This document shows, piece after piece, positions 1-64,000 of a stretch of DNA of 64,000 nt. The notes below the pieces were generated by a model, which did no database searches, was not told the DNA's origin, and was given only the letters and a program-made list of their open reading frames with translations. How positions within the stretch are numbered: the stretch's first letter is position 1; each line of letters starts with the position of its first letter. The translations under genes and the position numbers were made by a program. This stretch comes from a virus (taxonomy: Duplodnaviria > Heunggongvirae > Uroviricota > Caudoviricetes): the IMG/VR virus record IMGVR_UViG_2513237251_000009. One strand, given 5' to 3'.

Positions 1-1284
1 TTACAGACTTCTGGAAGGTTGCGCAGCTCTTACAACACGCGGTTGATCTTCCGCAGCGTCTTCCAGCGCACTTAAATCACGGTCTTTCACTTCTGGCATT
101 TTCAGCGCAGAGATTAAACCAATCACTGAATATGCCATGATCATAATGGCGATCGGATACCAGGATTCCGTCATGGTGCAGAAAATACCCGCCAGGATAG
201 GACCAAAACCGGAAGCGATAAGACCACCAATTTCTTTAGAAATAGCCATCCGGGTAAAGCGGTTTTTACAGCCGAACATTTCTGCCATGGTAATGTTTTC
301 CAGAGCAAATAATCCCAGCACCGCACAGTTATGAATCACAATCAGTGCAACCATAATGGTGCTCGGGGCATAGCTTTTATCTACGATGATAGAAAGCATT
401 GGCCATGCCAGCACAATCGCGGAGGTATTCATAATAATATACGGGATCCGGCGACCAATTTTATCGGATAACCAACCAAGGAACGGAATGGTCATAAAGC
501 CGGGAATCGAACTGATCATCAATGCATCTGTTGGAATTGCTTTGTTAAACAATAACGTCTGTACTAAATAGCCTGCAAGGAAAGTCTGAATTAACCCGGA
601 GTTACCTGCCTGACCAAAACGCAGCCCTGTTGCCAGCCAGAAGGATTTGCTCTGGAATATGCTACCAGCAGGTGCAGGTTTTGCTGTCGGTTGGTTGCTG
701 TCGTTAACCTTCTCAAAGACCGGGCTTTCTTTCAGATTCATACGCAACCAGATAGCAAAGACCATCACGACAACGCTCGCCAGGAACGGTATACGCCATC
801 CCCACGCCAGCAGTTCCTCTTTACTGAGAATGAAGAACATAAAGGCCCAGATTGCCGTTGCGCTCAAGGTTCCGCAGTTAGTTCCCATAGCCACAAATGA
901 GGAGATAATTCCGCGCTTACCTTTTGGCGCATATTCCGCCAGCATCGTACCGGCACCGGAAATTTCCGCACCTGCACCCAATCCCTGAATAATACGCAGC
1001 GTCACCAGCAAGATGGGGGCAAAAACACCAATCTGTGCATAGGTCGGTAACACTCCAATTAAGGTGGTACAGATCCCCATCATGGTGATGGTAATAAAGA
1101 GCACTTTTTTACGCCCTATTCTGTCGCCCATTTTGCCGAAAATAAATGCTCCGACAATACGCGCCACATAACCTGCACCGTAGGTTCCCATTGCCAGAAT
1201 TAACGCCATTGCCGTTGATGATTCAGGAAAAAATATTTCATGAAACACTAACGCTGCGCCGAGCGAATATAACTGGAAATCCAT
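1..1284 (-). CDS. ydfJ: MFS-family transporter (YdfJ-like metabolite:H+ symporter); host gene flanking the prophage
   Basis: 427-aa ORF, multiple hydrophobic segments, MFS-like motifs (GxxxDRxGRK); start codon sits at the prophage junction. Confidence 0.7.
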   Translation of the reverse strand: MDFQLYSLGAALVFHEIFFPESSTAMALILAMGTYGAGYVARIVGAFIFGKMGDRIGRKKVLFITITMMGICTTLIGVLPTYAQIGVFAPILLVTLRIIQGLGAGAEISGAGTMLAEYAPKGKRGIISSFVAMGTNCGTLSATAIWAFMFFILSKEELLAWGWRIPFLASVVVMVFAIWLRMNLKESPVFEKVNDSNQPTAKPAPAGSIFQSKSFWLATGLRFGQAGNSGLIQTFLAGYLVQTLLFNKAIPTDALMISSIPGFMTIPFLGWLSDKIGRRIPYIIMNTSAIVLAWPMLSIIVDKSYAPSTIMVALIVIHNCAVLGLFALENITMAEMFGCKNRFTRMAISKEIGGLIASGFGPILAGIFCTMTESWYPIAIMIMAYSVIGLISALKMPEVKDRDLSALEDAAEDQPRVVRAAQPSRSL

Positions 1285-1673
1285 AATTCATAGATGTTTT
1301 TTACTATTCTGTGGGTTTTTGGGTGTTTTCTAAGTTTTTTCAGATGGTTGTATTTTTTCTAAAAATCCCTAATCTCGATTTTGCTGTTTATTTGAGGCCT
1401 TTTTATGTCCCATATATGCCCCACAGATACCCCGCAGCCAAAATCAACAAAATGCCAAAAGGTTCTGTTCCTGCCCTGCAACAAGAAATGCTGCGACGTG
1501 TCAGTAAACGTTATGACGATGTAGAAGTGATCATCAAATCCACCAGCAACGATGGCCTTTCAGTTACTCGCACCGCCGATAAAGATTCTGCAAAAACTTT
1601 TGTTCAGGAGACGCTGAAAGATACCTGGGAGTCTGCTGACGAGTGGTTTGTTCGCTAATTAACGAGTAAAATC
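1276..1673. repeat. About 400-bp direct repeat at prophage boundary (copy 1), carrying ydfK and the first codons of ydfJ
   Basis: Identical to 47055..47337 plus 48651..48765 by eye; identity begins at gaaatccataattcatag. Confidence 0.7.
1452..1658 (+). CDS. ydfK: YdfK/YnaE-like small cold-shock-induced prophage protein
   Basis: 68-aa [20 protein letters not shown]..., resembles Qin/Rac YdfK/YnaE; ATG at 1452 inside longer alt-start ORF. Confidence 0.6.
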
Positions 1674-1819
1674 AGTAACGGCTGGAAATCATTCAATACT
1701 CGCACTATCGAAAGTTCACCAGCCAACCGCAGCACGTTCTTGCATACGAGGTGCCGCGTTTTACATGCTGTACCGAGAATTAATTTCATTTTACGAAAAG
1801 TTAACCCGCCATTGCTATC

Positions 1820-2461
1820 TTAATTTTTTAAAACGAAGTTACCTCTGTCAGAGTCAAAAGCACAATTATCTCTTCCTACAATCATTGAAACTGCGATTGA
1901 TTCCCTGCTCAAAGGATGAGCCGCCCTTGTTTTAACAAGATATATTAATGACATTTTATCATACAACATACAAACATTTGAATTCATTGAATTCCTCATA
2001 AATACCCCATCTTCTGGTTCACATAATGTAACAGGGCATGTTCGTAAGCTCTCTGGCACTTGCAATTGTGCATGCTCCACATTAAATGCACATACTTCAA
2101 TTTTATCTAACAACTCCTCTAACTGGTAGTTAGAAAGCAATTCCATATTTTCGAGCATCTCAATTTCACGCAGTACTGTAACTTCACGGCTTGTCAAACT
2201 ACCATGATTAAGTGTACGTTCAATATGTTCTATATATTGAAGGCCAATCTGGATGTTATCATTCGATAAACCATCCTGGTTAAGACTTCCCATAAAATAT
2301 CCATTTACCTGCATAGGTCGTATTGACACCATCAACTCACCCAGTCTTACTTGAGCTTCTCCACGAATAGTCTGATTACGTATCTCAGACAAGGTTTCTT
2401 GAGGAATGTCAGACAAAAAACTAACCCCAGGTAAAATATAAGGCGTTAAATCTACAGGCAT
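1820..2461 (-). CDS. nleG: NleG-family type III secreted effector (U-box E3 ubiquitin ligase family)
   Basis: 213 aa; C-terminal CPxTL...GVFMRNS...HPLSRExI motif typical of NleG; SD ggaggg upstream. Confidence 0.8.
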   Translation of the reverse strand: MPVDLTPYILPGVSFLSDIPQETLSEIRNQTIRGEAQVRLGELMVSIRPMQVNGYFMGSLNQDGLSNDNIQIGLQYIEHIERTLNHGSLTSREVTVLREIEMLENMELLSNYQLEELLDKIEVCAFNVEHAQLQVPESLRTCPVTLCEPEDGVFMRNSMNSNVCMLYDKMSLIYLVKTRAAHPLSRESIAVSMIVGRDNCAFDSDRGNFVLKN

Positions 2462-2542
2462 TCCTCTCCCTCCATTTTAATAATTTAATTTTGCTTTAGT
2501 AAAAAATAAAAATACACAAAACTATATTTATAGCATTAATTA

Positions 2543-3172
2543 TCACTTACAACAAAAAGCTTCTCTTTTTGCATCAAAGTGACATTCGTCTTTTCTCATA
2601 ATCATTGATTCTGTTATAGGTTCTCGACTCAGAGGATGAGTTCCACCAGTTTCAACAAGTTGCACTAACGCATCCTTATCATATAGAGAGCATATCTCAG
2701 CACCTCGTGAGTTTCTCATGAACACTCCAGTCTCAGGTGTGTCCAGCGTTATCGGGCATGTCAAAAATGACTCCGGGCAAGAAAAGTGATTAGAATCCGT
2801 TCCAAATACACAAGAATTTATTTTTTCCATTAATATTTTATTACCTGTTTTATTTTCTCTGTGTTCTGCCATGACACTCTGAAAATAGTTATTAACACTA
2901 CTTAAAAAATCGACACCTCCATTTAATTGCCTTTCCAGAGCCACAGCCCTTCTATCCATTCGATGCTCACGCCCCAATAGCCTATCCAGTAAGCCTCCTC
3001 TCACCGGTTCAACTGAAAATCCATCCAGTAGTTGGACATAGTGAACAGAATATTGGCCACTACCAATGGATATTCTTATTCCACTTTCAAGTCTGGCTGC
3101 ATCCTGCAAAGACTGTACTCTTGCAGGAGATAATTGAGATATACTTGGGATACTTAAGGTGGTAACAGGCAT
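2543..3172 (-). CDS. nleG: NleG-family type III secreted effector
   Basis: 209 aa; CPITLDTPETGVFMRNS...THPLSREPI motif; SD gagg upstream. Confidence 0.8.
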   Translation of the reverse strand: MPVTTLSIPSISQLSPARVQSLQDAARLESGIRISIGSGQYSVHYVQLLDGFSVEPVRGGLLDRLLGREHRMDRRAVALERQLNGGVDFLSSVNNYFQSVMAEHRENKTGNKILMEKINSCVFGTDSNHFSCPESFLTCPITLDTPETGVFMRNSRGAEICSLYDKDALVQLVETGGTHPLSREPITESMIMRKDECHFDAKREAFCCK

Positions 3173-3244
3173 AAAAACCTCATTCAGTAATTCATATCAG
3201 TTTGCAGGATGTTTCATTAAATAAAATAAATGGTAATGTTCATT

Positions 3245-3820
3245 TCAATTACCCTTTATAATGAAGTTTCCTCTGGTATCGTCATAAATGCATTCTTCAT
3301 GTTTTACAATTATTGATGCCGTTATTGGTTCCCGGGTCAGTGGGTGGGGTAAGCCTTCACCAACCAAACGAGAAAATGCAGCGGCATCAAATAAAGTACA
3401 TACATCTGAACCATCTGAATTCTTCACAAAAATACCTTTTTCAGGCTGCTCCAGTGTAATTGGACACTGAATAGCCTCAAGCGGGCACTGAAGTCTCTCT
3501 GGACAAACAGAAAACTTACATTGAGATATTTTGTTCTGAATACTCTCTTGCGATTGTGCTTCACCTGAGTCCGAAAGCATACTTAGCATTCTCTCACCAA
3601 GGGCTCGAGGACCACTATTAAATCCCAAAAGCAATAACTCAGAAAGCAATCCGCCATTACCGCCACTGGATGAAAAGCGCCCATTAGTAGAATCATACAC
3701 AATACTGACAGTTTCACCACCGACTGTAATATCTCCGCGCCCATTGGCTACAATTCGGGCACGAACAACCTCCACCCCAAGATTAAATGAATGTGATCTA
3801 ATATCTGAGGTTAATGGCAT
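3245..3820 (-). CDS. nleG: NleG-family type III secreted effector
   Basis: 192 aa from ATG 3820 (SD gggag); CPITLEQPEKGIFVKNS...PHPLTREPI motif. Confidence 0.75.
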   Translation of the reverse strand: MPLTSDIRSHSFNLGVEVVRARIVANGRGDITVGGETVSIVYDSTNGRFSSSGGNGGLLSELLLLGFNSGPRALGERMLSMLSDSGEAQSQESIQNKISQCKFSVCPERLQCPLEAIQCPITLEQPEKGIFVKNSDGSDVCTLFDAAAFSRLVGEGLPHPLTREPITASIIVKHEECIYDDTRGNFIIKGN

Positions 3821-3892
3821 AACAAAGCTCCCTATTTTAATTTGAACTCCAGACTTAAATAGCTGTAACAAACATCCCCCATACGTGACAAC

Positions 3893-3920
3893 AAAAAACC
3901 GGAGCCGGACTCCGGTTTTT
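3893..3920. terminator. Bidirectional intrinsic terminator separating tail module from NleG cargo
   Basis: A-run, ccggag/ctccgg hairpin, T-run; same element recurs near 53748..53776 and 54616..54644. Confidence 0.5.
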
Positions 3921-3933
3921 GTGAAGCTGTCGG

Positions 3934-4203
3934 CTATTTCATCCCGCCAATATTTTCCCACGTCCCGTCAGCACGCAGGATTTGCAGCGGTCTTACCACA
4001 CACTGTATCTGCTTTTTATCCGCATCCAGTATCACCACCTGCGTGATTACCCTGTCCTGCTCCGGGATAATACCATTCTCATCGGACTCCAGAATGTCTG
4101 CCGGTCCCAGTCGCAGCTGTGCTGTAAGTAACTCCCCGTTTTCACGGTCATCATGCTTTCCGCAACCGCACAGACGCTGCATAATTTTTTTTAATATGTT
4201 CAT
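3934..4203 (-). CDS. Hypothetical 89-aa protein downstream of side tail fibre
   Basis: ORF with SD aggag before ATG 4203; identical copy at 54658..54927; no recognised domain. Confidence 0.45.
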   Translation of the reverse strand: MNILKKIMQRLCGCGKHDDRENGELLTAQLRLGPADILESDENGIIPEQDRVITQVVILDADKKQIQCVVRPLQILRADGTWENIGGMK

Positions 4204-4204
4204 G

Positions 4205-5432
4205 TCATTCTCCTGTTCTGCCTGTATCACTGCCCACTTCATCCAGCCCCTTAACATCCTGCCACGGCCCGTCACCAAACCTGACCTGCAAATGCTGAAA
4301 AAAACCCTGAACCCGTGTGGCATCTTTGGGGTCAAGAAAGGTCAGTCCGGTGATGAGTGCGCCATCTGTATCCGGGAACCAGCCATGGCTGTTTGTCTCA
4401 ATAATGTTTCCCGGCCCCAGACGGAACCGTATTTGCGTCTCCCCCGGGTCGCCCTTCGGCCCCTGAGGTCCGGTTGCCCCCACCGGGCCAGCCGCACCTG
4501 TTTCTCCTTTCGGTCCCTGTGGGCCTGCCGGGCCTGCCGGGCCTGCCGGACCAGCATCACCTGCCGGCCCCCTTTCACCGGTTGCCCCTGCCGGACCGGT
4601 GTCTCCACGCTCTCCTTTATCTCCCTTCGGCCCCTGAGGACCCGCGGGACCCGGTTCCCCCTTTGGCCGGGAGGCCCACCACCGTGGGGATTCGGTTTAC
4701 GGCCTCTTCCGCCGCTATCCTGCTTTGTTCCCGCTGACTGTGCGCTTTCTGCTGACTCCCGGGCTTTTTCTGTTGCGGTCGTTGCATCCTGGCTGCATTA
4801 CCGGCTGCACTTTCTGCCGTCTTTTTTGACAACTCAGCATCTGCTGCACTTTGTGATGACTCACTGGCTTTTTGAGCGGCCGCAGAGGCCGAGGACGAGG
4901 ACGCCTCCTCTGACTGCTTTGCAGCGGCTGCACTTTCTGCCGCCTGCCGGGCTGACTCCGATGCATCCCCTGCTGAAGTGTCAGCATTTGCCGCGCTCTC
5001 TTCTGCCTGACTGGCTGATATGCCGGCATTCCTCGCGGACGTCTCCGCCTCTCCGGCATTCTTCTTCGCCTCCTCAGCGTGACGCGCCGCTTCTTCCACC
5101 ATCAGTTCAAAACGACGCAGTGCCTCCGGCCGGACGTCATCCTCCGACATGGCACCGAGAAAATCATTCAGCGTCCCCGGTTGAGAATCTTCATACACGG
5201 TGATGGTCCCGGCATGTGACGGCGGGAACCCTTCCACCAACAGAATAACGCTGTACTGACCGTACTCAACGTCCATGCTGTAACGACCGGCTTCATCCGG
5301 ATTTTCAGAGGCCACCGTGTTCACCACCACCGTGGCGCTGTTACGTCTGGCTTTCAGTTGAATGGTGCAGTTCTCTACCGGTTTTCCTGTGCCGTCTTTC
5401 AGTACACCTGAAATCTTTACTGCCATATTCAC
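4205..5432 (-). pseudogene. Side tail fibre with collagen-like Gly-X-Y repeats, disrupted by frameshifts
   Basis: Split into 4617..5432 and 4205..4483; intact 409-aa paralogue at 54929..56158; differences are single-base indels in C/G runs around 4660..4800. Confidence 0.65.
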
Positions 5433-5490
5433 CCCACAAAAAAGCCCGCCTGAACCGGCGGGCTGTCATAACACTGTGTTACCTGGCTAA

Positions 5491-6090
5491 TCAGAACTTA
5501 TAACCGACACCCACGATGAAACCGTCAGTGCGCCAGTCGCCACTGCCGGAGCCTTCATAAGCAATATCAATGGCCACGGATTCGGTCGGGTTAAACTGCA
5601 CGCCAGCCCCCCACGCCAGAGACGTGTTGCTGTGGCGACCGTCATCACTTCCGGTCAGCACATCGTGCGTTTTCCCCTTGTTGTCAGTTACGCGAAGATA
5701 ATCCCCGGAGAAAGTCGACACACGGCTGTAAGCCACACCCGCCATCGCATACGCGCTGAACCATTCATTCACGCGCACAGACGGCCCCGCCATTACGCTG
5801 AACCAGCGGTTACGCACGGAATCTTCATGCCAGCGGGTATCGCTGTAACGGGTAAGCTGGCGATTCTTGTCTCCTGCATAGCTGAATGACGTCACCAGCC
5901 CCAGCGTGTCCGTAAATTCATAACGGTATTTCACGTTAATCCCGTTAAGATTATCGCTACCGGGAGCGCTCGTCCGGGCATGAAGATACCCCGCGCTCAG
6001 CGTGGCCTGCTGCTCAGACGCCCATGCAGGCGCGCCGGATACGGCCAGACAGATGGCTGCGGACAAAATGGCGGCATAAAGTTTACGCAT
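5491..6090 (-). CDS. lom: Lom/Ail-family outer membrane protein
   Basis: 199 aa, signal peptide, beta-barrel-like C-terminus ending GYKF; position after J as in lambda. Confidence 0.85.
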
Positions 6091-6157
6091 AATTACCTCT
6101 CGCTTTTCTGCAATAAAAAAGGCGCCATTTCTGGCGCCCGTATATGGGTTATAAAAT

Positions 6158-9100
6158 TCAGCTGATACTGATACCTGCTGTGGATTTTTTCATCACCACA
6201 ACCAGCAGATCGCTGATACTGGTTGTTGGTGTCCAGTTATTCGCTCCTGATGAAGATACGGTGAATGTCAGTGTCAGCGTCCCCTGTCCGGCAGGCATAT
6301 CTATAACTGAGGAAAATACGCCCTGAGCATCCGTCGTGGACTGATTAAAAATCTCCTGACCATTGCGGGTCACTCTTAACCGGCAGGTTGAATACCAGTA
6401 TGACTGTTGGTTATTACTGTTGAAATTCTCATGCTTACCACCGCGGAATAACACTGGCGGTATCATGACCTGCCGGTCAAACTTCTGATCATCACTGATT
6501 CTTACCGTGATGGTGCCACTGGCATAAGTGCTCGTGCGGGGGAAAGACTTGCTGACCGTTTTGACAATATCGCCTTCAATCTGGTTGGCTGACAGTTTCC
6601 CCTTAATCTGACAGTTCTCATTAATCGTGACGTTGTTGAGCGTCCCTGAGTTCGCATTCACACTGCCACTGATATCCGCATTTTTCGCCGTCAGTCGCCC
6701 GTCCGGCGTCAGGGAAAACGTCGGGGGATTGCCGGACGAGGTGATACTCACCGCAAACAGTCGCTTCAGGAACACGTCGTTCATGAACAGCTGATTCCCC
6801 TGCGCCACAAATAACGGCGTGCTGTTGCCGCTCTCCGGATTTATCATCGCGATACGGTCAGCCAGCAGCAGTATGTTGCTCAGTGGCTGGCCATCAGTAT
6901 CCTCAATCCCTGCACCAATCCCGGCCACATAGGGAATGCCGTCTTTCGTTTTTTGAACCTTCAGCATGTACAGCGCAGCCAGGTCATCATTTGTGTCCTT
7001 CTGCACGCGCTGTATCTGCTGTATAGTGGCGCTCTGGTTCTCCAGCGTTTTACTGACCGTCTGTGTGATTTCATTGCGGGTTTCCGTGATGGTGGTCTTC
7101 ATCTCCGCCATCTCATCCGCAAGCTGGCTGTTGTCTATCAGCTCCCATAGCCCCTGAGCCAGATGCAGTTTTCCTATTTTTTCCCGGAAAAATTCCAGAT
7201 ACCCTTCACCATCATTGCTGGGCTGCCCGCTGACTTCCACAAACGCAGATTTCCCCACCAGGTTGACGCTGCGCACGTAAAACCAGAAATCCGTCCCCGG
7301 CTTAATCCGGCTTCCCTGGACAGTCCACTGACTGCCGCTCCCCAGATAACGGGCAGATTTTTCCACCTGTGCCGTGTTCGTGATGCGTTTTTCCGAAAAC
7401 CAGAACTCAAACTGCACCGTCGGGTCATACACCGCCAGCACCGGTACCGCCGTTATCTGAAAATACCCCGGCGTCAGTTCAATGGTGGCGGGTTTTGCTG
7501 GCGCGTTAATCCGGAAGGTGGTGATGGCCGGTTCCCCCTGCTGGCCATAACTGTTAATTGCCCTGACTGTCAGGGTGTATTCCCCGAGCGGCAGACCACT
7601 GAAACGATGCTCTGTATCCGCAGTGATGGCGGTGGTCACCAGACGGCTGTCCTGACCGCTTCCACTGGTCAGGCGCAGACTGAAGCGCACGCCCTTCACC
7701 ACCCGCGGCGTGTCCCATTTCGCCTGCGCCAGATACTGGCTGTCAGCTGCACTCACCTCCACCGTCAGGTGCTGCACTGCCGGAGGGATGACGCTGTTCA
7801 GGGTGCCGCTCTGGTCGCCGTCAAAGTGCGCCCCGTTATCCACGATGGCTTCTTTTTCCGGTACGTGCTGCACTGCCGTGATGGCAAAGGTGCCGTCCGT
7901 GTTTTCCCGGATGGAGACACAGCGGAACAGGCGACGACGCAGTGACGGCAGGGAGAGCCCCCACACACCGTATGTCTCCACGCCATCCGGCAGGGTGCTG
8001 ACCTGTATCCGGTCCGGCGCGGGGTGTGCAGTGATGGCCACGCTCACCGGCTTACCGCTGCCGTTAATCAGGTTCACCGTGGCGGCACCGGTCTCCGGCA
8101 GGGTCACCTCACGGTCCAGTGTCAGGGTGCGGCTGGCGGCATCGATGGACAGGATACGTCCGCCGGTCATGGTCCCGGCATAGTCGTTATCACAGATTTC
8201 AATAATGTCACCGGGTGTGTGACGCAGCCCCTGTGACCCGAGCGTGAAATCCACCGTCTGCGTTTCCAGCAGTCCGGTCTTTATCACCCACAGCCCGGCA
8301 CGGTGGGCCTGACCGCGACTGGTACAGCCGAACGCATCCATCTTCAGCAGGTTGCGCCCGTAGCGCAGTATGGCTTCCGGGTCTTCCACCAGTTCCGTGG
8401 AGGTCTGCCAGCCGTTCTGCGGGTCGGTGTAATTCACCTCCACCGCCGTGTGGCGGTCCTTCAGGGCGCTGAAGCTGTAGCGAAACCCCACGCCGTTATC
8501 ATCCACCACCACATCACTGTTGGTGTACGGCCACACCACATCCGACGGACTGTCCTGAACGAACGTCAGCGTCTGGCCGTTCCATACCGGCATACAGCGC
8601 ATCGCCGAGCAGAAATCACTGAGAACGTCCCACGCCTTACGCTGTTGTGACAGGTACGCATTAAAGGTCATCCGCGGCTCTGTGCCCCCGAAACCATCAG
8701 GGACCATCTGGTCGCAGTACTGCGCAATGGCATACAGCGCCCACTTGTCCACATCCGCCGCCCCCAGGCGTTTTCCCATGCCGTAGCGCGGGTGAGTCAG
8801 CATGTCCCACAGGCACCAGGCCGGGTTGTTGCTGTATGCCGGTTTCAGGCTGCCGTCCCAGATGCCGCTGTACGTGCGTTTTTCCGGGTCATAGTTTGAC
8901 GGCACCTGGATGATGCGACCGCGGATATGGTAGTTCACCGTCATCTGCTGACCGCCAAACTGCTCCGCATCCACCTGCAGCCCCACAATGGCCGTGTTCG
9001 GGTAGCACTGTTTCACATCGATGATTTCGGTGTATGACGACCACAGCGTTCTGTTCTGCAGCTGGTCCGTGGTGCTGTCCGCCGTCTCCCTGACCATCCG

Positions 9101-9637
9101 GATGTTAAAGGGCCGGGGCGGCAGATTATCCAGAATCACCGACGCCAGGAACTGCGAGGTGGTCTTGCCGTTAATGGTGACATCCTTTTCCGTCACCCAG
9201 TTACCGTTACGCTGCAACTGAATCAGCAGTCGGACAGAAGAGTGATTACGGTCGCCCTTTGAGGTGGTCTCCAACAGTGACTGCACCCCGAAGGTGACCC
9301 GCAGGCGGTCAATGTTCGCGGACGTAATGGTGCGCGTCACCGGCTTTGCCTTCGTCACTTCCACGCCCAGTGCGGTTTCAGCTCCGGAGGACTCAAAGCC
9401 TTCCGGTGGTGTCTGCTCCTGCTCCCCGGCACGCCAGACCGCAGTCACACCGTGTATCACGGGATTACCGTCCGTGTCCGTCAGCGGGGTTTTGTTCACC
9501 AGAATACTCTGCAGCCCCTTCACCGGACCTTCAATCGGCCCTTCACCAATGGCGTCAATCACGCTCATCATCTGCGTGGACTTAAGATTGTCCTTTGCCT
9601 CTACCGGCGTGTGCCCCTTGCCGCCCCCTTTACCCAC
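6158..9637 (-). CDS. J: Tail tip host-specificity protein J
   Basis: About 1159 aa from GTG 9637 (SD ggagagggg); strong resemblance to lambda gpJ throughout. Confidence 0.9.
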
Positions 9638-9877
9638 TCTGTCCCCCTCTCCTGTCTGATGTCTGAATCTGTTTATGCCAGAAAACAACAGGCACCCCGG
9701 AGGGTGCCTGTGTCATGACGGAATAAAATTTCTGAAACTCTTCACATTTCCGGCAATTGCCTGTAGCCGCAATAATGACGCTGCATTACTTTTTTGATGC
9801 CTGAAAAATAACTCCATAACGTTAATCTTCATCGTTCTCTCCCGCAGCTCCGCTAACTCTGCGGGATTTTTTTATTT

Positions 9878-10555
9878 TCATCCCCGCCCGATAACCACCA
9901 CTTTCCCGTCTCCGCCCTCATCACGGGTGCTGATGTCCTGGGATATCCGTCGTGAACCAACCAGCATTTCACCATAAGGCACCGGCATCGGGTTCCCCTG
10001 GGCAATCATGTTATCCAGTGACGAAAAATACGTGTTCTGTTTACCGTTATCCGTCGCCCTGTACTCCGGTGTTTTTGCCTTCGGTGCCAGCATCTGGGCC
10101 ACACCGCCCAGTATCATGCTGGCACCCAGTGAGAACAGCATCGTGGTGGCAGTCAGCCCTCCGGCACTCAGGGCTGCGCCCCACAACGCCATCGTTGCGC
10201 CGGCGGTGAAGAAAGAGCCCACGATGGCTGCCGCCCCCAGCACAATCTGCAGTCCACCCTTTCCGGCTCCGGCCAGTCGCGGCACAATATGGATGACCGC
10301 CCCCTCACCCAGAGGTTCGTGAAGACGGGCGTACACCGCCTCCGGTGCCGTGTCCTCACCGCGAATACGTATCTGGTACCAGCCTTCGTTCATCTGACGG
10401 CGGAATCCCGGCATCTGCAGCGACAGGGCACGGATGGCTTCCGCTGCCGTGTTCACGTACAGGCTGAGGCGGCGGCCAAATCGTTGCAAATCCCCGTGAA
10501 GGCAGATGCGTGCCAGTGGCGGTGACGCCAGACAGAATGCGTTCGTCGTTGCCAT
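9878..10555 (-). CDS. I: Tail assembly protein I
   Basis: 225 aa; MA..LASP.ARICL.GDLQRFGRR... resembles lambda gpI. Confidence 0.85.
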   Translation of the reverse strand: MATTNAFCLASPPLARICLHGDLQRFGRRLSLYVNTAAEAIRALSLQMPGFRRQMNEGWYQIRIRGEDTAPEAVYARLHEPLGEGAVIHIVPRLAGAGKGGLQIVLGAAAIVGSFFTAGATMALWGAALSAGGLTATTMLFSLGASMILGGVAQMLAPKAKTPEYRATDNGKQNTYFSSLDNMIAQGNPMPVPYGEMLVGSRRISQDISTRDEGGDGKVVVIGRG

Positions 10556-11196
10556 TTTTCAGAATACCTCTCCCGTTTACTCAGTTGTTCAGGCAGATGG
10601 TGAAGCAGTTCACCGTTGCCGCAGTATATGGCGGCATGATTGGCCACCGATGCGCCAAAGCAGCACAGCAGGATATCGCCCGCCTGTGCAGAGGACAGGG
10701 GCACCCGGTAAAAACCAGTCGCCGCCATATTGTCCAGGTAAAGGTTCTGACCGTTGCGCCACCAGTCATCCTCACGCTCAAAATCCGGCAGCGTTATCCC
10801 CGCCAGATGGTATGCATCCCGGAACAGGGTGTAACAGTCCGTCACCCCGTGCTCAAAACGACGCCCGGTCAGGTGCGGCACACAGCGGAATTTATGAATT
10901 TCCCCCCGGCAGACCAGCCACCAGGGCAGGGCACTCTTTATCTGCAGCCGCCGGTCGGCCTCGCTCAGCCAGGGCAGACCACCAGGGTGGCTGTGAACCA
11001 GCGCCACAATCTCCCCCTGCATCTCTGCCTGCAGCCAGTCTTCCGGCGCAATACGAAAATACGCCTCCGGCTCTGCGGAGATATTCACGCAGGGCTGGTA
11101 CCGTTCGCCCTCCGGGGTGCCTATCACGAAGCCGCACGACTCCGCAGGCGCACACCGCCGGGCATGCACCAGAATCGCTGATTCAGTCTGTGTCAT
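10453..11196 (-). CDS. K: Tail assembly protein K (NlpC/P60 plus JAB/MPN-like)
   Basis: ATG at 11196 (MTQTESAIL...); HSHP motif; overlaps I as in lambda. Confidence 0.8.
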   Translation of the reverse strand: MTQTESAILVHARRCAPAESCGFVIGTPEGERYQPCVNISAEPEAYFRIAPEDWLQAEMQGEIVALVHSHPGGLPWLSEADRRLQIKSALPWWLVCRGEIHKFRCVPHLTGRRFEHGVTDCYTLFRDAYHLAGITLPDFEREDDWWRNGQNLYLDNMAATGFYRVPLSSAQAGDILLCCFGASVANHAAIYCGNGELLHHLPEQLSKRERYSEKWQRRTHSVWRHRHWHASAFTGICNDLAAASACT

Positions 11197-11206
11197 AAAA
11201 CAGGAT

Positions 11207-11905
11207 TTACTGCGAAAGTTTATTGATGGAAAGGAAACCGCCAAAATTAGCCACCATGCCGCGCATCTCACACCCGCGCATGCACTTGCTGCATCTGTCC
11301 TTACGGATATCCGTGGTGGGGTTGTCGAACTCATCCGCCACCGCAGGACCGTTATACCCGCATTCATCTCCCCGGTAATCCCACATACAGGTATTCGCCA
11401 GCATAATGCGACCGGGAAACAGCGCTCCGTCCGTCTCCGTCGGTGTCGCCAGCACAAACGAGGCCGTCATGGCCGTCAGCGATGACATCTGCTCCACCAC
11501 CCACCGGTCCGTCAGCTCCTGCTCAGGGTCTGCCTCAGGATTGCCTGCCACAAAATTCACCGCATCCAGAAAACGGGCATACACCCGGCGGCGGACCACC
11601 GTGGCCCCCACCAGGCTCTGCAGGTCCTCCGCCATCCCGGTGACCAGACCAAACAGATTCGACACCGTCAGCGACGGTCTGGCACTGCTGCCCTTCCCGT
11701 TCATCTCAAAGCCACTGCCGTCAATCGGGTATGCCTGATATTGCCGCCCCTGCCAGGTAACCGCCTCCCCTTTTTCATTCAGCTCATTGCAGAAAAAATA
11801 CCGCTCACCGCCCTGCGCCGTCAGGTCGATTTCCCAGAGTACCACCCGCGGTGACTGCTCTGATTTAACCGACTCGTTCAGACTTTCTTCGTGAATATCC
11901 TGCAT
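11207..11905 (-). CDS. L: Minor tail protein L
   Basis: 232 aa with Cys-rich C-terminus; resembles lambda gpL. Confidence 0.9.
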   Translation of the reverse strand: MQDIHEESLNESVKSEQSPRVVLWEIDLTAQGGERYFFCNELNEKGEAVTWQGRQYQAYPIDGSGFEMNGKGSSARPSLTVSNLFGLVTGMAEDLQSLVGATVVRRRVYARFLDAVNFVAGNPEADPEQELTDRWVVEQMSSLTAMTASFVLATPTETDGALFPGRIMLANTCMWDYRGDECGYNGPAVADEFDNPTTDIRKDRCSKCMRGCEMRGMVANFGGFLSINKLSQ

Positions 11906-12234
11906 CAGTTCACCACCTGCTTAAACTCCGCGCTGAACTCAACGCGCAACATCCCGACCCGCGCAGACCACCCGGCACAGGTCACCTTTATCTGCCGGTA
12001 TGCATAGGGTGGCTTCCACAAAAATGCCTTCCAGCCTCCGTGCTCTGCCAGGAACGCTTCCAGATGCCGGGCCTCCTCCCGGGTCACGGAAAGCGTCACA
12101 CGGTATGTTTTCAGGTCAGCATTCAGCCCTGCCGCCATACGCTGTGAGTACCCGTCACCAAAACGCACTTCACGCACCGATGGCTGCGAGTTCACCTCCA
12201 TATCCGGCTTCACTTTCCAGCGAAAGGTTTTCAT
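11905..12234 (-). CDS. M: Minor tail protein M
   Basis: 109 aa; resembles lambda gpM. Confidence 0.9.
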   Translation of the reverse strand: MKTFRWKVKPDMEVNSQPSVREVRFGDGYSQRMAAGLNADLKTYRVTLSVTREEARHLEAFLAEHGGWKAFLWKPPYAYRQIKVTCAGWSARVGMLRVEFSAEFKQVVN

Positions 12235-14843
12235 CGCCCGCTCCCCGATAACATACCGCCATCACGCAACTGCAGCCGGAGCTCATCCTGCGCCCCCTTG
12301 CGGGCCATGTCATACACCGCCTTCATCAGCTGCGGCCCCGCCTGTCCGTTGGTGCCGTCGTTCTGAATCACCACGTGATTGTTCTGATTAAAATTAATAC
12401 CTTCCGCCCGCCGCATCTGCGCCGGACTTCCGGCACCACCCACATAACCACCTTCCGCATAGCCGCGCATCAGACGGTAAAGATTCCCCACACCTATCCG
12501 GCTGGTTGCCTCTTTCGTGAAAACAAACTCCCCGCGGTGAACAATTCCCGCAGGCTCATATTTGCCGCCCGTCCCCGTAAATCCTCCGATCGCGAAATGG
12601 AAGTTCGCCGCCGCAGCCTGAATGGCCGTCCCCGAGGAAGCAGATGCACCACCACCGAAAGCACCGCCAATGGCGCTGCCGATACGCCCGACAATGCCCA
12701 CCATGGCCTGTTTAAGCAGGATTTCTGTCATCATGGACAGCACCGAACGGGTGAATCCCCGCCAGTCTGCCTCTGCACCGGTCAGCATCGCCGCCATATT
12801 CTGTGCAATACCGTCAAAGGTCTGCGTGGCAGCACTTTTAACCTGCGAAAAACTGTCCGTCGCACTTTCCGCCCACTCGCCCCAGCCGGACTTCAGCCCG
12901 GCCATCCAGCTTCCACGAAGCTGCTCCTCCGCAGACCTGGTGTTCTTCAGTGCCGATGTGGCCTTCGCCAGCGCAGCCGGATTATCACCGTACACGTCCC
13001 GAAGACGCTGCGCTTCAGACTCCCGCTGCGCCTGACGGTCAGTGAGACCGCGGGCTTTTGCGCTGATGGCGGCCTGCTTCGCGCTCTGCTGCTCTTCAAA
13101 CCGCACCGCCTGCTGTGCCAGCTCATTCAGGCGTTTCTGGTATTCAACCTTGTCGCCCAGCTCAGCCAGCTGGCGTTTGTACTCCAGCGTCTCGTCTTTA
13201 TGCGCCAGCAGGGATTTTTCCTGCTCAGATAACTGTCGTTTCGTGGCAGCCTCTTTCAGGACCGCATACTGACTTTCCGCCTTCCATAAATCACGGCGCT
13301 GCCGGCTGATTTTCTCATTCGCACCGCTGTGTTTTTCCAGCGTCCTGAGCTCAGCTTCAAGGGCAAGCAGAGCCTCTCTTGCCTGCTCCTCTTCCCTCTC
13401 CCCGGCAGAGCGCGTTTTCGGTGATGTATGCTTTTTACCTGTCAGCTCTTCAGCCAGACGGCTGACGGCTTCCTGCTGCCCCGGACCTTTGCTGACGCCT
13501 GTTGCACGCGAGCGGTTGATGTACCCCATTTCCCCCTGGCGTATACGCGCATCCCGTTCCGCAATGGATTTTCTCAGCGCCAGTTCATCGCGTTTTGTTT
13601 TCTCAATAAATACGCGGTTCTCTTCTGCCAGTTCACCAAACAACGCACCAACGCCGGGCACATTCTTTGTCGTTTCCCAGGCTGACTGAATAAATTCAGC
13701 CAGCGCCAGATCCCCCTGCACAAGCAGCAGCTTCACTTGTTCAACGGTTCCGGCCACCACGTCAGTGATCAGACTGAGTGCCCCCAGTGTATGATCACCT
13801 ATCCATGCCCATGCGTCAGAAGTCCAGGTTTTAACATCGTCCCAGATTTTTTCCACCGGCGTGGCCGCTTTATCAAGTTGCTCCAGACGTGCATTCATGA
13901 CATCCGCAAACAGGGACATCGCCTCCGTCACCGCAACCTGTTTACCTTTCGTGCGCTCAAGCTCATCAATATGGCGTAACTGGGAAACGCTCAGGAAGTT
14001 ATACTGCTGATTCAGGGAGGCCAGCGCCTTCACCGGATCTGCTGCAATCCCTTCAAAGGCTTTTTCCACCTTCCCGGCATCGTCCCCCACCGTCTGCAGC
14101 CATCTCTGAGAGGTTTCCCCCATGATCCGTAGCTGCCCGGCGGTATATTTCCCGCTTTCTGCCAGACGGGCCAGATTTTCTGCCGCCTGTCTGATACCAC
14201 CACCGGCTTCATCGCTGATCACCCCGGCCATTTTCCACAATTCTGCCGTTGTGGTGGCAGCCGCCCCTCCGGTCAGGATCAGTGAACGCAATAAGGCCCG
14301 GTCAGCCTGCTCTGCCTGCCAGGCGGCGGCAGCAAGCGCGGCCAGTACGGCAACCCCGCCACCTGCCGCCACACGGGCCACCGACATAAATCGTCCCAGC
14401 TCACCGGCATTCCGGGCATTTTCAGCCAGTGCATTTGCCGTATCTGACAGCGACTCCTCTGATGATTCAGAGGCATCCCTGATCCCGAGAAGTTCCTCCT
14501 TCAGCAGGGTAAGCAGGCTGAGCGGTCCACCGAATGAATCGCTGATCTGCCCCCCCTGCTGCAGCATGATAAGGAAGGGATTCTGACCACCGGCAAGCTG
14601 AGTGACAATATCCGTGAACTGTGCGGGCAGTGTGCGCATGGCAGCCTTATACTGTCCGACTGATATCCCGGCTTTTTGTGCCGCCAGCGCCTGTCGGCTC
14701 AGCCCCTGTTCAACAGTACTGGCGGTTTTTCTGGCATCCGCCTCCAGACTGGAAAAATGACGGCGTACCCGGGCCATCTGTTCATCAAACCGGGCCGCAT
14801 CCAGACTCAAATCAATAACCAGATCACCCGCTGGCTGGGACAT
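12231..14843 (-). CDS. H: Tail tape measure protein H
   Basis: 870 aa, coiled-coil/Ala-rich, lambda gpH-like order and size. Confidence 0.85.
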   Translation of the reverse strand: MSQPAGDLVIDLSLDAARFDEQMARVRRHFSSLEADARKTASTVEQGLSRQALAAQKAGISVGQYKAAMRTLPAQFTDIVTQLAGGQNPFLIMLQQGGQISDSFGGPLSLLTLLKEELLGIRDASESSEESLSDTANALAENARNAGELGRFMSVARVAAGGGVAVLAALAAAAWQAEQADRALLRSLILTGGAAATTTAELWKMAGVISDEAGGGIRQAAENLARLAESGKYTAGQLRIMGETSQRWLQTVGDDAGKVEKAFEGIAADPVKALASLNQQYNFLSVSQLRHIDELERTKGKQVAVTEAMSLFADVMNARLEQLDKAATPVEKIWDDVKTWTSDAWAWIGDHTLGALSLITDVVAGTVEQVKLLLVQGDLALAEFIQSAWETTKNVPGVGALFGELAEENRVFIEKTKRDELALRKSIAERDARIRQGEMGYINRSRATGVSKGPGQQEAVSRLAEELTGKKHTSPKTRSAGEREEEQAREALLALEAELRTLEKHSGANEKISRQRRDLWKAESQYAVLKEAATKRQLSEQEKSLLAHKDETLEYKRQLAELGDKVEYQKRLNELAQQAVRFEEQQSAKQAAISAKARGLTDRQAQRESEAQRLRDVYGDNPAALAKATSALKNTRSAEEQLRGSWMAGLKSGWGEWAESATDSFSQVKSAATQTFDGIAQNMAAMLTGAEADWRGFTRSVLSMMTEILLKQAMVGIVGRIGSAIGGAFGGGASASSGTAIQAAAANFHFAIGGFTGTGGKYEPAGIVHRGEFVFTKEATSRIGVGNLYRLMRGYAEGGYVGGAGSPAQMRRAEGINFNQNNHVVIQNDGTNGQAGPQLMKAVYDMARKGAQDELRLQLRDGGMLSGSGR

Positions 14844-15686
14844 ATCTCACACCTCCGGAAATCCCCGCTGAAGCCATCATTAATGCAACATCATCCTCGC
14901 TGACATCCACCACATCCGCAGAAGGTGAAATATCGCGCCCTCCGTCCCCTCCGAACCGGACGCCTCCGGCAACTCCTGTCGCTTTCTGCATCAGCATTTC
15001 TTCCTCGTCCGGCATCTCCGTCTGCTCTTCCTCACACGCTGGAGCAAGCAGACTGAAATCCGCCGGATGCATATCCGGATCGCCAAAAAACAGGCTGAGT
15101 ACGGCGTACATCAGCCCGGAAAAATGAGCGTCCAGTTGGGTATCCTGAAAATAATGCGTGCAGTAAAAACGTCGCCAGTCGGCATATTCGGTGGATGTCA
15201 TCCCGGCAAGCATGGCGCGCCAGTCGGGTCTCCCCATCTCTCGCGCCAGTTTCAGGACAAAGTTCAGCTCGCCTTCGAATGCTTTTTTGATGTTACCGAC
15301 TCAGTCGCTTCTGCTTTACCGGTTTGTTCAGGATCGGCATCGTGCCGGTTATCCAGCATACCTGAAAGATAAAGCACCCGGTTCGTTGCCTGATTCAGTG
15401 CATCAGCAGGCCATCCCAGCATCACTTCACGGCGGATCTGCTGCATCTCTGTCTCCGGAGAGGCCAGAGTGCCTTTGAGGGAATGGGAATGCCATAGCGA
15501 CATCGCCACAAGCAGGGATGCCGTTTCCAGATATCGCTGGTTAATGTGCACGACATCATGCTTCGTTGTCTCCTGTTGTTCTGCGTCTGAAACAAACTTT
15601 ATATAATCAAACCGCTGCAGCGCAGACAATTCGGAAAGCGTGACGGACACACCGTTATATTCAAATTGTTCTGTTTTCAGAAACAT
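14824..15686 (-). CDS. Tail assembly chaperone G-T fusion (by -1 programmed frameshift)
   Basis: T-frame open from about 15300 to 14824 overlapping 3-prime end of G; slippery heptamer at 15282..15288. Confidence 0.65.
15264..15686 (-). CDS. G: Tail assembly chaperone G
   Basis: 140 aa, lambda gpG-like, ends ...SKKHSKAS. Confidence 0.85.
   Translation of the reverse strand: MFLKTEQFEYNGVSVTLSELSALQRFDYIKFVSDAEQQETTKHDVVHINQRYLETASLLVAMSLWHSHSLKGTLASPETEMQQIRREVMLGWPADALNQATNRVLYLSGMLDNRHDADPEQTGKAEATESVTSKKHSKAS
15282..15288 (-). other. A AAA AAG slippery heptamer for G-T -1 ribosomal frameshift
   Basis: Minus-strand tcA AAA AAG at the last codons of G; -1 frame continues into T. Confidence 0.6.
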
Positions 15687-15699
15687 GTATTACCTCCGT

Positions 15700-16452
15700 T
15701 TACCCTGCAGCGCCCGCTTCAGTAACGGTGACTTCAGCCACTGCGGCGAACTGACCATTTCCGCTCACCACAGGGATCTGCACCTTACCTGTCGCCACGC
15801 CGTTTACCGTAATTGTCATATCTTTCACACTAATGGTGGCTTTCGACGGATCGGCGGAAACCGCTCTGAACGTCTTGTCGGTTGCACTTTCCGGCTCAAA
15901 AGAAACCGTCAGGGTGGTTGTTTTCCCTTTTGCCACCGTACCGGATGTCGGTGTCACCTTAATTGCAGTGGCCGGCGTAATTTCGCTGCGTTCTTCCGCC
16001 ACGGAAGGTTTGCCCACGTTAGTGACTTTCACCGTGCGGGTGATCACTTCTTTCGCCGTCACGGCCTTACCGATACTGCTGACCCAGCCACGGAACACAT
16101 CCACCGTGCCATTTGGGAAACGGATTTTATAGGCCCGCACATCCCCGCTTTCAAACCAGCCTATAAGCCCTTTCTGACCTTCTTCTCCCGGTTTCCAGGC
16201 CAGCGTAAAACTGGTATCTCCTGCAGACTTCTGCCCCTGCCCGGTCGCGGTCCAGTCCGCGTCTTCATCATCCAGGTAGTTATCATCGTAGGGTTCTGCC
16301 GTCATCTCGCCCGGCGTCAGATCCTTCACCTTAGCCAGTCGCTGCCAGTCATCGTCTGACAACGGGTTTGCATAAGCATCACCCTTGCCGTTGTAAACCC
16401 ACAGAGTGGTACCGGCACCTTTTACCGGCTCAAGGGGATTTGGTGTTGCCAT
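15700..16452 (-). CDS. V: Major tail protein V with C-terminal Ig-like domain
   Basis: 250 aa; resembles lambda gpV. Confidence 0.9.
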
Positions 16453-16459
16453 ATCGTCC

Positions 16460-16855
16460 TCACATCTCGTATGTAATGGAATAAGTCAGATCCGCAGAAC
16501 TCCATAACGCCATATCGTCATCACGACGATACTCATAGCCCTGCGTAACCATCGTCGTAATCAGGTCTGCCAGTGCCGGGATCGCAGTCACCGCCGGATA
16601 AATCCGGCTTTCCATCCACTGATCAAGCTCCGAATCCGGTACCTGTGCCGGTAAAAACACCTCAATATGCAGTGTGGCCCGCCAGGTATCTGCATCCAGC
16701 TCTTCACCGGTATACTCTGCATCCGTCAGATAAACCGCGACGGCCGGAAAATCCTCTTCGTCAAAAACAACGGGGCGACCATCAAACAGCGTCGCCCCGT
16801 GTTCATGCAGCTCCAGTGCATCCAGCACTGCCGCACGGATATCAGTATGTTTCAT
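16460..16855 (-). CDS. U: Tail terminator protein U
   Basis: 131 aa; resembles lambda gpU. Confidence 0.9.
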
Positions 16856-17385
16856 CGTTTTATCGCAATCCTAAGTTGTTGTTTCAGCGCGTATGCCAGT
16901 TCTCCGGGCAGACGTTCACGCCGGATACGGTCAATATTCTCATCAAACGCCTGTTTCAGTGGGGCCGCCATCGGGATTTTCACCACATCAATGGGGTAAC
17001 GGTTTTTCCCGGCCACACGCTGCATGACATGCCAGCGACCATTTTTTAATCGCTGGATAAATGCCCGCTGATACCGATGCTGACCAGCTTTAAGTATGCT
17101 GTCCGGACGACGGCCCAGCATCCTGATCCCCAGCTTAATCACAGGGAGATCACCGCGTTTAACGATAATTCTGGCATTCGGATTTCTGACCGTGGCCCGT
17201 TTCAGTCTGGACCGTTCCTTTACCAGTTTCCGGCGTACCTTTGTCTCCCGGGCAACCTGTGATGAAGACTGATTAATCGCCGTTGTGGCCACGCGGTTAA
17301 TGGCCATTGCTGAAGCCGCCGGAATGGCGTTTTTACGAACCCGGCTCAGATTTTCAATCGCCTGATCAAGCCCTTTTATCGCCAT
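16852..17385 (-). CDS. Z: Minor tail protein Z
   Basis: 177 aa; lambda gpZ-like, position between FII and U. Confidence 0.85.
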   Translation of the reverse strand: MAIKGLDQAIENLSRVRKNAIPAASAMAINRVATTAINQSSSQVARETKVRRKLVKERSRLKRATVRNPNARIIVKRGDLPVIKLGIRMLGRRPDSILKAGQHRYQRAFIQRLKNGRWHVMQRVAGKNRYPIDVVKIPMAAPLKQAFDENIDRIRRERLPGELAYALKQQLRIAIKR

Positions 17386-17399
17386 AATTCACCCTGCGT

Positions 17400-17753
17400 T
17401 TATCGTCGCCGGTTAACTGCCGGTGGTTGCCCACGGTTGAGCCAGAGATAACAACTCCCTCCGTCATCCGGAGAAACACGGTCCACCCAGAACATCTCGC
17501 CGTTAATGGTCAGCGTGTCACCACGCCGCAGTTGCCGCACATCATCAGTCCGGACAAACAGGGACGGGCTGGAGCCTTCAACGCGCACGCCCTGTCCGGC
17601 ATAGCTGATATTTTCAGGGTCATCAAAAACACCACGTATTACTGCGCCGGACCGCTCACCGGATGTCATGGTGGCTGACGTTCCCATGTACCCGCGTATC
17701 GTTTCATCGGCGCGGGCAATGGCAGCATCGAACAGGTTATCGAAATCAGCCAC
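17400..17753 (-). CDS. FII: Head-tail connector FII
   Basis: 117 aa; resembles lambda gpFII. Confidence 0.85.
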   Translation of the reverse strand: MADFDNLFDAAIARADETIRGYMGTSATMTSGERSGAVIRGVFDDPENISYAGQGVRVEGSSPSLFVRTDDVRQLRRGDTLTINGEMFWVDRVSPDDGGSCYLWLNRGQPPAVNRRR

Positions 17754-17764
17754 AGCGCCTCCCG

Positions 17765-18163
17765 TTATTGCATTCTGGCCAGGCCGCGCTCTGTCATTTC
17801 GGCTGCCACACCGGCAGAGACACGAAACGCCGTTCCCGGCAGCACAAATGCCACAGGTTCATCCCGCGTGACGTGAAGTGCATCAGTATGCAGCTTCACC
17901 AGTGCCACGACCGTGACCAGTTCAGACGTATCCAGAATCACGGTATCCGGCTGCGCTGATCCCACCTCATTTTCATGTCCGGTCAGCACATTTTCCCGGC
18001 TGAGAGGGGTGTCCTGACCGGCAGTTTCATCCGTGTCATCAAGCTCCTCTTCCAGCTCTGCCACACGGAGCGCCAGTTCTTCTTTCGTCCCCGTCAGGCT
18101 GACATCACGGTTCAGTTGTTCACCCAGCGAGCGGAGACGGGCAATCAGTTCATCTTTCGTCAT
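17765..18163 (-). CDS. FI: DNA packaging/head completion protein FI
   Basis: ATG 18163 (MTKDELIARLRSL...), SD ggagg; resembles lambda gpFI. Confidence 0.8.
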   Translation of the reverse strand: MTKDELIARLRSLGEQLNRDVSLTGTKEELALRVAELEEELDDTDETAGQDTPLSRENVLTGHENEVGSAQPDTVILDTSELVTVVALVKLHTDALHVTRDEPVAFVLPGTAFRVSAGVAAEMTERGLARMQ

Positions 18164-18204
18164 GGACTCCTCCACAGAAAAACAATGGCCCCGAAGGGCC
18201 ATGA

Positions 18205-19230
18205 TTACGCCAGTTGTACGGACACGAACTCATCAGGGTCAGCCAGCAGCATCAGCGGTGCTGACTGAATCATGGTGAACTCACGCGCCGGATCGCCGGT
18301 GGTCACCCAGTTTTTCGGGTAACGGGCAGAGGCGTTAATGCCTTCGCGCTGTGCGTCCGCATCCTGAATGCAGCCATAGGTGCGCAGACCGCGTGCCTGA
18401 GTGTTCCCCAGCACCATCGTGTTGTCCGGCAGGAAGTTCTTTTTGACGCCGTTTTCCACGTACTGTCCGGAATACACGACGATGGCCACATCGCCATACA
18501 TTCCCTTATAAGACACCGCTTTGCCCAGGTCTTTTACCGCTGTCTCCAGTTCGGAATGAGAGCCGCGACGGGTATCCAGCTTCTCCCTGACGGCTTTGAA
18601 GGAACGGAACAGCGCCCAGCCTTTCGGGTCAAACACGATGATATTCACCACGCCGCTGGCGTTCAGCGCGTAGGCTTCGATATCGTCGGTCGGGTCATAC
18701 GTGGACTTGTCACGCTTGCTCCACTCCGTGCCGCCGGACTGCGTGATGTTGTTCGCCGCACTGCGGCCCATATCCACCTCAACCGGATCGAAGGCTTCAC
18801 CGGTCATGGTGTATTTGCCCTTGAGCACGGCAGAAACTGCCTGCATCTCTTCGACCTGAGCAATGGCCAGCTCTTCGTCACGCATGTTCTGCATGATGAT
18901 GCGACGGCGGCGGTAAGCCGGGTCCGCCAGATTCTGCGGATCTTCATCCGGCAGGCGACGCAGGGTCATCTGCGGATTCACTTCATGCTTCGGCTTGACA
19001 TATCCCGGCGTAAATTCAGAGGTGGAGCCGCCACGGGAACGGATAACCTCACCAGAAACAATCGGCGAAACGTACAGCGCCATGTTTACCAGTCCCGGAA
19101 TTTGTGAGAGATAGACTTTCTCCGTGGTGAAGGGATAGCTCTCACGGAAAAAGAGACGCAGAAACAGCGGATCAAACTTAAATTTCTGCTCATTTGCCGC
19201 CAGCAGTTGGGCGGTTGTGTACATCGACAT
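18205..19230 (-). CDS. E: Major capsid protein E
   Basis: 341 aa from ATG 19230 (MSMYTTAQLLAANEQ...); very high similarity to lambda gpE. Confidence 0.9.
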   Translation of the reverse strand: MSMYTTAQLLAANEQKFKFDPLFLRLFFRESYPFTTEKVYLSQIPGLVNMALYVSPIVSGEVIRSRGGSTSEFTPGYVKPKHEVNPQMTLRRLPDEDPQNLADPAYRRRRIIMQNMRDEELAIAQVEEMQAVSAVLKGKYTMTGEAFDPVEVDMGRSAANNITQSGGTEWSKRDKSTYDPTDDIEAYALNASGVVNIIVFDPKGWALFRSFKAVREKLDTRRGSHSELETAVKDLGKAVSYKGMYGDVAIVVYSGQYVENGVKKNFLPDNTMVLGNTQARGLRTYGCIQDADAQREGINASARYPKNWVTTGDPAREFTMIQSAPLMLLADPDEFVSVQLA

Positions 19231-19285
19231 AAAAAAATCCCGTAAAAAAAGCCGCACAGGCGGCCTTTAGTGATGAAGGGTCAGG

Positions 19286-19618
19286 TTAAACGATGCTGAT
19301 TGCCGTTCCGGCAAACGCGGTCCGTTTTTTCGTCTCGTCGCTGGCAGCCTCCGGCCAGAGCACATCCTCATAACGGAACGTGCCGGACTTGTAGAACGTC
19401 AGCGTGGTGCTGGTCTGGTCAGCAGCAACCGCAAGAATGCCAACGGCAGCACCGTCGGTGGTGCCATCCCACGCAACCAGCTTACGGCTGGAGGTGTCCA
19501 GCATCAGCGGGGTCATTGCAGGCGCTTTCGCACTCAATCCGCCGGGCGCGGTTGCGGTATGAGCCGGGTCACTGTTGCCCAGCGGCTGGTAATGGGTAAA
19601 GGTTTCTTTGCTCGTCAT
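19286..19618 (-). CDS. D: Head decoration protein D
   Basis: 110 aa from ATG 19618 ([12 protein letters not shown]...); lambda gpD-like. Confidence 0.9.
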
Positions 19619-19627
19619 AAACATCCC

Positions 19628-20927
19628 TTACACTGGTGTGTTCAGCAAATCGTTAACGGCATCAGATGCCGGGTTACCTGCAGCCAGCGGTGCCGGTGCC
19701 CCCTGCATCAGACGATCCAGCGCAGTATCACTGCGCGCCTGTGCACTCTGTGGTGCTGCGGCCAGAATGCGGCGGGCCGTTTCCACGGTCATACCGGGGG
19801 TTTCTGCCAGCACGCGGGCCTGTTCTTCGCGTCCGTGAGCCTCCTCACAGTTGAGGATCCCCATAATGCGGCTGTTTTCTGCCGCAACCGCAGCGGTGAT
19901 CTGCGCGTTCACGTCCGGCTGCGCCGCGCTGGCGTTTTCGCCCTCCGTCGCTGGCACCACGCCAGTAACGTCAGCCTGCGAAGCAGTGGCTGAAACAGTT
20001 GTTGATTGAGTCTCTTTGGTCATTCGCCCTCCTGAGAGACGGGATTTACGTGCATCCAGTGCATCACGCATAACGGTGATCGCATCGGTGCTGTTGACAA
20101 GTTCATCAGCCAGTCCGGCATCAATGGCCTCCTGACCGCTGTACACTGCAGCCTCGGTATCCAGCACAGCCTGCACGGACAGGCCGGTATATGCCGACAC
20201 CTTCTGCGCAAACATCCGGCGGGTTGCATCCATCCGGGACTGCAGTGTTTCCCGGACATCACCCGGTAGATGGCTGTAGGGGTTGCCATCCACCTTATGG
20301 CTGCCGCTGTAAATCAGCGTGATTTCCACGCCCTGTTTCTCCAGGGCAGCACCGTAATTACTGTGAGCCATCATGACGCCGATGGAGCCTGTCCGGGCGG
20401 TCTGCGTGACCAGACGCCGGGAGGCGGCGCTGGCAAGCAGCTGACCTGCACTGCAGTTCATGTCGTTGGCCAGCGCCCATACCGGTTTTATGTCTCGCAC
20501 ACGGGCGATGATGTCAGCACAGTCAAATGCTCCCGCCACCATCCCGCCCGGTGTGTCCATATCGAGCAGAATGCCGTCCACCATCGGATCGCTGGCAGCC
20601 TGTTGCAGACGGGCGATAATGCCGTTGTAACCGGTCATTCCCGAATACGGCTGCAGCGCCCGCGTCCGGCTGACCAGCGTACCGGACACCGGCAGCACGG
20701 CGATGCCGTTCATGACCTGATAACTCCGGGCCTGTCGTGGTCCGTCATCATCACCGGATAACGCCAGCGCCGCGGGTGCCTCTCCGGCAGTCAGGCTGTC
20801 GCCGGATACTGCATCCGTCAGGCGGCTGATCCCAAGCTGGCCTGCAAGCGCACAAAAGAAAACCCGCGCATAGGCGGGTTCAAGCATCAGCGGCTCATTA
20901 AAAGCCATGCTGGCAATATGCGGGAGA

Positions 20928-20947
<20 letters not shown>
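19628..20947 (-). CDS. C: Prohead protease/scaffold C (S49 peptidase family), Nu3 in-frame C-terminal part
   Basis: 439 aa from GTG 20947 (SD ggaggag); resembles lambda gpC. Confidence 0.85.
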
Positions 20948-24628
<3,681 letters not shown>

Positions 24629-24654
<26 letters not shown>

Positions 24655-25174
24655 TCAGCAACCCCGGTATCAGTTCATCCAGCGCGGCTGCTTTGTTCAT
24701 GGCTTTGATAATATCCCGTTTCAGGAAATCAACATGTCGGTTTTCCAGTTCCGGAAAACGCCGCTGTACTGAGAGAGGGATCCCGTCAAGAATACTGGCA
24801 ATTTCACCTGCGATCCGTGACAGCACGAAAGTACAGAATGCGGTTTCCACCACTTCTGCGGAGTCTCTGGCATTCTTCAGCTCCTGGGCGTCAGCCTGCG
24901 CACGCGTAAGTCGATGGCATTCGTACTCAATAGTCCCAGGCTGGAGATCTGCCTCGCTGGCAGCCCTGTAATCCTCAACCTCTTTACGGAGTTTTTCATT
25001 TTCGATATCAGCTTCCCTCTGCGCATACCACTGAATTGCCGTGGCGGTATCAAATACAGATTCAACGCCCTTACCACCTCCGGAGACGCAAGGGAGCCCC
25101 TGAGACTGCCAGCGTTCAATCGTTCGCGGATCCACGTTGAAAATTTCGGCAAGTTTCTTTTTATTAACCTTCAT
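24629..25174 (-). CDS. nu1: Terminase small subunit Nu1
   Basis: 181 aa; wHTH N-terminus, lambda Nu1-like. Confidence 0.9.
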
Positions 25175-25349
25175 GAAACAGTCTCACAACAAATACAGGG
25201 TCCGACATGAAAGTGCCCGAAAATGACTTTTTCAGGCGTTTTCATGTCGGACCTTTACGGATTCGATATTAGAAAAAACAAATAGTTATGTTCGAGAAGT
25301 ACCGACATGATTTTCCCCGGAAAATTTTCATAAATAGCGAAAACCCGCG

Positions 25350-25361
25350 AGGTCGCCGCCC
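25350..25361. other. cos site, cosN 12-nt cohesive-end core
   Basis: aggtcgccgccc is the reverse complement of lambda cohesive end GGGCGGCGACCT; followed leftward by lambda-like cosB text (cgcgggttttcgctatttatgaaaatttt). Confidence 0.7.
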
Positions 25362-25560
25362 CGTAACCGGTCGGATCGCCGGAAAGGACCCGCAAAATGA
25401 TAATAATTATCATCTACATGTCACAACGTGCATCTACGCCATCAAACCACGTCAAATAATCAATTATGACGCAGGTATCGTATTAATTGATCTGCATCAA
25501 ATTAACGTAAAAGCAACTTCAGATAATACAAATCAGCAACACTGAATATGGGGCAACATT

Positions 25561-25785
25561 ATGTCATCAAAGAACAGAACCCGCAGAACAACAACCCGCA
25601 ACATCCGATTTCCAAACCAGATGATTGAACAAATTAACATCGCTCTTGATCTGAAAGGTTCAGGAAATTTTTCAGCGTGGGTTATTGAAGCCTGCAGAAG
25701 AAGATTAATTAATGAAAAATATTCTCAATTTGTACCCAACAAAGACAAACACGACCAGAGCACCTGTTCAGACAGGTTTACTTAA
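25561..25785 (+). CDS. Putative ribbon-helix-helix (CopG/Arc-like) DNA-binding protein
   Basis: 74 aa; basic N-terminus then RNIRFPNQMIEQINIALDLKG... typical of RHH fold; call by pattern only. Confidence 0.4.
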   Translation: MSSKNRTRRTTTRNIRFPNQMIEQINIALDLKGSGNFSAWVIEACRRRLINEKYSQFVPNKDKHDQSTCSDRFT

Positions 25786-25866
25786 ACGACTTATATATGA
25801 CACAAAAAGCGACCACTAAAGTCGCTTTTTCTTATGGTAACAGGCAATAACGCTCTCAGATATTTT

Positions 25867-26181
25867 TTAGCATTTTTTTGACCGCGCGTTTCCGGACGTA
25901 TTCTGTTCTCCTGTCCCTTTATATCGTCGGAATACCCGCCGCTCTTCAAATCCCATTCCCAACTCAGAATGTAGTCTGTTGACCGCTTGTTTTATTTCGG
26001 TCAGGTTCACCGGTGAAACCGGAGTCCGGCGCGCCTTACGCAAACACTCTGCTCGTTTCTGTGCCGCCACTTTTCTTTTCTGGTCATCACTTAGCTGTAC
26101 CATCACTTTTGCCCATCGTTCAGCTGCTCTCCGGTACAGTCCTTTTTTCTCCAGACATTCTGCCAGGTGATCATGTAGCAT
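25867..26181 (-). CDS. PerC-family transcriptional activator (Pch-like)
   Basis: 104 aa with GLYRRAAERW motif characteristic of PerC/Pch; AT-rich 460-bp upstream region. Confidence 0.7.
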   Translation of the reverse strand: MLHDHLAECLEKKGLYRRAAERWAKVMVQLSDDQKRKVAAQKRAECLRKARRTPVSPVNLTEIKQAVNRLHSELGMGFEERRVFRRYKGTGEQNTSGNARSKKC

Positions 26182-26644
26182 AAGTAACCTCCGTTTATCT
26201 ACAGACTGCCATCCTGAATTTACCGTCCTTAATAAGACAACAATAAAAAACTAATTATATAAAAACAATAAAAATAATATACAAAAAAACTAAACAACAA
26301 AGAAAAGCAAATCATATCTGGCATTTTAATTGAAAGAGCAATTACCGAACAAAAGACGCTGACTATATACTCAAAACCAAACAACAATTCTGCCAATCAG
26401 GTATCATGGCAACACACGGAATTACCATGTTTTTGCCTTCTCTGCCCATACAATACGGGCATATACTTCATACTCTATTGTAATATTTCTATCCATGTGC
26501 CCCACTCCATTTACCTGTAAATAATATTCAAAATATTTATCACAGAAATCGTTTTTGGCCATGAACTGAGCACACTATAAAGTCCGGAACTGACTCTTTG
26601 TTAAATTACCTTAACGTTACCAGTAACACCTTCATAACAAAACA

Positions 26645-27118
26645 TCACGGTATACACTGGGTACGGATATATTCCTGTGCTCCTTCCAGTTGCTTCTGCA
26701 TTGCCATCAGCCGTTCTCTGAGGATGAAATAATCCCGTTCAGCGGCTTCTGCCAGTCGGGGACCGGTTGCATTATCCACGCCGGAGGTGATGGGGGCTTT
26801 ACGCAAGGAGCCTGGACAGTTGGCGTTGATGCGCAGGCGCTTACGACCAGCGGCAACATCAGCACGCAGAGTTTCATTTTCAGCTCTCGCATCAGCTAAT
26901 TCCCTCGAGTATCTGGCATCAAGTGCAGCAACATCACGCTGGCGCTGCTGCATATCAGTAATGGTTGCATTTGCCAGCTCCAGCTCACTGACTTTTTTAT
27001 CGCGCTGCTCTTTGTAGGTTATGGCGTTATCGCGGTAATGATTCAGCCCCAGACTAAGCGCACCACAGACCACCAGCAGAATAACGGTAAACGCGGAAAG
27101 CATTCGGTTTATGCTCAC
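26645..27118 (-). CDS. rz: i-spanin Rz
   Basis: 157 aa, N-terminal TM, lambda Rz-like (NHYRDNAITYK..., AERDYF.LRERL). Confidence 0.85.
   Translation of the reverse strand: MSINRMLSAFTVILLVVCGALSLGLNHYRDNAITYKEQRDKKVSELELANATITDMQQRQRDVAALDARYSRELADARAENETLRADVAAGRKRLRINANCPGSLRKAPITSGVDNATGPRLAEAAERDYFILRERLMAMQKQLEGAQEYIRTQCIP
26707..26892 (-). CDS. rz1: o-spanin Rz1 lipoprotein embedded in Rz (+1 frame)
   Basis: 61 aa; lipobox LVVSAC and Pro-rich PPSPPAWIMQP as in lambda Rz1. Confidence 0.7.
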   Translation of the reverse strand: MRELKMKLCVLMLPLVVSACASTPTVQAPCVKPPSPPAWIMQPVPDWQKPLNGIISSSENG

Positions 27119-27260
27119 CCCACCAGCCCTGCCGAAGTCAACGCCATCCAGGCCATGGAAAGAAAAAGAGCAACCAGCATTAGTGAAAATGAAATGCCGA
27201 CAAGTACACAGAGGCTCTTCACCAGCGTTATGAGTTTATCTGATATCATTAGCCACCCCA

Positions 27261-27830
27261 TCAATCCGCCTTTGTTATTTTCCCTTTGCCTGTATCAGCC
27301 AGGACAAAATCAATCAGCATATTCGCTTCATTTACCAGCGTACGGATTTTTGATACATGCGCGGCTTTAACCTGTTTCCACTCATTCAGCCCGGTAGCAA
27401 ACACACTGGCAATGTTTTTATCCCGTTTCATGTCAGCACAAGCCTGGTTGAGTTCTTCCATCACGCTCATTTTACGGGGATTAACGACAAAACCCTTCGT
27501 CCAGTACTCGTAAAGAACATCGTCGCACTCTTCCTGATACCGGATGACCTTATCGCGGATTTCGGGTTTTACTTTGTTGGGATTAATGGTTTGTAGCCAG
27601 CCGGCAAGTTTTCGAAGTGGCATGGACACCATATTGCGTTGGTTCCCATCCTCAGCAACCATAACGATTTCCGTTATAGTTGACGCAAAACGCTGTCTTA
27701 ACTTAGCCAACTGTGATTGCCAGGCCAGCCCCATCCCCGCAACGACAGGTTTCATGGGAACGTATGGTTCGCCATTATGGTTAACTACATAAAGAGAGTT
27801 GCCGTGAAACGGCACGGCCATCATATTCAT
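27261..27830 (-). CDS. Putative anti-repressor (Ant-like) inserted between R and Rz
   Basis: 189 aa; recalled resemblance to phage antirepressor family; not verified. Confidence 0.4.
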   Translation of the reverse strand: MNMMAVPFHGNSLYVVNHNGEPYVPMKPVVAGMGLAWQSQLAKLRQRFASTITEIVMVAEDGNQRNMVSMPLRKLAGWLQTINPNKVKPEIRDKVIRYQEECDDVLYEYWTKGFVVNPRKMSVMEELNQACADMKRDKNIASVFATGLNEWKQVKAAHVSKIRTLVNEANMLIDFVLADTGKGKITKAD

Positions 27831-28100
27831 CGGTTATTTCCTTTTAGTGATGAACCTTGTCTCACAGGAATCCAGCCCACAGAAAGGCACCGACAGCCAA
27901 ACCGGTATCCTCAAGGGTCATCCTGAAAGGTTCTGTGTTGTGAGATGCGCGTGAGATGCGCAGAAATGACAAAGGCATCATTACGGTGCCTGAGTGTTAA
28001 ACAACTGCTTTGACTTTATTCACTTACATTTTGCCAATTTGCAGGATTTCGTGTTATCCGTCCATGTAAGCAAACCTCATTTTTCAGCAAAATATTCTGC

Positions 28101-28634
28101 TTATCTGTCGATTCCCCAGCACGCCAGCGCGCTCTCCTGGTCACGACGGGATACCTGACCGTAACAGTTATTTGAGCGAATACGGCAGTCCCTGCCACCG
28201 TCCTTAATCCACCAGCGAATCGCTTCGCAGGCACCTTTTCGATCTCCTGCATTAATCCGTCTGTAAAACGTCGACGGGAAACACTTACCGGGGCCAATGT
28301 TGTACGGACAGAATGACGCAATCCCCGCTTTCTGGGGTTCGGTCAGTGGCACTCTGATGTTTTTCTCCACCCATGCCAGCGCCTTATCACGCTCAATGGC
28401 GTTAACCCGGTCGCATTTTTCCTTCGACAGCTTCATGCCAGGAATAACAGGCTTACCATCCACCCGGGTGGCTCCACGGCAGATGGTCCAGATACCCGCA
28501 CCATCACGGTATGCTGTGGTGTGGTTACCTTCCTTTTCATCCAGAAACTGGTCGAGGATTTCAGGCGCAGACGCCCCTGCACCAATCAGCGCCAGAACGG
28601 CAGCCGACAGGCCGTATCTGATTTTTGCGTTCAT
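28101..28634 (-). CDS. R: SAR-endolysin (lysozyme R)
   Basis: 177 aa; Gly/Ala-rich N-terminal signal-anchor-release segment then lysozyme-like region resembling P1 Lyz/phage 21 R. Confidence 0.85.
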   Translation of the reverse strand: MNAKIRYGLSAAVLALIGAGASAPEILDQFLDEKEGNHTTAYRDGAGIWTICRGATRVDGKPVIPGMKLSKEKCDRVNAIERDKALAWVEKNIRVPLTEPQKAGIASFCPYNIGPGKCFPSTFYRRINAGDRKGACEAIRWWIKDGGRDCRIRSNNCYGQVSRRDQESALACWGIDR

Positions 28635-28684
28635 GGATATTTATCAGGGTTTATCGATTTCAAATCCCTGGATATGTTAAGTCT

Positions 28685-29032
28685 TCAGGCCAGCGGTGGA
28701 GTCTTCAGAGAACCCGTAATTATTCCCGGTAGTTTTCCTCTGTAGGTTATCAACACATCCTGCGCCTCTAAAATTACGGGACGCTTTTCCGGTAACGGAC
28801 CATCCCCTTCACATAACCCGGCAGCAACATCCATGAAAAACTGCTTCGCCTGCTTTTTCGCCTCAGCTTCGTAAAACTCCAGCGTGGCACCTTCAGTACG
28901 GTCAAGACTAATCGCCACATCTGGCAACAACAGTGACGGATACCCACCAATTTCCGGTGCCACAGTAACAGTAATCTTATCCGGGTAATTATTTATCCCT
29001 TTAACAACCAGTTCGTATTTTTTCTTCATCAC
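28685..29032 (-). CDS. DUF1327-like protein (YdfR-like) between holin and endolysin
   Basis: 115 aa; position matches ydfR of the K-12 Qin lysis cassette. Confidence 0.5.
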   Translation of the reverse strand: MMKKKYELVVKGINNYPDKITVTVAPEIGGYPSLLLPDVAISLDRTEGATLEFYEAEAKKQAKQFFMDVAAGLCEGDGPLPEKRPVILEAQDVLITYRGKLPGIITGSLKTPPLA

Positions 29033-29033
29033 T

Positions 29034-29240
29034 TTACTCTCCCCGCGCCGCCTTACGCCGGTCTTCTTTAATCTTGAAATACAGGTTCGTCAGATATGTC
29101 AGCAGCCCAAACAGCAGACTCCCCAGCACGCCTATCGCCACCCACTGGGACGGAGAGACTTTGTCCAGCAGCTGCAGTAACCAGTATCCCGTCCCCACCG
29201 CTGACGTGGTGTATGACACACCCGTTGTGATTTTTTCCAT
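29034..29240 (-). CDS. S: Class II holin / pinholin (S21-like)
   Basis: 68 aa, two TM segments, ...[22 protein letters not shown] resembles phage 21 S. Confidence 0.85.
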
Positions 29241-29284
29241 CTGATGTATGTCTCCGTCACCGCCAACAGAAAATGAAAGTAAAG

Positions 29285-29321
29285 GAAAACAAAAAAGCCG
29301 CCAGTGTCACCCACTGACGGC
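29285..29321 (-). terminator. Intrinsic terminator on late strand about 45 nt upstream of holin
   Basis: Minus-strand hairpin gccgtcagtg/cactggcggc followed by TTTTTTGTTTT. Confidence 0.5.
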
Positions 29322-29418
29322 CAACGCCGGGAGCCGTGATTATGGCATTCAGGCTCTGCTAAAAATGCCAGATAACATTCCGGCCTCCCCCGATTCAGGT
29401 TATAAATGACACAATATC

Positions 29419-29538
29419 TTGACAACATCCGTCACTGTCTGTCAGAAAATGTACTGCCATATAGAAGCAACATGTGAAGTACATCTATCCTTTTGAGCCA
29501 GCACCTCTCCACCGAAAGTCAGTGCTGGCTGTTTTTTT
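29419..29538 (+). ncRNA. Candidate small transcription unit 1 (TTGACA box to intrinsic terminator), antisense to late operon
   Basis: TTGACA 29419..29424; hairpin gccagcac/gtgctggc plus T7 at 29497..29538; no ORF. Confidence 0.25.
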
Positions 29539-29586
29539 CCTTAATAAAGCATCTGTAACTGAAACAATCCGCATATTGATAATATA

Positions 29587-29687
29587 TTGACAGGCATCAT
29601 TGCTGTCTGTGAAAAATAAGTCTCTACAAACATATAAGGCCTTTTAGCCAGCGTCTTCTTTTTCAGGTCAGTCGCTGGCTTTTTTTA
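29587..29687 (+). ncRNA. Candidate small transcription unit 2, paralogous to unit 1
   Basis: TTGACA 29587..29592 followed by the same CTGTCTGT box; hairpin agccagcg/cgctggct plus T7 at 29646..29687. Confidence 0.25.
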
Positions 29688-29730
29688 TTATGCTGCCGGT
29701 GCATTTATCTCCAGCATCAGACTTTCTATC

Positions 29731-31539
29731 TCAAACGCCATACGCTGCATTTTTTGTAACATCCGTCAGCGTCAGCGCATTCAGTCCCAGTGTCAGACTG
29801 TCTTTTATAACCTGGAATGCCGGGCCAGCCACTCCATTCAGTTTCGGAGTAACCGTGGCACTGCCGGCGGTGAACACCAGCTCCAGCGTCTGCCAGTCGT
29901 TACCGTAATCGCCGAACTCCCCCAGCTTCGTGTTTCCGGCTTTCCTGTGATGCATCAGATTCACTCTGCCGTCAGTGGTCTGAGTGAAGTACGACATCAG
30001 GAACGGATTACCGGTACCCGTCATCGCCACACCATCAGGAACGGGAGCGTCCGTATACAGATAAATCCCCAGCCCGAACTGATTGTTGGTCAGTGCGCCT
30101 GACAGGCGGAACTTACAGGTCAGTCTGCCGCCCTGTGTCAGCAGGGTAATTGCGTCATCCACCGGATGCGTCAGGGACCAGGTTTTATTGCTCTGCCTGG
30201 TGATCTTAAATACACCATCTGACAACTGAATTCCGCCATCCTTAATGCTCCAGCCCTGCGCAGCAGCCTCTCCGGCTGCCGGCAGCAGGGAGATTGTGCG
30301 AACGGACGTATCTGCAGACGGACCCGATGGCGTGTTGCCGCCGGGCGAGGGTTTGATTTCCGGTGCCTTACCACTGATGAAGGCTGAGGTGCGCCCGGCT
30401 GCGTTCAGAATAGCGGTTGCCAGACGATCCGGAATAATGCTCCTGCGCGCCCATGAACTGAAATGTGTCGGGCGGTTTGATGATACCTGGTTTCCATTCG
30501 TTCTCGATGCCGCACCGTAATATCCTGATGCCGGAATATCCGGATCTTCTGCCGGCGCGTTAGTGGCGGTATTGACGCCGTTACCGTCTGTCATGAAGGG
30601 CACAAAATAAACGCCCTCACTCTCCCTGTTTTTATACCCGCCGTACACGGTGTCGTACTGGGTAGCGTATGTATTTTTCCAGTAATACGTCGTGTCACCA
30701 CAAATCCACGGCACATCTGCAGCACTGCCACCATGGCACTGCGCGTTAAACACGGAGAGGTCAGCACGAAACTGTGTCAGCATGGCTGTAAACAGCGCAG
30801 GTTGCTGTGCGTGGGTGGCGGCGCTCATGTCAAACTCTCCCTGCATCCAGCACACCGCCAGCAACACATTTTTCGGGTTCTTCTGTAATGCAGCTTTGGT
30901 GCGCGCAATCAGGTCCTGATATAACGGTTTACCCACACCCCAGCGCGCCGAATCCTGGCTGGCCCCCGTGGACTCGCTGAATATCCCCTCCGCGCCCTGG
31001 GTAAATGCCGAACCACCACGACAGCATGGTACCAGCAGGATCCCCGCGTTATTCGGGATATACGGGAGCAGTTTTTTGGCAATATGTAACCCCTGGCCGA
31101 CACAGCCGTACTGCCCTTTGCTCAGGTCTGCCTTCGGATGATTCAGCGTACTCATATCCTGCACATCATGCAGGCAGTGGTCGGCCGGAATAATATCGTT
31201 ATATCTGCAGGCAGCCCCACCCGGCGTCACTGTACTGCGGCGCGCCAGCTGTTTAATGCGCGGATCCGGAGCATCGTATGAATCCGGCAGCGGAAGCCCT
31301 TCACCGTAAGCCATGGCATTGGACTGCCCGGCCAGTACGATGACGTAGTACCAATCCGGCTCAGTTGCACCACTGACCACCACATCACCTTCTGCTGTAA
31401 TCGCCTGCATCAGGGTATAAGGGGTTATGGCCACCGGACTACCAAACGGCTGCCAGCCCTCTTTCAGTTTGTGTGTCAGCTTTTCCGCAAGGTCTGACGG
31501 CGACGCCGCCCTGACAACATCATAATGTTTAATCGACAT
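29731..31539 (-). CDS. nanS: Prophage NanS-p-type sialate O-acetylesterase (DUF1737 plus SGNH hydrolase)
   Basis: 602 aa; N-terminal DUF1737-like segment, GQSN block of SGNH esterases; sits upstream of S as yjhS/nanS-p does in Stx phages. Confidence 0.75.
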   Translation of the reverse strand: MSIKHYDVVRAASPSDLAEKLTHKLKEGWQPFGSPVAITPYTLMQAITAEGDVVVSGATEPDWYYVIVLAGQSNAMAYGEGLPLPDSYDAPDPRIKQLARRSTVTPGGAACRYNDIIPADHCLHDVQDMSTLNHPKADLSKGQYGCVGQGLHIAKKLLPYIPNNAGILLVPCCRGGSAFTQGAEGIFSESTGASQDSARWGVGKPLYQDLIARTKAALQKNPKNVLLAVCWMQGEFDMSAATHAQQPALFTAMLTQFRADLSVFNAQCHGGSAADVPWICGDTTYYWKNTYATQYDTVYGGYKNRESEGVYFVPFMTDGNGVNTATNAPAEDPDIPASGYYGAASRTNGNQVSSNRPTHFSSWARRSIIPDRLATAILNAAGRTSAFISGKAPEIKPSPGGNTPSGPSADTSVRTISLLPAAGEAAAQGWSIKDGGIQLSDGVFKITRQSNKTWSLTHPVDDAITLLTQGGRLTCKFRLSGALTNNQFGLGIYLYTDAPVPDGVAMTGTGNPFLMSYFTQTTDGRVNLMHHRKAGNTKLGEFGDYGNDWQTLELVFTAGSATVTPKLNGVAGPAFQVIKDSLTLGLNALTLTDVTKNAAYGV

Positions 31540-31852
31540 CGAATTTCTCCCGTGTACAGGAACAGAGTTAAAAAGCCGGAACCGGAATCAAATCACAGGA
31601 TGACCATCTGCCAGTGGCTGGTCGTAAAAAAAAGCCGCGCCATGCGCAGCCGGAAATAAAGGGATAACGATGATAGTTTGAGAAAAACAGAAACAACACT
31701 TTTGTGGCAAAGCATGGTGCCGGGTGCCTCCCGGTGAATTCAGTATCAGCACCTGAATCCGCGATTATCCCATATACCTGGTTGCTGATCGCCCCTCCGC
31801 ACAGGGGGATTCACCATGCAGAAGTGTTTTTAATAAACAGCAAACAAAAAAA

Positions 31853-32020
31853 TCAAGCATTATGCAGGCTGTTTCTTTTTATCACCGGCCACAGCAATAC
31901 CACAATGCCGCAGACCAGCACCCCATCCGCCAGCACCGACATGATTCTGCTGGTGAAATCCACCATCACCACCAGAAACAGCAGGAGTGCAGCCACAGCC
32001 AGGCGCAGTTTTACCGTCAC
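31853..32020 (-). CDS. Small hydrophobic protein (about 55 aa) translationally coupled to TerB-like gene
   Basis: GTG start overlaps the TerB-like stop (GTGA), SD ggag 8 nt upstream; one to two predicted TM helices; below ORF-track size cutoff. Confidence 0.3.
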   Translation of the reverse strand: MTVKLRLAVAALLLFLVVMVDFTSRIMSVLADGVLVCGIVVLLWPVIKRNSLHNA

Positions 32021-32448
32021 AGGTGATTCTCCAGACGAAGACCCAGAACACCGGCAATCTCTTCCAGCACCTTGCGCTCTTCCGGCTCAATTTCGCCGTC
32101 TGCCTCCGCAATGGCCACCGCCACATCCAGCACATCTTCCGCTTCACGCGTATCGTGTTTCACATCCTCAATCTCACGTAACGCCGCACGACGACCAGTT
32201 TTAAAGTTCGTATCCAGCTGACCGATAATGGTTGCGCTAATCGCATTAATTTCTGACGTAAACGCGGACAGCGCAGGCTGATTACGCAGTACCTGTTCGA
32301 TCTTCGCTTTCTCGGATGCCTCACATTCACCATCTGCACAGGCCACCAGGTATGCGGCGTTAATCACCACCTGTGCCAGATCGCGTTTTTCAAACTTTTT
32401 AATTTCCGTTGCCGCTCTGCGGGTTTTCTTTTTGAAGATTCCAAACAT
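32017..32448 (-). CDS. TerB-like domain protein
   Basis: 143 aa from ATG 32448 (MFGIFKKKTRR...); acidic helical protein resembling tellurite-resistance TerB fold by pattern. Confidence 0.45.
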   Translation of the reverse strand: MFGIFKKKTRRAATEIKKFEKRDLAQVVINAAYLVACADGECEASEKAKIEQVLRNQPALSAFTSEINAISATIIGQLDTNFKTGRRAALREIEDVKHDTREAEDVLDVAVAIAEADGEIEPEERKVLEEIAGVLGLRLENHL

Positions 32449-32617
32449 CGTGACGTTCCTTTGGGTGGGTGAGCCAACGCCCGGGAGCGATCTGCCCACA
32501 GAGAAAGTCACACTGACCACTCCGTAAGCTCACCCCCGAAAGGCTCTGTGGTTGGTATGCGCCGGGCGTGGCGCAGATACAAAAAAGGCCCGCCGAAGCG
32601 AGCCTGGAAAATAAGTG

Positions 32618-32694
32618 TGGCGCGTTGTAGTGGAGTCGAACCACTGACCGATTGCTTAGAAGGCAATTGCTCTGTCCGGCTGAGCTAACAACGC
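32618..32694 (-). tRNA. argO: tRNA-Arg (anticodon TCT)
   Basis: 77 nt, 7-bp acceptor stem GCGTTGT/ACAACGC, anticodon loop CTTCTAA, T-arm GGTTCGACTCC, encoded CCA; terminator hairpin downstream. Confidence 0.85.
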
Positions 32695-32794
32695 AGAATA
32701 CCGATAATGGACCGCCATCGGGGACCCGGCCCCGCACCAACAACCCTGTTATGGTGTCGTCTGCTCTTCCTGATAAGCTAATGGCGGTTTGTGA

Positions 32795-32870
32795 TGGTGG
32801 CCCTTGCTGGATTTGAACCAGCGACCTGGCGATTATGAGTCGCTCGCTCTCACCACTGAGCTAAAGGGCC
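32795..32870 (-). tRNA. ileZ: tRNA with CAT anticodon (Ile2-lysidine type or Met)
   Basis: 76 nt, acceptor GGCCCTT/AAGGGCC, anticodon loop CTCATAA, T-arm GGTTCAAATCC, encoded CCA. Confidence 0.8.
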
Positions 32871-32898
32871 GAGCCAAAAAATAATAATCAGATGAAAA

Positions 32899-33612
32899 TC
32901 AATAATCAAGCCCTTGCCTGGATACATATCTGTCTGGCGGGAAGCCATAATAGCGGTGAAATACAGAAATAAAGTAGGACCGGCTTGAATAACCACATTT
33001 TTCTGCTACAGCCTGTCCATATCCATACCGGGAACATAACATATTTACAGCAACACGCATCCGCTCTTCCAGCAACAAGCGACTGAACATGCCCCCTTCA
33101 TTTTTCAGTTTTGTCTTTAACAAACTCTCACTCATATGCAACTGTAGAGCAATCGCACCAAGCGTCCAGCTTGCTGATATATCTGTCTGAATTATCGCCC
33201 TGACTTTGGCACTTATGCTGGATAAACATCCACTTAAAAACAATGACATCCGTTCATCTGTTTCAAACAGAGACAGGCAGGCCATCATAAGAAACATATC
33301 CGTGACCTCTCCGGAAAATCCCTGGCTGGTAATTAAAGCCGCAGCCAACGCAGGATTGTTGGGTTCCAGCAACAGGTAAAGCGGAATGTCAGTCAGACGA
33401 GTCCTCGTCAGCTTATGCTGACTTTCCAGATATTGACTTACGACGGATTCGCTTATATCGACAATTTTAACTTTGCCATAATGCATAAGGAAAAGCTCCC
33501 TGATGCATTTGGTGGCCAGAACGACTGAGCCTGGCTTAAGTGACAACGTATCCTTTTCAAGAAAAATATTAATTGGGGAGCAAACCATGATAACTGAACA
33601 GACAACAGCCAT
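32899..33612 (-). CDS. AraC/XylS-family transcriptional regulator (prophage cargo)
   Basis: 237 aa with C-terminal double HTH (...YSSRSYFISVFHRYYGFPP). Confidence 0.8.
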   Translation of the reverse strand: MAVVCSVIMVCSPINIFLEKDTLSLKPGSVVLATKCIRELFLMHYGKVKIVDISESVVSQYLESQHKLTRTRLTDIPLYLLLEPNNPALAAALITSQGFSGEVTDMFLMMACLSLFETDERMSLFLSGCLSSISAKVRAIIQTDISASWTLGAIALQLHMSESLLKTKLKNEGGMFSRLLLEERMRVAVNMLCSRYGYGQAVAEKCGYSSRSYFISVFHRYYGFPPDRYVSRQGLDY

Positions 33613-33747
33613 TATAATTTTACTTTCATTAGCAATTGGTTAGCTCAATTATAGCCCCAAAAGGTAAATTATCATCAACACATAAGCAAAGGACTGACAG
33701 GTGCCGCCCCCCCCACCAGCCGCCCATTTACCACAAATAAAAAGCCT

Positions 33748-33945
33748 TCAGGACTGAATGCGTCTGTAACAACCGCACTGATAGTCTGCCAGACCCGCCA
33801 TAACCAGCTGGGTCAGTATTAACTGGCAGCGTTCGCGTGAAAGGTAAGTATTCTGCGCAATCTCCCCGACTGTCGCCGGTTCGGTAACGCTTAATTCATT
33901 AAACACCACTCTGGCGGTTTCTGTCATATCCTGCTGTTTTAGCAT
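33748..33945 (-). CDS. Hypothetical small winged-helix-like protein
   Basis: 65 aa from ATG 33945 (SD aaggga); ...TVGEIAQNTYLSRERCQLILTQLVMAGL... HTH-like. Confidence 0.4.
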   Translation of the reverse strand: MLKQQDMTETARVVFNELSVTEPATVGEIAQNTYLSRERCQLILTQLVMAGLADYQCGCYRRIQS

Positions 33946-34068
33946 GTCTTTTTCCCTTTTCCGGTTAACGTGACATACCAATAACTCTTGTCGAAAAAGC
34001 CAGCAAGTTGAAAGACCGGTATTAGCAACCACCAGCGCGTTTAACGCCCCGTGCCGTTTTTCAGTCAT

Positions 34069-34093
34069 AAAAAAACCCGCAAAAAGCGGGCTC
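34069..34093 (-). terminator. Intrinsic terminator about 80 nt downstream of Q (tR-prime-like)
   Basis: Minus-strand hairpin cccgc-ttttt-gcggg followed by TTTTTTT. Confidence 0.5.
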
Positions 34094-34169
34094 TTTCAAA
34101 TGTCCATGTCTGCTATTCGCCTCGCGGTACAGCTTTGCGAAGCTTACCGGAATTGAAGCAGTTTTTACG

Positions 34170-34736
34170 TCAAAAAGCAATAACTTTTTTCTCTATACCA
34201 AAAGCCATAACCATTGGTTTGTACAAAATAAATTCTGCCACCTTTAGCCAATGCTCAATGCGTCTTTCACAGGTTCTTAAACTCCATTCCGGATGTGCAT
34301 CATTCAGCAATTCAGCCATTTTGCGCTTAGTCATCCCCCGCCCCACATAACGCTGACTCAGAACATTGAGCAGCCCGGGATAACCTGCCAGTACTTCACC
34401 AATAACCCTATCGATTATTAACGCCTCTGAATCGGTACAATGTGCCAGCCAGCTTTTTTGATTGCCGTTGATCATATCCCGCAAAAAAGCCTCAAGTTCA
34501 GGTTTGTCCAGACCCGCTTTTTTCATCCTCCGGAGCGCCTCGTTAATTGCCGTTTTTGTCAGCTTTTTAGAGGTCAGTAATTGGTTGAACATATTTCCCG
34601 TCTTACCGTCGCCAATATACGACCAACGCCCCCACATACGCAGTTTCCCCTGGATCCAGACACTTTCCAGCGTTTTCAGGCGTAAATGCTCACCGCTTTT
34701 GCCTGTAATTTCCGGGTATATCATATTTATGCTCAC
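34170..34736 (-). CDS. Q: Putative late-gene antiterminator Q
   Basis: 188 aa; position between RusA and the late cargo/lysis genes; recalled resemblance to phage antitermination Q family; not verified. Confidence 0.5.
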   Translation of the reverse strand: MSINMIYPEITGKSGEHLRLKTLESVWIQGKLRMWGRWSYIGDGKTGNMFNQLLTSKKLTKTAINEALRRMKKAGLDKPELEAFLRDMINGNQKSWLAHCTDSEALIIDRVIGEVLAGYPGLLNVLSQRYVGRGMTKRKMAELLNDAHPEWSLRTCERRIEHWLKVAEFILYKPMVMAFGIEKKVIAF

Positions 34737-34786
34737 TCACTTTCAATTTTGTAAATCTTCACGCCCAGCCGCCCACCAGAAACGAG

Positions 34787-35092
34787 CTAGCCGCGCACAA
34801 TATTGATTTCATCAAACTGCTCGTCGTCTATGAGAAGTCCGGCATGCGTCAGCGCATCCAGTGGTGCTTTCAGGATATTGTCCAGGTCACGACGGCGCTT
34901 ATCCGGTGGCTCTGCAATAATCTTTATCGCCAGCCTTCCGGACAGGTTTAATTTCAGCCGCTGCTGGCGAACAATAAGTGCCACATCCCGGCGATAACGC
35001 TCACCGGCTTTTGATACAAAATATGTGCTGCCACGACGTCGCCAGTAGGTGTTCACCGTCGGCGGGTAAGGCAAAACAAACTCTATACGCAT
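34787..35092 (-). CDS. rusA: Holliday junction resolvase RusA
   Basis: 101 aa, RusA family pattern (MRIEFVLPYPPTVN...RRDLDNI). Confidence 0.8.
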   Translation of the reverse strand: MRIEFVLPYPPTVNTYWRRRGSTYFVSKAGERYRRDVALIVRQQRLKLNLSGRLAIKIIAEPPDKRRRDLDNILKAPLDALTHAGLLIDDEQFDEINIVRG

Positions 35093-35104
35093 CAGTAACC
35101 TCTT

Positions 35105-36187
35105 TTACCCGAGCACGCCGGTTGCAAAGGCGTGATCAAGAAAACGAAAAATTAAATCAACCTGGGAACCATGCTTTTCTTCGAACGCCAGCGGATCCGC
35201 ATGAAGCTCGTTGTGATGCTCCCGACACAGCGGTAGCGTGAAAATATCGTGGGATTTTGTTCCCATTCCGCCCTGACCATGACCAATCAGATGATGAGGA
35301 TCGTCCGCTGGCTTACCACAACACGCACACGGCTGTGTCTTTACCCAGCGTGTGTATTTCTCATTTACCCAGCGGCGACGTTTAGGTCGTTTCATGAAGG
35401 ATTCCGGAGACTCCGGATCAACGGCAATGCTGACCACCGTCTTTTCCTGTGGTGGGTTCTGTTGCTGGTGGGTGTGAGGCGGTAGCGCAATATTTTTTGT
35501 GCGCTGCTTCAGTATGCTGGTGGCGGTCTGTTCTCCCGGTATGATGTCGCTTTCACGGTATACGGAGCGGATTTTTTCCGCCGGTAATCCCAGAGAGCGA
35601 CGCGATACTGCCTCAGGTAATGCGTCCACCACCTGATTGCAGACTGCCCACCAGGATAATTCAGCCAGCGATAATTCCCGCTCCTGCGTGCCATTCATTA
35701 CATGGCGTATGACGTCAATCATCCAGGCTGTCAGATTTTGTTGAGTAAGTTGCTCAAGTGATTCGGAGGTCTGGTCGCGCAGCTGGTTGTCGCAGTGCCA
35801 GCACAACACCATTGCGCCAGCACCGTAACTGTGAATAACGGTTTCGCTGTGATGATAATCGCCGTGTGGCCACTGGCAGGATTTCACGTGACGTAATAAC
35901 CAGTCAGACAGTGCACCAGCGCCGCCAGCTGCACGAATCACCCGCTCATCGCTGAAAAATGGCAGCAGTGATTTATCTTCCGCCAGCGGCTGGCGAACAG
36001 CAGGAACCGCTCCAGATGGCAGCGCCCGCATGTTTTTCGGTTCCGGCTCCACCAGCACCCTGCCGCGATGAAAAACTGGCAATGATTCACGACCGGGCTT
36101 AAGGACCACCAGCCCGAGTTCCGGAACCAGAACAGGTCGAAGTAATACCCGCACATTACCTCCAGACGCGCTGACGGTAGCAGGCAT
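35105..36187 (-). CDS. DUF968-domain protein (YdfU-like)
   Basis: Cys/His-rich C-terminus CACCGKPADDPHHLIGHGQGG...CREHHNELH; neighbour of Q as ydfU in K-12 Qin; start uncertain. Confidence 0.55.
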   Translation of the reverse strand: MPATVSASGGNVRVLLRPVLVPELGLVVLKPGRESLPVFHRGRVLVEPEPKNMRALPSGAVPAVRQPLAEDKSLLPFFSDERVIRAAGGAGALSDWLLRHVKSCQWPHGDYHHSETVIHSYGAGAMVLCWHCDNQLRDQTSESLEQLTQQNLTAWMIDVIRHVMNGTQERELSLAELSWWAVCNQVVDALPEAVSRRSLGLPAEKIRSVYRESDIIPGEQTATSILKQRTKNIALPPHTHQQQNPPQEKTVVSIAVDPESPESFMKRPKRRRWVNEKYTRWVKTQPCACCGKPADDPHHLIGHGQGGMGTKSHDIFTLPLCREHHNELHADPLAFEEKHGSQVDLIFRFLDHAFATGVLG

Positions 36188-36428
36188 GTGTCCGTGGCAG
36201 ATGTGCACGAACAGGAAGATATACAGAAACGGTCCAGGTCAGACGATCAGCGTTCAGACTCCGCTCCACACGGACACCGCGACGCAGATACGCCTCTTGA
36301 AGCATATCTGCCTCATCGATCGTACAGAACAGATAGTGAAACCAGCCATACTGAGGCGCACGAAAACGCCTCCCCTGCTTAATTTCCGGGTCGGCTTCAG
36401 AATTGTGGGATTTTATGTGTTGTGTCAT
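36156..36428 (-). CDS. Hypothetical protein
   Basis: 90-aa ORF overlapping 5-prime end of YdfU-like gene in another frame; real extent uncertain. Confidence 0.3.
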   Translation of the reverse strand: MTQHIKSHNSEADPEIKQGRRFRAPQYGWFHYLFCTIDEADMLQEAYLRRGVRVERSLNADRLTWTVSVYLPVRAHLPRTHACYRQRVWR

Positions 36429-36549
36429 CGGATTCTCCGGTGACAGCAGGTGTCAGTTGTTCAGGCTGACTGCGCGAATTGTAAGGCAATACGCCGGAAT
36501 GTACAAACAGAAAACCCGTCAGTAAGACGGGCTTAACAAGCAGGGGCGG

Positions 36550-36894
36550 TTACTTTAATAATTTCAGTGCCTTTACATCAACTTCAACACTGCTCAGGTC
36601 TTTATCAATTTCACCCTCAATTCTTACTTTGTCTTTCGGAGAAACATTCTGCCCGGCCCATACGCTGTCATCAATATCCGTGACAATTGTCCCGCTATTG
36701 TCACGAAACTCATAACGTTCATCACCCACTTTTTTAACGATGCTCCCTTCAAGGATAACCCATGCATCATCCTTCAGTTCTTTTGCCTGCGCTACTGTTG
36801 AACGCTCTGCTTCTGGCCCCTGGAAACCACCCTGCTGTGCAAAAGCGCCAAAAGACACACCGGAAATAAGTGCTGCAATCAATACCTTTTTCAT
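36550..36894 (-). CDS. YgiW/YdeI-family periplasmic OB-fold (BOF) protein
   Basis: 114 aa, signal peptide, ...YEFRDNSGTI... OB-fold family pattern. Confidence 0.65.
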   Translation of the reverse strand: MKKVLIAALISGVSFGAFAQQGGFQGPEAERSTVAQAKELKDDAWVILEGSIVKKVGDERYEFRDNSGTIVTDIDDSVWAGQNVSPKDKVRIEGEIDKDLSSVEVDVKALKLLK

Positions 36895-37013
36895 TCATAG
36901 TCCTCTTTCAGAGATGAACATTCAAACAGCATTTTCAGTATGGTAAAGCGCGGGTGCGTTGAGGATGCCTGACACATCAGAGGTGGCGGGAGATTACTCC
37001 CCCGCCTGGTCTC

Positions 37014-37169
37014 TTACTTCTCAGATTCGTAGTCTACGAAGACAGCGACCTCCGTCTGACCGGTTCGGATTCGCACCTCGCAGAGGTCTTTCCTCGTTAC
37101 CAGTGCCGTCACTATGACGGTTAAACAGATGACGATCAGGGCGATTAACATCGCCTTTTGCTGCTTCAT
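37014..37169 (-). CDS. hokD: Hok/Gef-family type I toxin (HokD/RelF-like)
   Basis: 51 aa MKQQKAMLIALIVICLTVIVTALVTRKDLCEVRIRTGQTEVAVF... nearly identical to K-12 HokD as recalled. Confidence 0.85.
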   Translation of the reverse strand: MKQQKAMLIALIVICLTVIVTALVTRKDLCEVRIRTGQTEVAVFVDYESEK

Positions 37170-37459
37170 AGCCTGCTTCTCCTTGCCTTTCGGCACGTAA
37201 GAGGCTAACCTACATGTGTTCAGCATGGATTGAGCCTCAGATTAATGTTAAGCGTCTTGCAGGACGCGTAATGTTAACTGGGGCTTTTCTCTATCTGCCG
37301 TTGGTGTTCATGCCCGAGGCAGATAGCCTCAAGCACCCGCAGCAATTCTACTTAACTATCCTTTTCCCGCAAACCGTTTTTATCCCCAGCGGCAAATCGA
37401 ATACACCACCAGCGCCACCGCCATCGCAATTCCTACCGTTGTGAATGCTTCAGGCCAGG

Positions 37460-38017
37460 TCATTGATTCACCTCCTGCGGCGGTTCTGGTAGCGACATCC
37501 AGTGGGTTGCTTGCCTAAGATCATTACCCGGACTAACTGCTATACCTCCGCGCCGGAACGTGCCTCCGAGATAGCGTGCGGAATATATTAATGGCCCAGC
37601 CTCGCTATCGATATTCATCGAAATAAGCACGTTCTGGCTCTTTTCAGGCATTCGCTCAGTACAGCTTATCCAGCCATCCAGAGTTATCGGAGATCTGGTT
37701 GACGTTTCCGAGATTTCCCGAAAATTGTTGGTTGACGAATTCTTATTTTCCCGAAAGTTTCCGGCCTGAAGCATGGCGACGCGGCAGGCGTTCCAGCCAT
37801 CAGCATATGTTTTAGTTACACCGTCGAGATGGCAGGTAAGCAAATCCATTTCATCAGGCACTACCATTGCTATCGGCTCTGCTTCCAGTGATGCCAGCGC
37901 GATACGAAACACATTAGCCAGCAGGCTGTCTGAAGACTTGTTATCGTGCGCCGAGTCGCTCAGGAAGCCTGTGATGTATGATTTAATCTCCGCGCGTTCT
38001 CTGGTAATAGTGCTCAT
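37460..38017 (-). CDS. DUF551-like phage protein
   Basis: 185 aa; C-terminal ...THWMSLPEPP motif of DUF551 family (recalled). Confidence 0.5.
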   Translation of the reverse strand: MSTITRERAEIKSYITGFLSDSAHDNKSSDSLLANVFRIALASLEAEPIAMVVPDEMDLLTCHLDGVTKTYADGWNACRVAMLQAGNFRENKNSSTNNFREISETSTRSPITLDGWISCTERMPEKSQNVLISMNIDSEAGPLIYSARYLGGTFRRGGIAVSPGNDLRQATHWMSLPEPPQEVNQ

Positions 38018-38018
38018 A

Positions 38019-38237
38019 TCAGTTTTCCTTATACGGATTAATTTTATTGTGCAGTGCGCTGAATGATTCCCATGTCACATCGGTATATAGCTCAATAACT
38101 GGTTCAAATGTCCTTCCAATTATCCAGACCAGTAATAGCGGGGATATCGGTATCATCAACACTATAAACAGAATGAAAAACAGAAACTCTGTTGTTCTGC
38201 TCTTTCGTGGGTAATTTTTTTCTAAATAATGTTTCAT
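38019..38237 (-). CDS. Hypothetical small membrane protein
   Basis: 72 aa with hydrophobic core FLFFILFIVLMIPISPLLLVWIIG. Confidence 0.4.
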   Translation of the reverse strand: MKHYLEKNYPRKSRTTEFLFFILFIVLMIPISPLLLVWIIGRTFEPVIELYTDVTWESFSALHNKINPYKEN

Positions 38238-38364
38238 TTCTTACCGCCCTTTCGGGCGGCCTCCTGATGTTCTGAGGGTGCAGGAATCCCTCCGGTTAAG
38301 GATTTAATAAAAATCGTTTCTGATTTAAATCTTCAGTATTTAGTTGTTAGTTGGTTTATCGCCT

Positions 38365-38676
38365 TTATGCTTCAGCCTTATTTCGCAACCAGACACAAAC
38401 CGGGCCATCTTCCGTATCATGAATGGAACCAATAAACCAGCCATCGCCCTCTGGTCGTTCCGGTTCCCATGCAGAAATATCAGCATCACACGCATCAAGG
38501 TCAGCACATCCTTCATCTCTGAAGCAGAGGACGTATTGAAGATTATTTTCCTCCATCCAGGCGTTAAACTCTTCCGTTGAAATATATTCCCGACCATCAC
38601 AGAATTTTTCATATTCAGGATGTGTCCAGTAGCCATATCCGTCACGAACTACCGGCATTTCTTTAATTTCACTCAC
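38365..38676 (-). CDS. Hypothetical highly acidic protein
   Basis: 103 aa, about 25 Asp/Glu versus 8 Lys/Arg; no recognised domain. Confidence 0.45.
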   Translation of the reverse strand: MSEIKEMPVVRDGYGYWTHPEYEKFCDGREYISTEEFNAWMEENNLQYVLCFRDEGCADLDACDADISAWEPERPEGDGWFIGSIHDTEDGPVCVWLRNKAEA

Positions 38677-38896
38677 TGTTAACCTCCTGCAACGCTACAC
38701 GATACGCCTTCTTTATCCACGCCTTACTGCCATATAATTTCGTCTTCATAATAAACACACCTGCACGACTCGCCGATATCCCCGGACAGGTTAACAGCAC
38801 AGCATCCACCACACGGTTATGCTTCCGAAACTCCATTACAGTACTGCTGATAACCACCTGCCCCACCGGGCCGTAATCCTGATACAGGATTTTCAC
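38669..38896 (-). CDS. Hypothetical protein
   Basis: 75-aa ORF in nin-region operon. Confidence 0.35.
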   Translation of the reverse strand: MKILYQDYGPVGQVVISSTVMEFRKHNRVVDAVLLTCPGISASRAGVFIMKTKLYGSKAWIKKAYRVALQEVNSE

Positions 38897-39174
38897 GCAG
38901 ACACCCTCCTGTCGAAATAAACGTAGTTATTCACTATGCGCAGCGGCATGCCTAATTTTCTGGCAATTTCCCTTCTTTGCATGCCTCTCTGATGCAGTTG
39001 CCGCGCCAGCTCAATATCACGCTGAGAATATTTTGCCGACGGGTGAAAATCACCACGTAACATCATGCTGATGCCCAGCTCCCGTGCCTTCGTTCTCACT
39101 GCCGCTTCAGTTCGTCCGATAAGTGCGCCAACGCTTTTTACCTTCATCGTTCCCGCACACTGCCGGAGTATCAT
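38893..39174 (-). CDS. Hypothetical HTH-like protein
   Basis: About 93 aa from internal ATG 39174; ...RREIARKLGMPLRIVNNYV... HTH-like. Confidence 0.35.
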   Translation of the reverse strand: MILRQCAGTMKVKSVGALIGRTEAAVRTKARELGISMMLRGDFHPSAKYSQRDIELARQLHQRGMQRREIARKLGMPLRIVNNYVYFDRRVSA

Positions 39175-39206
39175 GATTTCCGCCCGGCACCACGTCTTCC
39201 ACCCAC

Positions 39207-39941
39207 TCACCGCTGCTGTTCTCTGGTGGCGGTAATATCCCGGAGAATATCCCGGCACTTGTTCAGCTCCCGCAGCGCGGCGCAGACTCGCTCCCACTTC
39301 TGAACCTGACCTTTTGCCCGGCGCAGCTCGCGGTTAGCCACATGCAGCGATGGTAAAATCAGACCATCCGGATGCTTTCTGGTGAACGACGGCTGTGACT
39401 GCACTGTGACCGCCACACTTTCCGTTTTTATTTCTTCCTGTGTTTCCGCTTCCCCGACTGGTAACGCAACACCTGCTGGCTGAGGAAAGGCTTTACCATC
39501 CGTTTCCGTTATGGATGCGGCTTTCGGCTCTGCCGGTAAATCAGCGCCCGGTATGCAGTACCGAAATTTACCGCCCTGATTCACGCGAATCAGACGCCCT
39601 TTGCTGATTGCCATGGCCAGTGATGAATTCGCCCGGCGGGAGGTAATCCCGAACATCAGTGCCAGCTCATCCGCCGTTTGTGGGCCATGATGTTCAATCG
39701 CCTCAGTCAGCATTTGCGCTGTCACTTTCGGTACCGGTGACACTGGTTCACTTTCACCAGTCTGAGTCAGCCACCACATCGACCCCTTGTTATCCGCTTC
39801 ACCACGGCGCTTCAGTTTCCACAGTTCGTTGACAGCATCTTCGCGGCTGATTCCAAGGCGCGATGCCACTACCTGTGAAGAGGCTTTTTTCAGTGCTTTC
39901 AGTGCGTCAAATACGGTTTCCATTAATATTTCCTCCGACAA
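39207..39941 (-). CDS. Hypothetical nin-region protein with N-terminal winged-helix-like segment
   Basis: 244-aa ORF directly downstream of P. Confidence 0.45.
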
Positions 39942-39956
39942 AATCGTTTCTCAGAT

Positions 39957-40619
39957 TCAAATAAAACCAGCTGCCTTCCGGCGTTCGTATTCCTGTTTCA
40001 GCCGTTCAATTGGCGTTGGCCCTTGCGGGTGTTTCGCCCCTTCCAGTTGTCGTCGCACTGGCGGAACACTCATCCCGTTACCAACATGCTTTGCCCATTT
40101 CGTCAGTTGCCGTTCCGCAAGTCGTTTTAACTCACCTTGCGTCATCTGGCGCTCAATCCCTCTGGTACGCATTTCGAGGCAGATGTGGTACAGCACAGGC
40201 TGTGGCCACGGGTATTTATCACTCCCGTCGTATCGCCAGGATTCATTGCGCCAGCGCCGGTACTCTTCCATCACGGCATCCACCGTAAGACCAAATGGAT
40301 TTGCCCCACTCTCCGAAATCAGCGCAACAAACTCAGCCAGGTCCGGGGGCCACGTTTCACCCGCCCGGCAGCGGTCCATGCACTGACGGCACACCAGACG
40401 GATTTGCTGTTCAGTCATCGCACCAATCTGGGCAATCCAGAGCTTCGAAGGTGCGGCCCCGTTCTTCTGAGTCCAGCGGTTCGAATACACCTCCCCCATG
40501 AGCTCCCACAGCTTCCAGGCCGTTTCCGTTGCTGATAAATCCGTTGTCACGTTCCCACTGTTCGCGTGCAGCCCGGATTTCCTGAACTGCCCGTGATGCC
40601 GTGCCACCTGATGCTGCAT
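39957..40619 (-). CDS. P: Replication protein P-like (helicase loader)
   Basis: Resembles lambda gpP central/C-terminal regions (YPW motif); start uncertain (40418..40619) because the ORF overlaps O. Confidence 0.6.
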   Translation of the reverse strand: MQHQVARHHGQFRKSGLHANSGNVTTDLSATETAWKLWELMGEVYSNRWTQKNGAAPSKLWIAQIGAMTEQQIRLVCRQCMDRCRAGETWPPDLAEFVALISESGANPFGLTVDAVMEEYRRWRNESWRYDGSDKYPWPQPVLYHICLEMRTRGIERQMTQGELKRLAERQLTKWAKHVGNGMSVPPVRRQLEGAKHPQGPTPIERLKQEYERRKAAGFI

Positions 40620-41460
40620 GGCTTCCCCCCTTGCTGACTGGTTTTACCTGTGCCCTGACGTGCTGCACGTGGCGGGCAAATTTCTGCTCCCACTGAACCT
40701 GCGTGAAAACCTTCCCCTCCGCCATCCAGTAATCCCGGAATGCGGCAAGCTCAGCAGGTGTAAATTCCGGCTCAGGCAGAGCCATACCCCACACTGCTGC
40801 CCGTTGTCGAAAATCCGGCGACGGCTGCCAGACAGTAGTCATCGAAAATTTCCCGATCGGTTCGCTCAGGCCGTCCAGGTATTCAGGTTCGGCTGTCTGC
40901 AACGGCGCACCATTCGACTCACTGGTCGGAATACTCTCGCGCGCGTTATGTGTGGGGTTTAATTCTGTATCTGTATCTTTATCTGTATCTTTATCTGTCG
41001 TGACTTGTCGTGACAGATGCGTGACACGTCGTGACTCATCGTGACAATCAGCATTATGTTTCCGCAGCTTTTCCCGCTCCCGCTGCGCTCTCTTGCGCTC
41101 TGCCGGGGATTTTGCCGTTTGCGAAACGTTACCATTGTCCTCTTTCAGCACCTGACGTTTTTCCCATCCGGAAATAAGGTCACCATCCAGAACCCGCCCC
41201 TGCATTGCATGCAAAATTGAATCAATTACGTCTTCCGTCACATCAAGCGCACTTGCTAAATCTTCCGTCGTGACATCAATGTGACCACGTAGTGACACGC
41301 CGTGACATGTCGTGACATTTCGTGACGCGCTCACCAGAAGATGGATATACACTGCCATCACTGTTGCGATTGGCTGTCCTGATACCCTGGCAATCGTTCG
41401 CCACTTGGGGTCATTTGGCATGTCATGCCACAATCTGAGCCAGGCATTAGCCATACTCAC
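40411..41460 (-). CDS. O: Replication initiator O-like, with ori iterons inside the coding sequence
   Basis: 349-aa ORF upstream of P; internal TDKDTDKDTD repeat encoded by iteron/AT-rich DNA; C-terminal 70 aa overlap P and may be artefactual. Confidence 0.5.
   Translation of the reverse strand: MSMANAWLRLWHDMPNDPKWRTIARVSGQPIATVMAVYIHLLVSASRNVTTCHGVSLRGHIDVTTEDLASALDVTEDVIDSILHAMQGRVLDGDLISGWEKRQVLKEDNGNVSQTAKSPAERKRAQREREKLRKHNADCHDESRRVTHLSRQVTTDKDTDKDTDTELNPTHNARESIPTSESNGAPLQTAEPEYLDGLSEPIGKFSMTTVWQPSPDFRQRAAVWGMALPEPEFTPAELAAFRDYWMAEGKVFTQVQWEQKFARHVQHVRAQVKPVSKGGSHAASGGTASRAVQEIRAAREQWERDNGFISNGNGLEAVGAHGGGVFEPLDSEERGRTFEALDCPDWCDD
40965..41048. promoter_or_regulatory. Putative origin of replication: AT-rich repeats plus five CGTGAC iterons (second cluster 41268..41327)
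   Basis: tatctgtatctttatctgtatctttatctg followed by tcgtgac repeated at about 9-10 bp spacing; six further GTGAC repeats at 41268..41327. Confidence 0.5.
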
Positions 41461-41522
41461 CTCTTCTGATACCGAACTTTACCCTCGAACATCCGGAAGA
41501 AATCCGGCATGAATATTGTTGG

Positions 41523-41948
41523 TCAATGCACGACAACAGCATTACCAGGCTGACCCCCACTGTTAGTCAGGGTGCCCCAGGCGATCGCCGCTGCGACAAA
41601 ATCATCCACATCTTTCACCAGCCGATCCCTCCGTTCGACGATCTCACGGTAATATTCAGAGCTGTGACTGCGCATACGGGCCACCAGCAGAGGCGGCATT
41701 GCCTTTTCGATCGCCGGTAACAGAGCCTGCATTTTTTCAACTGCATCAGGGGTGTCTTTCTCTATCCAGCGGAAAATTTTCTGGGTATTGCGAGCCAGGG
41801 CTTCCGGATGGCTGTCGTCGTACAGTTCAGGAAACGTCATACCCAACTCAAAATAAGCCTGGGTTATTCCAGCTGCCGGAACTTTTTCGCCATCAGGACG
41901 CGCCCAGGCATTCATCGCCATGCGGATGTGTTCATGCTTGATTTTCAT
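41523..41948 (-). CDS. YdaT-like protein (CII-position regulator)
   Basis: 141 aa from ATG 41948 (MKIKHEHI...), SD aagggggg; position between cro and O. Confidence 0.5.
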   Translation of the reverse strand: MKIKHEHIRMAMNAWARPDGEKVPAAGITQAYFELGMTFPELYDDSHPEALARNTQKIFRWIEKDTPDAVEKMQALLPAIEKAMPPLLVARMRSHSSEYYREIVERRDRLVKDVDDFVAAAIAWGTLTNSGGQPGNAVVVH

Positions 41949-42174
41949 GAATCCCCCCTTGGTTAGAAGGCGGATTATGATCAGAATCGGGAATGACAAC
42001 CGTCGGTATGTGTAACTCATATTTGAGCGCCCCGGCAGTGACTGCCTGAATTAGCAACGCCCATTTCCACGGAACGTCTTCCCCCCACATGCTGACTGTG
42101 GTTTTTGACGTTCCTAGAGCGGCGGCTGTTTTAACAACTCCGCCAAAATAGCCTAATACTTCTGATTTTTTCAT
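41932..42174 (-). CDS. cro: Cro-like HTH repressor (YdaS-like)
   Basis: 80 aa from ATG 42174 (SD ggag); HTH; divergent from cI. Confidence 0.6.
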   Translation of the reverse strand: MKKSEVLGYFGGVVKTAAALGTSKTTVSMWGEDVPWKWALLIQAVTAGALKYELHIPTVVIPDSDHNPPSNQGGIHENQA

Positions 42175-42265
42175 GAGTCGCTCCATAAAACTGAACGCCA
42201 AAAGTTTAATAATCAAAACCAAAGAAAGTCAAGAAACAAAACCATCTGTGTTTTAAAATCAAAAC

Positions 42266-42904
42266 ATGAACAAGCAAACAATATCTGAACGCATAACCCA
42301 ACGTATGCATGCGCTAAACTTGAAAGGCAAAGACCTTGTCAATGCCACTGGCGCATCAAAAGGCTCCGTAAGTCAATGGATGAACGGTGGAGGAGCGCCG
42401 TCCTCGCGTTACATAAGTTCACTGGCAAAGATATTGAAAGTAAACGAAAATTGGCTTCTTAATGGAGGAGAGTTAAATACAGGTGATTCGCTTGATCTAT
42501 CTTTACCGCCGATAAAAACGGTTCCGCTACTATCACTTCAGCAGGCAGCAAGCTGGAGTGATTATATGAAAAATTCCTCAATAACCTCTTGTGTGCAGCT
42601 TGTCGGAGAAATCCCGGCCAATACCTTTGCTGTTGTTCTAGAGAGTGACAGTATGTCGACATCTGGTGGTGGAGTTTCCATCCCAAATGGTTCAACAGTT
42701 TTTGTTGATCCCGATCGAATCGTACAACCAGGAAATATTGTCCTTGCCTTACCCAAAGGGACCACAACGCCTGTCATTCGCAAACTGGAGATAGAAGGGC
42801 CGGATATTCTTTTAGTCCCCACGAATCCTCGCTACCCTTCAATTATGCTGGATGATCTATCTTGCATATTGGGAGTATGCTTTAAAATTCAACAAGATAT
42901 TTAA
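42266..42904 (+). CDS. cI: CI-type prophage repressor (HTH plus S24 LexA-like peptidase domain)
   Basis: 212 aa; N-terminal HTH, C-terminal Ser (ESDSM) and Lys (LPKG) of S24 autoprotease fold. Confidence 0.8.
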   Translation: MNKQTISERITQRMHALNLKGKDLVNATGASKGSVSQWMNGGGAPSSRYISSLAKILKVNENWLLNGGELNTGDSLDLSLPPIKTVPLLSLQQAASWSDYMKNSSITSCVQLVGEIPANTFAVVLESDSMSTSGGGVSIPNGSTVFVDPDRIVQPGNIVLALPKGTTTPVIRKLEIEGPDILLVPTNPRYPSIMLDDLSCILGVCFKIQQDI

Positions 42905-43196
42905 CCAACCTCATCTATTTGATTAACTGTATGCCATCGTAGTGATGGCGTAACAGCTGCCTGCTTAAAATGTTTTGATAAAAAAACATTGACCTTAAAT
43001 GTTCGTTTTTCTAAACTTCATTCATTCCCTCACCCCGCCCCACAGAATGCAGGGCAATACTTCGAGTTACCAGGCAGTGGTCAGGGGTTAAGTAGCCAGC
43101 CCGAGGCGTAAGAACATGACGGCAGGGTTCAACTTTAATAACTATGCAGCAGGTTTTTGTTCCGCTACCCCGGCGTTAAGGGGAAATGAGGTCAAC

Positions 43197-43349
43197 ATGG
43201 ATACGCTCAATCTTGGCAACAACGAATCTCTGGTATGTGGCGTGTTCCCCAACCAGGACGGTACGTTCACCGCGATGACGTATACCAAAAGCAAAACGTT
43301 TAAAACTGAAGCTGGCGCGCGTCGCTGGTTAGCCAGAAACACTGACTGA
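43197..43349 (+). CDS. Hypothetical 50-aa protein (possibly YdfA-like)
   Basis: ATG 43197 with SD gagg; MDTLNLGNNESLV...; first gene of cI-adjacent cassette. Confidence 0.4.
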   Translation: MDTLNLGNNESLVCGVFPNQDGTFTAMTYTKSKTFKTEAGARRWLARNTD

Positions 43350-43360
43350 TGAGGTTGACG

Positions 43361-43999
43361 ATGGAATTTAAAGATTTACCTCCTTCAATCCAGGAGATTG
43401 CAGCACACACACTTCGTCATCGTCTGAACGAACTTGAATTGGAATCGGTAACGAAAAAAGACACTGATAATATGGCTCGTAATGTGCGCGATGCGTTTAC
43501 CGGATTGTATTTCTGTGCGTCTATAAATAAACACGACTCAGAGAGTGTGGCAAATAAAATTGCAGAAACGACAGCGCAAAACATCAATACGAAACCAACG
43601 GAAGAAGAAATTGATCAGTTTGCTCATGATGCTGGTTTAAAAAACAAGAAAGAAAAATCGCCATATGCGGGGAACATGTTTGTTTATGACAATCTCATCA
43701 GAATTCGTGGCGAAATTCCGGCGGAATACCTGGCAAGAGTCCATCAGGCATTGCTTAAAAATTTGGAAACAGAATTATTTGATGGCAACACTAACGGTTT
43801 CTTCATGGTATCAGGCCTTGAGAAAGACTGGGATGCAGAAAAACGCTGGAATGTTGCTACATGGTTATTCAGTAACAGAGCCGCTGCACTGGAAGCTTCG
43901 GCATGTATTTGCGGCCTGTTCTTAACAGACCACAAATATAATCTGGATGTGTACAGTTATATTTACGCTGAACACGGTCCACTCTGGATTGACTGGTAA
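43361..43999 (+). CDS. Hypothetical 212-aa protein in the cI-adjacent lysogen-expressed slot
   Basis: ATG 43361 with SD gagg 6 nt upstream; no recognisable motif by eye. Confidence 0.5.
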   Translation: MEFKDLPPSIQEIAAHTLRHRLNELELESVTKKDTDNMARNVRDAFTGLYFCASINKHDSESVANKIAETTAQNINTKPTEEEIDQFAHDAGLKNKKEKSPYAGNMFVYDNLIRIRGEIPAEYLARVHQALLKNLETELFDGNTNGFFMVSGLEKDWDAEKRWNVATWLFSNRAAALEASACICGLFLTDHKYNLDVYSYIYAEHGPLWIDW

Positions 44000-44209
44000 T
44001 TATAAGGAAACACCAGCAGGGCCGCGGCGACCAACAGAACGATTAAAATCAATAATGCCATTATAAAGGACATTATTTAATTTATCGTCGAATGCTGATT
44101 CTGTGAGCCTCAACTCTGAATGAGTTTTTAATAACCCTGATTGCCTGAGTTGATTTACCAGGCATTCAATCTGTTTTTCAATAAGCGGATTTCTTTTTTT
44201 GTTTGGCAT
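44000..44209 (-). CDS. Hypothetical 69-aa protein convergent with the 212-aa gene
   Basis: ATG 44209 preceded by GGAGG; stop codons of the two genes abut (TAATTA). Confidence 0.4.
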   Translation of the reverse strand: MPNKKRNPLIEKQIECLVNQLRQSGLLKTHSELRLTESAFDDKLNNVLYNGIIDFNRSVGRRGPAGVSL

Positions 44210-44546
44210 TTTATCCTCCATTGAGGTTCTGGGTTAAAAATGGAGACCAACACGCTGTCACGTGTGGTCGTGCGCCGGACACGGATAAGAATCCGGTACT
44301 GACAGTTTACTGAAAGGATATTTCCCTGAAAAGTCAGTGCATAACGCGAAAGCGTACGGCGAAGCTCTTTCCCTTAGAAGGCTTGTCGTTAGATTTCTTC
44401 GAACGTGCGCTTCCGGTTGTGGCACTCCGCGAAATGGCGCGGCGGTAAGTATGGCGGGGTTATTCCTTCCCCATTGAGGACACCGGGTTGTCAGGTTGAC
44501 CATACGCTTAAGTGACAACCCCGCTGCAACGCCCTCTGTTATCAAT

Positions 44547-44604
44547 TTTCTGGTGACGTTTGGCGGTATCAGTTTTACTCCGTGGCTGCTCTGCCGCCCT
44601 TTTT
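44547..44604 (+). ncRNA. dicF: DicF small RNA
   Basis: tttctggtgacgtttggcggtatcagttttactccgtggctgctctgccgcccttttt matches K-12 DicF as recalled, one substitution; ends in an intrinsic terminator. Confidence 0.75.
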
Positions 44605-44773
44605 AAAGTGAATTTTGTGATGCGGTGAATGCGGCTAAGCGCACGCGGAACAGTTAAAACCAAAAACAGTGTTATGGGTGGATTCTCTGTATCCGGCGTT
44701 AATTGTTAACTGGTTAACGTCACCTGGAGGCACCAGGCACTGCATCACAAAATTCATTGTTGAGGACGCGATA

Positions 44774-44962
44774 ATGGAAACGTTATTACCAAACGTTAAT
44801 ACGTCTGAAGGTTGTTTTGATATTGGTGTTCTGCTCAGTAACCGGGAGTTTACTGAAGATGCCATTAACATGAGGAAATATGAGCCTTATCTGCTCAATG
44901 ATAATTCCATACTTTCCCGAATTGCTCTTCTTGAACTTGGTATTTTCGGAGAACGTCAATGA
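44774..44962 (+). CDS. dicB: DicB-like cell-division inhibitor
   Basis: 62 aa from ATG 44774 (METLLPNVNTSEGCF...), SD gagga; directly downstream of dicF. Confidence 0.7.
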   Translation: METLLPNVNTSEGCFDIGVLLSNREFTEDAINMRKYEPYLLNDNSILSRIALLELGIFGERQ

Positions 44963-45147
44963 CTTCAGCATTTGCACTGATGATGACGGTTTTTCTTATA
45001 ACGGGTGAATCACAGAATGTGATTACCGGAATTTATGCCAGTAAAGAATCCTGCCTCCAGGCAAGAGACGAGCAAAAAATTTCTGGTGAATGCCTCCCGG
45101 TAAAAAAAGTATCGCTGTACCTGAATAACGAAACACCGGCTGGATAA
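44959..45147 (+). CDS. ydfD: YdfD-like small membrane/lysis protein
   Basis: 62 aa MTSAFALMMTVFLITGE..., resembles K-12 YdfD; 4-nt overlap with dicB. Confidence 0.65.
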   Translation: MTSAFALMMTVFLITGESQNVITGIYASKESCLQARDEQKISGECLPVKKVSLYLNNETPAG

Positions 45148-45239
45148 CCCTCCAGCCATATTAACACCATACCAACGGATTAAAAATGCCAGCAATGGCA
45201 GGGATTTGTTCACCCTTAAATCTGTAATGAGGTTTATCA

Positions 45240-46484
45240 ATGAGCACTGATAAAGAAGAATTTGCGCTATATTGCGAAGCAAAAAATGACAAAGTCAGAA
45301 AACGTCTGGGAATTAAAGGTGGTTTTTACTGGACTACAGCAAAAAAATTATCTGTTGCCATCTCCCGCTGCATTACCGCAATGGATGACAACGATTATGA
45401 TGAAGACGACTTTAAAAAACCCGTTCGCGTCCATTTACCCGTTGTGAATGACCTTCCACCTGAAGGCGTGTTTGATACCGAATTCTGCAACCGATACGAA
45501 AAAGGCGGGGAAGATGGCATTACAATGGTATTTATCGCGCCCTCTCCCTCCGTGCAGGAGAAACCAGCCAGTACTGACAATACCAACGTCAACGGCGAAG
45601 ACATGACGGAGATTGAGGAGAATATGCTCCTGCCGGTTTCTGGTCAGGAGCTGCCCATTCGCTGGCTTGCGCAACACGGCAGCGAAAAACCAGTAACGCA
45701 CGTTGCACGGGAAGAACTTCAGGCATTACATATAGCACGGGCGGAAGAACTGCCGGCTGTTACTGCCTTGGCCATTTCTCACAAAACAAAGCTGCTCGAC
45801 CCGCTGGAGATTCGCGACCTTCACAAACTGGTACGCGACACTGACAAAGTTTTCCCTAATCCCGGTAATTCAGACCTGGGACTGATAACTGCTTTTTTCG
45901 AGGCATACCTGGACGCTGACTACACTGATCGGGGTCTGCTGACAAAAGAGTGGATGAAAGGAAATCGTGTTTCGCGTATCACCCGTACGGCTTCCGGTGC
46001 AAATGCCGGTGGCGGGAACAAAACCGATCGCAATCCGAATTTAGTACACACCTTCGATACGCTGGATGTGGAGATTGCAGCAGCCACACTTCCGATGGAT
46101 TTTAATATTTATGAAATTCCGGGCAGCGTTTATCGTCGCGCAAAAGAAATCGTCCTGAAAAGAGAAAGTCCGTTCAAAGAATGGTCCGCAGCACTTCGCG
46201 CAACCCCGGGTATTCTGGACTATTCCCGCGCCGCTATTTTTGCACTTATCCGGAGCGCTCACCCTGAGTTTTATCACTACCCGGGACGCCTTCAGGGGTA
46301 TATCAACGCCTACTTAACGGAGACTGATCACGAGAACCCCAGCAAGGAAACTCTCACTGCTGCACGACATACACCGGAAAAAGATATCCTGGAAGAAGTT
46401 AACCGCGAACTGTCTGCTAAGCAGGAAACAGAAGAAGAAAATGATGAAGAAAAACCGCAACCATCTTGCGCAATGGCAGAATGA
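45240..46484 (+). CDS. Hypothetical 414-aa protein (YdfE-like position)
   Basis: Large ORF between ydfD and integrase fragment; acidic C-terminal tail; unknown function. Confidence 0.45.
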   Translation: MSTDKEEFALYCEAKNDKVRKRLGIKGGFYWTTAKKLSVAISRCITAMDDNDYDEDDFKKPVRVHLPVVNDLPPEGVFDTEFCNRYEKGGEDGITMVFIAPSPSVQEKPASTDNTNVNGEDMTEIEENMLLPVSGQELPIRWLAQHGSEKPVTHVAREELQALHIARAEELPAVTALAISHKTKLLDPLEIRDLHKLVRDTDKVFPNPGNSDLGLITAFFEAYLDADYTDRGLLTKEWMKGNRVSRITRTASGANAGGGNKTDRNPNLVHTFDTLDVEIAAATLPMDFNIYEIPGSVYRRAKEIVLKRESPFKEWSAALRATPGILDYSRAAIFALIRSAHPEFYHYPGRLQGYINAYLTETDHENPSKETLTAARHTPEKDILEEVNRELSAKQETEEENDEEKPQPSCAMAE

Positions 46485-47017
46485 TAATCAGAAGAAATCT
46501 GGCAAAAGACCGTTTTACAGTACCAAAAACACAGGCGGGAACCAATCGTGTGATTCACCTTATTAAGCCCGCAATCGACGCTCTCCGGAGTCAGATGGCA
46601 CTAACGAGACTGAGCAAAGAGCATATCATCGATGTTCACCTCAGAGAATTCGGCAGAACAGAGAAACAAAAATGTACCTTTGTTTTTCAACCTGAAGTGT
46701 CAGCGAAAGTAAAAAATTATGGCGACCATTTTACCGTTGACTCAATAAGGCAGATGTGGGACGCAGCGGTAAAGCGTGCCGGAATCCGCCATCGCAAATC
46801 GTATCAGTCGAGACACACTTATGCCTGCTGGTCGTTAACAGCAGGAGCTAACCCGGCATTCATTGCAAACCAGATGGGCCATGCAGATGCGCAAATGGTG
46901 TTTCAGGTGTACGGGAAATGGATGTCAGAAAATAATAATGCGCAGGTAACGCTGTTAAATACACAGTTAAGCGAGTTTGCCCCAACCATGCCCCATAACG
47001 AAGCGATGAAAAGTTAA
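46466..47017 (+). pseudogene. int: Tyrosine integrase, C-terminal catalytic fragment only
   Basis: 183 aa with catalytic-domain pattern (RHTYACW...HADAQMVFQVYGKW); N-terminal about 200 aa absent, overlapped by upstream ORF. Confidence 0.65.
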
Positions 47018-47054
47018 TTTTTTATTTATCAATTAGTTAGATTGAATGACTCTT

Positions 47055-47337
47055 GAAATCCATAATTCATAGATGTTTTTTACTATTCTGTGGGTTTTTG
47101 GGTGTTTTCTAAGTTTTTTCAGATGGTTGTATTTTTTCTAAAAATCCCTAATCTCGATTTTGCTGTTTATTTGAGGCCTTTTTATGTCCCATATATGCCC
47201 CACAGATACCCCGCAGCCAAAATCAACAAAATGCCAAAAGGTTCTGTTCCTGCCCTGCAACAAGAAATGCTGCGACGTGTCAGTAAACGTTATGACGATG
47301 TAGAAGTGATCATCAAATCCACCAGCAACGATGGCCT
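47055..47337. repeat. Direct repeat copy 2, first part (continues 48651..48765 after IS629)
   Basis: Matches 1276..1558; junction between prophage A int end and prophage B. Confidence 0.7.
47231..47337 (+). pseudogene. ydfK: Second ydfK copy interrupted by IS629 (3-prime part at 48651..48750)
   Basis: Same sequence as 1452..1558 then IS629 left end. Confidence 0.6.
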
Positions 47338-47379
47338 TGAACCGCCCCGGTTTTCCTGGAGAGTGTTTTATCTGTGAAC

Positions 47380-48270
47380 TCAGGCTGCCAGATCATCGTT
47401 TCCGATGGAAGCATAATAAGCTTTTTCTGCTTCTGCCGGAGGAGTATGGCCCAGCCTTCCCAGCAATCGTCGATTGTTATACCAGTCCACCCACGTTAGT
47501 GTGGCCAGTTCCACTTCTGCACGGTTTTTCCAGCTCTTACGGTGTATTACCTCCGCTTTGTAAAGACCATTGATGCTCTCAGCCATCGCGTTGTCATACG
47601 AGTCGCCTGTACTCCCTGTTGATGCCAGTAATCCGGCTTCTTTTAGTCGCTCCGTATAGGCCAGTGACACATACTGAGAGCCTTTATCGCTGTGATGGAT
47701 GGTGCCAGACGGACGACGGGCCCACAACGCCTGCTCCAGCGCATCCAGCACGAATGTCGTTTCCATAGACGATGAGACCCGCCACCCCACGATGTATCCG
47801 GCAAACACATCAATGATAAACGCCACATAGACGAAGCCCTGCCATGTGCTGACGTAAGTAAAATCAGCCACCCACAGCTGGTCAGGTCGTTCTGCCACGA
47901 ACTGACGGTTTACGCGGTCGCCTGCGGCAACGGCTTTCCGGCTGATGGTCGTACGGACCTTTTTACCCCGGAGAACACCGGCAAGTCCCATAACCGCCAT
48001 GAGACGTGCCACTGTACATCTGGCCACCCTGATTCCTTCCCGTAACAACTGACGCCAGACTTTACGCACACCGTACACCTGATGATTTTCATCGTATACG
48101 CGCTGTATCTCTCTCTTCAGCCAGTCGTCGTGCTGCGCACGGGCACTGCGTTTATCCGGATGATGTCGCTGTTGCTGACAATGGTAATACGTTGACGGGG
48201 CAATATGCAGTTCGCTGCATACCGGTCCGACCCCGTACTGCTCACGCAGCTTATCCAGCAGTGGCATCAT
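47380..48270 (-). CDS. IS629 transposase OrfB (DDE integrase domain)
   Basis: 296-aa IS3-family orfB. Confidence 0.85.
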
Positions 48271-48593
48271 TTTTTCCAGAGGCGGTCGAACTCCGCCTTC
48301 GCAAAATAAGCGGAAGCCTGGCGAAGGATATCGTTACTGCGGCGCAGTTCACGATTTTCACGTTCCAGCTCTTTCAGACGCTGACGTTCAGCGCTGGTGA
48401 GCCCACCATCACCGCCCCCGGTATCCCGCTCATGCTGGCGAACCCAGACACGCAGAGTCTCCGGCGTACAGCCAATCTTTGGGGCAATGGAACAAATTGC
48501 CGCCCACTGTGAGTCATATTCATCCTGACTTTCCAGAACCATACGAATCGCCCGCTGACGGACTTCGGGGGAAAAACGAGTATTTTTAGTCAT
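48267..48593 (-). CDS. IS629 OrfA (HTH)
   Basis: 108-aa IS3-family orfA, overlaps orfB. Confidence 0.85.
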
Positions 48594-48799
48594 CCTGTTT
48601 ACCTCTTTCTCAGGGAGTTTAGTCTCCAGGATTTCCGGGGCGGTTCACCTTTCAGTTACTCGCACCGCCGATAAAGATTCTGCAAAAACTTTTGTTCAGG
48701 AGACGCTGAAAGATACCTGGGAGTCTGCTGACGAGTGGTTTGTTCGCTAATTAACGAGTAAAATCGACCCTGTACACGATTCTGTGTAAATGCCTTTTC

Positions 48800-49620
48800 T
48801 CAGAAGTGACCGTCCAGGCGGTCACCGAACTCGATAATAAAGCGGCTCATTGCCATACGCCAGTCCCGCAGTGGCATCGTCCATTTCTGTGAAGCCGCCT
48901 GGATTGCCAGCCACACGACCTTTTTCACTGAGTCATCCGTCGGGAACACCTTGCGTTTTTTGATGGCATGCCGGATTACGCTGTTCAGCGACTCGATGGC
49001 GTTGGTTGTGTAGATGACTTTGCGGATATCTGCCGGGTAAGCGAAGAACATCGCCAGGTTGGTCCAGTTTGCCTGCCAGCTCCGGCTTATCTGCGGGTAG
49101 CGACTGTCCCAGGCGCTGGCGAACGCTTCCAGCGCCTGCTGGCCTGCTTCTTCTGTGGGGGCCTGGTAGATGGCTTTCAGGTCGCGGGTGACGGCTTTGT
49201 AGTCCTTCCAGGAAACGAACCGCAGGCTGTTGCGCACCATATGCACGATGCACAGCTGGATGCGGGCTTCCGGATACACCGTGTTGATAGCGTCCGGGAA
49301 GCCTTTCAGCCCGTCGACACAGGCTATGAGAATATCGTTCAGGCCGCGGTTTTTTAGTTCAGTCAGCACATTGAGCCAGAACTTCGCTCCCTCGTTTTCG
49401 GCCAGCCACATACCCAGTAACTCTTTCTGGCCTTCGATATTGATACCCAGTGCGAGGAATACGGATTTATTGATTACGCGACTGTCCTGCCGAACCTTCA
49501 GGACAATACAGTCAAGATAAACAATGGGATAGACCGCATCCAGTGGCCGGTTTTGCCATTCGACTACCTGCTCCATAACGGCATCGGTGACCTTCGATAC
49601 CAGCGCCGGTGAGACATCAG
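48800..49620 (-). pseudogene. IS256-family transposase, C-terminal part
   Basis: Mutator/IS256-type sequence; reading frame runs into IS66 end. Confidence 0.6.
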
Positions 49621-49712
49621 GTAAGCGTACAGCCTGAACCGTCTGGTCAGAATCTGACGAATTAGACAAAGTGGTGTCCACCAAATAAGTAGTGGGAACC
49701 AAAGTATCAGAT

Positions 49713-50093
49713 ATGCAGAAAAATGTGACTCCCGGCAGGCGAAAAGGCTGCCCTAATTATCCTCCCGAATTTAAACAGCAGCTCGTTGCTGCCTCCTGTG
49801 AACCCGGGATATCCATCTCAAAACTTGCTCTTGAAAATGGCATTAACGCAAATCTGTTGTTCAAATGGCGACAACAATGGCGCGAGGGAAAGCTGCTATT
49901 ACCTTCTTCAGAGAGCCCCCAGCTACTTCCTGTGACTCTCGATGCAGCTGCCGAACAGCCAGAATCGCTCGCAGAGGACCCGGAAACCCTCAGTATCAGC
50001 TGTGAGGTAACGTTCCGGCACGGGACGCTCCGCTTCAATGGCAATGTCAGCGAAAAGCTCCTGACTCTGCTGATACAGGAACTGAAGCGATGA
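49713..50093 (+). CDS. IS66-family accessory protein (orf1/TnpA)
   Basis: 126 aa from ATG 49713. Confidence 0.7.
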   Translation: MQKNVTPGRRKGCPNYPPEFKQQLVAASCEPGISISKLALENGINANLLFKWRQQWREGKLLLPSSESPQLLPVTLDAAAEQPESLAEDPETLSISCEVTFRHGTLRFNGNVSEKLLTLLIQELKR

Positions 50094-50437
50094 TCCCGTT
50101 ACCTTCCGGGACCAAAATTTGGCTGGTTGCCGGTATCACCGATATGAGAAATGGCTTCAACGGCCTGGCTGCGAAAGTACAAACGGCGCTGAAAGACGAT
50201 CCCATGTCCGGCCATGTTTTCATTTTCCGGGGCCGCAGCGGCAGTCAGGTTAAACTGCTGTGGTCCACCGGTGACGGACTGTGCCTCCTGACCAAACGGC
50301 TGGAGCGTGGGCGCTTCGCCTGGCCGTCAGCCCGTGATGGCAAAGTGTTCCTTACGCAGGCGCAGCTGGCGATGCTGCTGGAAGGTATCGACTGGCGACA
50401 GCCTAAGCGGCTGCTGACCTCCCTGACCATGCTGTAA
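50090..50437 (+). CDS. IS66-family accessory protein (orf2/TnpB)
   Basis: 115 aa, 4-nt overlap with orf1. Confidence 0.8.
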
Positions 50438-50486
50438 ATCTCTTTATCCTGGTTGTCACAGAATAAGCCCGGTAAAATACGGGCTT

Positions 50487-52025
50487 ATGAACGACATCTC
50501 TTCTGACGACATCTTCCTGCTGAAACAGCGCCTGGCCGAACAGGAAGCGCTGATCCACGCCCTGCAGGAAAAGCTGAGCAACCGGGAGCGCGAAATAGAC
50601 CATCTGCAGGCGCAGCTGGATAAACTCCGCCGGATGAACTTCGGCAGTCGTTCCGAAAAAGTCTCCCGCCGTATCGCACAAATGGAAGCCGATCTGAACC
50701 GGCTTCAGAAAGAGAGCGATACGCTGACTGGTAGGGTGTATGACCCGGCAGTACAGCGTCCGTTGCGTCAGACCCGCACCCGTAAGCCGTTCCCTGAATC
50801 ACTACCCCGTGACGAAAAGCGACTGTTGCCTGCGGCGCCGTGCTGCCCGAACTGCGGCGGTTCACTGAGCTATCTGGGCGAGGATACCGCCGAACAGCTG
50901 GAGTTGATGCGTAGCGCCTTCCGGGTTATCCGGACGGTACGGGAAAAACATGCCTGTACTCAGTGCGATGCCATCGTGCAGGCACCTGCACCTTCGCGGC
51001 CCATCGAGCGGGGTATCGCCGGACCGGGGCTGCTGGCCCGCGTGCTGACCTCGAAGTATGCAGAGCACACCCCGCTGTATCGCCAGTCAGAAATATACGG
51101 CCGGCAAGGTGTGGAGCTGAGGCGTTCACTGCTGTCGGGCTGGGTGGATGCATGCTGCCGGCTGCTGTCTCCGCTGGAAGAGGCGCTTCATGGCTATGTC
51201 ATGACTGACGGCAAACTCCATGCCGATGATACCCCGGTCCAGGTACTGCTGCCGGGTAATAAGAAGACGAAGACCGGGCGGTTGTGGGCGTATGTTCGTG
51301 ATGACCGCAATGCAGGGTCAGCGTTGGCACCTGCAGTGTGGTTCGCTTACAGCCCGGACAGAAAAGGCATCCATCCGCAGACTCATCTTGCCTGCTTCAG
51401 CGGTGTGCTGCAAGCGGATGCGTACGCCGGGTTCAACGAGCTGTATCGCAATGGTGGGATAACGGAAGCTGCCTGCTGGGCTCATGCCCGCCGAAAGATC
51501 CACGATGTGCACGTCCGCATCCCGTCAGCACTGACGGAAGAAGCCCTGGAGCAGATCGGTCAGTTGTACGCCATAGAGGCGGATATAAGGGGAATGCCGG
51601 CAGAGCAGCGGCTTGCTGAACGTCAGCGAAAAACGAAACCGTTGTTGAAATCCCTGGAAAGCTGGTTGCGTGAAAAGATGAAGACCCTGTCGCGACACTC
51701 AGAGTTGGCGAAGGCGTTCGCGTACGCACTTAACCAGTGGCCGGCACTGACGTACTATGCGAACGATGGCTGGGTGGAAATCGACAACAACATCGCTGAA
51801 AATGCCCTGCGGGCGGTCAGTCTGGGTCGTAAAAACTTCCTGTTCTTCGGCTCTGATCATGGTGGTGAGCGGGGAGCGCTACTGTACAGCCTGATCGGGA
51901 CGTGCAAACTGAATGACGTGGATCCAGAAAGCTACCTTCGCCATGTGCTTGGCGTCATAGCAGACTGGCCGGTCAACCGGGTCAGCGAACTGCTTCCGTG
52001 GCGCATAGCACTGCCAGCTGAATAA
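50487..52025 (+). CDS. IS66-family transposase (orf3/TnpC)
   Basis: 512 aa, N-terminal coiled-coil/leucine zipper, CxxC zinc-finger, DDE region. Confidence 0.85.
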
Positions 52026-52062
52026 CACATCCCCGTCAATACGGCCCTCGCTGTACGCTTAC

Positions 52063-52458
52063 GACATCAGCGTCATACAGCTCTTTAAACGCAGCCGCTA
52101 TTTCGCGGGTTGTCAGGCCTTTGGCGTACAACGACAGGATCTGGTTATCCATCCCGGTGATCCGGGTCTGGTTTTTCTTCACAAGTTGCGGTTCAAAAGA
52201 GCCATCACGATCGCGCGGAGTGCGTAGTTCCAGGTGGCCATCACCGGTGATAACGGTCTTTGTGGAATAGCCATTGCGGGAGTTGGCACCCGGTTTAGGC
52301 TGGTTTTTATCGTAGCCCAGATGGTGGGACATTTCAGCGTTGAGAGCTGCCTCAACGCTGATTTTCTTCAGCAGGCGATCGAACTGGCTGAGATCTTCAG
52401 GGGTTTTGAGATTTTTGGCCAGTTCGTTAGCCAGAGCCTGCAACTGTTTTTCGTCCAT
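52063..52458 (-). pseudogene. IS256-family transposase, N-terminal part
   Basis: MDEKQLQALANEL... typical IS256-family N-terminus; truncated at IS66 insertion. Confidence 0.6.
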
Positions 52459-52607
52459 AAATTAACCTGCTTTTGATGTTGGATTGAACATATCAAAATC
52501 AGGCAATTACACAAATCTATGTACAGGCTCCTCAGTAAATATCAATACGGTTCTGGCGAGCCGCTTACGATGCATGAGAATCACTAATAGTATGTAATTA
52601 TTACATT

Positions 52608-53276
52608 TTATTTACAATGCTGTTTCTGTTGGTCTGCATCCATAATTATGAAATGCTGACTTATGGTGTCAAAATAACACATATTCCTTTCAATAATCAT
52701 TTCTTTTACTATCTTTTCCCTGCTGAGAGGGTGGGGTAGATGTTCTCTTGTGAGATTCATGAACGCAGACTTATCATAAAGAGTGCATATGTTGGAGTTC
52801 AGTGCATTCTTGACAAAAACCCCTTTTTCTGGAACGCATAATGTTATTGGGCACTTAAGAAATTGTGTGTCGCAAGAGAATTCATCAGGATTTACAACAA
52901 ATGAATGAGAATGGATTTTATTTTTAAGGGCGTTTTCGGCCCCTTTTTTCCATCCTATATTTGAAGATAATTGAAGCATAAAATCCTGAGATATTTGTGC
53001 AAAACTTCGTCCGTTGTTGATCTGCTGTTCCAGGTTGCGAGCAATAGTGTTTTGTCTCGCCATAAATATGGAGAAATGATTACTGCATACAGGATTTACT
53101 GTAAAACCATTGACTGATTCGATATAACGGATATCCATTTTATAACGTTCTTTTATGATTACAGTATCATTTTGATTTTGCTGCACAATATAACGTAAAG
53201 ATGCTAGCTCATTCTCAGGTAAGATACTTCCTGCTGTGAAGTTTAAAAATATAGGCATGTTTTTTCTGTAATACAA
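52608..53276 (-). CDS. nleG: NleG-family type III secreted effector
   Basis: CPITLCVPEKGVFVKNA...PHPLSREKI motif; start uncertain (53258 or 53276). Confidence 0.7.
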   Translation of the reverse strand: MYYRKNMPIFLNFTAGSILPENELASLRYIVQQNQNDTVIIKERYKMDIRYIESVNGFTVNPVCSNHFSIFMARQNTIARNLEQQINNGRSFAQISQDFMLQLSSNIGWKKGAENALKNKIHSHSFVVNPDEFSCDTQFLKCPITLCVPEKGVFVKNALNSNICTLYDKSAFMNLTREHLPHPLSREKIVKEMIIERNMCYFDTISQHFIIMDADQQKQHCK

Positions 53277-53968
53277 GTCGATTGTTTGTGATTTCGCGCT
53301 GTAGGTATATTATCATTCATATTTAACTTCCTAAAGTATGACCTCGTAGGGAGATAAATGCAATACTTAAAGGTAGATTGAAATGATAAATTAGCGCTTG
53401 GTAAATCCAGAATTTCATAAAGAGAGAGGTGGTGTTTTTTCATAGCGCTGAGATGTAAGTTGCAACATGTATTATATGCAAGAGAATAGGGAGTACTGGA
53501 TACATTAACTCTATGTAATCCATTCAAGATATTAATGCAATTGAAATAAATAAGAAACTCTAACTCTCTCCCCTCCCAGGAGAAATCCACCAATCTGCCC
53601 TTCCATTACCTGCTGACGCATCTCCGCCATCTCATTCGCGAATGAAGTCGATGATATATATGATACTAATCCAGGCATTACCATATTCCTTCATACAGAT
53701 AAATATTTCCTCTGGGCTTCATAACAAACATCTCCCTGACATGACAACAAAAACCGGAGCCGGACTCCGGTTTTTGTGAATCCGTCGGCTATTTCATCCC
53801 GCCAATATTTCCCCGTCAGCACGCCAGATTTGCAGCGGCCTCACCACTCACTGTATATGCTTTTTAGCTGCATCCAGTACACCAATTACCACATCCTTAT
53901 ACCCTGAACATCTGTAGCATTTCATATAAGCAACTGGCAGTTAACATATAGCTTGGGTAATATTTATT

Positions 53969-54545
53969 TCACTTATCCTTTATGACAAAGTTTCCTTTGG
54001 TTTGGTCATAAATACATTGTTCTTGACTTACAATCATTGATGACGTTATTGGTTCTCGTGTTAGCGGGTGCTTCCCACCGTCGCGAACCAAATGAGAAAA
54101 AGAAACCGAATCAAATAAGGTACAAACCAAAGAACCTTCTGAATTTTTAACAAACACACCTTCTTCTGGTTTATCCAGTATAATTGGGCATCGAACCGCC
54201 TCGGATGGACACTGAAGGCTCTCCGTATTAACAGAAAACTTACATTGTGATATTTTCCCCTCAATATCACCATGTGATTGTGTGTTACCTGAACCTGAAA
54301 CCATTCTTAACATTATATCCCTGAGCGCTTCAGGACCACCATTAAGCCCTGTAAGTAATAATCCAGAAAGCAAACTGTTATTGCCCCCACTCGCCAGAAA
54401 GCGACCATCCGTTTCACTATATGTGATACGGACCGTCTGCCCGCCTACTGTAATTTCTCCACCGCCACTGGCGGCCATTTGAGCACGAAGAACCTGCATT
54501 CAGGTGGAAAATGAATTGGATGCAATAGCTGATGTTAACGGCATG
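53969..54545 (-). pseudogene. nleG: NleG-family effector with N-terminal frameshift
   Basis: Paralogue of 3245..3820; MPLTSAIASNSFST then stop, rest in another frame. Confidence 0.55.
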
Positions 54546-54657
54546 ACAAAACTCCCTATTTAAATATTCATTCCAAACACAGGGAGTCATAACAAACAGC
54601 CCCCATACATGACAACAAAAACCGGAGCCGGACTCCGGTTTTTGTGAAGCTGTCGGG

Positions 54658-64000: not shown

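Follow-up and report, generated by a model that had tools for sequence, protein, structure and literature searches.

How a segment of 398 bp came to be present twice, with no difference between its copies, is the question raised by this phage-derived locus. The window, that is the whole stretch of 64,000 nucleotides that was analysed, is identified by its sequence as the prophage cluster at ydfJ in E. coli O157:H7, from Sakai or from a strain almost clonal with it. Over 50 kb, 8 SNPs and a 1-bp indel separate the window from the current Sakai record (NC_002695.2); positions 45002-64000 are identical to that record. The few differences from the current RefSeq Sakai sequence may be assembly-version corrections, and a 100% match to the window was found in no genome of the collection. 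An earlier note on this DNA had proposed tandem lambdoid prophages at ydfJ, and these are the Sakai prophages Sp11 and Sp12, whose annotated boundaries coincide with the edges of the repeat:

1277..47055, minus strand: Sp11 (lambda-like), with its effector/tail end at the left and the exo'-'int remnant at the right (coordinates from the Sakai sequence_feature, with an offset of +1 past window position 29735)
47056..64000, minus strand: left third of Sp12, which continues for about 34 kb past the window up to a truncated integrase adjoining ynfA (Sakai annotation)

Sp11 and Sp12 are two defective lambda-like prophages arranged head-to-tail in ydfJ and have been described before; publications also cover their tandem arrangement, their att site and their deletions. 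The window represents the same locus as in Sakai, with no substantive difference: the IS629 insertion in dinI, the interrupted ISEic2 (ISEic2::ISEc8), the nleG genes and both integrase pseudogenes match the annotation, and the pair is also present in EDL933. Taken jointly, the evidence makes it highly probable that Sp11 and Sp12 form a tandem at a shared ydfJ att site, with the history proposed below, and that loss occurs through homologous recombination between direct repeats. Directly observed are the arrangement of the locus, its core, the marker order and the existence of natural genomes with both types of product.

A perfect 398-bp duplicate within 64 kb cannot be due to chance. In a self-BLAST comparison 1273-1559 matches 47052-47338 at 99.65%, and since the sole mismatch is at 1275/47054, perfect identity begins at 1276/47055; 1556-1673 matches 48648-48765 at 100%. 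With the extent of copy 2 computed after subtracting the 3-bp IS629 target duplication, 1276-1673 recurs as 47055-47337 plus 48651-48765, 398 bp at 100% identity, just as the earlier note had read it. The repeat consists of the att core GAAATCCATAA and, next to it, the phage P' arm, which bears a dinI-like gene and is the same in both phages:

1276..1673: repeat copy 1, core and Sp11 P' arm with an intact dinI-like gene
1416..1658, plus strand: DinI-like gene (PGAP start; Sakai ECs_2153 starts at 1344; Pfam DinI PF06183, E=2.7e-17)
47055..47337: repeat copy 2, left part, core and 5' part of the Sp12 dinI
48651..48765: repeat copy 2, right part, 3' part of dinI

Copy 1 is the attL of Sp11, composed of host arm, core and P', and copy 2 is made up of the Sp11 P arm (the int end), the core and the Sp12 P' arm, which gives it attP topology. 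Copy 2 had been placed after the integrase fragment of the first prophage and before the IS elements and the second prophage; the junction does lie there, but copy 2 is Sp12's own arm and not a spacer, and its right edge is the end of the ISEic2 element. The repeat had also been said to carry ydfK, yet its gene is of the DinI family: copy 1 covers the full PF06183 profile at 63.3 bits (gathering cutoff 24.2), and in copy 2 IS629 truncates the match at profile position 36. At E<=10 blastp finds no similarity between K-12 YdfK and the DinI-like protein, and a tblastn search with YdfK gives nothing in the window or the remainder of Sp12; ydfK is absent from Sp11/Sp12. In K-12 and in phage mEp460 it is located about 800 bp deeper, in an arm of a different type. 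K-12 Qin and mEp460 share with the present pair the attB in ydfJ, the core, the 427-codon truncated ydfJ from Met29 and an integrase that is 94-96% identical, whereas their P' arm reads ydfK-pin-tfa and that of Sp11/Sp12 carries dinI and T3SS effector genes. A 77-aa ORF of mEp460 is identical to YdfK, and Qin lacks the dinI body.

The core occurs at two positions in the window, the host-prophage junction and the prophage-prophage junction, and at no others:

1276..1286: att core copy 1 (GAAATCCATAA), attL of Sp11
47055..47065: att core copy 2 (GAAATCCATAA), where Sp11 meets Sp12 in attP topology; this base is also the exact end point of Stx2a prophage records
47018..47054: P arm of Sp11, from the int stop codon to the core, collinear with the P arms of mEp460 attP and of K-12/O55:H7 attR
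1..1284, minus strand: ydfJ' (MFS transporter, 3' 427 codons from internal Met29), a prophage-truncated pseudogene (Sakai pseudogene annotation; Pfam MFS_1/Sugar_tr)

The same 11 bp are the sole stretch common to attB, the mEp460 attP and the attL and attR of K-12 Qin and O55:H7 CB9615, and the two Qin sites share nothing else. The mEp460 attP, the O55:H7 attL and attR and both window sites align on one core with the expected combinations of arms, and the inter-prophage junction is collinear with an mEp460-type int-attP region over 722 bp (89%). When attB is reconstructed it encodes an in-frame 455-aa YdfJ, and the reconstructed site is found at 100% identity in a single piece in many genomes, with at least 80% coverage in 2010 of 5426. 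A real empty site is seen in strain M217, where an intact 1368-bp ydfJ (455 aa) adjoins rspB. Comparison of the empty ydfJ site, Qin, O55:H7 and mEp460 puts the att core at the left edge of the repeat, where it had been presumed to lie, and the integration site of this phage group is ydfJ codons 28-31. The suggestion that copy 1 abuts the ydfJ start codon did not hold: the codon in question is the internal Met29 of the 455-aa ancestral YdfJ, overlapped by copy 1, and because it lies inside the core it is common to attB and attP. In sister strains PGAP flags ydfJ' as 'missing N-terminus'.

An att of 18/19 bp has been defined for ydfJ prophages (Nakamura 2021, PLoS Pathog, PMC8112680), and the strict core lies within CTGGAAATCCATAATTCA (18 bp, attL) and CTTGAAATCCATAAATTCA (19 bp, attR), lengths that fit the published ones. 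The PPydfJ clusters of that study use the same integration site, with phages that share one att stacked in tandem as here; the study stresses additional prophage-in-prophage sites, whereas the Sakai-type array of the window is simply two prophages in tandem. An attR (P arm, core, host arm) is absent from the distal end of the Sakai array, outside the window, where the truncated Sp12 int adjoins ynfA; attR, ynfP and rspBA are deleted there, whereas attR is kept in O55:H7 and K-12. This absence is a secondary loss and carries no weight against a tandem origin.

Two gene remnants stand at the right end of Sp11:

45240..46484, plus strand: Sp11 exonuclease pseudogene, 3' end deleted (Sakai annotation)
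46481..47017, plus strand: what is left of the Sp11 integrase, a tyrosine integrase of 431 aa when complete (residues 254-431)

The Sp11 remnant is 100% identical to the C-terminus of the LSU61 Int, and Pfam recognizes in it part of the Phage_integrase domain, with Arm-DNA-bind absent; the Sp12 remnant comprises residues 1-233 of the 431-aa Int. Compared with intact ydfJ-type Int the two remnants show 95-100% identity, and neither is active. The ydfJ-site integrases are mutually 94-97% identical, and in Int/att specificity Sp11 and Sp12 fall into a single group of lambdoid phages. Strain LSU61 has an intact exonuclease gene (2463 bp) and xis, and its locus displays an intact exo-xis-int order. 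As no working integrase is left in either prophage, self-excision is dead, and neither circularisation nor replication nor packaging of Sp11 or Sp12 was seen by Asadulghani 2009. The route for change that remains is homologous recombination between direct repeats.

Candidate substrates for such exchange extend well beyond the att-dinI repeat:

3232..11921, minus strand: Sp11 tail-fibre/Lom/J/tail-assembly module, 87-93% identical to the Sp12 module
53956..62746, minus strand: Sp12 tail-fibre/Lom/J/tail-assembly module
4788-6172 = 55514-56898: 1385-bp perfect tract (tail fibre/Lom), homogenised in typical O157:H7
4001-4668 = 54725-55392: 668-bp perfect tract, crossover interval of the strain 142 hybrid

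The two tail modules had been called near-identical; the modules are real, but their identity is 87-93%, with perfect agreement over the 668- and 1385-bp tracts. By self-BLAST, 3232-6242 and 53956-56968 agree at 93.4%, 6537-9636 and 57262-60357 at 87.6%, and 9720-11921 and 60534-62746 at 90.3%. The att-dinI repeat, split by IS629, offers exact stretches of 284 and 118 bp; Sp11 and Sp12 share 22 exact direct repeats that reach 100 bp or more, and in rank these two come only 10th and 19th. Exchange between the att-dinI copies would remove Sp11 precisely, with a loss of 45.8 kb, or of 47.1 kb if the crossover fell to the right of IS629. Exchange in the tail or lysis modules would remove about 50.7-51 kb and leave a single Sp11/Sp12 hybrid.

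The order in which the cluster was assembled can be approached from its IS elements and effector loci:

47338..48647, minus strand: IS629/IS1203 (IS3 family), 1310 bp, in dinI copy 2 (Sakai annotation)
48766..52530, minus strand: ISEic2 (IS256 family, 1315 bp), split by ISEc8
49621..52062, plus strand: ISEc8 (IS66 family), with an 8-bp GACATCAG duplication
1820..3820, minus strand: Sp11 effector locus nleG5-2, nleG6-2, nleG2-3 (Sakai annotation)
52608..54499, minus strand: Sp12 effector remnants nleG7', nleG3', nleG2-4' (Sakai annotation; L002 coordinates + 45001)

IS629 has inverted ends (TGAACCGCCCCGG/CCGGGGCGGTTCA), annotated transposase genes and a CCT target duplication at 47335-47337 and 48648-50, and its insertion in dinI copy 2 is absent from EDL933 and most tandem strains. 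ISEic2 is intact in O55:H7, LSU61 and F3113, and ISEc8 within it is a derived marker of typical O157:H7. In O55:H7 CB9615 the order is ydfJ, core, dinI, intact ISEic2 and a Sp12-like prophage, with int, xis, attR and rspBA intact. The tandem junction is present without ISEc8 or IS629 in LSU61 and 493/89, the left prophage of LSU61 being Sp11 at 99.5%, and EDL933 has the tandem and ISEc8 with no IS629. Since a Sp12-like prophage sits alone at ydfJ in O55:H7, such a phage would have been resident first, and Sp11 would then have integrated into the attL of Sp12. Later events would include a deletion of about 2.3 kb in Sp11 that joined exo' to 'int, a deletion that took the 3' half of the Sp12 int together with attR, ynfP and rspBA, and the insertion of ISEc8 into ISEic2, with IS629 probably entering dinI copy 2 in the Sakai sub-lineage. 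We infer the direction of each of these events; strains of CC A5 (PV15-279, F3113) lack both Sp11 and ISEc8, so that gain and loss on the O157 tree are not uniquely parsimonious.

Products of both predicted kinds are encountered in complete natural genomes. The public assemblies of ECP19-798 and FRIK1989, in which collapse across repeats is possible, lack Sp11 precisely at this locus: a single intact 398-bp unit is followed by ISEic2::ISEc8 and Sp12, and the host flank matches Sakai at 100% for 9.2 kb. Strain 142, also a public assembly in which collapse across repeats is possible, contains a single Sp11/Sp12 hybrid with the crossover in the 668-bp tract, 185 diagnostic sites up to 4000 being of Sp11 type and 181 from 4668 onwards of Sp12 type, and its flank agrees with Sakai at 100% for 10.3 kb. 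The exact product of a crossover to the left of IS629 was found in no genome. The primary paper on Sp11-Sp12 deletions, which have been reported as spontaneous and natural events, is reportedly that of Chen et al. 2013 (AEM 79:1934). Deletions between direct repeats common to Sp11 and Sp12 are described by Stanton et al. 2020 (PMC7430833) and in a clade-8 study (PMC9997748); the published natural deletion used an 822-bp repeat in the antirepressor gene, whereas the cases here involve the 668-bp tail-fibre tract and the att-dinI repeat. The three variant strains and this literature support the proposal in the earlier note that the repeat and the tail modules serve as recombination substrates.

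Other origins can be imagined both for the repeat and for the genomes that lack Sp11. It is most improbable that the repeat arose by local segmental duplication, or by insertion of one prophage into another at an internal attB and not at a shared ydfJ att, even with prophage-in-prophage integration being common in O157 ydfJ clusters (Nakamura 2021, PMC8112680) and with an OmpW fragment adjoining an integrase in the F3113 cluster. Copy 2 begins with the host attB core and is preceded by the Sp11 P arm and int 3' end, the sequence to its left having its homologue in the P arm that free phages of ydfJ type carry, and the arm that follows its core directly abuts ydfJ in O55:H7. This is exactly the outcome of an attP inserted into a resident attL, and no attB of a foreign locus is involved. 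Insertion at an attB within a prophage (from yecE, ompW or others), for which sequences of 21, 96 and 121 bp have been published, was rejected on the make-up of the junction, where the core is that of ydfJ and the terminal arm of Sp12 follows on the right. For the O157:H7 strains without Sp11, it is improbable that the prophage was never there and that no repeat-mediated deletion took place. Sp12 does stand alone at ydfJ in O55:H7 and in CC A5 (PV15-279, F3113), and gain followed by loss costs as many events on the stepwise tree as two independent gains, but ECP19-798 and FRIK1989 carry ISEc8 in ISEic2, inserted just where EDL933 and Sakai have it, with a flank 100% Sakai, whereas lineages truly without Sp11 have no ISEc8 and show SNP differences in the flank. 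Moreover, the tandem junction is already found in LSU61 and 493/89, with Sp11 itself (99.5%) at the left in LSU61.

Site-specific excision is a stronger competitor, and yet it is unlikely that Int and Xis, acting on attL and the attP-like mid-junction, removed Sp11 from ECP19-798 and FRIK1989 in place of homologous recombination. The enzymes may have come from Sp11 before its int deletion, LSU61 showing that intact xis and int were formerly present, or from a ydfJ-type phage in trans, given that Int proteins of the group are 94-97% identical and that some Stx2a prophage records have an int 3' end 100% identical to that of Sp11 and stop at the same core. Both sites retain a perfect core and complete arms, and either route to precise Sp11 loss yields the same sequence, so the product does not distinguish the mechanism in these two strains. 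Against excision, Sp11 and Sp12 do not circularise in Sakai (Asadulghani 2009), other deletions in the cluster end in ordinary homologous repeats, and the exo'-'int deletion is shared by EDL933 and Sakai and is probably older than the Sp11-less derivatives, which share the ISEc8 marker of those two strains. For these products we infer RecA-type recombination and not Int acting in trans.

Homologous recombination between direct repeats is preferred for the losses seen so far, and a further role of the att sites is doubtful. Sp11, flanked by an intact attL and an attP-like junction, may be 'parked', that is, excisable and mobilisable in trans by the Int/Xis of a superinfecting or co-resident ydfJ-type phage. 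It is reported to retain all morphogenesis genes (Asadulghani 2009), and candidate helpers may include the Stx2a prophages that share with Sp11 an identical int 3' end. If this were true, ECP19-798 and FRIK1989 would be footprints of helper-driven excision and not of RecA recombination, and mobilisation of Sp11 would spread nleG effectors and pchB.

The first 3.2 kb of the window is found at 100% identity in about 260 genomes of E. coli O157:H7, Sakai and EDL933 among them, and the Sakai annotation lists the following features.

1277-47055: prophage Sp11, lambda-like phage
47056 onward: prophage Sp12
within the second dinI copy: IS1203/IS629
after the IS629-bearing dinI copy: partial ISEic2, split by ISEc8

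In Sakai, Sp12 extends about 34 kb past the window, to a truncated integrase pseudogene abutting ynfA. Positions 45002-64000 are identical to Sakai NC_002695.2, and the first 50 kb differ from it by eight SNPs and one 1-bp insertion, the complete list being 12543, 12546, 12589, 15907, 25761, 26634, 27642, 28462 and 29735 (the insertion); three of these lie together in a 47-bp stretch inside the tape-measure gene. The window-specific differences are carried by no genome of the collection, and they may be corrections between assembly versions, not biology. Gene conversion from the Sp12 paralogue was rejected as a source of the eight differences, as Sp12 has the Sakai base at both sites with a paralogous copy. 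Between 25.5 and 30 kb no genome of the collection reaches 100% identity, current Sakai coming closest (99.9%), and the window is therefore probably from an older version of the Sakai assembly or from a near-clone. The observation of tandem lambdoid prophages joined by a direct repeat is confirmed and its interpretation is right in the main lines, and it is already known: the Sp11/Sp12 pair, its boundaries, the dead integrases, the ydfJ att site, tandem ydfJ clusters and the deletions have all been published.

Self-comparison of the window aligns 1273-1559 with 47052-47338 at 99.65%, and 1556-1673 with 48648-48765 at 100%; the sole mismatch lies at 1275/47054, so that perfect identity starts at 1276/47055. 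The second copy is split at 47338-48647 by a 1310-bp element with inverted ends TGAACCGCCCCGG...CCGGGGCGGTTCA, flanked by a 3-bp target duplication, CCT. With the insertion removed, 47055-47337 plus 48651-48765 amount to 398 bp, and alignment of the copies gave 100% identity to 1276-1673, the same coordinates as in the earlier note. That note had assigned ydfK to the repeat, an identification that fails: the product belongs to the DinI family (PF06183, 63 bits), YdfK shows no similarity to this DinI-like protein, and a tblastn search with K-12 YdfK found nothing in either prophage. The second copy is also not a segment lying between the prophages, as had been supposed, but the terminal arm of Sp12 itself. 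On the right this copy stops at the end of ISEic2; a target duplication was sought around ISEic2, as expected had this element interrupted a longer Sp11/Sp12 homology, and no clean one is present, nor does Sp11 homology resume beyond ISEic2.

The ydfK gene is found instead on a P′ arm of a different type, carried by Qin and mEp460 and not by Sp11 or Sp12; the body of dinI is absent from Qin, and a 77-aa ORF of mEp460 is identical to YdfK. K-12 Qin (4278-5306 of its comparison locus, L004) and mEp460 (3075-4103 of L009) have one core in common and an identical ydfK, with pin and tfa after it, and their P′ arms are nearly identical; judged from sequence Qin looks like a decayed mEp460-type phage. 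In the unrelated E. coli strain 6883 (NZ_CP074998.1; L019 3641-4950) a 1310-bp IS629-like element, 96% identical to 47338-48647 and in the same orientation, lies inside the dinI-like gene at the attL of a ydfJ prophage, with an AAT duplication and 20 bp upstream of the window's IS629 insertion point. This insertion is independent, and the dinI-like gene has therefore been struck at least twice by IS629-family elements.

The attachment core was located by comparison of occupied and empty ydfJ sites. K-12 carries the cryptic prophage Qin at the same site, with ydfJ likewise 1284 bp long and an orphan N-terminal ydfJ piece, ynfP, beyond intQ; the attL and attR of Qin have only GAAATCCATAA in common. 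When the host arms are joined around the core an open reading frame results, MTIEKHERSTKDLVKAAVSGWLGTALEF-MDFQLYS..., and many genomes of E. coli contain this reconstructed attB in one piece at 100% identity; 2010 of 5426 genomes reach 80% coverage or more. A true empty site exists in strain M217, where ydfJ measures 1368 bp (455 aa) and adjoins rspB. An 18- or 19-bp att had already been defined for ydfJ prophages (Nakamura et al. 2021, PMC8112680), and the lengths of CTGGAAATCCATAATTCA and CTTGAAATCCATAAATTCA match these values. The core thus lies where the earlier note had presumed it, on the left margin of the repeat, by the Qin, attB, mEp460 and CB9615 comparisons, and this placement is already published. 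The supposed ydfJ start codon beside the first copy is not the native one: the ATG at 1282-1284 encodes Met29, an internal residue of the ancestral protein, it sits within the core and is therefore common to attB and attP, and PGAP labels the truncated ydfJ 'missing N-terminus'.

A site alignment took in attB, the attP of mEp460, the attL and attR of both K-12 Qin and O55:H7 CB9615, and the two window sites, and every site in it has the core with the expected combination of arms. The site at 1276 consists of host arm, core and P′, and that at 47055 of P arm, core and P′, which is the topology of an attP; on this junction topology both a segmental duplication and a prophage-in-prophage origin of the repeat were rejected. 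Over 722 bp the mid-junction aligns collinearly, at 89%, with the int-attP regions of mEp460, Tritos, HannyBb and PhiR42_1. An identical contiguous int-core-dinI attP was sought in the phage collection and none was found, the best matches being of mEp460 type at 89% and diverging about 137 bp into the arm. Several Stx2a prophage records stop exactly at window position 47065, the final base of the core. Among the 'Stx2a-converting phage' records LC727844-LC727870 many end at the last ydfJ core base, with an int 3′ end 100% identical to that of Sp11 (compared with 46727-47065); there are therefore Shiga-toxin phages with this Int/att specificity, and they could interact with the Sp11/Sp12 locus.

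An intact Sp11-type module is present in LSU61 and comprises a 2463-bp exonuclease gene, an excisionase and an Int of 431 aa in which both the Arm-DNA-bind and the Phage_integrase domain occur; to this Int those of CB9615, mEp460 and K-12 intQ are 94-97% identical. The integrase remnant of Sp11 in the window (46481-47017) corresponds to residues 254-431 of LSU61 Int at 100% identity, and that of Sakai Sp12 (L003 3333-4027, past the window) to residues 1-233 at 95%, with a frameshift at about residue 35. The dead integrases of the two prophages are complementary parts of one 431-aa protein; this is probably a coincidence, and one exchange between the remnants could in principle rebuild a full-length gene. 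Both prophages were predicted, and then shown, not to circularise, replicate or be packaged, and Sp11 retains a full set of morphogenesis genes (Asadulghani et al. 2009). That an Int/Xis of the same specificity acting in trans can excise and mobilise Sp11, its morphogenesis genes being complete and its flanking att sites still competent, seems rather unlikely.

The tail modules (Sp11 3232-11921, Sp12 53956-62746) had been called near-identical; the homology is real, and the alignment resolves it into three blocks of 93.4%, 87.6% and 90.3%. Sp11 and Sp12 share 22 exact direct repeats 100 bp or more in length, counted with Sakai sequence for the part of Sp12 past the window, and the longest are 1385, 682, 677, 668, 652 and 650 bp. 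The interrupted att-dinI repeat contributes two pieces, of 284 and 118 bp, in 10th and 19th place; in strains lacking IS629 this repeat is unbroken at 398 bp. The 1385-bp identical tract is 95-96% identical to each of the orthologous tracts of LSU61 Sp11, LSU61 Sp12, CB9615 and F3113, none of which matches as its donor. Since it differs from all four, both typical O157:H7 copies were homogenised to a third allele, which points, indirectly, to gene conversion among prophage tail modules.

Structures matching those expected from recombination at both kinds of substrate occur in public genomes, in keeping with the earlier note's proposal. The junction predicted for an att-dinI exchange (ydfJ, core, intact dinI, ISEic2) has 100% matches in O55:H7 and in three O157:H7 strains, ECP19-798, F3113 and FRIK1989. 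In O55:H7 it is the ancestral state. ECP19-798 and FRIK1989 carry ISEc8 within ISEic2 just where EDL933 and Sakai have it, one intact 398-bp unit, and a host flank identical to Sakai at 100% over 9.2 kb; they are best read as typical O157:H7 after precise loss of Sp11 (45,779 bp), a loss whose sequence would fit RecA recombination and Int/Xis recombination between attL and the junction alike. For the tail modules a chimeric query was built from the Sp11 left flank, the identical tract and the Sp12 right flank. Its only match at 99% or more among 5426 genomes is strain 142, from cattle, whose assembly shows at this locus a lone hybrid prophage with the left end and effectors of Sp11 fused to the body of Sp12. 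Diagnostic sites in strain 142 are Sp11-type at 185 consecutive positions up to window position 4000 and Sp12-type at 181 consecutive positions from 4668, so the crossover lies within the 668-bp identical tract (4001-4668 and 54725-55392); the deletion measures 50,724 bp, and the host flank is identical to Sakai at 100% over 10.3 kb. The junction ydfJ-dinI′::IS629, expected from a crossover to the left of IS629, had no one-piece match in the 5426 genomes, and the seven genomes reaching at least 80% coverage have their IS elements sited elsewhere. As assembled, the genomes of ECP19-798, FRIK1989 and strain 142 resemble what the two predicted exchanges would yield in nature. A naturally occurring Sp11/Sp12 deletion of 47.7 kb, by way of an 822-bp repeat within the antirepressor gene, has been published, and spontaneous Sp11-Sp12 deletions are on record for Sakai (Chen et al. 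2013, as described in papers citing it).

The order of events was inferred from the distribution of markers across O55:H7, LSU61, EDL933 and Sakai. The O55:H7 strains CB9615, RM12579, DEC5B and DEC5D have ydfJ, the core, an intact dinI, an intact ISEic2, nleG7 and an Sp12-like prophage without Sp11, and at the right end in CB9615 int is complete and xis, attR and rspBA are all present. LSU61 and 493/89 have the Sp11-Sp12 junction without ISEc8 or IS629, and the LSU61 locus retains an intact Sp11 integrase in a left prophage 99.5% identical to Sp11 over 17.5 kb. EDL933, the type to which most tandem strains belong, combines the tandem with the exo′-′int deletion and ISEc8 and lacks IS629, which is added in Sakai-type strains. 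The simplest order is that Sp12 was resident at ydfJ, Sp11 would then have integrated into the attL of Sp12, exo-xis-int would have been deleted in Sp11 and int-attR-rspBA at the end of Sp12, and ISEc8 and, last, IS629 would have been inserted. The CC A5 strains PV15-279 and F3113, which lack Sp11 and ISEc8, have in common a flank SNP private to them and a deletion inside Sp12.

In Sakai the cut-off Sp12 integrase is joined to sequence about 260 bp from ynfA (2255026-2255286; L003 4027-4287, past the window), and attR, the ydfJ 5′ fragment (ynfP) and rspB-rspA are missing from the right end of Sp12. As CB9615 keeps attR-ynfP-rspBA, the starvation-sensing rspAB operon was lost by deletion en route to typical O157:H7. 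At the left end, Sp11 of LSU61 (L013; 99.5% in the early region) has nleC in place of the window's nleG5-2/nleG6-2/nleG2-3 (1674-3820); between the two the effector locus beside the att arm was exchanged and the arm itself (core and dinI) kept. The ydfJ cluster of F3113 (L012 27090-28391 and the next 15 kb) has an integrase adjoining an OmpW gene fragment and further effector islands with espM1, nleG, nleF, nleH1-2 and nleA; it is far more complex than the Sakai pair and looks like the prophage-in-prophage arrangement of Nakamura et al. 2021 (PMC8112680).

What is added here is the mapping of the att core and its arms base by base in the window, the relative order of the IS and deletion events across O55:H7, LSU61, EDL933 and Sakai, and three public genomes resembling natural products of both predicted exchanges. 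These are of use for annotation and for the design of PCR assays at the locus, and introduce no new biological principle. The cargo of Sp11 and Sp12 includes type III effector genes of the nleG family and the LEE regulator pchB, and deletions in the cluster, as is already in the literature, alter both the effectors available to this major food-borne pathogen and the patterns it gives in PFGE and WGS typing.

Follow-up and report, generated by a model that had tools for sequence, protein, structure and literature searches.

Four single-base length changes split the Sp11 collagen-like side tail fibre gene in the Escherichia coli O157:H7 Sakai reference sequence

What has happened to a collagen-like side tail fibre gene that is written as broken in one prophage and as intact in the prophage next to it? 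The first-pass annotation of the window, by which we mean the whole stretch of 64,000 nucleotides that was analysed, had put forward decay, homopolymer sequencing error, and slipped-strand switching of fibre expression. A sequence match identified the window as part of the chromosome of E. coli O157:H7 str. Sakai, with position 1 of the window at NC_002695.2 position 2157035. Prophage A of the annotation, which has the broken gene, is Sp11, inserted at ydfJ. Prophage B, which has the intact gene, is its tandem neighbour Sp12.

The window is not identical to NC_002695.2, the revised RefSeq/DDBJ record that is equivalent to BA000007.3. The two differ at nine positions, all within Sp11: there are substitutions at 12543, 12546, 12589, 15907, 25761, 26634, 27642, and 28462, and the window has an extra A (a 1-base insertion in an A run) at 29733. 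At each of the nine, the NC_002695.2 base is that of EDL933, AR-0430, SRCC 1675, and Wll001. Most simply, this would mean that the window was taken from an older version of that entry, which we consider probable.

The extra A at 29733 cuts the SASA-family esterase ECs_2189 (29731 to 31539, minus strand) from 616 to 602 aa, and the 602-aa form was absent from all complete E. coli genomes searched. A draft contig, LMXL01000073.1, has the short ECs_2189 form together with the window bases at 27642 and 28462, and it does not have those at 25761 and 26634. The tape-measure protein of the window, which spans the differences at 12543 to 12589, is present on contigs of other genomes, and the lysozyme variant of the window (28320/28347) is common in other genomes and in paralogues. 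As markers of the Sakai lineage, the tape-measure and major-tail proteins, which occur in many genomes, and this lysozyme, given its frequency in paralogues, were unsuitable.

The fibre gene and its products

The Sp11 gene is annotated 3' of J and lom in the lambdoid tail module, which is the position of lambda stf. Judged by its sequence, it is an EPclA-type collagen-like side tail fibre gene of E. coli O157:H7 Sakai. The gene, the two ORFs into which it is split, the gene that follows it, and the Sp12 twin are as follows.

4205 to 5426, minus strand: Sp11 EPclA-type side tail fibre gene, frameshifted as written (ECs_2159 plus ECs_2158), identified by alignment, annotation, and Pfam (PF08400, Collagen, PF06820)
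4617 to 5426, minus strand: ECs_2159, the ORF as written, 269 aa, with PfN, a coiled-coil segment that contains a 19-residue out-of-frame stretch, and an out-of-frame tail
4205 to 4483, minus strand: ECs_2158, remnant ORF of 92 aa, annotated as a pseudogene, with PfC in the original frame (PF06820, E = 1.5e-36)
3934 to 4203, minus strand: ECs_2157, 89-aa gene 3' of the Sp11 fibre gene, intact in both prophages (PF06820, E = 5e-36)
54929 to 56152, minus strand: ECs_2231, the intact Sp12 twin, 407 aa

The Sp12 gene was correctly described as intact by the first-pass annotation, and its ORF encodes 409 aa if it starts at a GTG and 407 aa if it starts at the annotated ATG. ECs_2231 begins with PfN (PF08400, phage_tail_N, residues 1 to 133), followed by a coiled-coil segment (residues 134 to 249), a collagen domain (residues 251 to 331), and PfC (PF06820, Phage_fiber_C, residues 333 to 396). 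The PF08400 match at residues 1 to 133 has an E value of 2.9e-69 in the Sp11 copy and 7.5e-69 in the Sp12 copy. Residues 134 to 249 of the Sp12 protein (116 aa, with 38 Ala, 23 Ser, and 15 Glu) are of low complexity, and the segment is called a coiled coil by its composition. The collagen domain consists of 27 uninterrupted Gly-X-Y triplets (81 aa) and is matched by Pfam Collagen. In the Sp11 product as written this uninterrupted domain is absent, and it is present only after the four tract lengths described below have been restored. PfC is part of the same polypeptide in Sp12 and is found in Sp11 only as the separate remnant ORF at 4205 to 4483. Once the four lengths are restored, the Sp11 gene encodes the 407-aa protein WP_000268860.1. 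The 89-aa gene that follows each fibre gene (3934 to 4203 and 54658 to 54927, minus strand) is essentially a second copy of the fibre PfC.

The Sp11 gene therefore has a frameshift and premature stop in a fibre gene that has intact homologues, and its split state is already known. In RefSeq, ECs_2159 is a CDS of 269 aa and ECs_2158 is labelled a pseudogene; Ghosh et al. (2012, PLoS One, PMC3368898) listed ECs2159/ECs2158 as a defective EPclA and every other Sakai EPclA gene as intact. They also showed, for recombinant ECs2717, a trimer with a collagen triple helix (PMC3368898). The EPclA of that study (intact ECs2231, WP_000268860.1) has the same four-part architecture of PfN, 116-aa coiled coil, 81-aa collagen, and PfC and the same place after J and lom, and the restored Sp11 gene encodes exactly this protein. 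In contrast, the Sp11 copy as written lacks in-frame collagen and PfC parts.

Four length changes in short C runs

A BLAST alignment of window positions 3900 to 5500 with 54630 to 56230 gave 1592 identities in 1598 positions. The sole differences between the Sp11 and Sp12 fibre genes are four 1-base gaps in C runs of 2 to 4 bases. This is exactly the number of single-base indels that the first-pass annotation had counted by eye. In the order in which translation meets them, the sites are as follows.

4788 to 4789: site 4, the first met in translation; CC in Sp11 and CCC in Sp12 and every other copy examined; codon 213, in the coiled-coil segment; frame lost
4730 to 4732: site 3; CCC in Sp11 and CC elsewhere; codon 232, in the coiled-coil segment; frame regained
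4675 to 4677: site 2; CCC in Sp11 and CCCC elsewhere; codon 251, in the first Gly-X-Y triplet; frame lost again
4667 to 4668: site 1; CC in Sp11 and CCC elsewhere; codon 254, in the second Gly-X-Y triplet; frame stays out

The three deletions and one insertion give a net length change of -2. Translation of the Sp11 gene from the ATG at 5426 reproduces the Sp12 protein up to the residues GNAAR and then runs out of frame for 19 residues. After this excursion, it is in frame again for 19 letters of the protein and then out again up to a stop at 4617 to 4619. As written, the frame is thus lost at the first Gly-X-Y triplet, and the stop comes 18 codons later. The annotation had proposed that the frame goes out, back in, and out again, and the translation bears this out, with the losses and the regain at codons 213, 232, and 251 to 254.

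Two parts of the earlier description need narrowing. The changes had been placed within the collagen-like repeats, which holds for codons 251 and 254 in the first two Gly-X-Y triplets; however, the sites at codons 213 and 232 precede these repeats and belong to the Ala/Ser-rich coiled-coil segment. The changes had also been ascribed to homopolymer runs, and they are indeed in C runs, but these runs are only 2 to 4 bases long, and the longer runs of the gene (A7, four C5, T5, and T6) are identical in the Sp11 and Sp12 copies. Site 2 sits in the 5' arm of a 6-bp inverted repeat, CCCCAC/GTGGGG, and in the intact form site 1 falls inside a CCCGGG palindrome. GC compression was considered and rejected: when 41-base windows were folded as DNA on both strands, only site 2 was in a hairpin (6 bp), and no fold was better than those of shuffled sequences (z from -0.1 to -0.6).

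The four sites lie inside a much longer stretch in which the two prophages are the same.

4001 to 6172: stretch of 2.17 kb with the fibre gene, lom, and the 3' end of J; the four indels are its sole differences between Sp11 and Sp12

There is no substitution between Sp11 and Sp12 in this stretch, and the nearest bases that tell the two apart, 4000 and 6173, lie 668 bases left and 1,386 bases right of the indel sites. Because the stretch is identical but for the indels, short reads from it cannot be assigned to one copy. Outside the fibre gene, a G-run indel at 3932 to 3933 and the SNP at 4000 also separate Sp11 from Sp12, and these two differences are genuine because they are common to the orthologues. 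On a slightly wider scale, 3894 to 6172 is almost identical to 54618 to 56898, with 73% identity in the left flank, at nleG2-3, and about 87% in the upstream part of J. This near-identity suggests that the two tandem prophages recently recombined or underwent conversion here.

The four indels are also exceptional within the prophage. Over 32 kb, five indels separate the sequence from four related genomes, and four of them cluster in 120 bases (P of about 1e-6), so that the clustering is not due to chance. Compared with EDL933, the window differs in its first 12 kb at the four fibre sites and nowhere else, and the four fibre changes are the only indels in its first 28 kb. The remainder of the 47-kb prophage has 20 substitutions and 2 indels relative to EDL933.

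Tract lengths in other genomes

We examined the orthologous locus, defined by the same ydfJ junction and the same nleG genes, in nine other O157 genomes: EDL933 (CP008957), 20R2R, RIMD 0509939, Xuzhou21, 86-24, AR-0430, SRCC 1675, Wll001, and CP089270. All nine have the intact lengths at all four sites, and all nine orthologues encode WP_000268860.1. The fibre gene is intact even in SRCC 1675, Wll001, and AR-0430, which have an IS629 junction in common with Sakai and are its closest relatives in the set.

For a broader census, the 191-base stretch from 4630 to 4820 was compared with 5,426 complete E. coli genomes. It matched 5,519 places in 714 records (707 genomes), including eight places in Sakai itself. 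Only the Sakai record matched with at least 99% identity; the top-ranked of the other 713 records reached 97.9%, with exactly four gaps. No other census record had, in its best-matching copy, the Sakai-type length at even one site. Among the fetched loci, the intact length was found at each site in all of the 36 to 37 other copies, including diverged 437-aa alleles and IMG/VR prophage contigs, and the minority lengths occurred only jointly and only in Sakai-derived records. Inheritance of the lesion by related strains was thus not seen in the nine O157 orthologues or in the census of 707 genomes.

The protein and k-mer searches gave a similar picture. Only three contigs encode the truncated 269-aa product; the two that were identified are BA000007.3 and AOTB01000001.1. 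The sequence collection has index entries for the intact product in 336 blocks, and these include short de novo contigs. In IMG/VR, a Sakai-type 31-mer had 0 matches and the intact form had 17. In metagenome scans, Sakai-type and intact 31- to 33-mers both had 0 matches; the positive control failed there as well, and these scans therefore carry no information. In the sequence records, then, the four length changes are private to the Sakai reference lineage.

Other features of the region vary among the same strains. An IS629 (IS1203) copy at 47339 to 48647 lies in a dinI-like gene at the Sp11/Sp12 border, and the 4-bp overlap of the alignment blocks at its flanks is probably a target duplication. 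Among the 5,426 complete genomes, exactly this junction is common only to SRCC 1675, Wll001, and AR-0430. At the equivalent of about 54900 to 60500, AR-0430 has a 437-aa fibre, an intact J, and sodC instead of the Sakai arrangement, and close relatives have evidently swapped tail modules from one prophage to another.

The J genes are variable as well. The Sp12 J (56883 to 60357; ECs_2233, ECs_2234, and ECs_2235) is split into three ORFs in Sakai. The orthologous place is annotated as frameshifted in EDL933 and TB21-1, and this is a real pseudogene common to several strains, unlike the fibre indels. In Sp11, a patch of substitutions in J (8520 to 8561) is accompanied by a 1-base deletion at 8528 in RIMD 0509939, Xuzhou21, SRCC 1675, Wll001, and CP089270. 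The Sp11 J is annotated as frameshifted in these five strains and is intact in Sakai and EDL933.

Base-calling error, decay, and switching

We suggest that the four indels are probably uncorrected base-calling errors in the Sakai reference. This reading is favoured because the changes are private to one record lineage, consist of indels only, crowd into 120 bases, and are of both signs, deletions as well as an insertion. The differences thus have the hallmarks of an artefact, being confined to one record lineage, made up of indels clustered at the scale of a read, and located in a repeat that is hard to resolve. Four indels in 120 bases and no substitutions, inside 2.2 kb of identity between Sp11 and Sp12, likewise point to base calling. 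In this scenario, bases would have been miscounted where coverage of the original Sanger assembly was poor. Reads of an intact Sp11 copy would map perfectly to Sp12, no variant would be called at Sp11, and the error would never be corrected. The real Sp11 gene would then be intact and encode the same 407-aa protein as Sp12, and the tracts would be biologically inert. Errors in the Sakai and EDL933 reference sequences had been reported before (PMC2806823). The nine Sp11 positions that were later revised towards the other strains indicate that the underlying sequence was imperfect here.

The main competing explanation is that the damage is real: a very recent, private decay of the Sp11 fibre gene in the Sakai isolate or in the sequenced stock, perhaps in one event of error-prone repair. 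We regard this as a serious possibility that falls short of an even chance. The revised NC_002695.2 retains the four indels, though nine other Sp11 positions were changed there, and this persistence leaves decay with some of its probability. AOTB01000001.1, a second read-informed assembly, also has the four fibre indels, so that they were kept in both records although both altered other positions nearby. Sp11 has a disrupted integrase and a disrupted repressor and neither excises nor packages (PMC2669165), and nothing would therefore select for its fibre. There are also true frameshifts in neighbouring tail genes, namely in the Sp12 J of Sakai and EDL933 and in the Sp11 J of five other strains. 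However, these real frameshifts are each common to several strains, and the fibre lesion is common to none. Four independent 1-base indels in runs of 2 to 4 bases within 120 bases are far from what ordinary mutation would be expected to produce, the more so with zero substitutions in 2.17 kb and a lineage that is otherwise the same as EDL933 over 12 kb. Gene conversion offers no explanation either, because there is no donor copy with these lengths. A single burst of error-prone repair synthesis could leave the Sakai isolate with such a private "mutation shower" made up purely of frameshifts, for example if a frameshift-prone polymerase filled a gap at the GC-rich beginning of the collagen-like region once Sp11 and Sp12 had recombined, but we consider a burst of this kind unlikely. 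Decay and sequencing error, both named by the first-pass annotation, thus each keep some weight, and the private, indel-only, clustered pattern favours error.

The differences that AOTB01000001.1 has of its own are at the window equivalents of 10124, 10199, 10205, and 10985: at three of them the base has become C, and at one a G run has lost a base, which breaks the tail gene K. CP089270 has many paralogue-type substitutions as a block, of which this contig shows only three, and the contig coordinate is at most 11 kb off the reference coordinate over 2.15 Mb. The contig therefore looks like a reference-guided consensus that took in paralogue reads. A search for an independent assembly of Sakai itself found none among the candidates 20R2R, CP038292 (TB21-1), and AR-0430. 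We rejected 20R2R as a Sakai derivative, as it lacks the IS629 insertion at 47339 and its record describes a culture mutant from Pennsylvania. AR-0430 was rejected as Sakai: it has the IS629 site in common, but its Sp12 tail region is different.

The proposal of slipped-strand switching, in which the C tracts would change length often and toggle fibre expression as in a contingency locus, found no support in the comparison, and we give it almost no credence. All that speaks for it is the location of the differences in C runs and the loss, recovery, and second loss of the frame. Contingency loci need homopolymers of about 7 to 8 bases or longer for useful rates of slippage. The variable tracts here have 2 to 4 bases, the longest runs of the gene (A7, C5, and T6) never differ, and a switch would need simultaneous changes, of mixed sign, at four sites. 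Length polymorphism is also missing: no Sakai-type length occurs in the best-matching copy of the other complete genomes (707 genomes, 5,519 copies, and 714 records in the census), and all of the 36 to 37 other fetched copies are intact at each site, the minority lengths only ever being joint. A switch would moreover be placed in a prophage that can neither excise nor form particles (PMC2669165). Regulated switching at the fibre tracts is therefore not supported. Gene conversion by a fibre paralogue at another place in the genome, or a chimeric assembly with such a paralogue, is just as hard to credit. Sakai has eight places that match the stretch from 4630 to 4820, and other differences of the window do coincide with alleles found elsewhere (the tape-measure gene at 12543 to 12589 and the lysozyme at 28320/28347). 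Yet a paralogue would import substitutions, of which there are none, and these tract lengths are in no copy of any genome examined. The other EPclA genes of Sakai were all listed as intact by Ghosh et al. (PMC3368898). Programmed frameshifting was rejected as well, since there are four sites of mixed sign, there is no slippery heptamer conserved in the homologues, and the homologues are simply in frame.

Comparison with known systems leads to the same view of switching. Phages are known to switch host range by homopolymer slippage, by invertible fibre segments as in Mu and P1, and by a diversity-generating retroelement (DGR) as in the Bordetella phage. The Sp11 gene resembles contingency loci and fibre switches in one respect only: it is a receptor-binding fibre gene whose differences fall within mononucleotide runs. 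Unlike the contingency, inversion, and DGR switches, the Sp11 fibre has no long tract, no tract polymorphism, no invertase, no framing inverted repeats, and no template repeat.

Split genes of this type offer closer parallels. In the first EDL933 sequence, Z3309/Z3307 in CP-933V is a defective EPclA split into two ORFs (PMC3368898). Like the Sp11 gene, it is a split EPclA in a first-generation O157 reference, and it differs in the prophage and the strain. Lambda PaPa provides a second case: its stf, which is 3' of J and lom, was reportedly described by Hendrix and Duda in 1992 as split into two ORFs by a single-base frameshift, with a tail that is otherwise functional. That lesion is said to be one experimentally verified mutation with a phenotype. 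In contrast, the Sp11 gene has four changes in 120 bases, these are known from sequence records alone, and the prophage does not form particles.

The object is thus an ordinary and documented one, a split EPclA gene that belongs to a defective prophage in a reference genome of the 2001 era. It carries little biological weight, because Sp11 cannot excise or form particles and an identical intact fibre is present 50 kb away in Sp12. If the indels are real, they would form an unusually dense private cluster of frameshifts, which would be of interest for mutation and not for phage biology. The more general point is one of caution: a widely used reference genome may hold uncorrected single-base errors in near-identical prophage repeats, and such errors create apparent pseudogenes and inflate the counts of "defective" prophage genes.

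What the first reader, a model, noticed from the sequence alone, without database searches (positions are those of the whole stretch)
25561..26644. PerC/Pch-like activator and an RHH-type protein between cos and the lysis genes
A 104-aa PerC-family ORF (GLYRRAAERW motif) with a 460-bp AT-rich upstream region sits between Rz and cos, and a 74-aa ribbon-helix-helix-like ORF lies divergently beside cos. PerC/Pch proteins activate LEE virulence genes in EHEC/EPEC. Whether this copy is an active Pch, and whether the RHH protein regulates it or is an unrelated regulator or orphan antitoxin, is unclear.
Basis: partly seen in the sequence, partly recalled or inferred. Interest (0 to 1): 0.45.

Follow-up and report, generated by a model that had tools for sequence, protein, structure and literature searches.

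The report
pchB virulence activator beside phage cos
This stretch is the already-characterised pchB virulence-activator gene of E. coli O157:H7 prophage Sp11, sitting next to a small, widely conserved lambdoid-phage gene of unknown function (YlcI/YnfO family) that is not specifically tied to it, so the finding is real but largely ordinary.

Summary
Both ORFs are real and lie at the stated coordinates. The window is E. coli O157:H7 prophage Sp11; window 1-32966 matches Sakai at 99.97%.

The 104-aa ORF (25867-26181, minus strand) is DNA-identical to Sakai pchB. That makes it 100% PchB, 99% PchA/PchC, 30% PchD and 40% PchE. It is therefore the active group-1 type, and published reporter assays show PchB to be the strongest ler activator of the five.

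pchB sits in a ~0.96-kb moron cassette that replaces lambda's bor-to-lambdap79 segment. The cassette contains a bidirectional terminator, pchB and a 463-bp upstream region at 33% GC. It occurs in 672 of 5426 complete E. coli genomes, with a median of 3 copies.

The 74-aa ORF (25561-25785, plus strand) belongs to DUF3950/YlcI-YnfO. It is a genuine gene: dN/dS is 0.05 against an unannotated 64-aa ORF in lambda itself. Its core is present in 4170 of 5426 genomes, mostly without pch. The pchA copy has lost it to IS629. Only its last ~25 codons travel with the pch cassette. It has no toxin partner.

Novelty is low.

The parts
24629..25174 (-). Nu1-type small terminase subunit; first gene of the packaging module and left flank of the locus.
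   Evidence: Pfam Phage_Nu1 E=5.4e-90. Annotated as terminase small subunit in SS52 and Sakai.
25199..25253 (.). cosB-like inverted repeat GGTCCGACATGAAA ... TTTCATGTCGGACC between cosN and Nu1. It occupies the position of the lambda R-site terminase-binding repeats.
   Evidence: Exact arms found at 25199-25212 and 25240-25253. The hairpin-like symmetry produced a spurious sub-threshold Rfam MIR8001 match. The functional assignment is by analogy with lambda cosB (PMC9026076) and is an inference.
25350..25361 (.). cosN cohesive-end sequence (reverse complement of lambda GGGCGGCGACCT).
   Evidence: Exact match. The 199 bp from cosN to the ORF start are 91.5% identical to the lambda right end.
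25385..25391 (.). cosQ-like heptamer AGGACCC.
   Evidence: Exact match. Position relative to cosN is as in lambda. The identification of this heptamer as cosQ rests on my own recollection of the lambda literature; the cosQ role is described in PMC9026076.
25459..25491 (.). Imperfect palindrome ATCAATTATGACG/CGTATTAATTGAT about 85 bp upstream of the 74-aa ORF. It is identical in lambda and is a candidate regulatory site, untested.
   Evidence: Inverted repeat I1. This stretch is invariant in the window-lambda alignment.
25561..25785 (+). 74-aa YlcI/YnfO-family (DUF3950) gene with a predicted ribbon-helix-helix-like fold. Codons 1 to about 49 form the conserved phage-backbone core. Codons from about 50 to 74 are a tail supplied by the pch cassette.
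   Evidence: Family: Pfam DUF3950 1.8e-18; NCBIfam YlcI_YnfO_N above cut-off; phrog_949 1.7e-31.
Selection: dN/dS 0.05 against the lambda ORF, with 14 of 19 differences at third codon positions.
Distribution: the core is in 4170 of 5426 genomes, but the full-length form is in only 670.
25804..25830 (.). Bidirectional intrinsic-terminator-like hairpin AAAAAGCGAC-CACTAAA-GTCGCTTTTT shared by the convergent 74-aa ORF and pchB.
   Evidence: A 10-bp stem forms on both strands. It is identical in the pchA, pchB and pchC loci. The simple terminator scan missed it because the A and T tracts pair with each other.
25867..26181 (-). pchB, a group-1 PerC-homologue transcriptional activator of LEE1/ler.
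   Evidence: Pfam PerC 5.4e-44. DNA-identical to Sakai ECs_2182. 100% PchB, 99% PchA and PchC, 30% PchD, 40% PchE. Function is documented in PMC5931665, PMC4764244 and PMC6265319.
26182..26644 (-). AT-rich (32.8% GC) upstream and leader region of pchB. The proximal ~115 bp (about 26225-26340) differ between pchA, pchB and pchC. The distal ~300 bp are conserved.
   Evidence: Composition. Three-paralog alignment. No intrinsic terminator is predicted on the minus strand between Rz and pch. Published regulation by LrhA and by butyrate through Lrp is cited in PMC4456613.
26574..26604 (-). The only sigma-70-like promoter match upstream of pchB (TTAACA-19 nt-TATAGT). It is weak because of the 19-nt spacer.
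   Evidence: Relaxed scan. It lies in the conserved distal block. There is no experimental support here.
26422..26562 (-). 46-aa ORF within the pch upstream region; probably not a protein-coding gene.
   Evidence: Intact in all three paralogs, but substitutions are mostly non-synonymous: 7 non-synonymous against 2 synonymous, pN/pS about 0.8. It matches phrog_2157 of unknown function. No Pfam or NCBIfam hit. Not called by PGAP.
25709..26666 (.). Extent of the pch moron cassette: the segment with no homology to lambda, replacing lambda 46409-48155 (bor, lambdap78, lambdap79).
   Evidence: blastn of the window against lambda gives homology at 25362-25708 and at 26667-27049 only. The 859-bp core 25786-26644 always occurs whole, in 672 genomes.
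26645..27118 (-). Rz spanin, with Rz1 embedded at 26707-26892. This is the last lysis gene and the right flank of the locus.
   Evidence: Pfam Phage_lysis 1.3e-46. Annotations in Sakai and SS52.

Best explanation
The locus is the junction between the lysis and packaging modules of E. coli O157:H7 lambdoid prophage Sp11. It holds two independent genes.

**(1) pchB.** pchB is a moron cassette inserted between Rz and cos, in the same orientation as the late operon.
- Its product is a 104-aa PerC-family protein. Pch binds AT-rich DNA at the LEE1 promoter and at other virulence loci, and remodels H-NS/StpA/Hha silencing complexes. This switches on ler, and through it the LEE type III secretion system. 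This step is shown in the literature for PchA and the Pch group, and ler activation is shown for PchB.
- In the lysogen, pchB is expressed from its own 463-bp AT-rich upstream region. By composition this region is probably itself H-NS-silenced, and it is known to respond to LrhA and butyrate/Lrp signals.
- The gene lies inside the late transcription unit with no predicted terminator after Rz. It should therefore also be transcribed by Q-antiterminated read-through on prophage induction. This is an inference, but it fits the published SOS induction of group-1 pch.
- Transcription ends at a bidirectional hairpin.

**(2) The 74-aa ORF.** This is a YlcI/YnfO (DUF3950) backbone gene of lambdoid phages. 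It is transcribed antisense to the late operon and divergently from the packaging genes.
- It most likely encodes a small dimeric ribbon-helix-helix DNA-binding protein, probably a repressor or autoregulator expressed in the lysogenic state. This is inferred from fold prediction and from its position in satellites.
- It is not a dedicated regulator of pch and it is not an antitoxin. The pch cassette merely recombined into its 3' end and replaced its C-terminal tail.
For: **Identity of the locus**
- Window 1-32966 equals Sakai 2,157,035-2,189,999 at 99.973%.
- The 1526-bp locus differs from Sakai Sp11 by 2 nt, and neither difference is in pch.
- Protein identities to PchA through PchE were measured directly.
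- The diagnostic SNPs 16, 172 and 183 carry the pchB alleles (PMC5931665).

**Pch function (literature)**
- PchB raised ler::lacZ to 12,513 Miller units, against 1,577 for the vector control (PMC5931665).
- Pch acts by de-repressing H-NS silencing (PMC4764244).
- Group-1 pch genes are required for LEE expression and adherence (Iyoda and Watanabe 2004, as cited in PMC6265319 and PMC4456613).
- Group-1 pch genes are SOS-induced (PMC5931665, PMC6265319).

**Cassette nature**
- Lambda homology stops at 25708 and resumes at 26667.
- The cassette is found whole in 672 of 5426 genomes, with a median of 3 copies.
- It has the same structure at pchA, pchB and pchC.
- It occurs next to both Nu1-type and HNH-type packaging modules.

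**The 74-aa ORF**
- Family matches are above the curated cut-offs.
- It shows strong purifying selection.
- A homologous but unannotated ORF sits at the same place in lambda.
- The core is found in 4170 genomes, while the 74-aa form is found in only 670.
- pchA in Sp4 has lost the core to IS629, exactly at the cassette edge.
- In HNH-type phages, homology begins at the ORF start, so the gene is a discrete module and not cos DNA.
- The RHH-like model and the fold hits support the fold assignment.
- hhalign puts NIRFP in register with Arc's NLRWP strand, the DNA-reading beta-strand of Arc as I recall it from the Arc-operator literature.
- In PICI-type satellites, divergent family members sit between the integrase and the replication operon. 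In the one satellite examined (L008), tandem perfect palindromes lie just upstream of the gene.
- ylcI of K-12 is transcribed, as the ybcW-ylcI convergent overlap reported in PMC12288877.
Against: **For pchB**
- Nothing here contradicts the identification.
- The DicF/anti-SD translational control was shown for pchA. pchB differs at nt 16 and at two 5'UTR positions near the SD, so transfer of that mechanism to pchB is unproven. My RNA folds were not distinctive, with z-scores of -0.8 and -1.3.
- Only one weak promoter match was found upstream, and it has a 19-nt spacer.
- Read-through from pR' is inferred, not shown.

**For the 74-aa ORF**
- The AF2 model is a monomer with mean pLDDT 70 and shows no beta-strand.
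- No sigma-70-like promoter was found upstream.
- No expression data exist for the O157 copy.
- Regulation of pch in trans by any of the several YlcI copies in the genome cannot be excluded by genomics alone.
Confidence: 0.85

Rival explanations
1. The Pch copy is one of the weakly active or inactive variants (PchD- or PchE-like) or a decayed pseudogene, so the locus has no role in LEE activation.
For: PerC-family membership alone does not distinguish active from inactive homologues. O157 carries both kinds (PMC6265319).
Against: The ORF is 100% identical to PchB and only 30% and 40% identical to PchD and PchE. It is full length, with a GGAGG SD upstream. PchB gave the highest ler::lacZ activation of the five (PMC5931665).
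Confidence: 0.02
2. The 74-aa RHH-like protein is a dedicated local regulator of pchB. It would bind the AT-rich upstream region, or act through convergent-transcription interference at the shared terminator.
For: The two genes are adjacent and convergent and share one hairpin. The full-length 74-aa form co-occurs almost exactly with the pch cassette, in 670 against 672 genomes. In K-12, ylcI forms a convergent transcriptional overlap with its neighbour (PMC12288877), so antisense interference is conceivable.
Against: The co-occurrence is explained by the tail being part of the cassette. The conserved DNA-binding core is present in about 3500 more genomes that lack pch, and in lambda itself. 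Downstream neighbours vary: PerC, Rz, lambdap78/79 and KilA-N. pchA, reported as a major functional copy, has lost the adjacent core to IS629. Divergent family members also occur in satellites that have no pch.
Confidence: 0.07
3. The 74-aa ORF is an orphan or solitary type II antitoxin.
Against: Those matches are at fold level only and are not significant. RHH repressors such as Arc, NikR and Mnt match equally well. Across 173 distinct loci there is no conserved co-directional partner gene: the gene is followed by a terminator and by opposite-strand or variable genes. PADLOC gives no meaningful hit.
Confidence: 0.04
4. The 74-aa ORF is not a gene. Its conservation would reflect cis-acting DNA near cos, such as cosQ-proximal packaging signals.
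For: The ORF lies 199 bp from cosN. That non-coding 199 bp is even more conserved against lambda (91.5% identity) than the synonymous sites of the ORF. No promoter match was found. The ORF is unannotated in the lambda and Sakai RefSeq records.
Against: dN/dS is 0.05, with 14 of 19 differences at third positions and multi-nucleotide synonymous Arg codon swaps. Homologues at 27-45% identity keep the same hydrophobic pattern. In HNH-type phages the upstream DNA is unrelated and homology starts at the start codon. Curated Pfam and NCBIfam families exist.
Confidence: 0.03

Closest known systems
PchB (ECs2182) of E. coli O157:H7 Sakai prophage Sp11, with its paralogs PchA (Sp4) and PchC (Sp14)
   Same: The nucleotide sequence of the ORF is identical. 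The flanks are the same: Nu1, cos, the YlcI-family ORF, terminator, pch, AT-rich region and Rz. PchA and PchC differ by one residue each.
   Different: Nothing of substance. There are two SNPs in the 1526-bp locus, outside pch: R67S in the 74-aa ORF and one base just downstream of the Rz stop. The proximal upstream ~115 bp differ from those of pchA and pchC, which may underlie the published differential regulation by LrhA.
PerC of the EPEC EAF plasmid (perABC) and the PerC Pfam family PF06069
   Same: Same family (E=5.4e-44, full-length match). Same target, the LEE1/ler promoter; cross-activation is cited in PMC5931665 (reference to Porter 2005).
   Different: pchB is prophage-borne rather than plasmid-borne, is not part of a perA-perB operon, and exists in multiple copies. 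I did not align EPEC PerC here.
PchD (SpLE1) and PchE (Sp7) of O157:H7
   Same: Same Pfam family and the same conserved R-R-A-x-x-R-W core.
   Different: Only 30% and 40% identical, 89-90 aa long, in different genomic contexts. They have little or no ler activation; PchE instead represses curli and flagella (PMC6265319, PMC7369912).
YlcI (DLP12) and YnfO (Qin) of E. coli K-12, and an unannotated 64-aa ORF of phage lambda (complement 48109-48303)
   Same: Same DUF3950/YlcI_YnfO family. The position, next to cos and divergent from the Nu1 homologue, is shown here for lambda; for ylcI-nohD in DLP12 it rests on my recollection of the K-12 map. The first ~49 residues are nearly identical to the lambda ORF. 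Function is unknown in all of them (the y-ome list, PMC11551758).
   Different: The C-terminal tail (residues ~50-74) is specific to copies that abut the pch cassette.
Arc and Mnt of phage P22, and the CopG/RHH repressor superfamily
   Same: The predicted topology is an extended N-terminal segment plus two helices. The N-x-R-[FW]-P segment aligns with Arc's NLRWP strand. All structural neighbours are RHH proteins.
   Different: There is no significant sequence or profile relationship, and dimerisation, operator and DNA binding are untested. This is a resemblance in how it might work, not a demonstrated membership.
Lambda morons bor and lom, and stx in Stx phages
   Same: An accessory host-fitness or virulence gene with atypical base composition, its own regulatory region and its own terminator. 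It is inserted in the late region between Rz and cos, exactly where lambda carries bor.
   Different: The cargo is a transcription factor for a distant pathogenicity island rather than a surface protein or a toxin. It is oriented with the late operon, whereas bor is antisense to it.

Membership tests
PerC/Pch family (Pfam PF06069), group-1 Pch (PchA/B/C) | Full-length match to the PerC profile above the gathering score. | tested here: met
   148.8 bits against a cut-off of 22.6, covering profile positions 1-89 of 90.
PerC/Pch family (Pfam PF06069), group-1 Pch (PchA/B/C) | 104 aa long and at least 99% identical to PchA/B/C. The allele at nt 16/172/183 tells the three apart. | tested here: met
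   100% to Sakai PchB and 99% to PchA and PchC. The pchB alleles are present at all three positions (criteria from PMC5931665).
PerC/Pch family (Pfam PF06069), group-1 Pch (PchA/B/C) | Activates LEE1/ler transcription. | not testable with these tools
   Taken from the literature on PchB of strain PA20, whose pch genes that paper describes using the Sakai designations and the three diagnostic SNPs: about 8-fold ler::lacZ activation (PMC5931665). The anti-H-NS mechanism was shown for PchA (PMC4764244).
PerC/Pch family (Pfam PF06069), group-1 Pch (PchA/B/C) | Carried on a lambdoid prophage between the lysis genes and cos. | tested here: met
   The order is Rz, pch, cos, Nu1, collinear with Sakai Sp11.
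YlcI/YnfO family (Pfam DUF3950 PF13132; NCBIfam NF041551) | Match to the family profiles above the curated cut-offs. | tested here: met
   Pfam 66.6 bits against 25; NCBIfam 34.6 bits against 30; phrog_949 at 1.7e-31.
YlcI/YnfO family (Pfam DUF3950 PF13132; NCBIfam NF041551) | A real protein-coding gene under purifying selection. | tested here: met
   dN/dS is 0.05 against lambda and 0.04 for Sp14 against lambda.
Ribbon-helix-helix (Arc/MetJ/CopG) superfamily | Beta-strand, helix, helix topology of about 45 residues. | tested here: inconclusive
Ribbon-helix-helix (Arc/MetJ/CopG) superfamily | Detectable sequence or profile relationship to RHH families. | tested here: not met
   Profile against PDB: the best RHH hit is CopG 9kkd at E=0.81, and there is no RHH hit with the broader profile. 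Pfam RHH_6 is touched by 1 of 20 members, at E=0.09. hhalign against Arc gives probability 3-18%.
Ribbon-helix-helix (Arc/MetJ/CopG) superfamily | Homodimer that inserts an antiparallel beta-ribbon into the major groove of a repeated operator. | not testable with these tools
   No multimer prediction or binding assay was available. Candidate palindromes were noted at 25459-25491 and in satellite L008.
Type II toxin-antitoxin antitoxin | Co-transcribed adjacent toxin gene. | tested here: not met
   The gene is followed by a terminator hairpin and by the convergent pch. Across 173 distinct loci, the downstream neighbours vary and are mostly on the opposite strand.
Phage moron (accessory cassette in the late region) | Insertion relative to related phages, atypical composition, own terminator and regulatory region, and independent distribution. 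| tested here: met
   The cassette replaces lambda 46409-48155. The upstream region is 33% GC against 52% for the window. A hairpin terminator is present. The cassette is in 672 of 5426 genomes, always whole, and lies next to two different packaging-module types.

The most novel reading that the evidence does not exclude
The most novel reading not excluded concerns the 74-aa neighbour, not pchB. DUF3950/YlcI proteins may be a so far unrecognised class of ribbon-helix-helix DNA-binding regulators.

The class would be conserved at the lysis/packaging junction of lambdoid phages, and would include an unannotated, strongly constrained gene in lambda itself.

The same domain may have been re-used by PICI-type satellites as a repressor-like gene. 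In satellites it sits next to palindromic operator-like repeats, and in one case it is fused to a copy of the helper's small-terminase DNA-binding domain.

Such a protein could control late or packaging functions, or satellite-helper conflict.
Probability: 0.25. Interest if true: 0.5.

Novelty: already known. Interest (0 to 1): 0.15.

Why it matters
pchB is one of three redundant prophage-borne master activators of the LEE type III secretion system in EHEC. Its position inside the late operon of a lambdoid prophage links virulence-gene activation to the prophage life cycle and to SOS-inducing antibiotics. All of this is already in the literature, so the finding adds no new biology.

The side result is modestly useful. 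The neighbouring YlcI/YnfO gene is a real, strongly constrained gene, widespread in lambdoid phages, and it is missing from the reference annotations of both lambda and Sakai. It is independent of pch. Its predicted RHH fold and its occurrence in satellites give a testable handle on a y-ome gene family of unknown function.

Tried and rejected
1. **Rfam scan of 24500-27500.** Only sub-threshold chance hits (a MIR8001 match on the cosB palindrome, and PVT1). No known RNA family.
2. **Consensus promoter and terminator scans.** No convincing promoter for either gene. The shared hairpin was missed by the scanner and had to be folded separately.
3. **SD-sequestering structure in pchB.** I tested whether the published structure in pchA mRNA is visible in pchB. 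The folds were not distinctive, with z-scores of -0.8 and -1.3, so I make no claim.
4. **The 46-aa upstream ORF as a possible co-factor gene.** It is intact in all three paralogs and matches phrog_2157, but its substitution pattern is near neutral and it has no Pfam or NCBIfam support. I rejected it as probably non-coding.
5. **Sequence-level proof of RHH membership.** Profile HMMs of 20 and of 33 family members against PDB, hmmscan of members at E up to 10, and hhalign against Arc. None was significant.
7. **Packaging-accessory hypothesis for YlcI.** It was weakened because in HNH-type phages the gene abuts HNH (41-bp gap) rather than cos, and its upstream DNA is unrelated. The DUF3950 plus Terminase_2 N-terminal fusion is confined to one satellite lineage.
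8. **Literature searches.** ECs2181, YlcI, YnfO and DUF3950 gave no functional data. The primary papers of Iyoda and Watanabe 2004 and of Honda 2009 are not held.
9. **PADLOC.** No defence-system membership for either protein.
10. **tblastn of PchB and of the 46-aa ORF against deposited phage genomes.** The only hits were fragments from induced EDL933.
Full report
**1. Observation**

ORF listing and direct reading of window 24800-27200 show, on the minus strand, the terminase large subunit (22729-24654), Nu1 (24629-25174), a 104-aa ORF (25867-26181), Rz (26645-27118) with embedded Rz1, an antirepressor and an endolysin. On the plus strand there is a 74-aa ORF (25561-25785).

- Pfam assigns the 104-aa ORF to PerC (E=5.4e-44) and the 74-aa ORF to DUF3950 (E=1.8e-18).
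- NCBIfam assigns the 74-aa ORF to YlcI_YnfO_N, above its cut-off.
- cosN (the reverse complement of GGGCGGCGACCT) is at 25350-25361, with a cosQ-like heptamer at 25385-25391.
- The 463 bp between the pch start and the Rz stop are 32.8% GC, against 52.2% for the window, with a minimum of 28%.

**2. Where the window comes from**

The 1.5-kb locus matches hundreds of E. coli O157:H7 chromosomes at 99.9% or more. Window 1-32966 is collinear with Sakai NC_002695.2 2,157,035-2,189,999 at 99.973%. That places it at the ydfJ-integrated lambda-like prophage Sp11.

Across 1526 bp from Nu1 to Rz there are only two differences from Sakai. One changes residue 67 of the 74-aa ORF. The other lies just downstream of the Rz stop.

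**3. The Pch gene**

The ORF is DNA-identical to Sakai pchB (ECs_2182). I fetched all five Sakai pch loci and aligned the proteins:

| Sakai protein | Identity to the window ORF |
|---|---|
| PchB | 100% |
| PchA | 99% (L6V) |
| PchC | 99% (V58M) |
| PchD | 30% |
| PchE | 40% |

Uhlich et al. (PMC5931665) state that the group-1 genes differ only at nt 16, 172 and 183. The three-locus DNA alignment reproduces exactly those positions, and the window carries the pchB allele at each.

The same paper reports ler::lacZ activities of 12,513 (PchB), 9,087 (PchA) and 7,783 (PchC) Miller units. PchE gave 3,001, PchD gave 1,620, and the vector gave 1,577.

Mechanistically, Pch binds AT-rich DNA inside H-NS-bound regions. 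It loosens H-NS/StpA/Hha nucleoprotein complexes at LEE1 and at effector loci, independently of Ler (PMC4764244). No homologue has a solved structure.

Known inputs are:
- LrhA, which acts differentially on pchA and pchB (Honda 2009, cited in PMC4456613).
- Butyrate, through Lrp and LeuO (PMC4456613).
- The prophage sRNA DicF, which relieves an SD/anti-SD structure in pchA mRNA (Melson and Kendall 2019, as reviewed in PMC7769764 and PMC9438474).
- SOS induction (PMC5931665, PMC6265319).

**4. The cassette**

Against lambda, homology runs from cos to window 25708, which is about codon 49 of the 74-aa ORF. It resumes at 26667, inside the 3' end of Rz. The intervening ~0.96 kb replaces lambda 46409-48155, which holds bor, lambdap78 and lambdap79.

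The cassette contains:
- the last ~25 codons of the 74-aa ORF;
- a hairpin at 25804-25830 that folds on both strands;
- pchB;
- the AT-rich upstream region.

The pchA, pchB and pchC cassettes are nearly identical. The exception is a ~115-bp proximal AT-rich patch (about 26225-26340), which is a plausible seat of their differential regulation.

The 859-bp core occurs in 672 of 5426 complete E. coli genomes, always at full length, with a median of three copies. In viral contigs it lies next to both Nu1-type and HNH-type packaging modules. In deposited phage genomes it is essentially absent.

pchB has the orientation of the late operon, and no terminator is predicted between Rz and pch. In an integrated lambdoid prophage, pR'-initiated and Q-antiterminated transcription must cross this segment to reach Nu1. 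Read-through expression on induction is therefore expected. This is an inference from the lambda late-transcription model, and it fits the published SOS induction.

Only one weak sigma-70-like site was found upstream: TTAACA-19-TATAGT at 26604 to 26574, on the minus strand.

A 46-aa ORF at 26422-26562 is intact in all three paralogs and matches phrog_2157. However, it evolves almost neutrally, with 7 non-synonymous against 2 synonymous changes. I regard it as non-coding.

**5. The 74-aa ORF is a real backbone gene, independent of pch**

*Homologue in lambda.* Lambda has a 64-aa homologue at complement 48109-48303. It is in the same position and orientation relative to cos and Nu1, and it is not annotated in NC_001416. 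The ORF is likewise absent from the Sakai RefSeq annotation, although PGAP calls it in other strains.

*Purifying selection.* Between the window and lambda, the 49-codon core has dS=0.69 and dN=0.036, giving dN/dS=0.05. Of 19 differences, 14 are at third codon positions.

*Family size.* The family is small. There are 108 cluster representatives among 1.84 billion proteins, and many of those are error-ridden reads of lambda cos vectors.

*Distribution.* The core is found in 4170 of 5426 E. coli genomes. The full-length 74-aa form is found in only 670, essentially the pch-cassette genomes. The tail therefore travels with the cassette, while the core does not.

*The pchA copy.* In Sakai Sp4, IS629 abuts exactly at the cassette edge. 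pchA, reported to be a major functional copy, has no adjacent core.

*Neighbours.* I examined 173 distinct loci from four scans of viral contigs.
- The upstream divergent neighbour is Nu1 in 77 loci (median gap 388 bp, containing cos) or HNH in 21 loci (gap 41 bp, with unrelated upstream DNA).
- The downstream neighbour varies: PerC, Rz, lambdap78/79 or KilA-N.
- There is never a conserved co-directional partner, so a toxin-antitoxin reading fails.

*Expression.* K-12 ylcI is transcribed; it appears as a ybcW-ylcI convergent overlap in at least 50% of RNA-seq samples (PMC12288877). The family is listed among uncharacterised y-ome genes (PMC11551758).

**6. Is it ribbon-helix-helix?**

AlphaFold2 with a 20-sequence alignment gives mean pLDDT 70, with 79-86 in the core. 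The model has an extended basic N-terminus and helices at residues 19-32 and 37-57.

| Search | Result |
|---|---|
| Foldseek against PDB | Returns almost only RHH proteins (NikR, Arc at 1.7 A over 39 residues, TacA, ParD, AtaR, MatP, pCXC100 ParB), but E is at least 1.1 |
| Foldseek against BFVD | Similar picture, E at least 0.57 |
| Profile searches against PDB | Not significant |
| hmmscan of family members | Not significant |
| hhalign against Arc | Not significant, but consistently places N-I-R-F-P on Arc's N-L-R-W-P strand |

I therefore treat "works like an RHH repressor" as the most likely mechanism. Superfamily membership remains unproven.

**7. Side trail: satellites**

Divergent family members, at 27-45% identity, occur in 12-20-kb PICI-like elements. 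There they sit between the int/alpA zone and the primase operon, on the opposite strand.

One element (L008) is embedded in the packaging region of a prophage, a configuration described as helper-embedded PICIs (PMC10111431). It has two such genes.
- One is preceded by two perfect TGGTACGTACCA palindromes spaced 33 bp apart.
- The other (P0212, 120 aa) fuses DUF3950 to the first ~50 positions of Pfam Terminase_2 (45.4 bits against a cut-off of 26.1). This part resembles the N-terminus of the adjacent prophage's small terminase.

Neither the HE-PICI paper nor the Feiss review of PICI packaging mentions this domain. This is the basis of the novel case. It is suggestive only.

**8. Verdict**

The Pch gene is the known, active pchB. 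The RHH-like ORF is a known family of unknown function that belongs to the phage backbone. It is neither a pch-specific regulator nor an antitoxin. Novelty: already known. Interest is low; the only residue of novelty is the unstudied YlcI/DUF3950 family.

Noticed in passing
L005 2710-2904 (minus strand), equal to phage lambda NC_001416 complement 48109-48303: Lambda carries a 64-aa DUF3950/YlcI-family ORF about 200 bp from its right cohesive end. It is under strong purifying selection (dN/dS 0.05 against the window copy) but is not annotated in the reference record. The homologous ORF is also missing from the Sakai RefSeq annotation (the gap between ECs_2180 and ECs_2182).
   Followed up: yes
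L008 5590-5772 and 6001-6363 (satellite embedded in a prophage of E. coli CP027459.1): A PICI-like satellite carries two DUF3950 genes in the zone between int/alpA and the primase operon. One (P0212, 120 aa) is fused to a copy of the N-terminal DNA-binding part of a Terminase_2 small terminase. The other is preceded by two perfect TGGTACGTACCA palindromes 33 bp apart (5545-5556 and 5578-5589).
   Followed up: partly
window 25199-25253: A 14-bp perfect inverted repeat (GGTCCGACATGAAA / TTTCATGTCGGACC) lies between cosN and Nu1, where lambda has its cosB R sites. It differs from the lambda R sequence, suggesting a different packaging specificity. It produced a spurious sub-threshold Rfam miRNA hit.
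   Followed up: partly
window 25399-25414: The palindrome GATAATAATTATC lies immediately beyond cosQ. It resembles an iron-box-like (Fur-type) sequence and is largely conserved in lambda (GATAATGATTATC). Its function is unknown.
   Followed up: no
L002 33180-33290 (Sakai Sp4, pchA locus): At pchA, an IS629 end abuts exactly at the left edge of the pch cassette and removes the conserved core of the YlcI-family ORF. The whole pchA-lysis segment is inverted relative to the rest of Sp4 and lies between IS629 and ISEc8.
   Followed up: partly
window 27261-27830 and about 27115-27264: A P22-AR/ORF11CD3-type antirepressor gene and a ~48-aa ORF are inserted inside the lysis cassette, between the endolysin (28101-28634) and Rz. 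This is an unusual place for an antirepressor.
   Followed up: no
window 26422-26562 (minus strand): A 46-aa ORF in the conserved distal part of the pch upstream region matches phrog_2157 over its full length. It is intact in pchA, pchB and pchC but shows near-neutral substitution. The conserved DNA block may instead be regulatory: it contains the only promoter-like site, at 26604 to 26574.
   Followed up: yes
proteins P0043, P0139, P0168 and many ~3.5-kb ENA contigs: Many database 'homologues' of the 74-aa ORF are frameshifted or chimeric reads of the lambda cos fragment used in cloning vectors. One is labelled Staphylococcus aureus. This inflates the apparent diversity and host range of DUF3950.
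   Followed up: partly
window 25867-26181 (PchB protein): PchB gives weak, sub-threshold similarity to the ANR (AraC negative regulator) family (NCBIfam E=0.046) and to designed TPR repeats in PDB (E=1.6). This hints that the PerC N-terminus may be a TPR-like helical hairpin. No solved structure of the family exists.
   Followed up: no
window 53956-62746, compared with window about 3232-11921: The far end of the window, presumably the neighbouring prophage Sp12, carries tail genes paralogous to those of Sp11 at 87-93% identity. The result is long direct or inverted repeats between adjacent prophages.
   Followed up: no

Follow-up and report, generated by a model that had tools for sequence, protein, structure and literature searches.

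The two units described here lie in the late region of the window, by which we mean the whole 64,000-nt stretch of DNA that was analysed, within the gap between an esterase and a holin gene of a lambdoid O157-type prophage (Table 1). A sequence-only reading had named the flanking genes nanS-p and S, and Pfam matches of the two ORFs agree, giving a SASA esterase and a class II holin. It had also described a gap of 490 bp without an ORF. That length holds for the present allele, in which a 1-nt insertion near 29733 (CTCAAACGCC here, CTCAACGCC in Sakai Sp12 and phage 434) shifts the frame of the last ~14 esterase codons and thereby places the ORF stop at 29731, but other copies have a gap of 447 bp. 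The usual esterase TAA is found at 29688–29690 and directly adjoins the T-run of the second unit. ORFs within the gap are all short, at most 53 aa. Several O157:H7 genomes share the esterase frameshift allele. Compared with the equivalent gap of E2348/69 PP2, only a few positions differ.

A late-strand intrinsic terminator lies just upstream of the holin gene, is present in all variants, and is annotated as a terminator at the equivalent position in the phage 434 record. It is convergent with the first unit. This terminator is likely the 3′ end of esterase transcripts in lysogens and, by ending these moron transcripts, probably keeps the holin unexpressed there. An esterase 3′ UTR ending at this point is fully antisense to the RNAs of both units. 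A promoter-like site on the minus strand, CAGACA-17-TATATT at 29581–29609, sits back to back over the putative promoter of the second unit; it would read toward the holin, its transcript ending at the 29286–29322 terminator. Upstream of the esterase gene, Rfam identified an STnc100/PasD-type sRNA, so that the order pasD, esterase, pasA is the arrangement described for EPEC PP2. A recent preprint likewise reports that pasA and pasC adjoin holin/lysozyme genes, with a PasD/STnc100-type RNA beyond the esterase (Zhu, Shabalina & Storz 2026). Rfam called no AsxR/AgvB-type convergent partner adjoining STnc100 in the window.

Table 1. Features of the esterase–holin gap and its surroundings in the window.
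Feature	Position	Strand	Basis and remarks
Holin, class II P21-type	29034–29240	minus	Pfam match of flanking ORF
Late-strand intrinsic terminator, 11-bp stem + UUUUUUGUUUU	29286–29322	minus	consensus scan and fold
Putative pasA (unit 1) promoter	29419–29448	plus	−35 TTGACA 29419–24; 18-nt spacer; −10 CAGAAA 29443–48
PasA sRNA, major 85-nt form	29454–29538	plus	85/85 identical to E2348/69 PasA
PasA read-through isoform, "minor", 236 nt, spanning both units	29454–29689	plus	235/236 identical
Unit-1 (PasA) intrinsic terminator, AGCCAGCAC...GUGCUGGCU, 9–11 bp stem + U7	29496–29538	plus	fold
Alternative unit-2 promoter candidate, CTGAAA-18-TATATT	29559 (CTGAAA), 29583–88 (TATATT)	plus	consensus scan
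Putative unit-2 promoter	29587–29616	plus	−35 TTGACA 29587–92; 18-nt spacer; CTGTCTGT 29603–10; −10 GAAAAA/AAAAAT 29611–17
Unit-2 RNA, ~66 nt	~29621–29686	plus	CRAC peaks EcOnc51/EcOnc52; RIL-seq pasA.E2348C_0688.IGR
Unit-2 intrinsic terminator, AGCCAGCG...CGCUGGCU + U6–7	29646–29686	plus	fold; adjoins canonical esterase stop 29688–90
Esterase mRNA 3′-end motif CUGAUGCUGGA, complementary to PasA seed	29710–29720	minus	motif list, PMC8550237
Esterase, SASA/DUF1737/DUF6645, nanS-p type	29731–31539	minus	Pfam match of flanking ORF
STnc100/PasD-type sRNA	31676–31848	minus	Rfam, 104.7 bits; upstream of esterase gene
tRNA-Arg(UCU) and tRNA-Met genes	32618–32870	minus	late-region moron site
AraC-family regulator ORF (HTH_AraC/HTH_18)	32899–33612	minus	after tRNA genes, late-region moron site
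sok antitoxin RNA	37164–37338	minus	Rfam
DicF	44548–44599	plus	Rfam
ALIL frameshift pseudoknot (IS3-family element)	48196–48312	minus	Rfam

Both units are on the plus strand, opposite to the late operon. Each has a TTGACA hexamer followed 10 nt later by a CTGTCTGT box (29435–29442 in unit 1, 29603–29610 in unit 2), just where the sequence-only reading had seen them. TTGACA-N10-CTGTCTGT is found twice without mismatch in the 64-kb window, where 0.03 occurrences would be expected, and none of 100 shuffles contained two or more. Global alignment of 29407–29540 with 29575–29689 scores 79.5, while 1000 dinucleotide shuffles gave 31.9 ± 5.3 and a best score of 52 (z = 9.0). Because the alignment lies 9 SD above the shuffles, the units are paralogs, as had been proposed, and not mere look-alikes. 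Promoters for both are inferred from a common layout: a −35 TTGACA, an 18-nt spacer ending in TGT, and a weak −10, A-rich in unit 2. In unit 1 the spacer ends in CTGTCTGT, and the last TGT of the box supplies the TGn of an extended −10. The −10 hexamers of both units are poor (3/6) and fail the rule of the consensus scanner, which for that reason called neither TTGACA promoter; the earlier caution about weak −10 elements was justified. Among 63 unique IMG/VR variants the unit-1 promoter element hardly varies, with the conservation of 29407–29426 being by construction because this stretch served as the search anchor. A LexA-box or Fur-box reading of the CTGTCTGT and TTGATAATATATTGACA segments was dropped, as no match was seen by eye.

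Folding confirmed an intrinsic terminator at the end of each unit, close to the 29497..29538 and 29646..29687 proposed before. The consensus scan caught the unit-2 terminator only partially because of its loop-size limit, and folding was therefore used. The predicted 66-nt RNA of unit 2 folds at −16.5 kcal/mol (z = −3.5 versus shuffles). The T-runs are on the plus strand, and no U-run follows either hairpin on the minus strand, so the transcripts would be antisense to the late mRNA. Covariation in homologous prophage regions, which the sequence-only reading had put forward as a check, supports the stem: across PasA, PasA-2, a T-A variant, PasC, and unit 2, a handful of lineages in all, the ten-pair stem is 94% paired, with four of the ten pairs kept by double changes. 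Its covariation score was reached by none of 500 shuffles, and controls with a slid register dropped to 20–55% paired. Rfam 15, including AsxR (RF02703) and AgvB (RF02702), was run at the gathering threshold over the whole window and at E ≤ 10 over 29200–29760. In the latter interval there was no gathering-level match, and the best matches were unrelated, at 18 bits or less. PasA is therefore absent from Rfam 15.

By its sequence, unit 1 is the already-described pathogenicity-associated sRNA A, PasA, and its detection from the letters alone was a correct rediscovery. The 85 nt at 29454–29538 are identical to NC_011601 743499→743415 on the minus strand. These are the coordinates of the major form of PasA in EPEC E2348/69; a minor 236-nt form extends to 743264 (Table S6, PMC8550237). 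Northern blots of PasA show the corresponding major 85-nt and minor 236-nt bands (PMC8550237), and the published probe, GCCAGCACTGACTTTCGGTGGAGAG, is the exact reverse complement of window ~29507–29531, in the unit-1 terminator loop. The location agrees as well, with SASA esterase and class II holin flanks and an antisense orientation, matching the annotation of the E2348/69 locus. The start predicted from the unit-1 promoter, at ~29454–56, falls on the published 5′ end (29454), which rests on coverage and Northern size, not on 5′-triphosphate mapping (PMC8550237). PasA has also been described as a processing product (Zhu, Shabalina & Storz 2026 preprint). In Table S6 of PMC8550237, however, the 85-nt and 236-nt forms share a single 5′ end and differ in their 3′ ends, a pattern that means 3′ read-through and not 5′ processing. 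The window and EPEC PP2 thus have flanks, orientation, terminator, seed, and a downstream second hairpin giving the 236-nt isoform in common, while the host background (O157-type prophage) and the frameshifted esterase tail differ; the PasA sequence itself is the same.

In EPEC, PasA abundance is lower in an hfq deletion (log2FC −2.8), and RIL-seq found 41 partners, none of them an sRNA and 36 of them CDS or 5′UTR across the genome, with PasA in the RNA2 position in 94–100% of fragments (PMC8550237). Given that these experiments concern the identical sequence, the PasA of the window would be expected to depend on Hfq for its accumulation and to pair with mRNAs through Hfq. The seed proposed for PasA, GCCAGCACCU (Fig. 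S5, PMC8550237), is located at window 29497–29506, within the 5′ arm of the terminator. The motif CUGAUGCUGGA near the 3′ end of the esterase mRNA has been reported as a PasA RIL-seq target site (Table S7-type list, PMC8550237). As read from the sequence, the seed and the esterase motif pair over 6 bp here and over 8 bp in CACCAG alleles.

Unit 2 constitutes the 3′ part of the published 236-nt "minor" isoform of PasA. As this isoform ends at the unit-2 terminator, read-through of the PasA terminator is an experimental fact for the identical sequence. The 3′ end of unit 2 also has a RIL-seq entry of its own, pasA.E2348C_0688.IGR, with fragments at 743267–743294 (PMC8550237), which map to the unit-2 terminator. 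None of its partners is an sRNA. The entry has five partners including escD, a U7 tract, and 100% RNA2 position, features by which the authors themselves recognise an sRNA, but a footnote merges it with PasA, and the same table names EcOnc51 and EcOnc52 as EHEC "homologues" (PMC8550237). Duplexes predicted between the escD fragment from RIL-seq and either unit 2 or PasA were not stronger than those of shuffled sRNAs (z about −0.2 to −0.5).

EcOnc51 (2237479–2237555, plus strand, Sp12) and EcOnc52 (1181998–1182075, minus strand, Sp4) are Hfq-CRAC peaks of EHEC Sakai (PMC4104026). The coordinates of Tree et al. 2014 refer to an older Sakai sequence than NC_002695.2. In the current record the Rfam matches to AsxR and AgvB lie +135 to +146 nt away from the corresponding CRAC peaks, and features of Sp4 at 1.18 Mb show zero displacement versus the published peaks. 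For Sp12 we took an offset of +139 nt, inferred by calibration on AsxR/AgvB and extrapolated to 2.24 Mb from 1.27 and 1.94 Mb. With this offset, EcOnc51 has the same sequence as EcOnc52, running from TCTCTACAAACA (window 29621) to ~11 nt beyond the unit-2 T-run. EcOnc52 maps straight onto unit 2 with no offset. Both peaks are therefore unit 2 and not PasA proper; assignment of EcOnc51 to PasA-2 was ruled out by the same calibration. Unit 2 of the window and the Sakai CRAC sequence differ only in the loop, where there is a TT indel, and at one base of the T-run. CRAC AUCs at Sp4 and Sp12 are nearly equal and the reads are multi-mapping (PMC4104026), which fits multi-mapping of one RNA. EcOnc51 and EcOnc52 were catalogued as separate, unvalidated candidates, with no Northern, promoter, or relation to PasA (PMC4104026). 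As a side observation, EcOnc coordinates are ~139 nt short of NC_002695.2 from between 1.18 and 1.27 Mb onward (L003, L004, L228, and L229 in our locus list), and EcOnc sRNAs placed on that record uncorrected are mis-assigned.

The sequence-only reading had suggested antisense or trans-acting prophage sRNAs. With unit 1 being the Hfq-dependent PasA and unit 2 an Hfq-bound RNA in two published data sets obtained independently, both units are real, already catalogued Hfq-binding sRNAs, and unit 2 is a little-noticed tandem paralog.

Whether unit 2 starts on its own has to be weighed against read-through from unit 1. With a −35 and extended −10 in the layout of unit 1, it looks like a self-contained tandem paralog whose own promoter probably yields a ~66-nt RNA in addition. 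The CRAC peak has its 5′ boundary at 29621, where the paralogous promoter would place the start. In RIL-seq, chimeric fragments of unit 2 amount to 2.4% of those of PasA in activating medium and to 47% in non-activating medium (PMC8550237), which argues against a constant read-through fraction. Unit 2 follows unit 1 in 97 of 107 IMG/VR copies, and it is also found without it. In Sakai Sp4 only unit 2 is kept; an IS629 element ends 22 nt upstream of the unit-2 −35, and its transposase reads in the other direction. On plasmids, too, unit 2 stands by itself, and in a ~90%-identical copy all 36 positions from −35 to +1 are identical. Because the CRAC reads are multi-mapping, the Sp4 locus is no proof of an independent start. 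At least four different rearrangement or IS junctions fall 9–25 nt upstream of the unit-2 −35 and leave unit 2 intact. The clustering is due either to selection for the retention of unit 2 or to the AT-rich CATATTGATAATATA segment being a hot spot for insertions. The junction loci are L099, L120, L232, and L246 in IMG/VR and L004 in Sakai Sp4.

The contrary reading, implicit in Pearl Mizrahi et al. 2021 (PMC8550237), is that unit 2 is no gene of its own but a back-up terminator, the Hfq-bound RNA being the 3′ end or a processed fragment of PasA read-through. The 236-nt band hybridises with the unit-1 probe, and the authors give both entries as one candidate (PMC8550237). The −10 candidates of unit 2 are weak, a promoter-like alternative exists at 29559–29588, and the CRAC reads from unit 2 are those that multi-map. 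Simple read-through does not sit well, however, with the repetition in unit 2 of the whole unit-1 design, −35 and TGn box included, at z = 9. The 20-fold difference in fragment ratio between conditions also speaks against it, as do the intact unit 2 with an unchanged promoter segment in Sp4, plasmids, and several junctions lacking unit 1, and the beginning of the CRAC peak at the start that the paralog predicts. Taken together, we regard read-through alone as a possible but rather doubtful account of unit 2.

Prophage contigs in IMG/VR show three layouts of the esterase–holin sRNA locus: two units as in the window, with PasA-type or PasA-2-type 5′ bodies; a single PasC-type unit; and a single unit with a PasA-like hairpin in which one C-G pair has turned U-A. 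The bare 14-base box pattern gave mainly chance matches in IMG/VR, and longer anchors yielded the usable set. Among unit-1 copies in this set, variation is ~0.13 per column in the transcribed 5′ body versus ~0.02 in the upstream and promoter region, part of the upstream region being the search anchor. PasC of EPEC E2348/69 PP5 is a single 79-nt unit, as opposed to the two units of the window. Its promoter and first ~45 nt are the same as in PasA; they are followed by a hairpin with the stem of unit 2, AGCCAGCG/CGCUGGCU, and like unit 2, PasC lies directly at the esterase stop. Unit 2 did not align over the full 79 nt of PasC, sharing with it only the flank TTTTAGCCAGCG and an 8-bp stem; the 5′ body and loop differ. 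In one IMG/VR locus (L153) a unit-2 5′ body is joined to a PasC-type hairpin, which shows the terminators of PasC and unit 2 to be allelic and to recombine.

On this comparison of sequences, PasC is likely a deletion chimera that arose between repeated CCnTTTTAGCCAGC segments of a two-unit ancestor. For the full scenario, in which tandem duplication of pasA made unit 2 a third, independently transcribed member of the PasA/PasC family and a CCnTTTTAGCCAGC deletion produced PasC, we would put the chances at about even. According to the preprint of Zhu, Shabalina & Storz (2026), no copies of pasA are tandem duplicates, which is true for BLAST-recognisable copies; unit 2 is overlooked there. The modest novelty beyond the literature is twofold: unit 2 is probably a self-contained tandem paralog, and PasC is likely a deletion chimera.

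We consider it highly probable that the gap is an sRNA cassette opposite the late operon, made up of the trans-acting, Hfq-dependent PasA and a diverged tandem copy. In such a cassette, a strong −35 with a TGn-extended weak −10 would start PasA near 29454, and the hairpin and U7 at 29496–29538 would end it. The U-tail and hairpin would bind Hfq. The seed, which lies in the terminator's 5′ arm and its surroundings, would pair in trans with many mRNAs, among them that of the adjacent esterase at its 3′ end. Unit 2 would be a copy of the same design with an Hfq-bound, sRNA-like 3′ end, reached partly through read-through of the PasA terminator as in the 236-nt isoform and probably also from its own promoter. 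Any physiological role of the two units is putative.

A mainly cis-acting role would have the plus-strand RNAs pair with the esterase 3′ UTR or the holin leader and tune esterase mRNA stability or the lysis genes, trans action being secondary. Both RNAs are fully complementary to late-strand RNA running from the esterase stop to 29286–29322, such RNA was detected in the EPEC RIL-seq as pasA.E2348C_0689.IGR, and PasA–esterase chimeras are among the top PasA targets (PMC8550237). The reported PasA–esterase site, however, is in the CDS, outside the antisense overlap, and uses a seed common to unrelated core-genome targets (PMC8550237). Together with the 36 CDS/5′UTR partners of PasA genome-wide, this makes a mainly cis-acting role unlikely. 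As both RNAs are perfectly complementary to the esterase 3′ UTR, a cis-antisense contribution beside trans action may exist, and nothing demands it.

It is also conceivable that the hairpins are insulators against antisense transcription from the lysis-cassette side into the esterase/moron region and that the RNAs are by-products. Two serial terminators do resemble a fail-safe, and the phage 434 annotators labelled the hairpins merely terminators. But a conserved TTGACA/TGn box of its own stands at a fixed distance before each hairpin, and PasA accumulates in an Hfq-dependent way with specific partners. Variation, moreover, is concentrated in the 5′ body of the transcript, with both promoter and terminator conserved, and we find an insulator function very unlikely. 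Hardly more than a formal possibility is that these are bidirectional terminators for late-strand read-through, which the sequence-only reading itself had named as the outcome that would overturn it. Hairpins are symmetric in principle, but the minus-strand flanks after them, CAAAAGGA and AAAAGGCC, read CAAAAGG and AAAAGGC, and the reading fails because no minus-strand U-run follows either hairpin. A dedicated late-strand terminator stands 170 nt further on. Q-modified late transcription would ignore such terminators, as in lambda. Anti-sRNA sponges of the AsxR/AgvB type, titrating core sRNAs, are highly improbable in turn. The prophage neighbourhood, small size, Hfq binding, and variable 5′ and conserved 3′ parts are shared with AsxR/AgvB, but the gap has no Rfam match to either, RIL-seq found no sRNA partners for PasA or unit 2, and AsxR/AgvB are located on the opposite side of the esterase gene. 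PasA acting in trans beside its diverged copy remains our preferred reading.

AsxR/AgvB and STnc100/PasD are likewise short Hfq-binding prophage RNAs convergent with late-strand RNAs. All of them differ from PasA in locus and sequence family; AsxR and AgvB bind sRNAs, whereas PasA binds mRNAs. OmrA/OmrB and PrrF1/PrrF2 are tandemly duplicated sRNA pairs. They are cited as such in the preprint of Zhu, Shabalina & Storz (2026). Like the units of the window, they are adjacent same-strand promoter-to-terminator units with shared 3′ ends, diverged 5′ parts, and longer read-through species; they have no sequence relation to the window units, and for unit 2 independent transcription is putative.

Few accessory-genome sRNAs of EPEC have as many connections as PasA, whose partners include type III secretion and bfp genes. 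Current catalogues subsume unit 2 under PasA or list it as a CRAC peak without a name; it may be a regulator in its own right. If unit 2 is independent, the gap of Stx-type phages would be a two-gene sRNA cassette with differentially expressed members, the RIL-seq targets listed for "PasA" would mix two regulators, and the published claim of no tandem pasA duplicates would be contradicted. Annotation should not leave the gap empty but enter it as pasA with a downstream paralog. In phage 434, the annotators marked all three terminators and no RNA gene. Among species-representative genomes, the paired boxes are found only in E. albertii, the other matches being chance ones. The gap is present in 698 of 5426 complete E. 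coli genomes, at a median of six places per genome, and O157:H7 strains carry it at 100% identity. It also occurs in 29 deposited phage records, among them 22 Stx1a-converting phages, YYZ-2008, H-19B, and phage 434; an identical pasA in O157-type prophages, Stx1 phages, and phage 434 points to wide travel of this regulator.

Follow-up and report, generated by a model that had tools for sequence, protein, structure and literature searches.

The window, that is, the whole stretch of 64,000 nucleotides analyzed here, represents Escherichia coli O157:H7 prophage Sp11 (its location in strain Sakai). Two overlapping ORFs on its minus strand, one of 143 aa (32017..32448) and one of 55 aa (31853..32020), had been described in an earlier note made from the sequence, and their positions, lengths and strand were confirmed. 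The 1.2 kb that spans them, hereafter tciA and tciB, was 100% identical to the genomes of E. coli O157:H7 Sakai, EDL933 and many other O157 strains. Both ORFs were intact in the window, identical copies were present in hundreds of O157 genomes, and a search of the 64-kb window yielded no second tciA/tciB copy. The features of the locus are as follows.

29731..31539, SASA/NanS-p-type esterase gene, downstream of tciB
31633..31651, minus strand, intrinsic-terminator-like hairpin followed by T8 (consensus scan and sequence), ending the tciAB/STnc100 unit and preceding the esterase gene
31676..31848, minus strand, STnc100-family sRNA element (Rfam RF02076, full length, 104.7 bits against a gathering score of 47, E 1.4e-22)
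31853..32020, minus strand, tciB, DUF3927 small membrane protein of 55 aa with a GTG start (ECs_5731 / WP_000216636.1)
32017..32020, minus strand, GTGA stop/start overlap of 4 nt (tciB GTG at 32020..32018, tciA TGA at 32019..32017)
32029..32032, minus strand, GGAG Shine-Dalgarno-like motif inside tciA (from the sequence), with an 8-nt spacer to the tciB GTG
32017..32448, minus strand, tciA, TerB-family protein of 143 aa (Pfam PF05099, PHROG 632; RefSeq ECs_2190)
32457..32460, minus strand, AGGA Shine-Dalgarno-like motif (from the sequence), 8 nt ahead of the tciA ATG
32586..32605, minus strand, G+C-rich, terminator-like hairpin with a T run (consensus scan), between tRNA-Arg and tciA
32618..32694, minus strand, tRNA-Arg(TCT) (ARAGORN and Rfam; argO5 in RefSeq), upstream neighbor of tciA
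32795..32870, minus strand, tRNA with a CAT anticodon (Met(cat) by ARAGORN; tRNA-Ile, ileZ5 (tRNA-Ile2) in RefSeq), a further upstream neighbor

The pair is the phage tciA/tciB pair, which is already named and annotated. The genes tciA-tciB(-tciC) of phage P1 were named by Lobocka et al. (2004), as cited in a passage of PMC4319500, and tciA/tciB are annotated in phages P1, JLK-2012, Pollock and ChrisDB as well. The RefSeq annotation of strain Sakai carries ECs_2190 as a 'TciA/TerB-like protein' and ECs_5731 as a 168-nt ORF, while PGAP names the two products 'tellurite resistance TerB family protein' (WP_001302123.1) and 'DUF3927 family protein' (WP_000216636.1), and both PGAP names recurred throughout the E. 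coli matches listed. The earlier note had expected standard annotation to miss the small ORF and could assign the pairing to no named system; the first statement is contradicted by the RefSeq and PGAP entries for the small ORF, and the second by P1 tciA/tciB, by PHROGs 632 and 1470 and by the Pfam families TerB and DUF3927. A literature search for the locus tags ECs2190 and ECs5731 returned nothing. The window adds nothing beyond the existing annotation and the phage literature and gives no special handle on the function of tciAB.

TciA belongs to the TerB family along its full length, as had been supposed for the 143-aa ORF. It matched Pfam TerB PF05099 over residues 31-138 (E 3.7e-14; 53.4 bits, with the gathering cut-off at 24.4), its entire length aligned with PHROG 632 (E 1e-68), and a profile built from 12 diverse homologues aligned residues 13-137 with residues 19-144 of Klebsiella TerB (PDB 2JXU_A, E 4.8e-18); weak matches to DUF533 and to the TerB region of DjlA were also obtained. 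The AF2 model (pLDDT 82.5) was all-helical with seven helices, and its best Foldseek matches in the PDB were two TerB-like structures, 2H5N (probability 1.00, TM 0.53-0.60) and 2OU3, a 'tellurite resistance protein of COG3793', at modest E-values (6.9e-3). The protein contains a duplicated A-D-G...E motif (D39-G40...E46 and D117-G118...E124), whose residues varied little or not at all among 12 diverse and 29 closer homologues; the conserved acidic residues of such TerB motifs are said, after Anantharaman and colleagues in 2012, to bind metal. TciA is soluble and acidic (pI 5.1) and has no TM segment. Its residues 1-22 include nine K/R and show the highest hydrophobic moment within the protein, and this cationic amphipathic N-terminus may be a lipid-seeking helix.

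The smaller product, TciB, matched Pfam DUF3927 (PF13064, E 4.3e-17, above the curated cut-off) and PHROG 1470, 'TciB-like' (E 4e-30). Two hydrophobic segments, at about residues 7-20 and 29-46, lie on either side of a conserved DFTS(R/K) motif, which together with the DUF3927 match agrees with the description of the small ORF as a hydrophobic membrane protein. Conserved residues included R6, D21, F22, S28, D32, W44 and P45, and the C-terminus was basic. Hydropathy indicated two segments, whereas the AF2 monomer formed a single continuous helix over residues 3-54 (pLDDT 88.9, pTM 0.49); a hairpin topology is plausible. The median pairwise dN/dS of tciB was about 0.28 across 19 diverged loci, and the gene is thus under purifying selection. 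Given this ratio and the Pfam and PHROG matches of both ORFs, the two reading frames are far beyond chance. The possibility that TciB is a miniature TerC was rejected, since hhalign of the TciB alignment against phage TerC returned a probability of 0.05.

At the junction of the two genes the minus strand reads ctGGAGaatcacctGTGAcgg. The GTGA overlap and the GGAG motif within the upstream gene, both pointed out previously, were present with the spacing given above. The ATG at 32448 was taken as the start of tciA, as the N-termini of aligned homologues (MFG...) fit this codon and not the upstream GTG at 32520. A stop/start overlap was kept in 27 of 30 diverse loci, in the -4 configuration (n=13; GTGA or TTGA), the -1 configuration (n=12; TAATG or TGATG) or the -8 configuration (n=2), and the overlap geometry is therefore a conserved property of the family. 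This conservation supports the proposal that the overlap reflects coupled translation. The internal GGAG, whose codons specify L-E/D in TciA, was only partly conserved among homologous loci; because it is poorly kept, re-initiation after termination would be the likelier mode of coupling.

The gene order in the prophage was Q-like DUF1133 - AraC-like - tRNA-Ile2 - tRNA-Arg - tciA tciB - esterase - holin, and that of phage Stx2a_WGPS6 is Q - ileZ argN argO - stx2A stx2B - esterase-size ORF - holin. The position of tciAB matches that of stx2A stx2B, and the placement of the pair in an stx-equivalent slot was thereby borne out; apart from this common genomic slot, no link of the pair to Shiga toxin or virulence was found. 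Phage JLK-2012 shares the exact slot (Q - tRNAs - tciA - tciB - yjhS - holin). The esterase ORF of the window encodes 602 aa of the NanS-p type, with DUF1737, SASA esterase and DUF6645 domains, and downstream of it the prophage is annotated with separate genes for a class II holin, an endolysin and a spanin.

Two neighbors of the pair were considered as parts of the module and rejected. The STnc100 element begins 5 nt past the tciB stop codon and is possibly the 3' end of the tciAB transcript. It adjoined tciB here and in JLK-2012, lay near tciB in one further locus and was absent from 16 of 19 other loci; it thus goes with the stretch that precedes the esterase gene and not with tciAB. A tRNA gene on the same strand within 1 kb of tciA was present in about 9 of 30 tciAB loci, spanning lambdoid, P1-like and jumbo phages. 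Since most loci lack such a gene, the tRNA genes were treated as belonging to a common cargo region.

Every context examined was a lytic transcription unit, strictly virulent phages included. Two lambdoid prophages of other genera carried tciAB between the Q antiterminator gene and the holin/lysozyme/Rz genes, and three P2/186-like prophages carried it after CII-Fil in a unit that extends to gpA. In P1 the pair belongs to the ban operon, which is under C1 control, and is flanked by tRNA genes. Pollock, a virulent N4-like phage, has tciAB in its early region, and jumbo Erwinia phages also carry the pair. Between the hairpin at 32586..32605 and tciA, a consensus scan of the minus strand found no promoter-like site. 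The upstream hairpin and this result, both from consensus scans, hint at Q-dependent late expression, like that of stx.

The allele family was present in 839 of 5426 complete E. coli genomes, at a median of 6 copies each. By tblastn, TciA was found in 131 phage records from Escherichia, Salmonella, Klebsiella, Erwinia, Pantoea, Pseudomonas and Vibrio, and the pair occurred in lambdoid, P1-like, P2/186-like, N4-like and jumbo phages. Identity within the family ranged from 28% to 100% across phage families, with the gene order constant. Each of the 80 IMG/VR loci had a DUF3927 ORF immediately 3' of tciA, as did 25 of the 32 loci from species-representative genomes. The earlier note had proposed a profile comparison of the 143-aa protein and a co-occurrence analysis of the pair; the protein matched TerB profiles, and the pair was widespread.

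Among the seven genome loci without a DUF3927 match 3' of tciA, two carried divergent ORFs with two hydrophobic segments, one carried a frameshifted TciB-like ORF, and two (Pseudomonas juntendi and Paracoccus) carried an unrelated ORF with one TM segment. The last type, also present in Pseudomonas phage AF, was about 70 aa long, had a Cys-containing C-terminal domain and likewise overlapped the stop codon of the TerB gene. Members of this one-TM family, which has the motif 'C.WYGY...VGC' and was found in phages of Pseudomonas and Paracoccus, followed TerB in Pseudomonas phages AF, Zuri, Holyagarpour, Ebordelon and Lana. A Vibrio phage carried TerD-TerD-x-TerC-TerB without DUF3927. A phage TerB gene thus almost always adjoins a gene for a membrane protein, the family of which varies: phages of Enterobacterales have DUF3927, those of Pseudomonas and Paracoccus have the one-TM protein, and Vibrio phages, like ter operons, have TerC. 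This generalization was not found stated in the literature searched.

The two genes were not always found together in intact form. A tciB-like gene without tciA was present in phages 434 and 2B8 and in one IMG/VR locus, where it follows the unrelated membrane protein phrog_1521, and 17 of 80 sampled E. coli prophage loci had a nonsense mutation in tciA beside an intact tciB. These loci suggest that TciB may act without TciA. No genuine TerB-DUF3927 fusions were found, the long DUF3927 matches being frameshifts or chimeras: five candidate Rosetta-stone fusions were rejected as frameshift read-throughs or assembly chimeras, and the 115 DUF3927 clusters among 1.84 billion representative proteins were essentially all stand-alone proteins of about 50 aa. 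As the fusion matches are artefactual, they lend no support to an interaction between TciA and TciB.

The locus belongs to the P1-type tciAB family but lacks tciC. TciA was 40.6% identical to its P1 counterpart over the full length and TciB was 50% identical, and the gene order, the overlapping stop/start and the adjacent phage tRNA genes are common to both phages. In contrast to the window, P1 also encodes TciC, a 35-aa single-TM peptide (MGFWDFADKHPIVLVVIAGIVVGGIAGVIEALRKQ), and its tciAB lies in the C1-controlled ban operon and not, as here, in a Q-dependent late region. No TciC was found in the window, where the only small ORF after tciB (31765..31860) was not TM-like and the region is taken up by STnc100 and the terminator; TciC is missing from most other tciAB loci too.

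The locus is not a ter operon (terZABCDE). TciA is a full-length homologue of TerB, of the same size and with the same duplicated acidic A-D-G...E motifs, and an integral membrane protein gene directly follows terB as it does tciA. However, TciB, with about 50 aa and two hydrophobic segments, shows no similarity to the multi-TM TerC, and the carrier is a phage here and a plasmid or island in the case of the ter cluster. None of terZ, terA, terC, terD and terE was present at the locus, where the neighbors are the tRNA genes, STnc100, the esterase gene and the AraC-like gene.

A TerB fold at the inner membrane is a feature that the pair would share with DjlA, YebE/DUF533, Bunzi BnzA and Dionysus DinB and DinC, and in Dionysus the TerB protein likewise comes with a second, small protein, there a multi-TM one. 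In contrast to the membrane-tethered TerB proteins, the membrane element of TciAB is encoded by a separate, presumably coupled gene. Unlike the DjlA/Bunzi/Dionysus group, TciAB has no J domain, pore-forming-toxin domain or third component, and its carriers are phages, whereas systems of the Bunzi/Dionysus type are carried in host defense islands. Membership in a known defense system was rejected with PADLOC, as the best match of TciA was PDC-S48 (E 0.0052, 13.9 bits) and TciB matched nothing.

No published tciAB phenotype or experiment was found in the literature searched. The role of tciAB in lytic phage has been described as unknown (PMC4319500), and in a CRISPRi screen tciA, tciB and tciC were non-essential for P1 plaque formation (PMC10695390). 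Genome papers have suggested resistance to tellurite, colicin or phage without tests (PMC6799933, PMC11652158), while tellurite resistance is described as requiring further ter genes, and a phage terB on its own is suspected not to confer it (PMC8421299). TerB has been reported to interact with TerC (PMC11003894) and to be membrane-associated; it occurs in the Bunzi, Shango and Dionysus defense systems, for which membrane surveillance has been proposed, and DjlA combines a TM segment with a TerB-like and a J domain. The literature on TerC, Bunzi, Dionysus and DjlA thus upholds the remark, made before this analysis, that TerB proteins recur with membrane partners.

Starting from the observed gene identity, order, overlap, conservation and context, we infer an interaction, a timing and a physiological output for the pair. 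We consider the chances about even that TciB is the membrane partner of TciA and that the two form an envelope module of the lytic cycle, which conditions or protects the membrane of the infected cell. Translation of tciB would be coupled to termination on tciA, yielding roughly matched amounts of the two proteins. TciB would then act as an inner-membrane partner that holds the TerB-fold TciA at the membrane, with the cationic amphipathic N-terminus of TciA adding a lipid contact. In this role TciB would correspond to TerC, whose gene immediately follows terB in ter operons, and to the membrane helices that DjlA, YebE/DUF533 and the Bunzi TerB protein have as part of their own chains. In this prophage, Q-dependent read-through would yield the pair largely after induction, as it does stx in Stx phages. 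The weakest step is the output, in which the inner membrane of the infected cell would be conditioned or protected; candidates include superinfection exclusion and resistance to pore-forming agents or to membrane-acting host defenses, by analogy with ter clusters, whose phenotypes include phage inhibition and colicin resistance. A broader version is possible but rather doubtful: phage TerB proteins would always work with a dedicated, swappable and coupled small membrane partner, be it DUF3927, the one-TM protein or TerC, as a lytic module directed against membrane-level host immunity or competing phages.

The gene name, the TerB homology and the position of the pair, in a moron slot that carries stx in other phages, would also agree with lysogenic-conversion cargo, expressed in the lysogen and conferring resistance to tellurite/oxidative stress or to colicin/phage, as suggested without tests in the two genome papers cited above (PMC6799933, PMC11652158). 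TciA might plug into TerC-family proteins of the host (the O157 ter island, Alx/YoaE), a route that the TerB-TerC interaction would favor. However, N4-like and jumbo phages that are strictly virulent, and so form no lysogens, carry the pair, and temperate phages keep it in lytic operons under repressor or Q control. This carriage and these contexts weaken the explanation; a terminator-like hairpin lies upstream of tciA here with no promoter-like site found, and the suspected inactivity of a lone phage terB in tellurite resistance (PMC8421299) also speaks against it. We regard lysogenic conversion as unlikely. We likewise find it improbable that TciA is an anti-defense decoy, which would mimic host TerB-type membrane sensors (those of ter 'Phi', Bunzi, Shango and Dionysus) and block their activation. 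TerB domains do occur in validated defense systems as proposed membrane-surveillance sensors, and tciA is widespread in virulent and temperate phages, with early expression in several of them, but neither protein gave a significant PADLOC match (the best being that to PDC-S48), nothing ties the phages that carry tciAB to hosts with TerB-type defenses, and a decoy would leave the need for a dedicated membrane partner unexplained.

A role in lysis timing, with TciB as a holin-, antiholin- or Kil-like membrane-toxic peptide and TciA as its cytoplasmic regulator, is suggested by the size of TciB (about 50 aa), its two hydrophobic segments and basic C-terminus, by the location of lambdoid tciB just upstream of the lysis cassette and by a historical 'inhibition of cell division' label. 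The locations of tciAB elsewhere weaken this explanation, as the pair is remote from the lysis genes, in early regions, in P1 and in P2/186-like, N4-like and jumbo phages. TciB has no dual-start motif, the pair is non-essential in P1 (PMC10695390), and separate class II holin, endolysin and spanin genes are present in the prophage; TciB was accordingly rejected as a class II holin or pinholin, and we consider any such lysis role highly improbable. The interrupted tciA genes in 17 of 80 sampled E. coli prophage loci, and the many redundant copies in EHEC genomes (median 6), could be read as signs of a decaying, functionless prophage remnant in this genome. This account is hardly credible, being weakened by conservation and purifying selection: both ORFs are intact and identical across hundreds of O157 genomes, the family keeps a constant gene order across phage families at identities from 28% to 100%, and tciB shows purifying selection.

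The TerB domain is widespread, occurring in ter clusters, in DjlA and in several new defense systems, and tciAB is the smallest natural unit of a TerB protein and a membrane partner. Its carriers include phages that are easily manipulated, such as P1 and the N4-like phages, and about six copies are typical of EHEC genomes. Being the smallest unit, present in tractable phages and repeated in EHEC, tciAB could serve as a simple model for the action of TerB at the membrane. Should the reading with swappable partners hold, the TerB domain, for long without explanation, would gain a workable two-gene model.

The 143-aa TerB-family gene tciA and the 55-aa DUF3927 membrane-protein gene tciB were not always found together as an intact pair. 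In some lambdoid phages, a phrog_1521 membrane protein of about 240–250 aa occupied the place of tciA, and a tciB-like DUF3927 gene with an altered N-terminus was located about 85 nt 3′ of it. This arrangement was observed in phage 434 and at two of the compared loci.

Loci carrying phrog_1521 and a tciB-like DUF3927 gene (each locus in its own coordinates)
L067, 309..1311
L122 (phage 2B8), 2639..3599

In addition, tciA was interrupted by an in-frame stop, with tciB intact, in 17 of the 80 E. coli prophage copies from IMG/VR (loci L009, L031, L061, L067–L069, L074–L081 and L083–L085). At L067, the sole locus read directly, the stop sits at the codon of the invariant E46. Many "partial" TerB clusters of 97 to 120 aa were present in the protein database, and they may correspond to stop-truncated tciA alleles.

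A second family of small membrane proteins, PHROG 27356 (about 70 aa, one TM), was found directly 3′ of phage TerB genes, with its start codon overlapping the TerB stop (GTGA at locus L006). The family is unrelated to DUF3927 and carries the conserved motif C.WYGY...VGC..K..G.V.R.E. It was also present in Pseudomonas phages Zuri, Holyagarpour, Ebordelon and Lana; in phage AF the ORF lacks annotation.

PHROG 27356-family ORFs (each locus in its own coordinates)
L006, 3432..3653
L102, 4441..4644
L112, 4398..4604

Separately, a tandem of four TerB-like ORFs was observed around the tciA homologue of Candidatus Pantoea communis (L095, 2893..6082); three of the four matched the TciA profile weakly (E 2e-9 to 4e-5).

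Six further features of the window prophage were located, two of them from the Sakai annotation by conversion from locus L001.

Features of the window prophage
about 25868..26182, minus strand, pchB, PchABC-family virulence regulator (Sakai; converted)
31633..31651, minus strand, strong terminator-like hairpin followed by T8
31676..31848, minus strand, full-length STnc100-family sRNA (Rfam RF02076, 104.7 bits, E 1.4e-22)
32795..32870, minus strand, tRNA gene
32899..33612, minus strand, AraC-family HTH regulator gene (Pfam HTH_AraC / HTH_18)
about 37014..37226, minus strand, mokC/hokC-type toxin locus (Sakai; converted)

The Sakai annotation places pchB after the lysis genes, on their downstream side, and the toxin locus before the Q region, on its upstream side. 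The AraC-family gene, flanked by the Q-like DUF1133 gene on one side and the tRNAs on the other, is annotated in Sakai with a shorter start as ECs_2191, "phage regulatory protein." The tRNA gene was called tRNA-Met(cat) by ARAGORN but ileZ5/tRNA-Ile by RefSeq, and is presumably of the lysidine-modified Ile2 type. Phage tRNA genes on the same strand, at most 1 kb from tciA, were seen in lambdoid, P1-like and jumbo phages; the majority of tciA loci had no same-strand tRNA gene inside 1 kb.

The N4-like phage Pollock carries a group I intron (L004, 4059..4411; Rfam RF00028, 101 bits) a few hundred bases 3′ of tciB. In the window, the STnc100 element begins 5 nt past the stop codon of tciB and ends at the hairpin. 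The element could be a 3′UTR-derived sRNA from the tciAB transcript.

Follow-up and report, generated by a model that had tools for sequence, protein, structure and literature searches.

Are the genes that directly follow cI in this prophage expressed with the repressor in lysogens, or do they belong to an operon that the repressor silences? In phage lambda, rexA and rexB fill the interval from cI to O_L/P_L and are transcribed together with cI. The first-pass annotation of positions 42905-44209 of the window (the whole 64-kb stretch of DNA that was analysed) had placed a 50-aa and a 212-aa gene in a slot equivalent to rexAB. We favour another answer, at a probability of roughly 0.55: the region is the promoter-proximal part of a CI-repressed early-left operon in a Qin/Rac-type lambdoid prophage of enterohaemorrhagic E. 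coli.

The ORFs, Shine-Dalgarno (SD) sites, promoter hexamers and abutting stop codons described in the first-pass annotation were all found where it had put them (Table 1). Judged by their conservation the 50-, 212- and 69-aa ORFs are real genes, because the first matches DUF1391 (Pfam, E=3.6e-30) and the other two have low dN/dS. dN/dS was 0.15-0.26 for the 69-aa ORF, where changes are mainly in third codon positions, and 0.14-0.22 for the C-domain of the 212-aa ORF. These ratios indicate that both proteins, called L (212 aa) and S (69 aa) below, are under purifying selection. The 212-aa ORF has an in-frame ATG at 43349 that overlaps the stop codon of the upstream 50-aa ORF (TGATG). At its other end, the stop codons of L (TAA, 43997-43999) and S (TTA, 44000-44002) abut.

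Table 1. Features of the repressor region and the predicted early-left operon, in window coordinates.
Feature	Coordinates	Strand	Basis or remarks
P_R candidate for cro	42203-42232	-	TTGACT-18-TAAACT; promoter scan
O_R operator palindrome TGTTTTAAAATCAAAACA	42249-42266		cI/cro intergenic region; ends at cI ATG
CI-type repressor, 212 aa	42266-42904	+	N-terminal HTH and C-terminal Peptidase_S24 autopeptidase (SOS-cleavable type)
True rexAB-type slot, cI stop to O_L	42905-42970	+	66 nt; empty
O_L operator palindrome TGTTTTGATAAAAAAACA	42971-42988		abuts -35 of the 42989 promoter
P_L / dicBp-equivalent early-left promoter (predicted)	42989-43017	+	TTGACC-17-TAAACT; promoter scan, operator context
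Untranslated leader, ~180 nt	43018-43196	+	conserved across immunity types
50-aa ORF, ydfA orthologue (DUF1391)	43197-43349	+	GAGG 43188-43191, 5 nt before ATG; 88 % identity to K-12 YdfA, 84 % to Rac YdaF
212-aa ORF (L)	43361-43999	+	GAGG 43351-43354, 6 nt before ATG; N-terminal helical hairpin 1-55, disordered linker 56-100, alpha/beta C-domain 101-200 (predicted)
69-aa ORF (S)	44000-44209	-	GGAGGA 4 nt before ATG; soluble, basic; conserved SGLLK and RRGPAGxxL-COOH motifs
Conserved right flank, 5' leader of S	44210-44300	-	invariant hairpin GCCGGA..TCCGGC
DicF small RNA	44548-44599	+	Rfam RF00039, 75 bits, E=1e-14
dicB, cell-division inhibitor	44774-44962	+	E=6.4e-37; 63 % identity to K-12 DicB
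ydfD-like gene (DUF1482)	44959-45147	+	45 % identity to Qin YdfD
Truncated RecE-like exonuclease VIII gene	45240-46484	+	end of early-left operon; annotated pseudogene

Operators and the promoter downstream of cI

The palindrome TGTTTT-N6-AAAACA has only two exact matches in 64 kb, the O_R and O_L sites of Table 1; the match of O_L to O_R was reached by 4/300 shuffles. Weaker operator-like sites are found at 42203-42220, overlapping the -10 of the P_R candidate, and at approximately 42998-43017, where an inverted repeat covers the spacer and -10 of the 42989 promoter. The two promoters have the -10 hexamer TAAACT in common. Downstream of the repressor gene there is consequently a co-oriented promoter overlapped by operators that match those between cI and cro. 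PGAP annotation of the repressor gene covers the C-terminal 112 aa only.

The 42989 promoter reached 9/12 matches in the promoter scan. Its hexamers alone prove nothing, because consensus matches in the region are no commoner than in shuffled sequence (5 found, 6.0 expected). The promoter is credible because of its operator context and its homology to Qin.

The position of O_L is kept where its sequence is not. Across 8 unrelated immunity types, the 18-mer of the cI-to-ydfA interval that best resembles O_R lies 196-230 nt before the ydfA ATG, with a match reached by 0-4/300 shuffles. The operator sequence at this position is specific to each of the 8 types. In Qin the best such 18-mer lies 98 nt upstream of the ydfA ATG and its match was reached by 32/300 shuffles. 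Phage Tritos has a different cI and, at the same place, a different promoter/operator block, followed by the same leader. The predicted fold of the 180-nt leader is no better than that of shuffles (z=+0.49). Rfam gave no match in the leader, which was considered as a possible site of an HK022 put-type antiterminator RNA, a stable, conserved two-stem structure close behind the promoter.

The sequence thus strongly indicates that ydfA and L are read from a promoter carrying the repressor's operator. They should then be silent in a stable lysogen and be turned on after CI cleavage or upon infection.

Relationship to the Qin dicBF operon

The genes beyond L resemble those of the dicBF operon of Qin. 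O_L/P_L (42971-43017) and the leader are followed by ydfA, L, DicF, dicB, the ydfD-like gene and truncated recE, so that ydfA comes first and dicF, dicB, ydfD and recombination genes follow on the same strand. Integrase remnants lie beyond truncated recE and the prophage is defective at that end. Gene order and strand are those of Qin, as is the operator-bearing promoter downstream of the repressor gene, and the region preceding dicF is conserved. The two operons differ in that ydfB and ydfC are present in Qin and the 212-aa gene with the antisense 69-aa gene in the window, where the leader is also about 130 nt longer. Direct comparison revealed no homology of the 212- and 69-aa proteins to YdfB or YdfC. 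The inducible phages Tritos and vB_EcoS-640R1 have the dicBF backbone too, with ydfC in place of L and S. Part of the region was matched in 4,758/5,426 E. coli genomes.

The Qin promoter dicBp is described as the equivalent of P_L (PMC10448788, PMC6832061). It drives a single polycistronic ydfABC-dicF-dicB-ydfD transcript, and a 22-fold repression by DicA has been measured (PMC10448788). Repression by the cognate repressor in the lysogen, shown for Qin only (PMC10448788), is predicted for the window. dicBp is not SOS-inducible (PMC10448788), and DicA is without the S24 autocleavage domain. Because the window repressor carries this domain the window operon should be SOS-inducible, unlike dicBp.

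Because the operator-bearing promoter is the counterpart of dicBp and P_L, ydfA and L would occupy the slot of lambda N. We conclude that they are the first genes of an early-left operon and that their interpretation as a rexAB-type module is largely wrong.

The convergent genes L and S

Comparison of loci identified L and S as one exchangeable cassette that replaces ydfB and ydfC of Qin. Among 5,426 E. coli genomes, S was found at 743 places in 596 genomes and the C-domain of L at 738 places in 591 genomes. Clearly, L and S are co-inherited almost one to one. Approximately 590 of the 5,426 genomes contain intact copies, and often several of their prophages do. The two genes still converge, their 3' ends abutting or overlapping, where identity has fallen to about 30 % in the C-domain of L and 46-52 % in S. 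P0151 and P0141, which have just the C-domain in common with L, each have a convergent homologue of S (52 % and 46 % identity).

Conversely, where the same N-domain is joined to other C-terminal tails, other, unrelated small genes converge on it between the same flanks. P0124 is paired with an 80-aa ORF, P0150 with one of 63 aa, P0131 with one of 99-105 aa, and a Salmonella 119-aa paralogue with a 64-aa ORF. Five tail/partner combinations were observed, plus the C-domain behind a different N-terminus. A constant N-terminal region is therefore combined with exchangeable C-terminal regions, each of which has a different small neighbour. The cassette types have their right flank in common, down to the SD and even the opening codons. 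Many truncated N-domain ORFs occur among the relatives of L. Since some short N-domain proteins such as P0142 read far into the antisense of the partner gene, tails of this kind may partly not be real domains.

The two stop codons leave no space for a terminator, and the L and S mRNAs must therefore overlap 3' to 3'. By this geometry, P_L transcription and S expression would be mutually antagonistic. L and S do not have the form of a type II toxin-antitoxin module: they are convergent, not co-directional and co-transcribed, and neither Pfam nor PADLOC gave a match to a toxin-antitoxin family.

The first-pass annotation had reported no catalytic or nucleotide-binding motif in the 212-aa protein, and none was found in it or in the 69-aa protein. 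The description of the cassette as uncharacterised in that annotation also held. L and S have no match in Pfam, NCBIfam or PADLOC, and PHROGs assigned them to function-unknown families only (phrog_2151 for L, phrog_4274 for S). Sequence searches of solved structures gave nothing significant, the best match being a nucleoid occlusion protein (E=0.11), and literature searches for L and S by accession or by the name ybl81 found no mention. An exhaustive profile search of 1.84 billion proteins with L yielded 48 cluster representatives, none of them annotated, to which a C-domain-only profile added only Salmonella hypothetical proteins. The exchangeable convergent L/S pair inside an early operon is previously undescribed.

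Two AlphaFold models were obtained (pLDDT 60.8 and 65.5). The latter is of moderate quality and yields no functional analogue. The modelled C-domain has a bb-a-bb-a-b topology with weak Foldseek matches to Prp/TM1457 and to phage proteins annotated 'cysteine protease' or 'YsxB-like' (E=5e-3 in the PDB, E=4e-4 in BFVD, TM ~0.4). The ribosomal-processing cysteine protease Prp/YsxB (DUF464) is thus the best, though weak, predicted fold match. A protease function was rejected: it would call for a conserved catalytic His-Cys dyad, and the columns that are invariant in the two C-domain subfamilies include neither residue.

In the right flank, which forms the leader of S, a second hairpin shows covariation, and CTCCAT is an anti-SD that complements the SD of S. 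A stem sequestering the SD may form, tentatively, from 6 bp kept in 12/12 aligned sequences with one compensatory pair; the window sequence folded by itself does not adopt it at minimum free energy. Inside this flank, at approximately 44262-44270, homology to Qin begins again, and the flank hairpins are also found in Qin, upstream of dicF. Within 260 nt upstream of S the only sigma-70 consensus match overlaps the S ATG, and none is convincing or conserved. For this reason expression of S in lysogens is an assumption. Only S, which is antisense to the early operon like sieB, remains a candidate for such expression. S is not indispensable wherever L is present, since in two Salmonella loci S appears frameshifted beside an intact L.

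Possible functions of L and S

Pore-forming colicins are SOS-induced effectors whose immunity gene lies on the opposite strand and is constitutive, and polymorphic toxin/immunity loci include CdiA-CT/CdiI and Rhs. The L/S locus is like these systems in having a large gene predicted to be inducible, a constant N-terminus, an exchangeable C-terminus and a small partner of its own. It differs from them in that L and S are much smaller, have no homology to their proteins and come without a secretion/translocation domain or lysis gene. Our best guess, a tentative one, is that L is an effector and S its antisense-encoded cognate partner. L would be an early accessory effector with the C-domain as its working part, and S a cognate partner or antagonist of L made when P_L is off, which is possible rather than probable. 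The logic would be close to that of a pore-forming colicin gene induced by SOS, whose immunity gene points the other way, or of P22 sieB under antisense control.

A somewhat less probable alternative is that S alone is a moron, serving lysogenic conversion or exclusion from the position of sieB under regulation of its own, and that L is an unrelated early protein for host takeover or anti-defence that co-travels by adjacency inside a single recombination cassette. The superinfection exclusion gene sieB lies in the P_L operon under the antisense RNA sas, and its expression is opposed to P_L (PMC12197685). In prophages, accessory loci (morons) typically sit antisense to lytic genes (PMC7067206), a placement that suits the exchangeable cassette as well as this alternative. 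The sieB gene of Rac is convergent with ydaF, a DUF1391 gene, and overlaps it, the same relative position as that of S, and S has a strong conserved SD, a conserved structured leader and the frameshifts beside intact L mentioned above. S resembles sieB of P22, lambda and Rac in position alone, both being encoded antisense to the P_L operon that contains them. With its 162 aa, SieB is a membrane protein (maximum KD 2.19) and has no co-inherited convergent partner domain, whereas S is a soluble protein of 69 aa (0.22). An identity of S with SieB was rejected on its length, against about 160-190 aa for the SieB family, and on the lack of a hydrophobic segment, of a Pfam match and of sequence similarity; an expression platform common to Rac sieB and S was likewise rejected, as the upstream regions are unrelated. 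The persistence of the pair counts against mere adjacency, because mosaic genomes should have broken it: L and S remain convergent and overlapping at 30 % and 46-52 % identity, and remain so behind a completely different N-terminus and switch type. In addition, each alternative C-terminal tail has its own alternative partner.

An extension that we consider doubtful is that enterobacterial prophages carry a whole family of such polymorphic effector/partner modules in their early operons. The short, constant N-terminal helical domain would deliver or dock an exchangeable C-terminal 'warhead' at lytic onset, and for each warhead lysogens would make a small neutralising protein from a gene on the other strand.

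It is more improbable again that ydfA, L and possibly S form a lysogen-expressed exclusion or abortive-infection module equivalent to rexAB, transcribed constitutively from 42989 or by P_RM read-through. Like rexA and rexB, these accessory genes adjoin cI and are co-oriented with it. No canonical terminator was found between the cI stop and O_L, where a hairpin at approximately 42927-42956 has no U-tract after it, so some P_RM read-through into ydfA and L may occur in lysogens. In Qin, dicBp fires spontaneously in a subpopulation of cells (PMC10448788), and transient induction of the operon protects against lambda via DicB (PMC6832061). The arrangement of sites argues the other way. rexAB is upstream of O_L/P_L, whereas ydfA and L are downstream of it and hence outside the cI-to-O_L interval; this true cI-proximal slot is separate, and relatives hold the toxin-antitoxin modules PaaA2-ParE or HigB-HigA there. 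An operator palindrome lies against the -35 of the 42989 promoter and a second operator-like site over its -10, and operators specific to each type hold this place across the 8 immunity types. The matching promoter of Qin is strongly repressed by DicA, a CI homologue. In Salmonella and in P2-like-switch prophages, the homologue of the large gene belongs to the lytic operon, which runs divergently from the repressor, and comes right behind cro or cox. The cassette has no sequence similarity to rexAB, and searches of PADLOC, Pfam and NCBIfam gave no similarity of the 212- and 69-aa proteins to RexA, RexB or a catalogued defence protein; in PADLOC the 50-aa protein had only an insignificant AbiEi match (E=0.047). 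Of the first-pass interpretation, the uncharacterised 212- and 69-aa proteins stand, and the rexAB-type slot and expression in lysogens are not supported, given the operator-bearing promoter.

That the convergent unit acts mainly in cis, with the proteins secondary, is very unlikely. S transcription and the flank hairpins would then brake or process P_L transcription toward dicF and dicB. The flank hairpins are conserved with compensatory changes, in Qin as well; DicF maturation requires processing of the long transcript by RNase III and RNase E (PMC10448788), and dicBF expression is toxic (PMC5069750). Both ORFs are under clear protein-level purifying selection, however, and the cassette also occurs in Salmonella and P2-like-switch prophages without DicF or DicB downstream. 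Least probable, and disfavoured, is a set of decaying remnants with no current function in a defective prophage: recE is truncated, the integrase fragmented and many N-domain ORFs are cut short, but dN/dS is 0.14-0.26 for S and the L C-domain, intact copies are as frequent as given above, and the genes are also found in phage genomes (PHROG families).

These results tell apart three things: a cI-adjacent slot expressed in lysogens, which is empty here, a repressed early operon, and an exchangeable convergent pair. Most E. coli genomes carry the dicBF-type operon, often in several copies, and DicF and DicB affect cell division, metabolism, virulence regulation and phage resistance. Should L and S not be an effector and its neutraliser, the region would be an unremarkable mosaic of early accessory genes. 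If they were proven to be so, they would represent a new inter-phage conflict module in EHEC prophages. The wider polymorphic family, if true, would add a new class to the conflict systems encoded by phages, one that about 10 % of E. coli genomes carry, O157:H7 among them. It would mean colicin/immunity-like competition between related prophages, or protection of the lysogen from a leaky or incoming effector.

Gene order and promoter of the operon

Over 42100–45200 the window matches the chromosomes of EHEC strains (E. coli O157:H7, O121 and relatives) with 100% identity. The genes discussed here belong to a defective lambdoid prophage and lie within its immunity region. The coordinates, Shine-Dalgarno (SD) sequences and promoter hexamers reported by the first-pass annotation were all correct on recheck. 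In the RefSeq/PGAP annotation the repressor is reduced to a 112-aa "LexA family protein" (42566–42904), equivalent to the S24 domain. The full 212-aa ORF is intact, including the N-terminal HTH. Because its ATG (42266) is 7 nt past TAAAAT (42254–42259) and immediately behind the O_R palindrome, the cI mRNA may be leaderless, as in lambda.

Genes and RNAs of the immunity region
Feature	Position	Strand	Remarks
P22-Cro-like gene	41932–42174	-	
YdaT/CII-like gene		-	
Replication genes		-	
CI-type repressor	42266–42904	+	HTH and S24 peptidase domains
50-aa ORF (ydfA)	43197–43349	+	DUF1391
212-aa ORF (L)	43361–43999	+	
69-aa ORF (S)	44000–44209	-	stop codon abuts that of L
DicF RNA	44548–44599	+	Rfam, 75 bits
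dicB	44774–44962	+	
DUF1482/ydfD-like gene		+	
Truncated recE-like gene, then integrase remnants		+	

The left prophage end (45240–47017) is degraded, with recE truncated, the integrase fragmented and frameshifted, and IS256 and IS66 beyond. Excision by this prophage is probably not possible. Despite this decay the SOS-type repressor is intact and the early operon is retained. Other RNA features in the window (37164–37338, 31676–31848, 32621–32870 and 48196–48312) are a sok antitoxin RNA beside a hok/gef gene, the STnc100 sRNA, two tRNA genes within the prophage late region, and an ALIL frameshift pseudoknot inside an insertion sequence right of the prophage.

The 50-aa and 212-aa ORFs had been proposed to possess their own promoter and to be expressed in the lysogen. 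By consensus alone the promoter match at 42989 is uninformative, since 5 matches were found versus 6.0 in shuffled sequences, but its context is informative. The palindrome TGTTTT-N6-AAAACA occurs exactly twice in the 64-kb window, once between cI and cro (42249–42266) and once abutting the −35 hexamer at 42989 (42971–42988). A candidate P_R on the minus strand (TTGACT at 42232, 18-nt spacer, TAAACT at 42203) has the same −10 hexamer as the 42989 promoter, and a second, weaker operator-like site covers the −10 of each.

The best match to the O_R region was sought in the repressor-to-ydfA interval of eight loci whose repressors are unrelated (the window, K-12 Qin, phage Tritos and the related prophage loci L010, L013, L015, L024 and L025), with 300 shuffles as control. 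It lay 196–230 nt 5′ of the ydfA start codon; in Qin, where the leader is shorter, the distance is 98 nt. Shuffles equalled it in 0–4/300 cases (Qin, 32/300). Its sequence is particular to each immunity type, and in L024 18/18 bases are identical. In phage Tritos, where cI differs, the promoter/operator block at this position is also different, and the leader behind it is the same. In Qin, the CI-like DicA represses dicBp, the promoter 5′ of ydfA, 22-fold; dicBp has been explicitly equated with lambda P_L, and its single polycistronic transcript, ydfABC-dicF-dicB-ydfD(E), is processed to yield DicF (PMC10448788; PMC6832061; PMC5069750). Because the operators are conserved in position and specific to type, in agreement with the Qin data, 42989–43017 is predicted to be the immunity-specific P_L/dicBp equivalent, repressed by CI, rather than a lysogenic promoter. 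Both the operator copy at the −35 hexamer and the repression of the Qin counterpart argue against lysogenic expression. We put the probability that the 50-aa and 212-aa genes belong to a CI-repressed operon at about 85%. No canonical intrinsic terminator was seen from the cI stop to O_L, and weak P_RM read-through past O_L may occur.

In lambda, rexAB lies between cI and O_L, and N is the first gene after P_L. Here the cI-to-O_L slot is an empty 66 nt. Since the two genes are downstream of the P_L equivalent, they sit in the N position, first after P_L, and the proposed equivalence to rexAB fits neither in position nor in homology, which is absent. Related loci carry toxin–antitoxin pairs in the cI-to-O_L slot: PaaA2-ParE in L013/L014 (3942–4413), in the same orientation as the repressor, and HigB-HigA in L025 (2007–2671), on the opposite strand.

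Every testable defining feature of the dicBF/P_L type was found here, and the operon is a member of it. DicF content differs among copies of such operons. Some loci with dicB and the cassette (L010, L024) have no DicF match at the Rfam gathering score; L010 has a deletion at the expected 5′ part of dicF, and alignment reveals diverged DicF-like sequence in other loci. The 50-aa protein matches DUF1391 (E=3.6e-30) and shares 88% identity with K-12 YdfA and 84% with Rac YdaF, which identifies it by sequence as the YdfA orthologue. A 77-aa ORF (43116–43349) extends ydfA upstream, and this longer form is annotated in phage records such as Tritos. Because K-12 ydfA homology starts only ~35 nt ahead of the ATG at 43197, which has an SD, the product is likely the 50-aa form.

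L and S as an exchangeable cassette

Qin and Rac have no counterparts of L and S. The pair takes the place of ydfB and ydfC, and Qin homology picks up again at ~44262–44270. A count over complete E. coli genomes gave 596 with S (743 places), 591 with the L C-domain (738 places) and, at ≥80% coverage, 567/5,426 with the whole cassette. Repressors of at least five types have the pair behind them.

Neither protein matched Pfam, NCBIfam, PADLOC or PDB sequences. L is in phrog_2151 and S in phrog_4274, both function-unknown families. Only 48 relatives came out of an exhaustive profile search over 1.84 billion cluster representatives, and they reveal two modules in L. The N-terminal module (~residues 1–55; MEFKDLP..IQEIAA..DNMxRNVRDAFTGLY), a helical hairpin in the model, heads more than 30 small-protein families with unrelated tails. 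The C-terminal domain (~101–200) is shared, at ~30% identity, by P0151 (220 aa) and P0141 (286 aa), two Salmonella/Escherichia proteins whose N-terminus is wholly different; P0141 also contains an inserted Cro/C1-type HTH. Given a more diverse alignment, AlphaFold modeled this domain at pLDDT 70–89 with bb-a-bb-a-b topology and residues 54–101 as a disordered linker. Foldseek returned no convincing analogue, the top matches being Prp/TM1457 and phage "cysteine protease/YsxB-like" proteins (E=5e-3 and 4e-4, TM ~0.4). A Prp-type protease was ruled out, as His and Cys are conserved nowhere between the two C-domain subfamilies. Both genes are under purifying selection (dN/dS 0.14–0.22 for the L C-domain, 0.15–0.26 for S). 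Nine separate stretches of a giant protein, P0154 (5212 aa), match N-domain profile residues 17–71 (E=5.8e-8); either the hairpin resembles a repeat unit of a large repeat protein, or low-complexity helical sequence accounts for the match.

The partner gene follows the tail. P0151 and P0141 are encoded directly downstream of cox in prophages whose int-C | Cox switch is P2-like, and a convergent small gene overlaps their 3′ ends by 53 or 11 nt. These small genes are S homologues (52% and 46% identity) with the common motifs SGLLK and RRGxPAGxxL-COOH. Proteins with the L N-domain and other tails have different convergent small ORFs, unrelated to one another: 80 aa with CxxC..CxxH (phrog_10133) for P0124 (179 aa; L021–L023), 63 aa (phrog_2605) for P0150 (201 aa; L024), 99–105 aa for P0131 (129 aa; L025, L026), and 64 aa (phrog_4987) for a Salmonella 119-aa paralogue (L006/L007). 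In the latter loci (5001–6500) two cassettes stand in tandem, the first pairing L and S homologues of 200 and 69 aa and the second the 119-aa N-domain paralogue with its 64-aa gene; further downstream are repeated units of isrK and C4 antisense RNA (P1/P7 ant-type immunity). The right flank common to the cassette types comprises two hairpins followed by the strong SD GGAGGA, and the similarity extends into the first codons (MPNKP..., MEDK-M...). Given tail-specific partners between a shared N-domain and a shared right flank, the block that is exchanged comprises the large gene's C-terminal part and the convergent small gene. In some short variants, P0142 among them, the large ORF runs ~165 nt into the antisense of its partner, and part of such a tail may not be a genuine domain. 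Together L and S probably form a functional unit.

The S leader and convergent transcription

The S leader is the right flank (44210–44300, minus strand), also present in L004 (3560–3660), L017, L020 and L024. Hairpin 1 (GCCGGA...TCCGGC, minus-strand reading) is invariant, also in Qin and P2-like contexts, and hairpin 2 varies in sequence by cassette type with pairing preserved. A CUCCAU element complementary to the SD of S is kept in 12/12 sequences despite variation in loop sequence and length, the pairing being CUCCU:AGGAG in two. RNAalifold predicted 19 pairs, 4 with compensatory changes; hairpin 2 and the SD stem both show such changes. Because the minimum-free-energy fold calculated from just the window sequence is a different one, an SD-sequestering stem is proposed only tentatively. 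The conserved flank elements also occur upstream of dicF in Qin, which is without the small gene. Since they are inverted repeats, they could act equally in P_L-sense RNA; they could control translation of the small gene or mark where the P_L transcript is processed upstream of dicF.

The stop codons abut or the ORFs overlap, leaving no space for a terminator, so the L and S mRNAs must overlap 3′ to 3′. P_L transcription must also cross S in antisense to reach dicF and dicB. That L is made only upon CI inactivation or infection is strongly indicated. No promoter for S was found. S would be transcribed independently, and P_L activity would oppose its expression. In two Salmonella loci S is frameshifted and L intact. 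L could be an early accessory effector, with the C-domain as its active part, and S its putative cognate partner or antagonist, produced while P_L is off. We regard this effector/antagonist logic as speculative. In SOS-induced pore-forming colicin genes the immunity gene is in the opposite orientation. P22 sieB and its antisense RNA sas are similarly arranged, with the antisense gene opposed by P_L (PMC12197685), and prophage accessory loci are typically antisense to lytic genes (PMC7067206). Only position is common to sieB and S, and none of the 50-aa, 212-aa and 69-aa proteins has a membrane segment, unlike Rac SieB.

We found no description of the L/S cassette in the literature searched, and for a prophage early operon such a polymorphic, convergent architecture is unusual.
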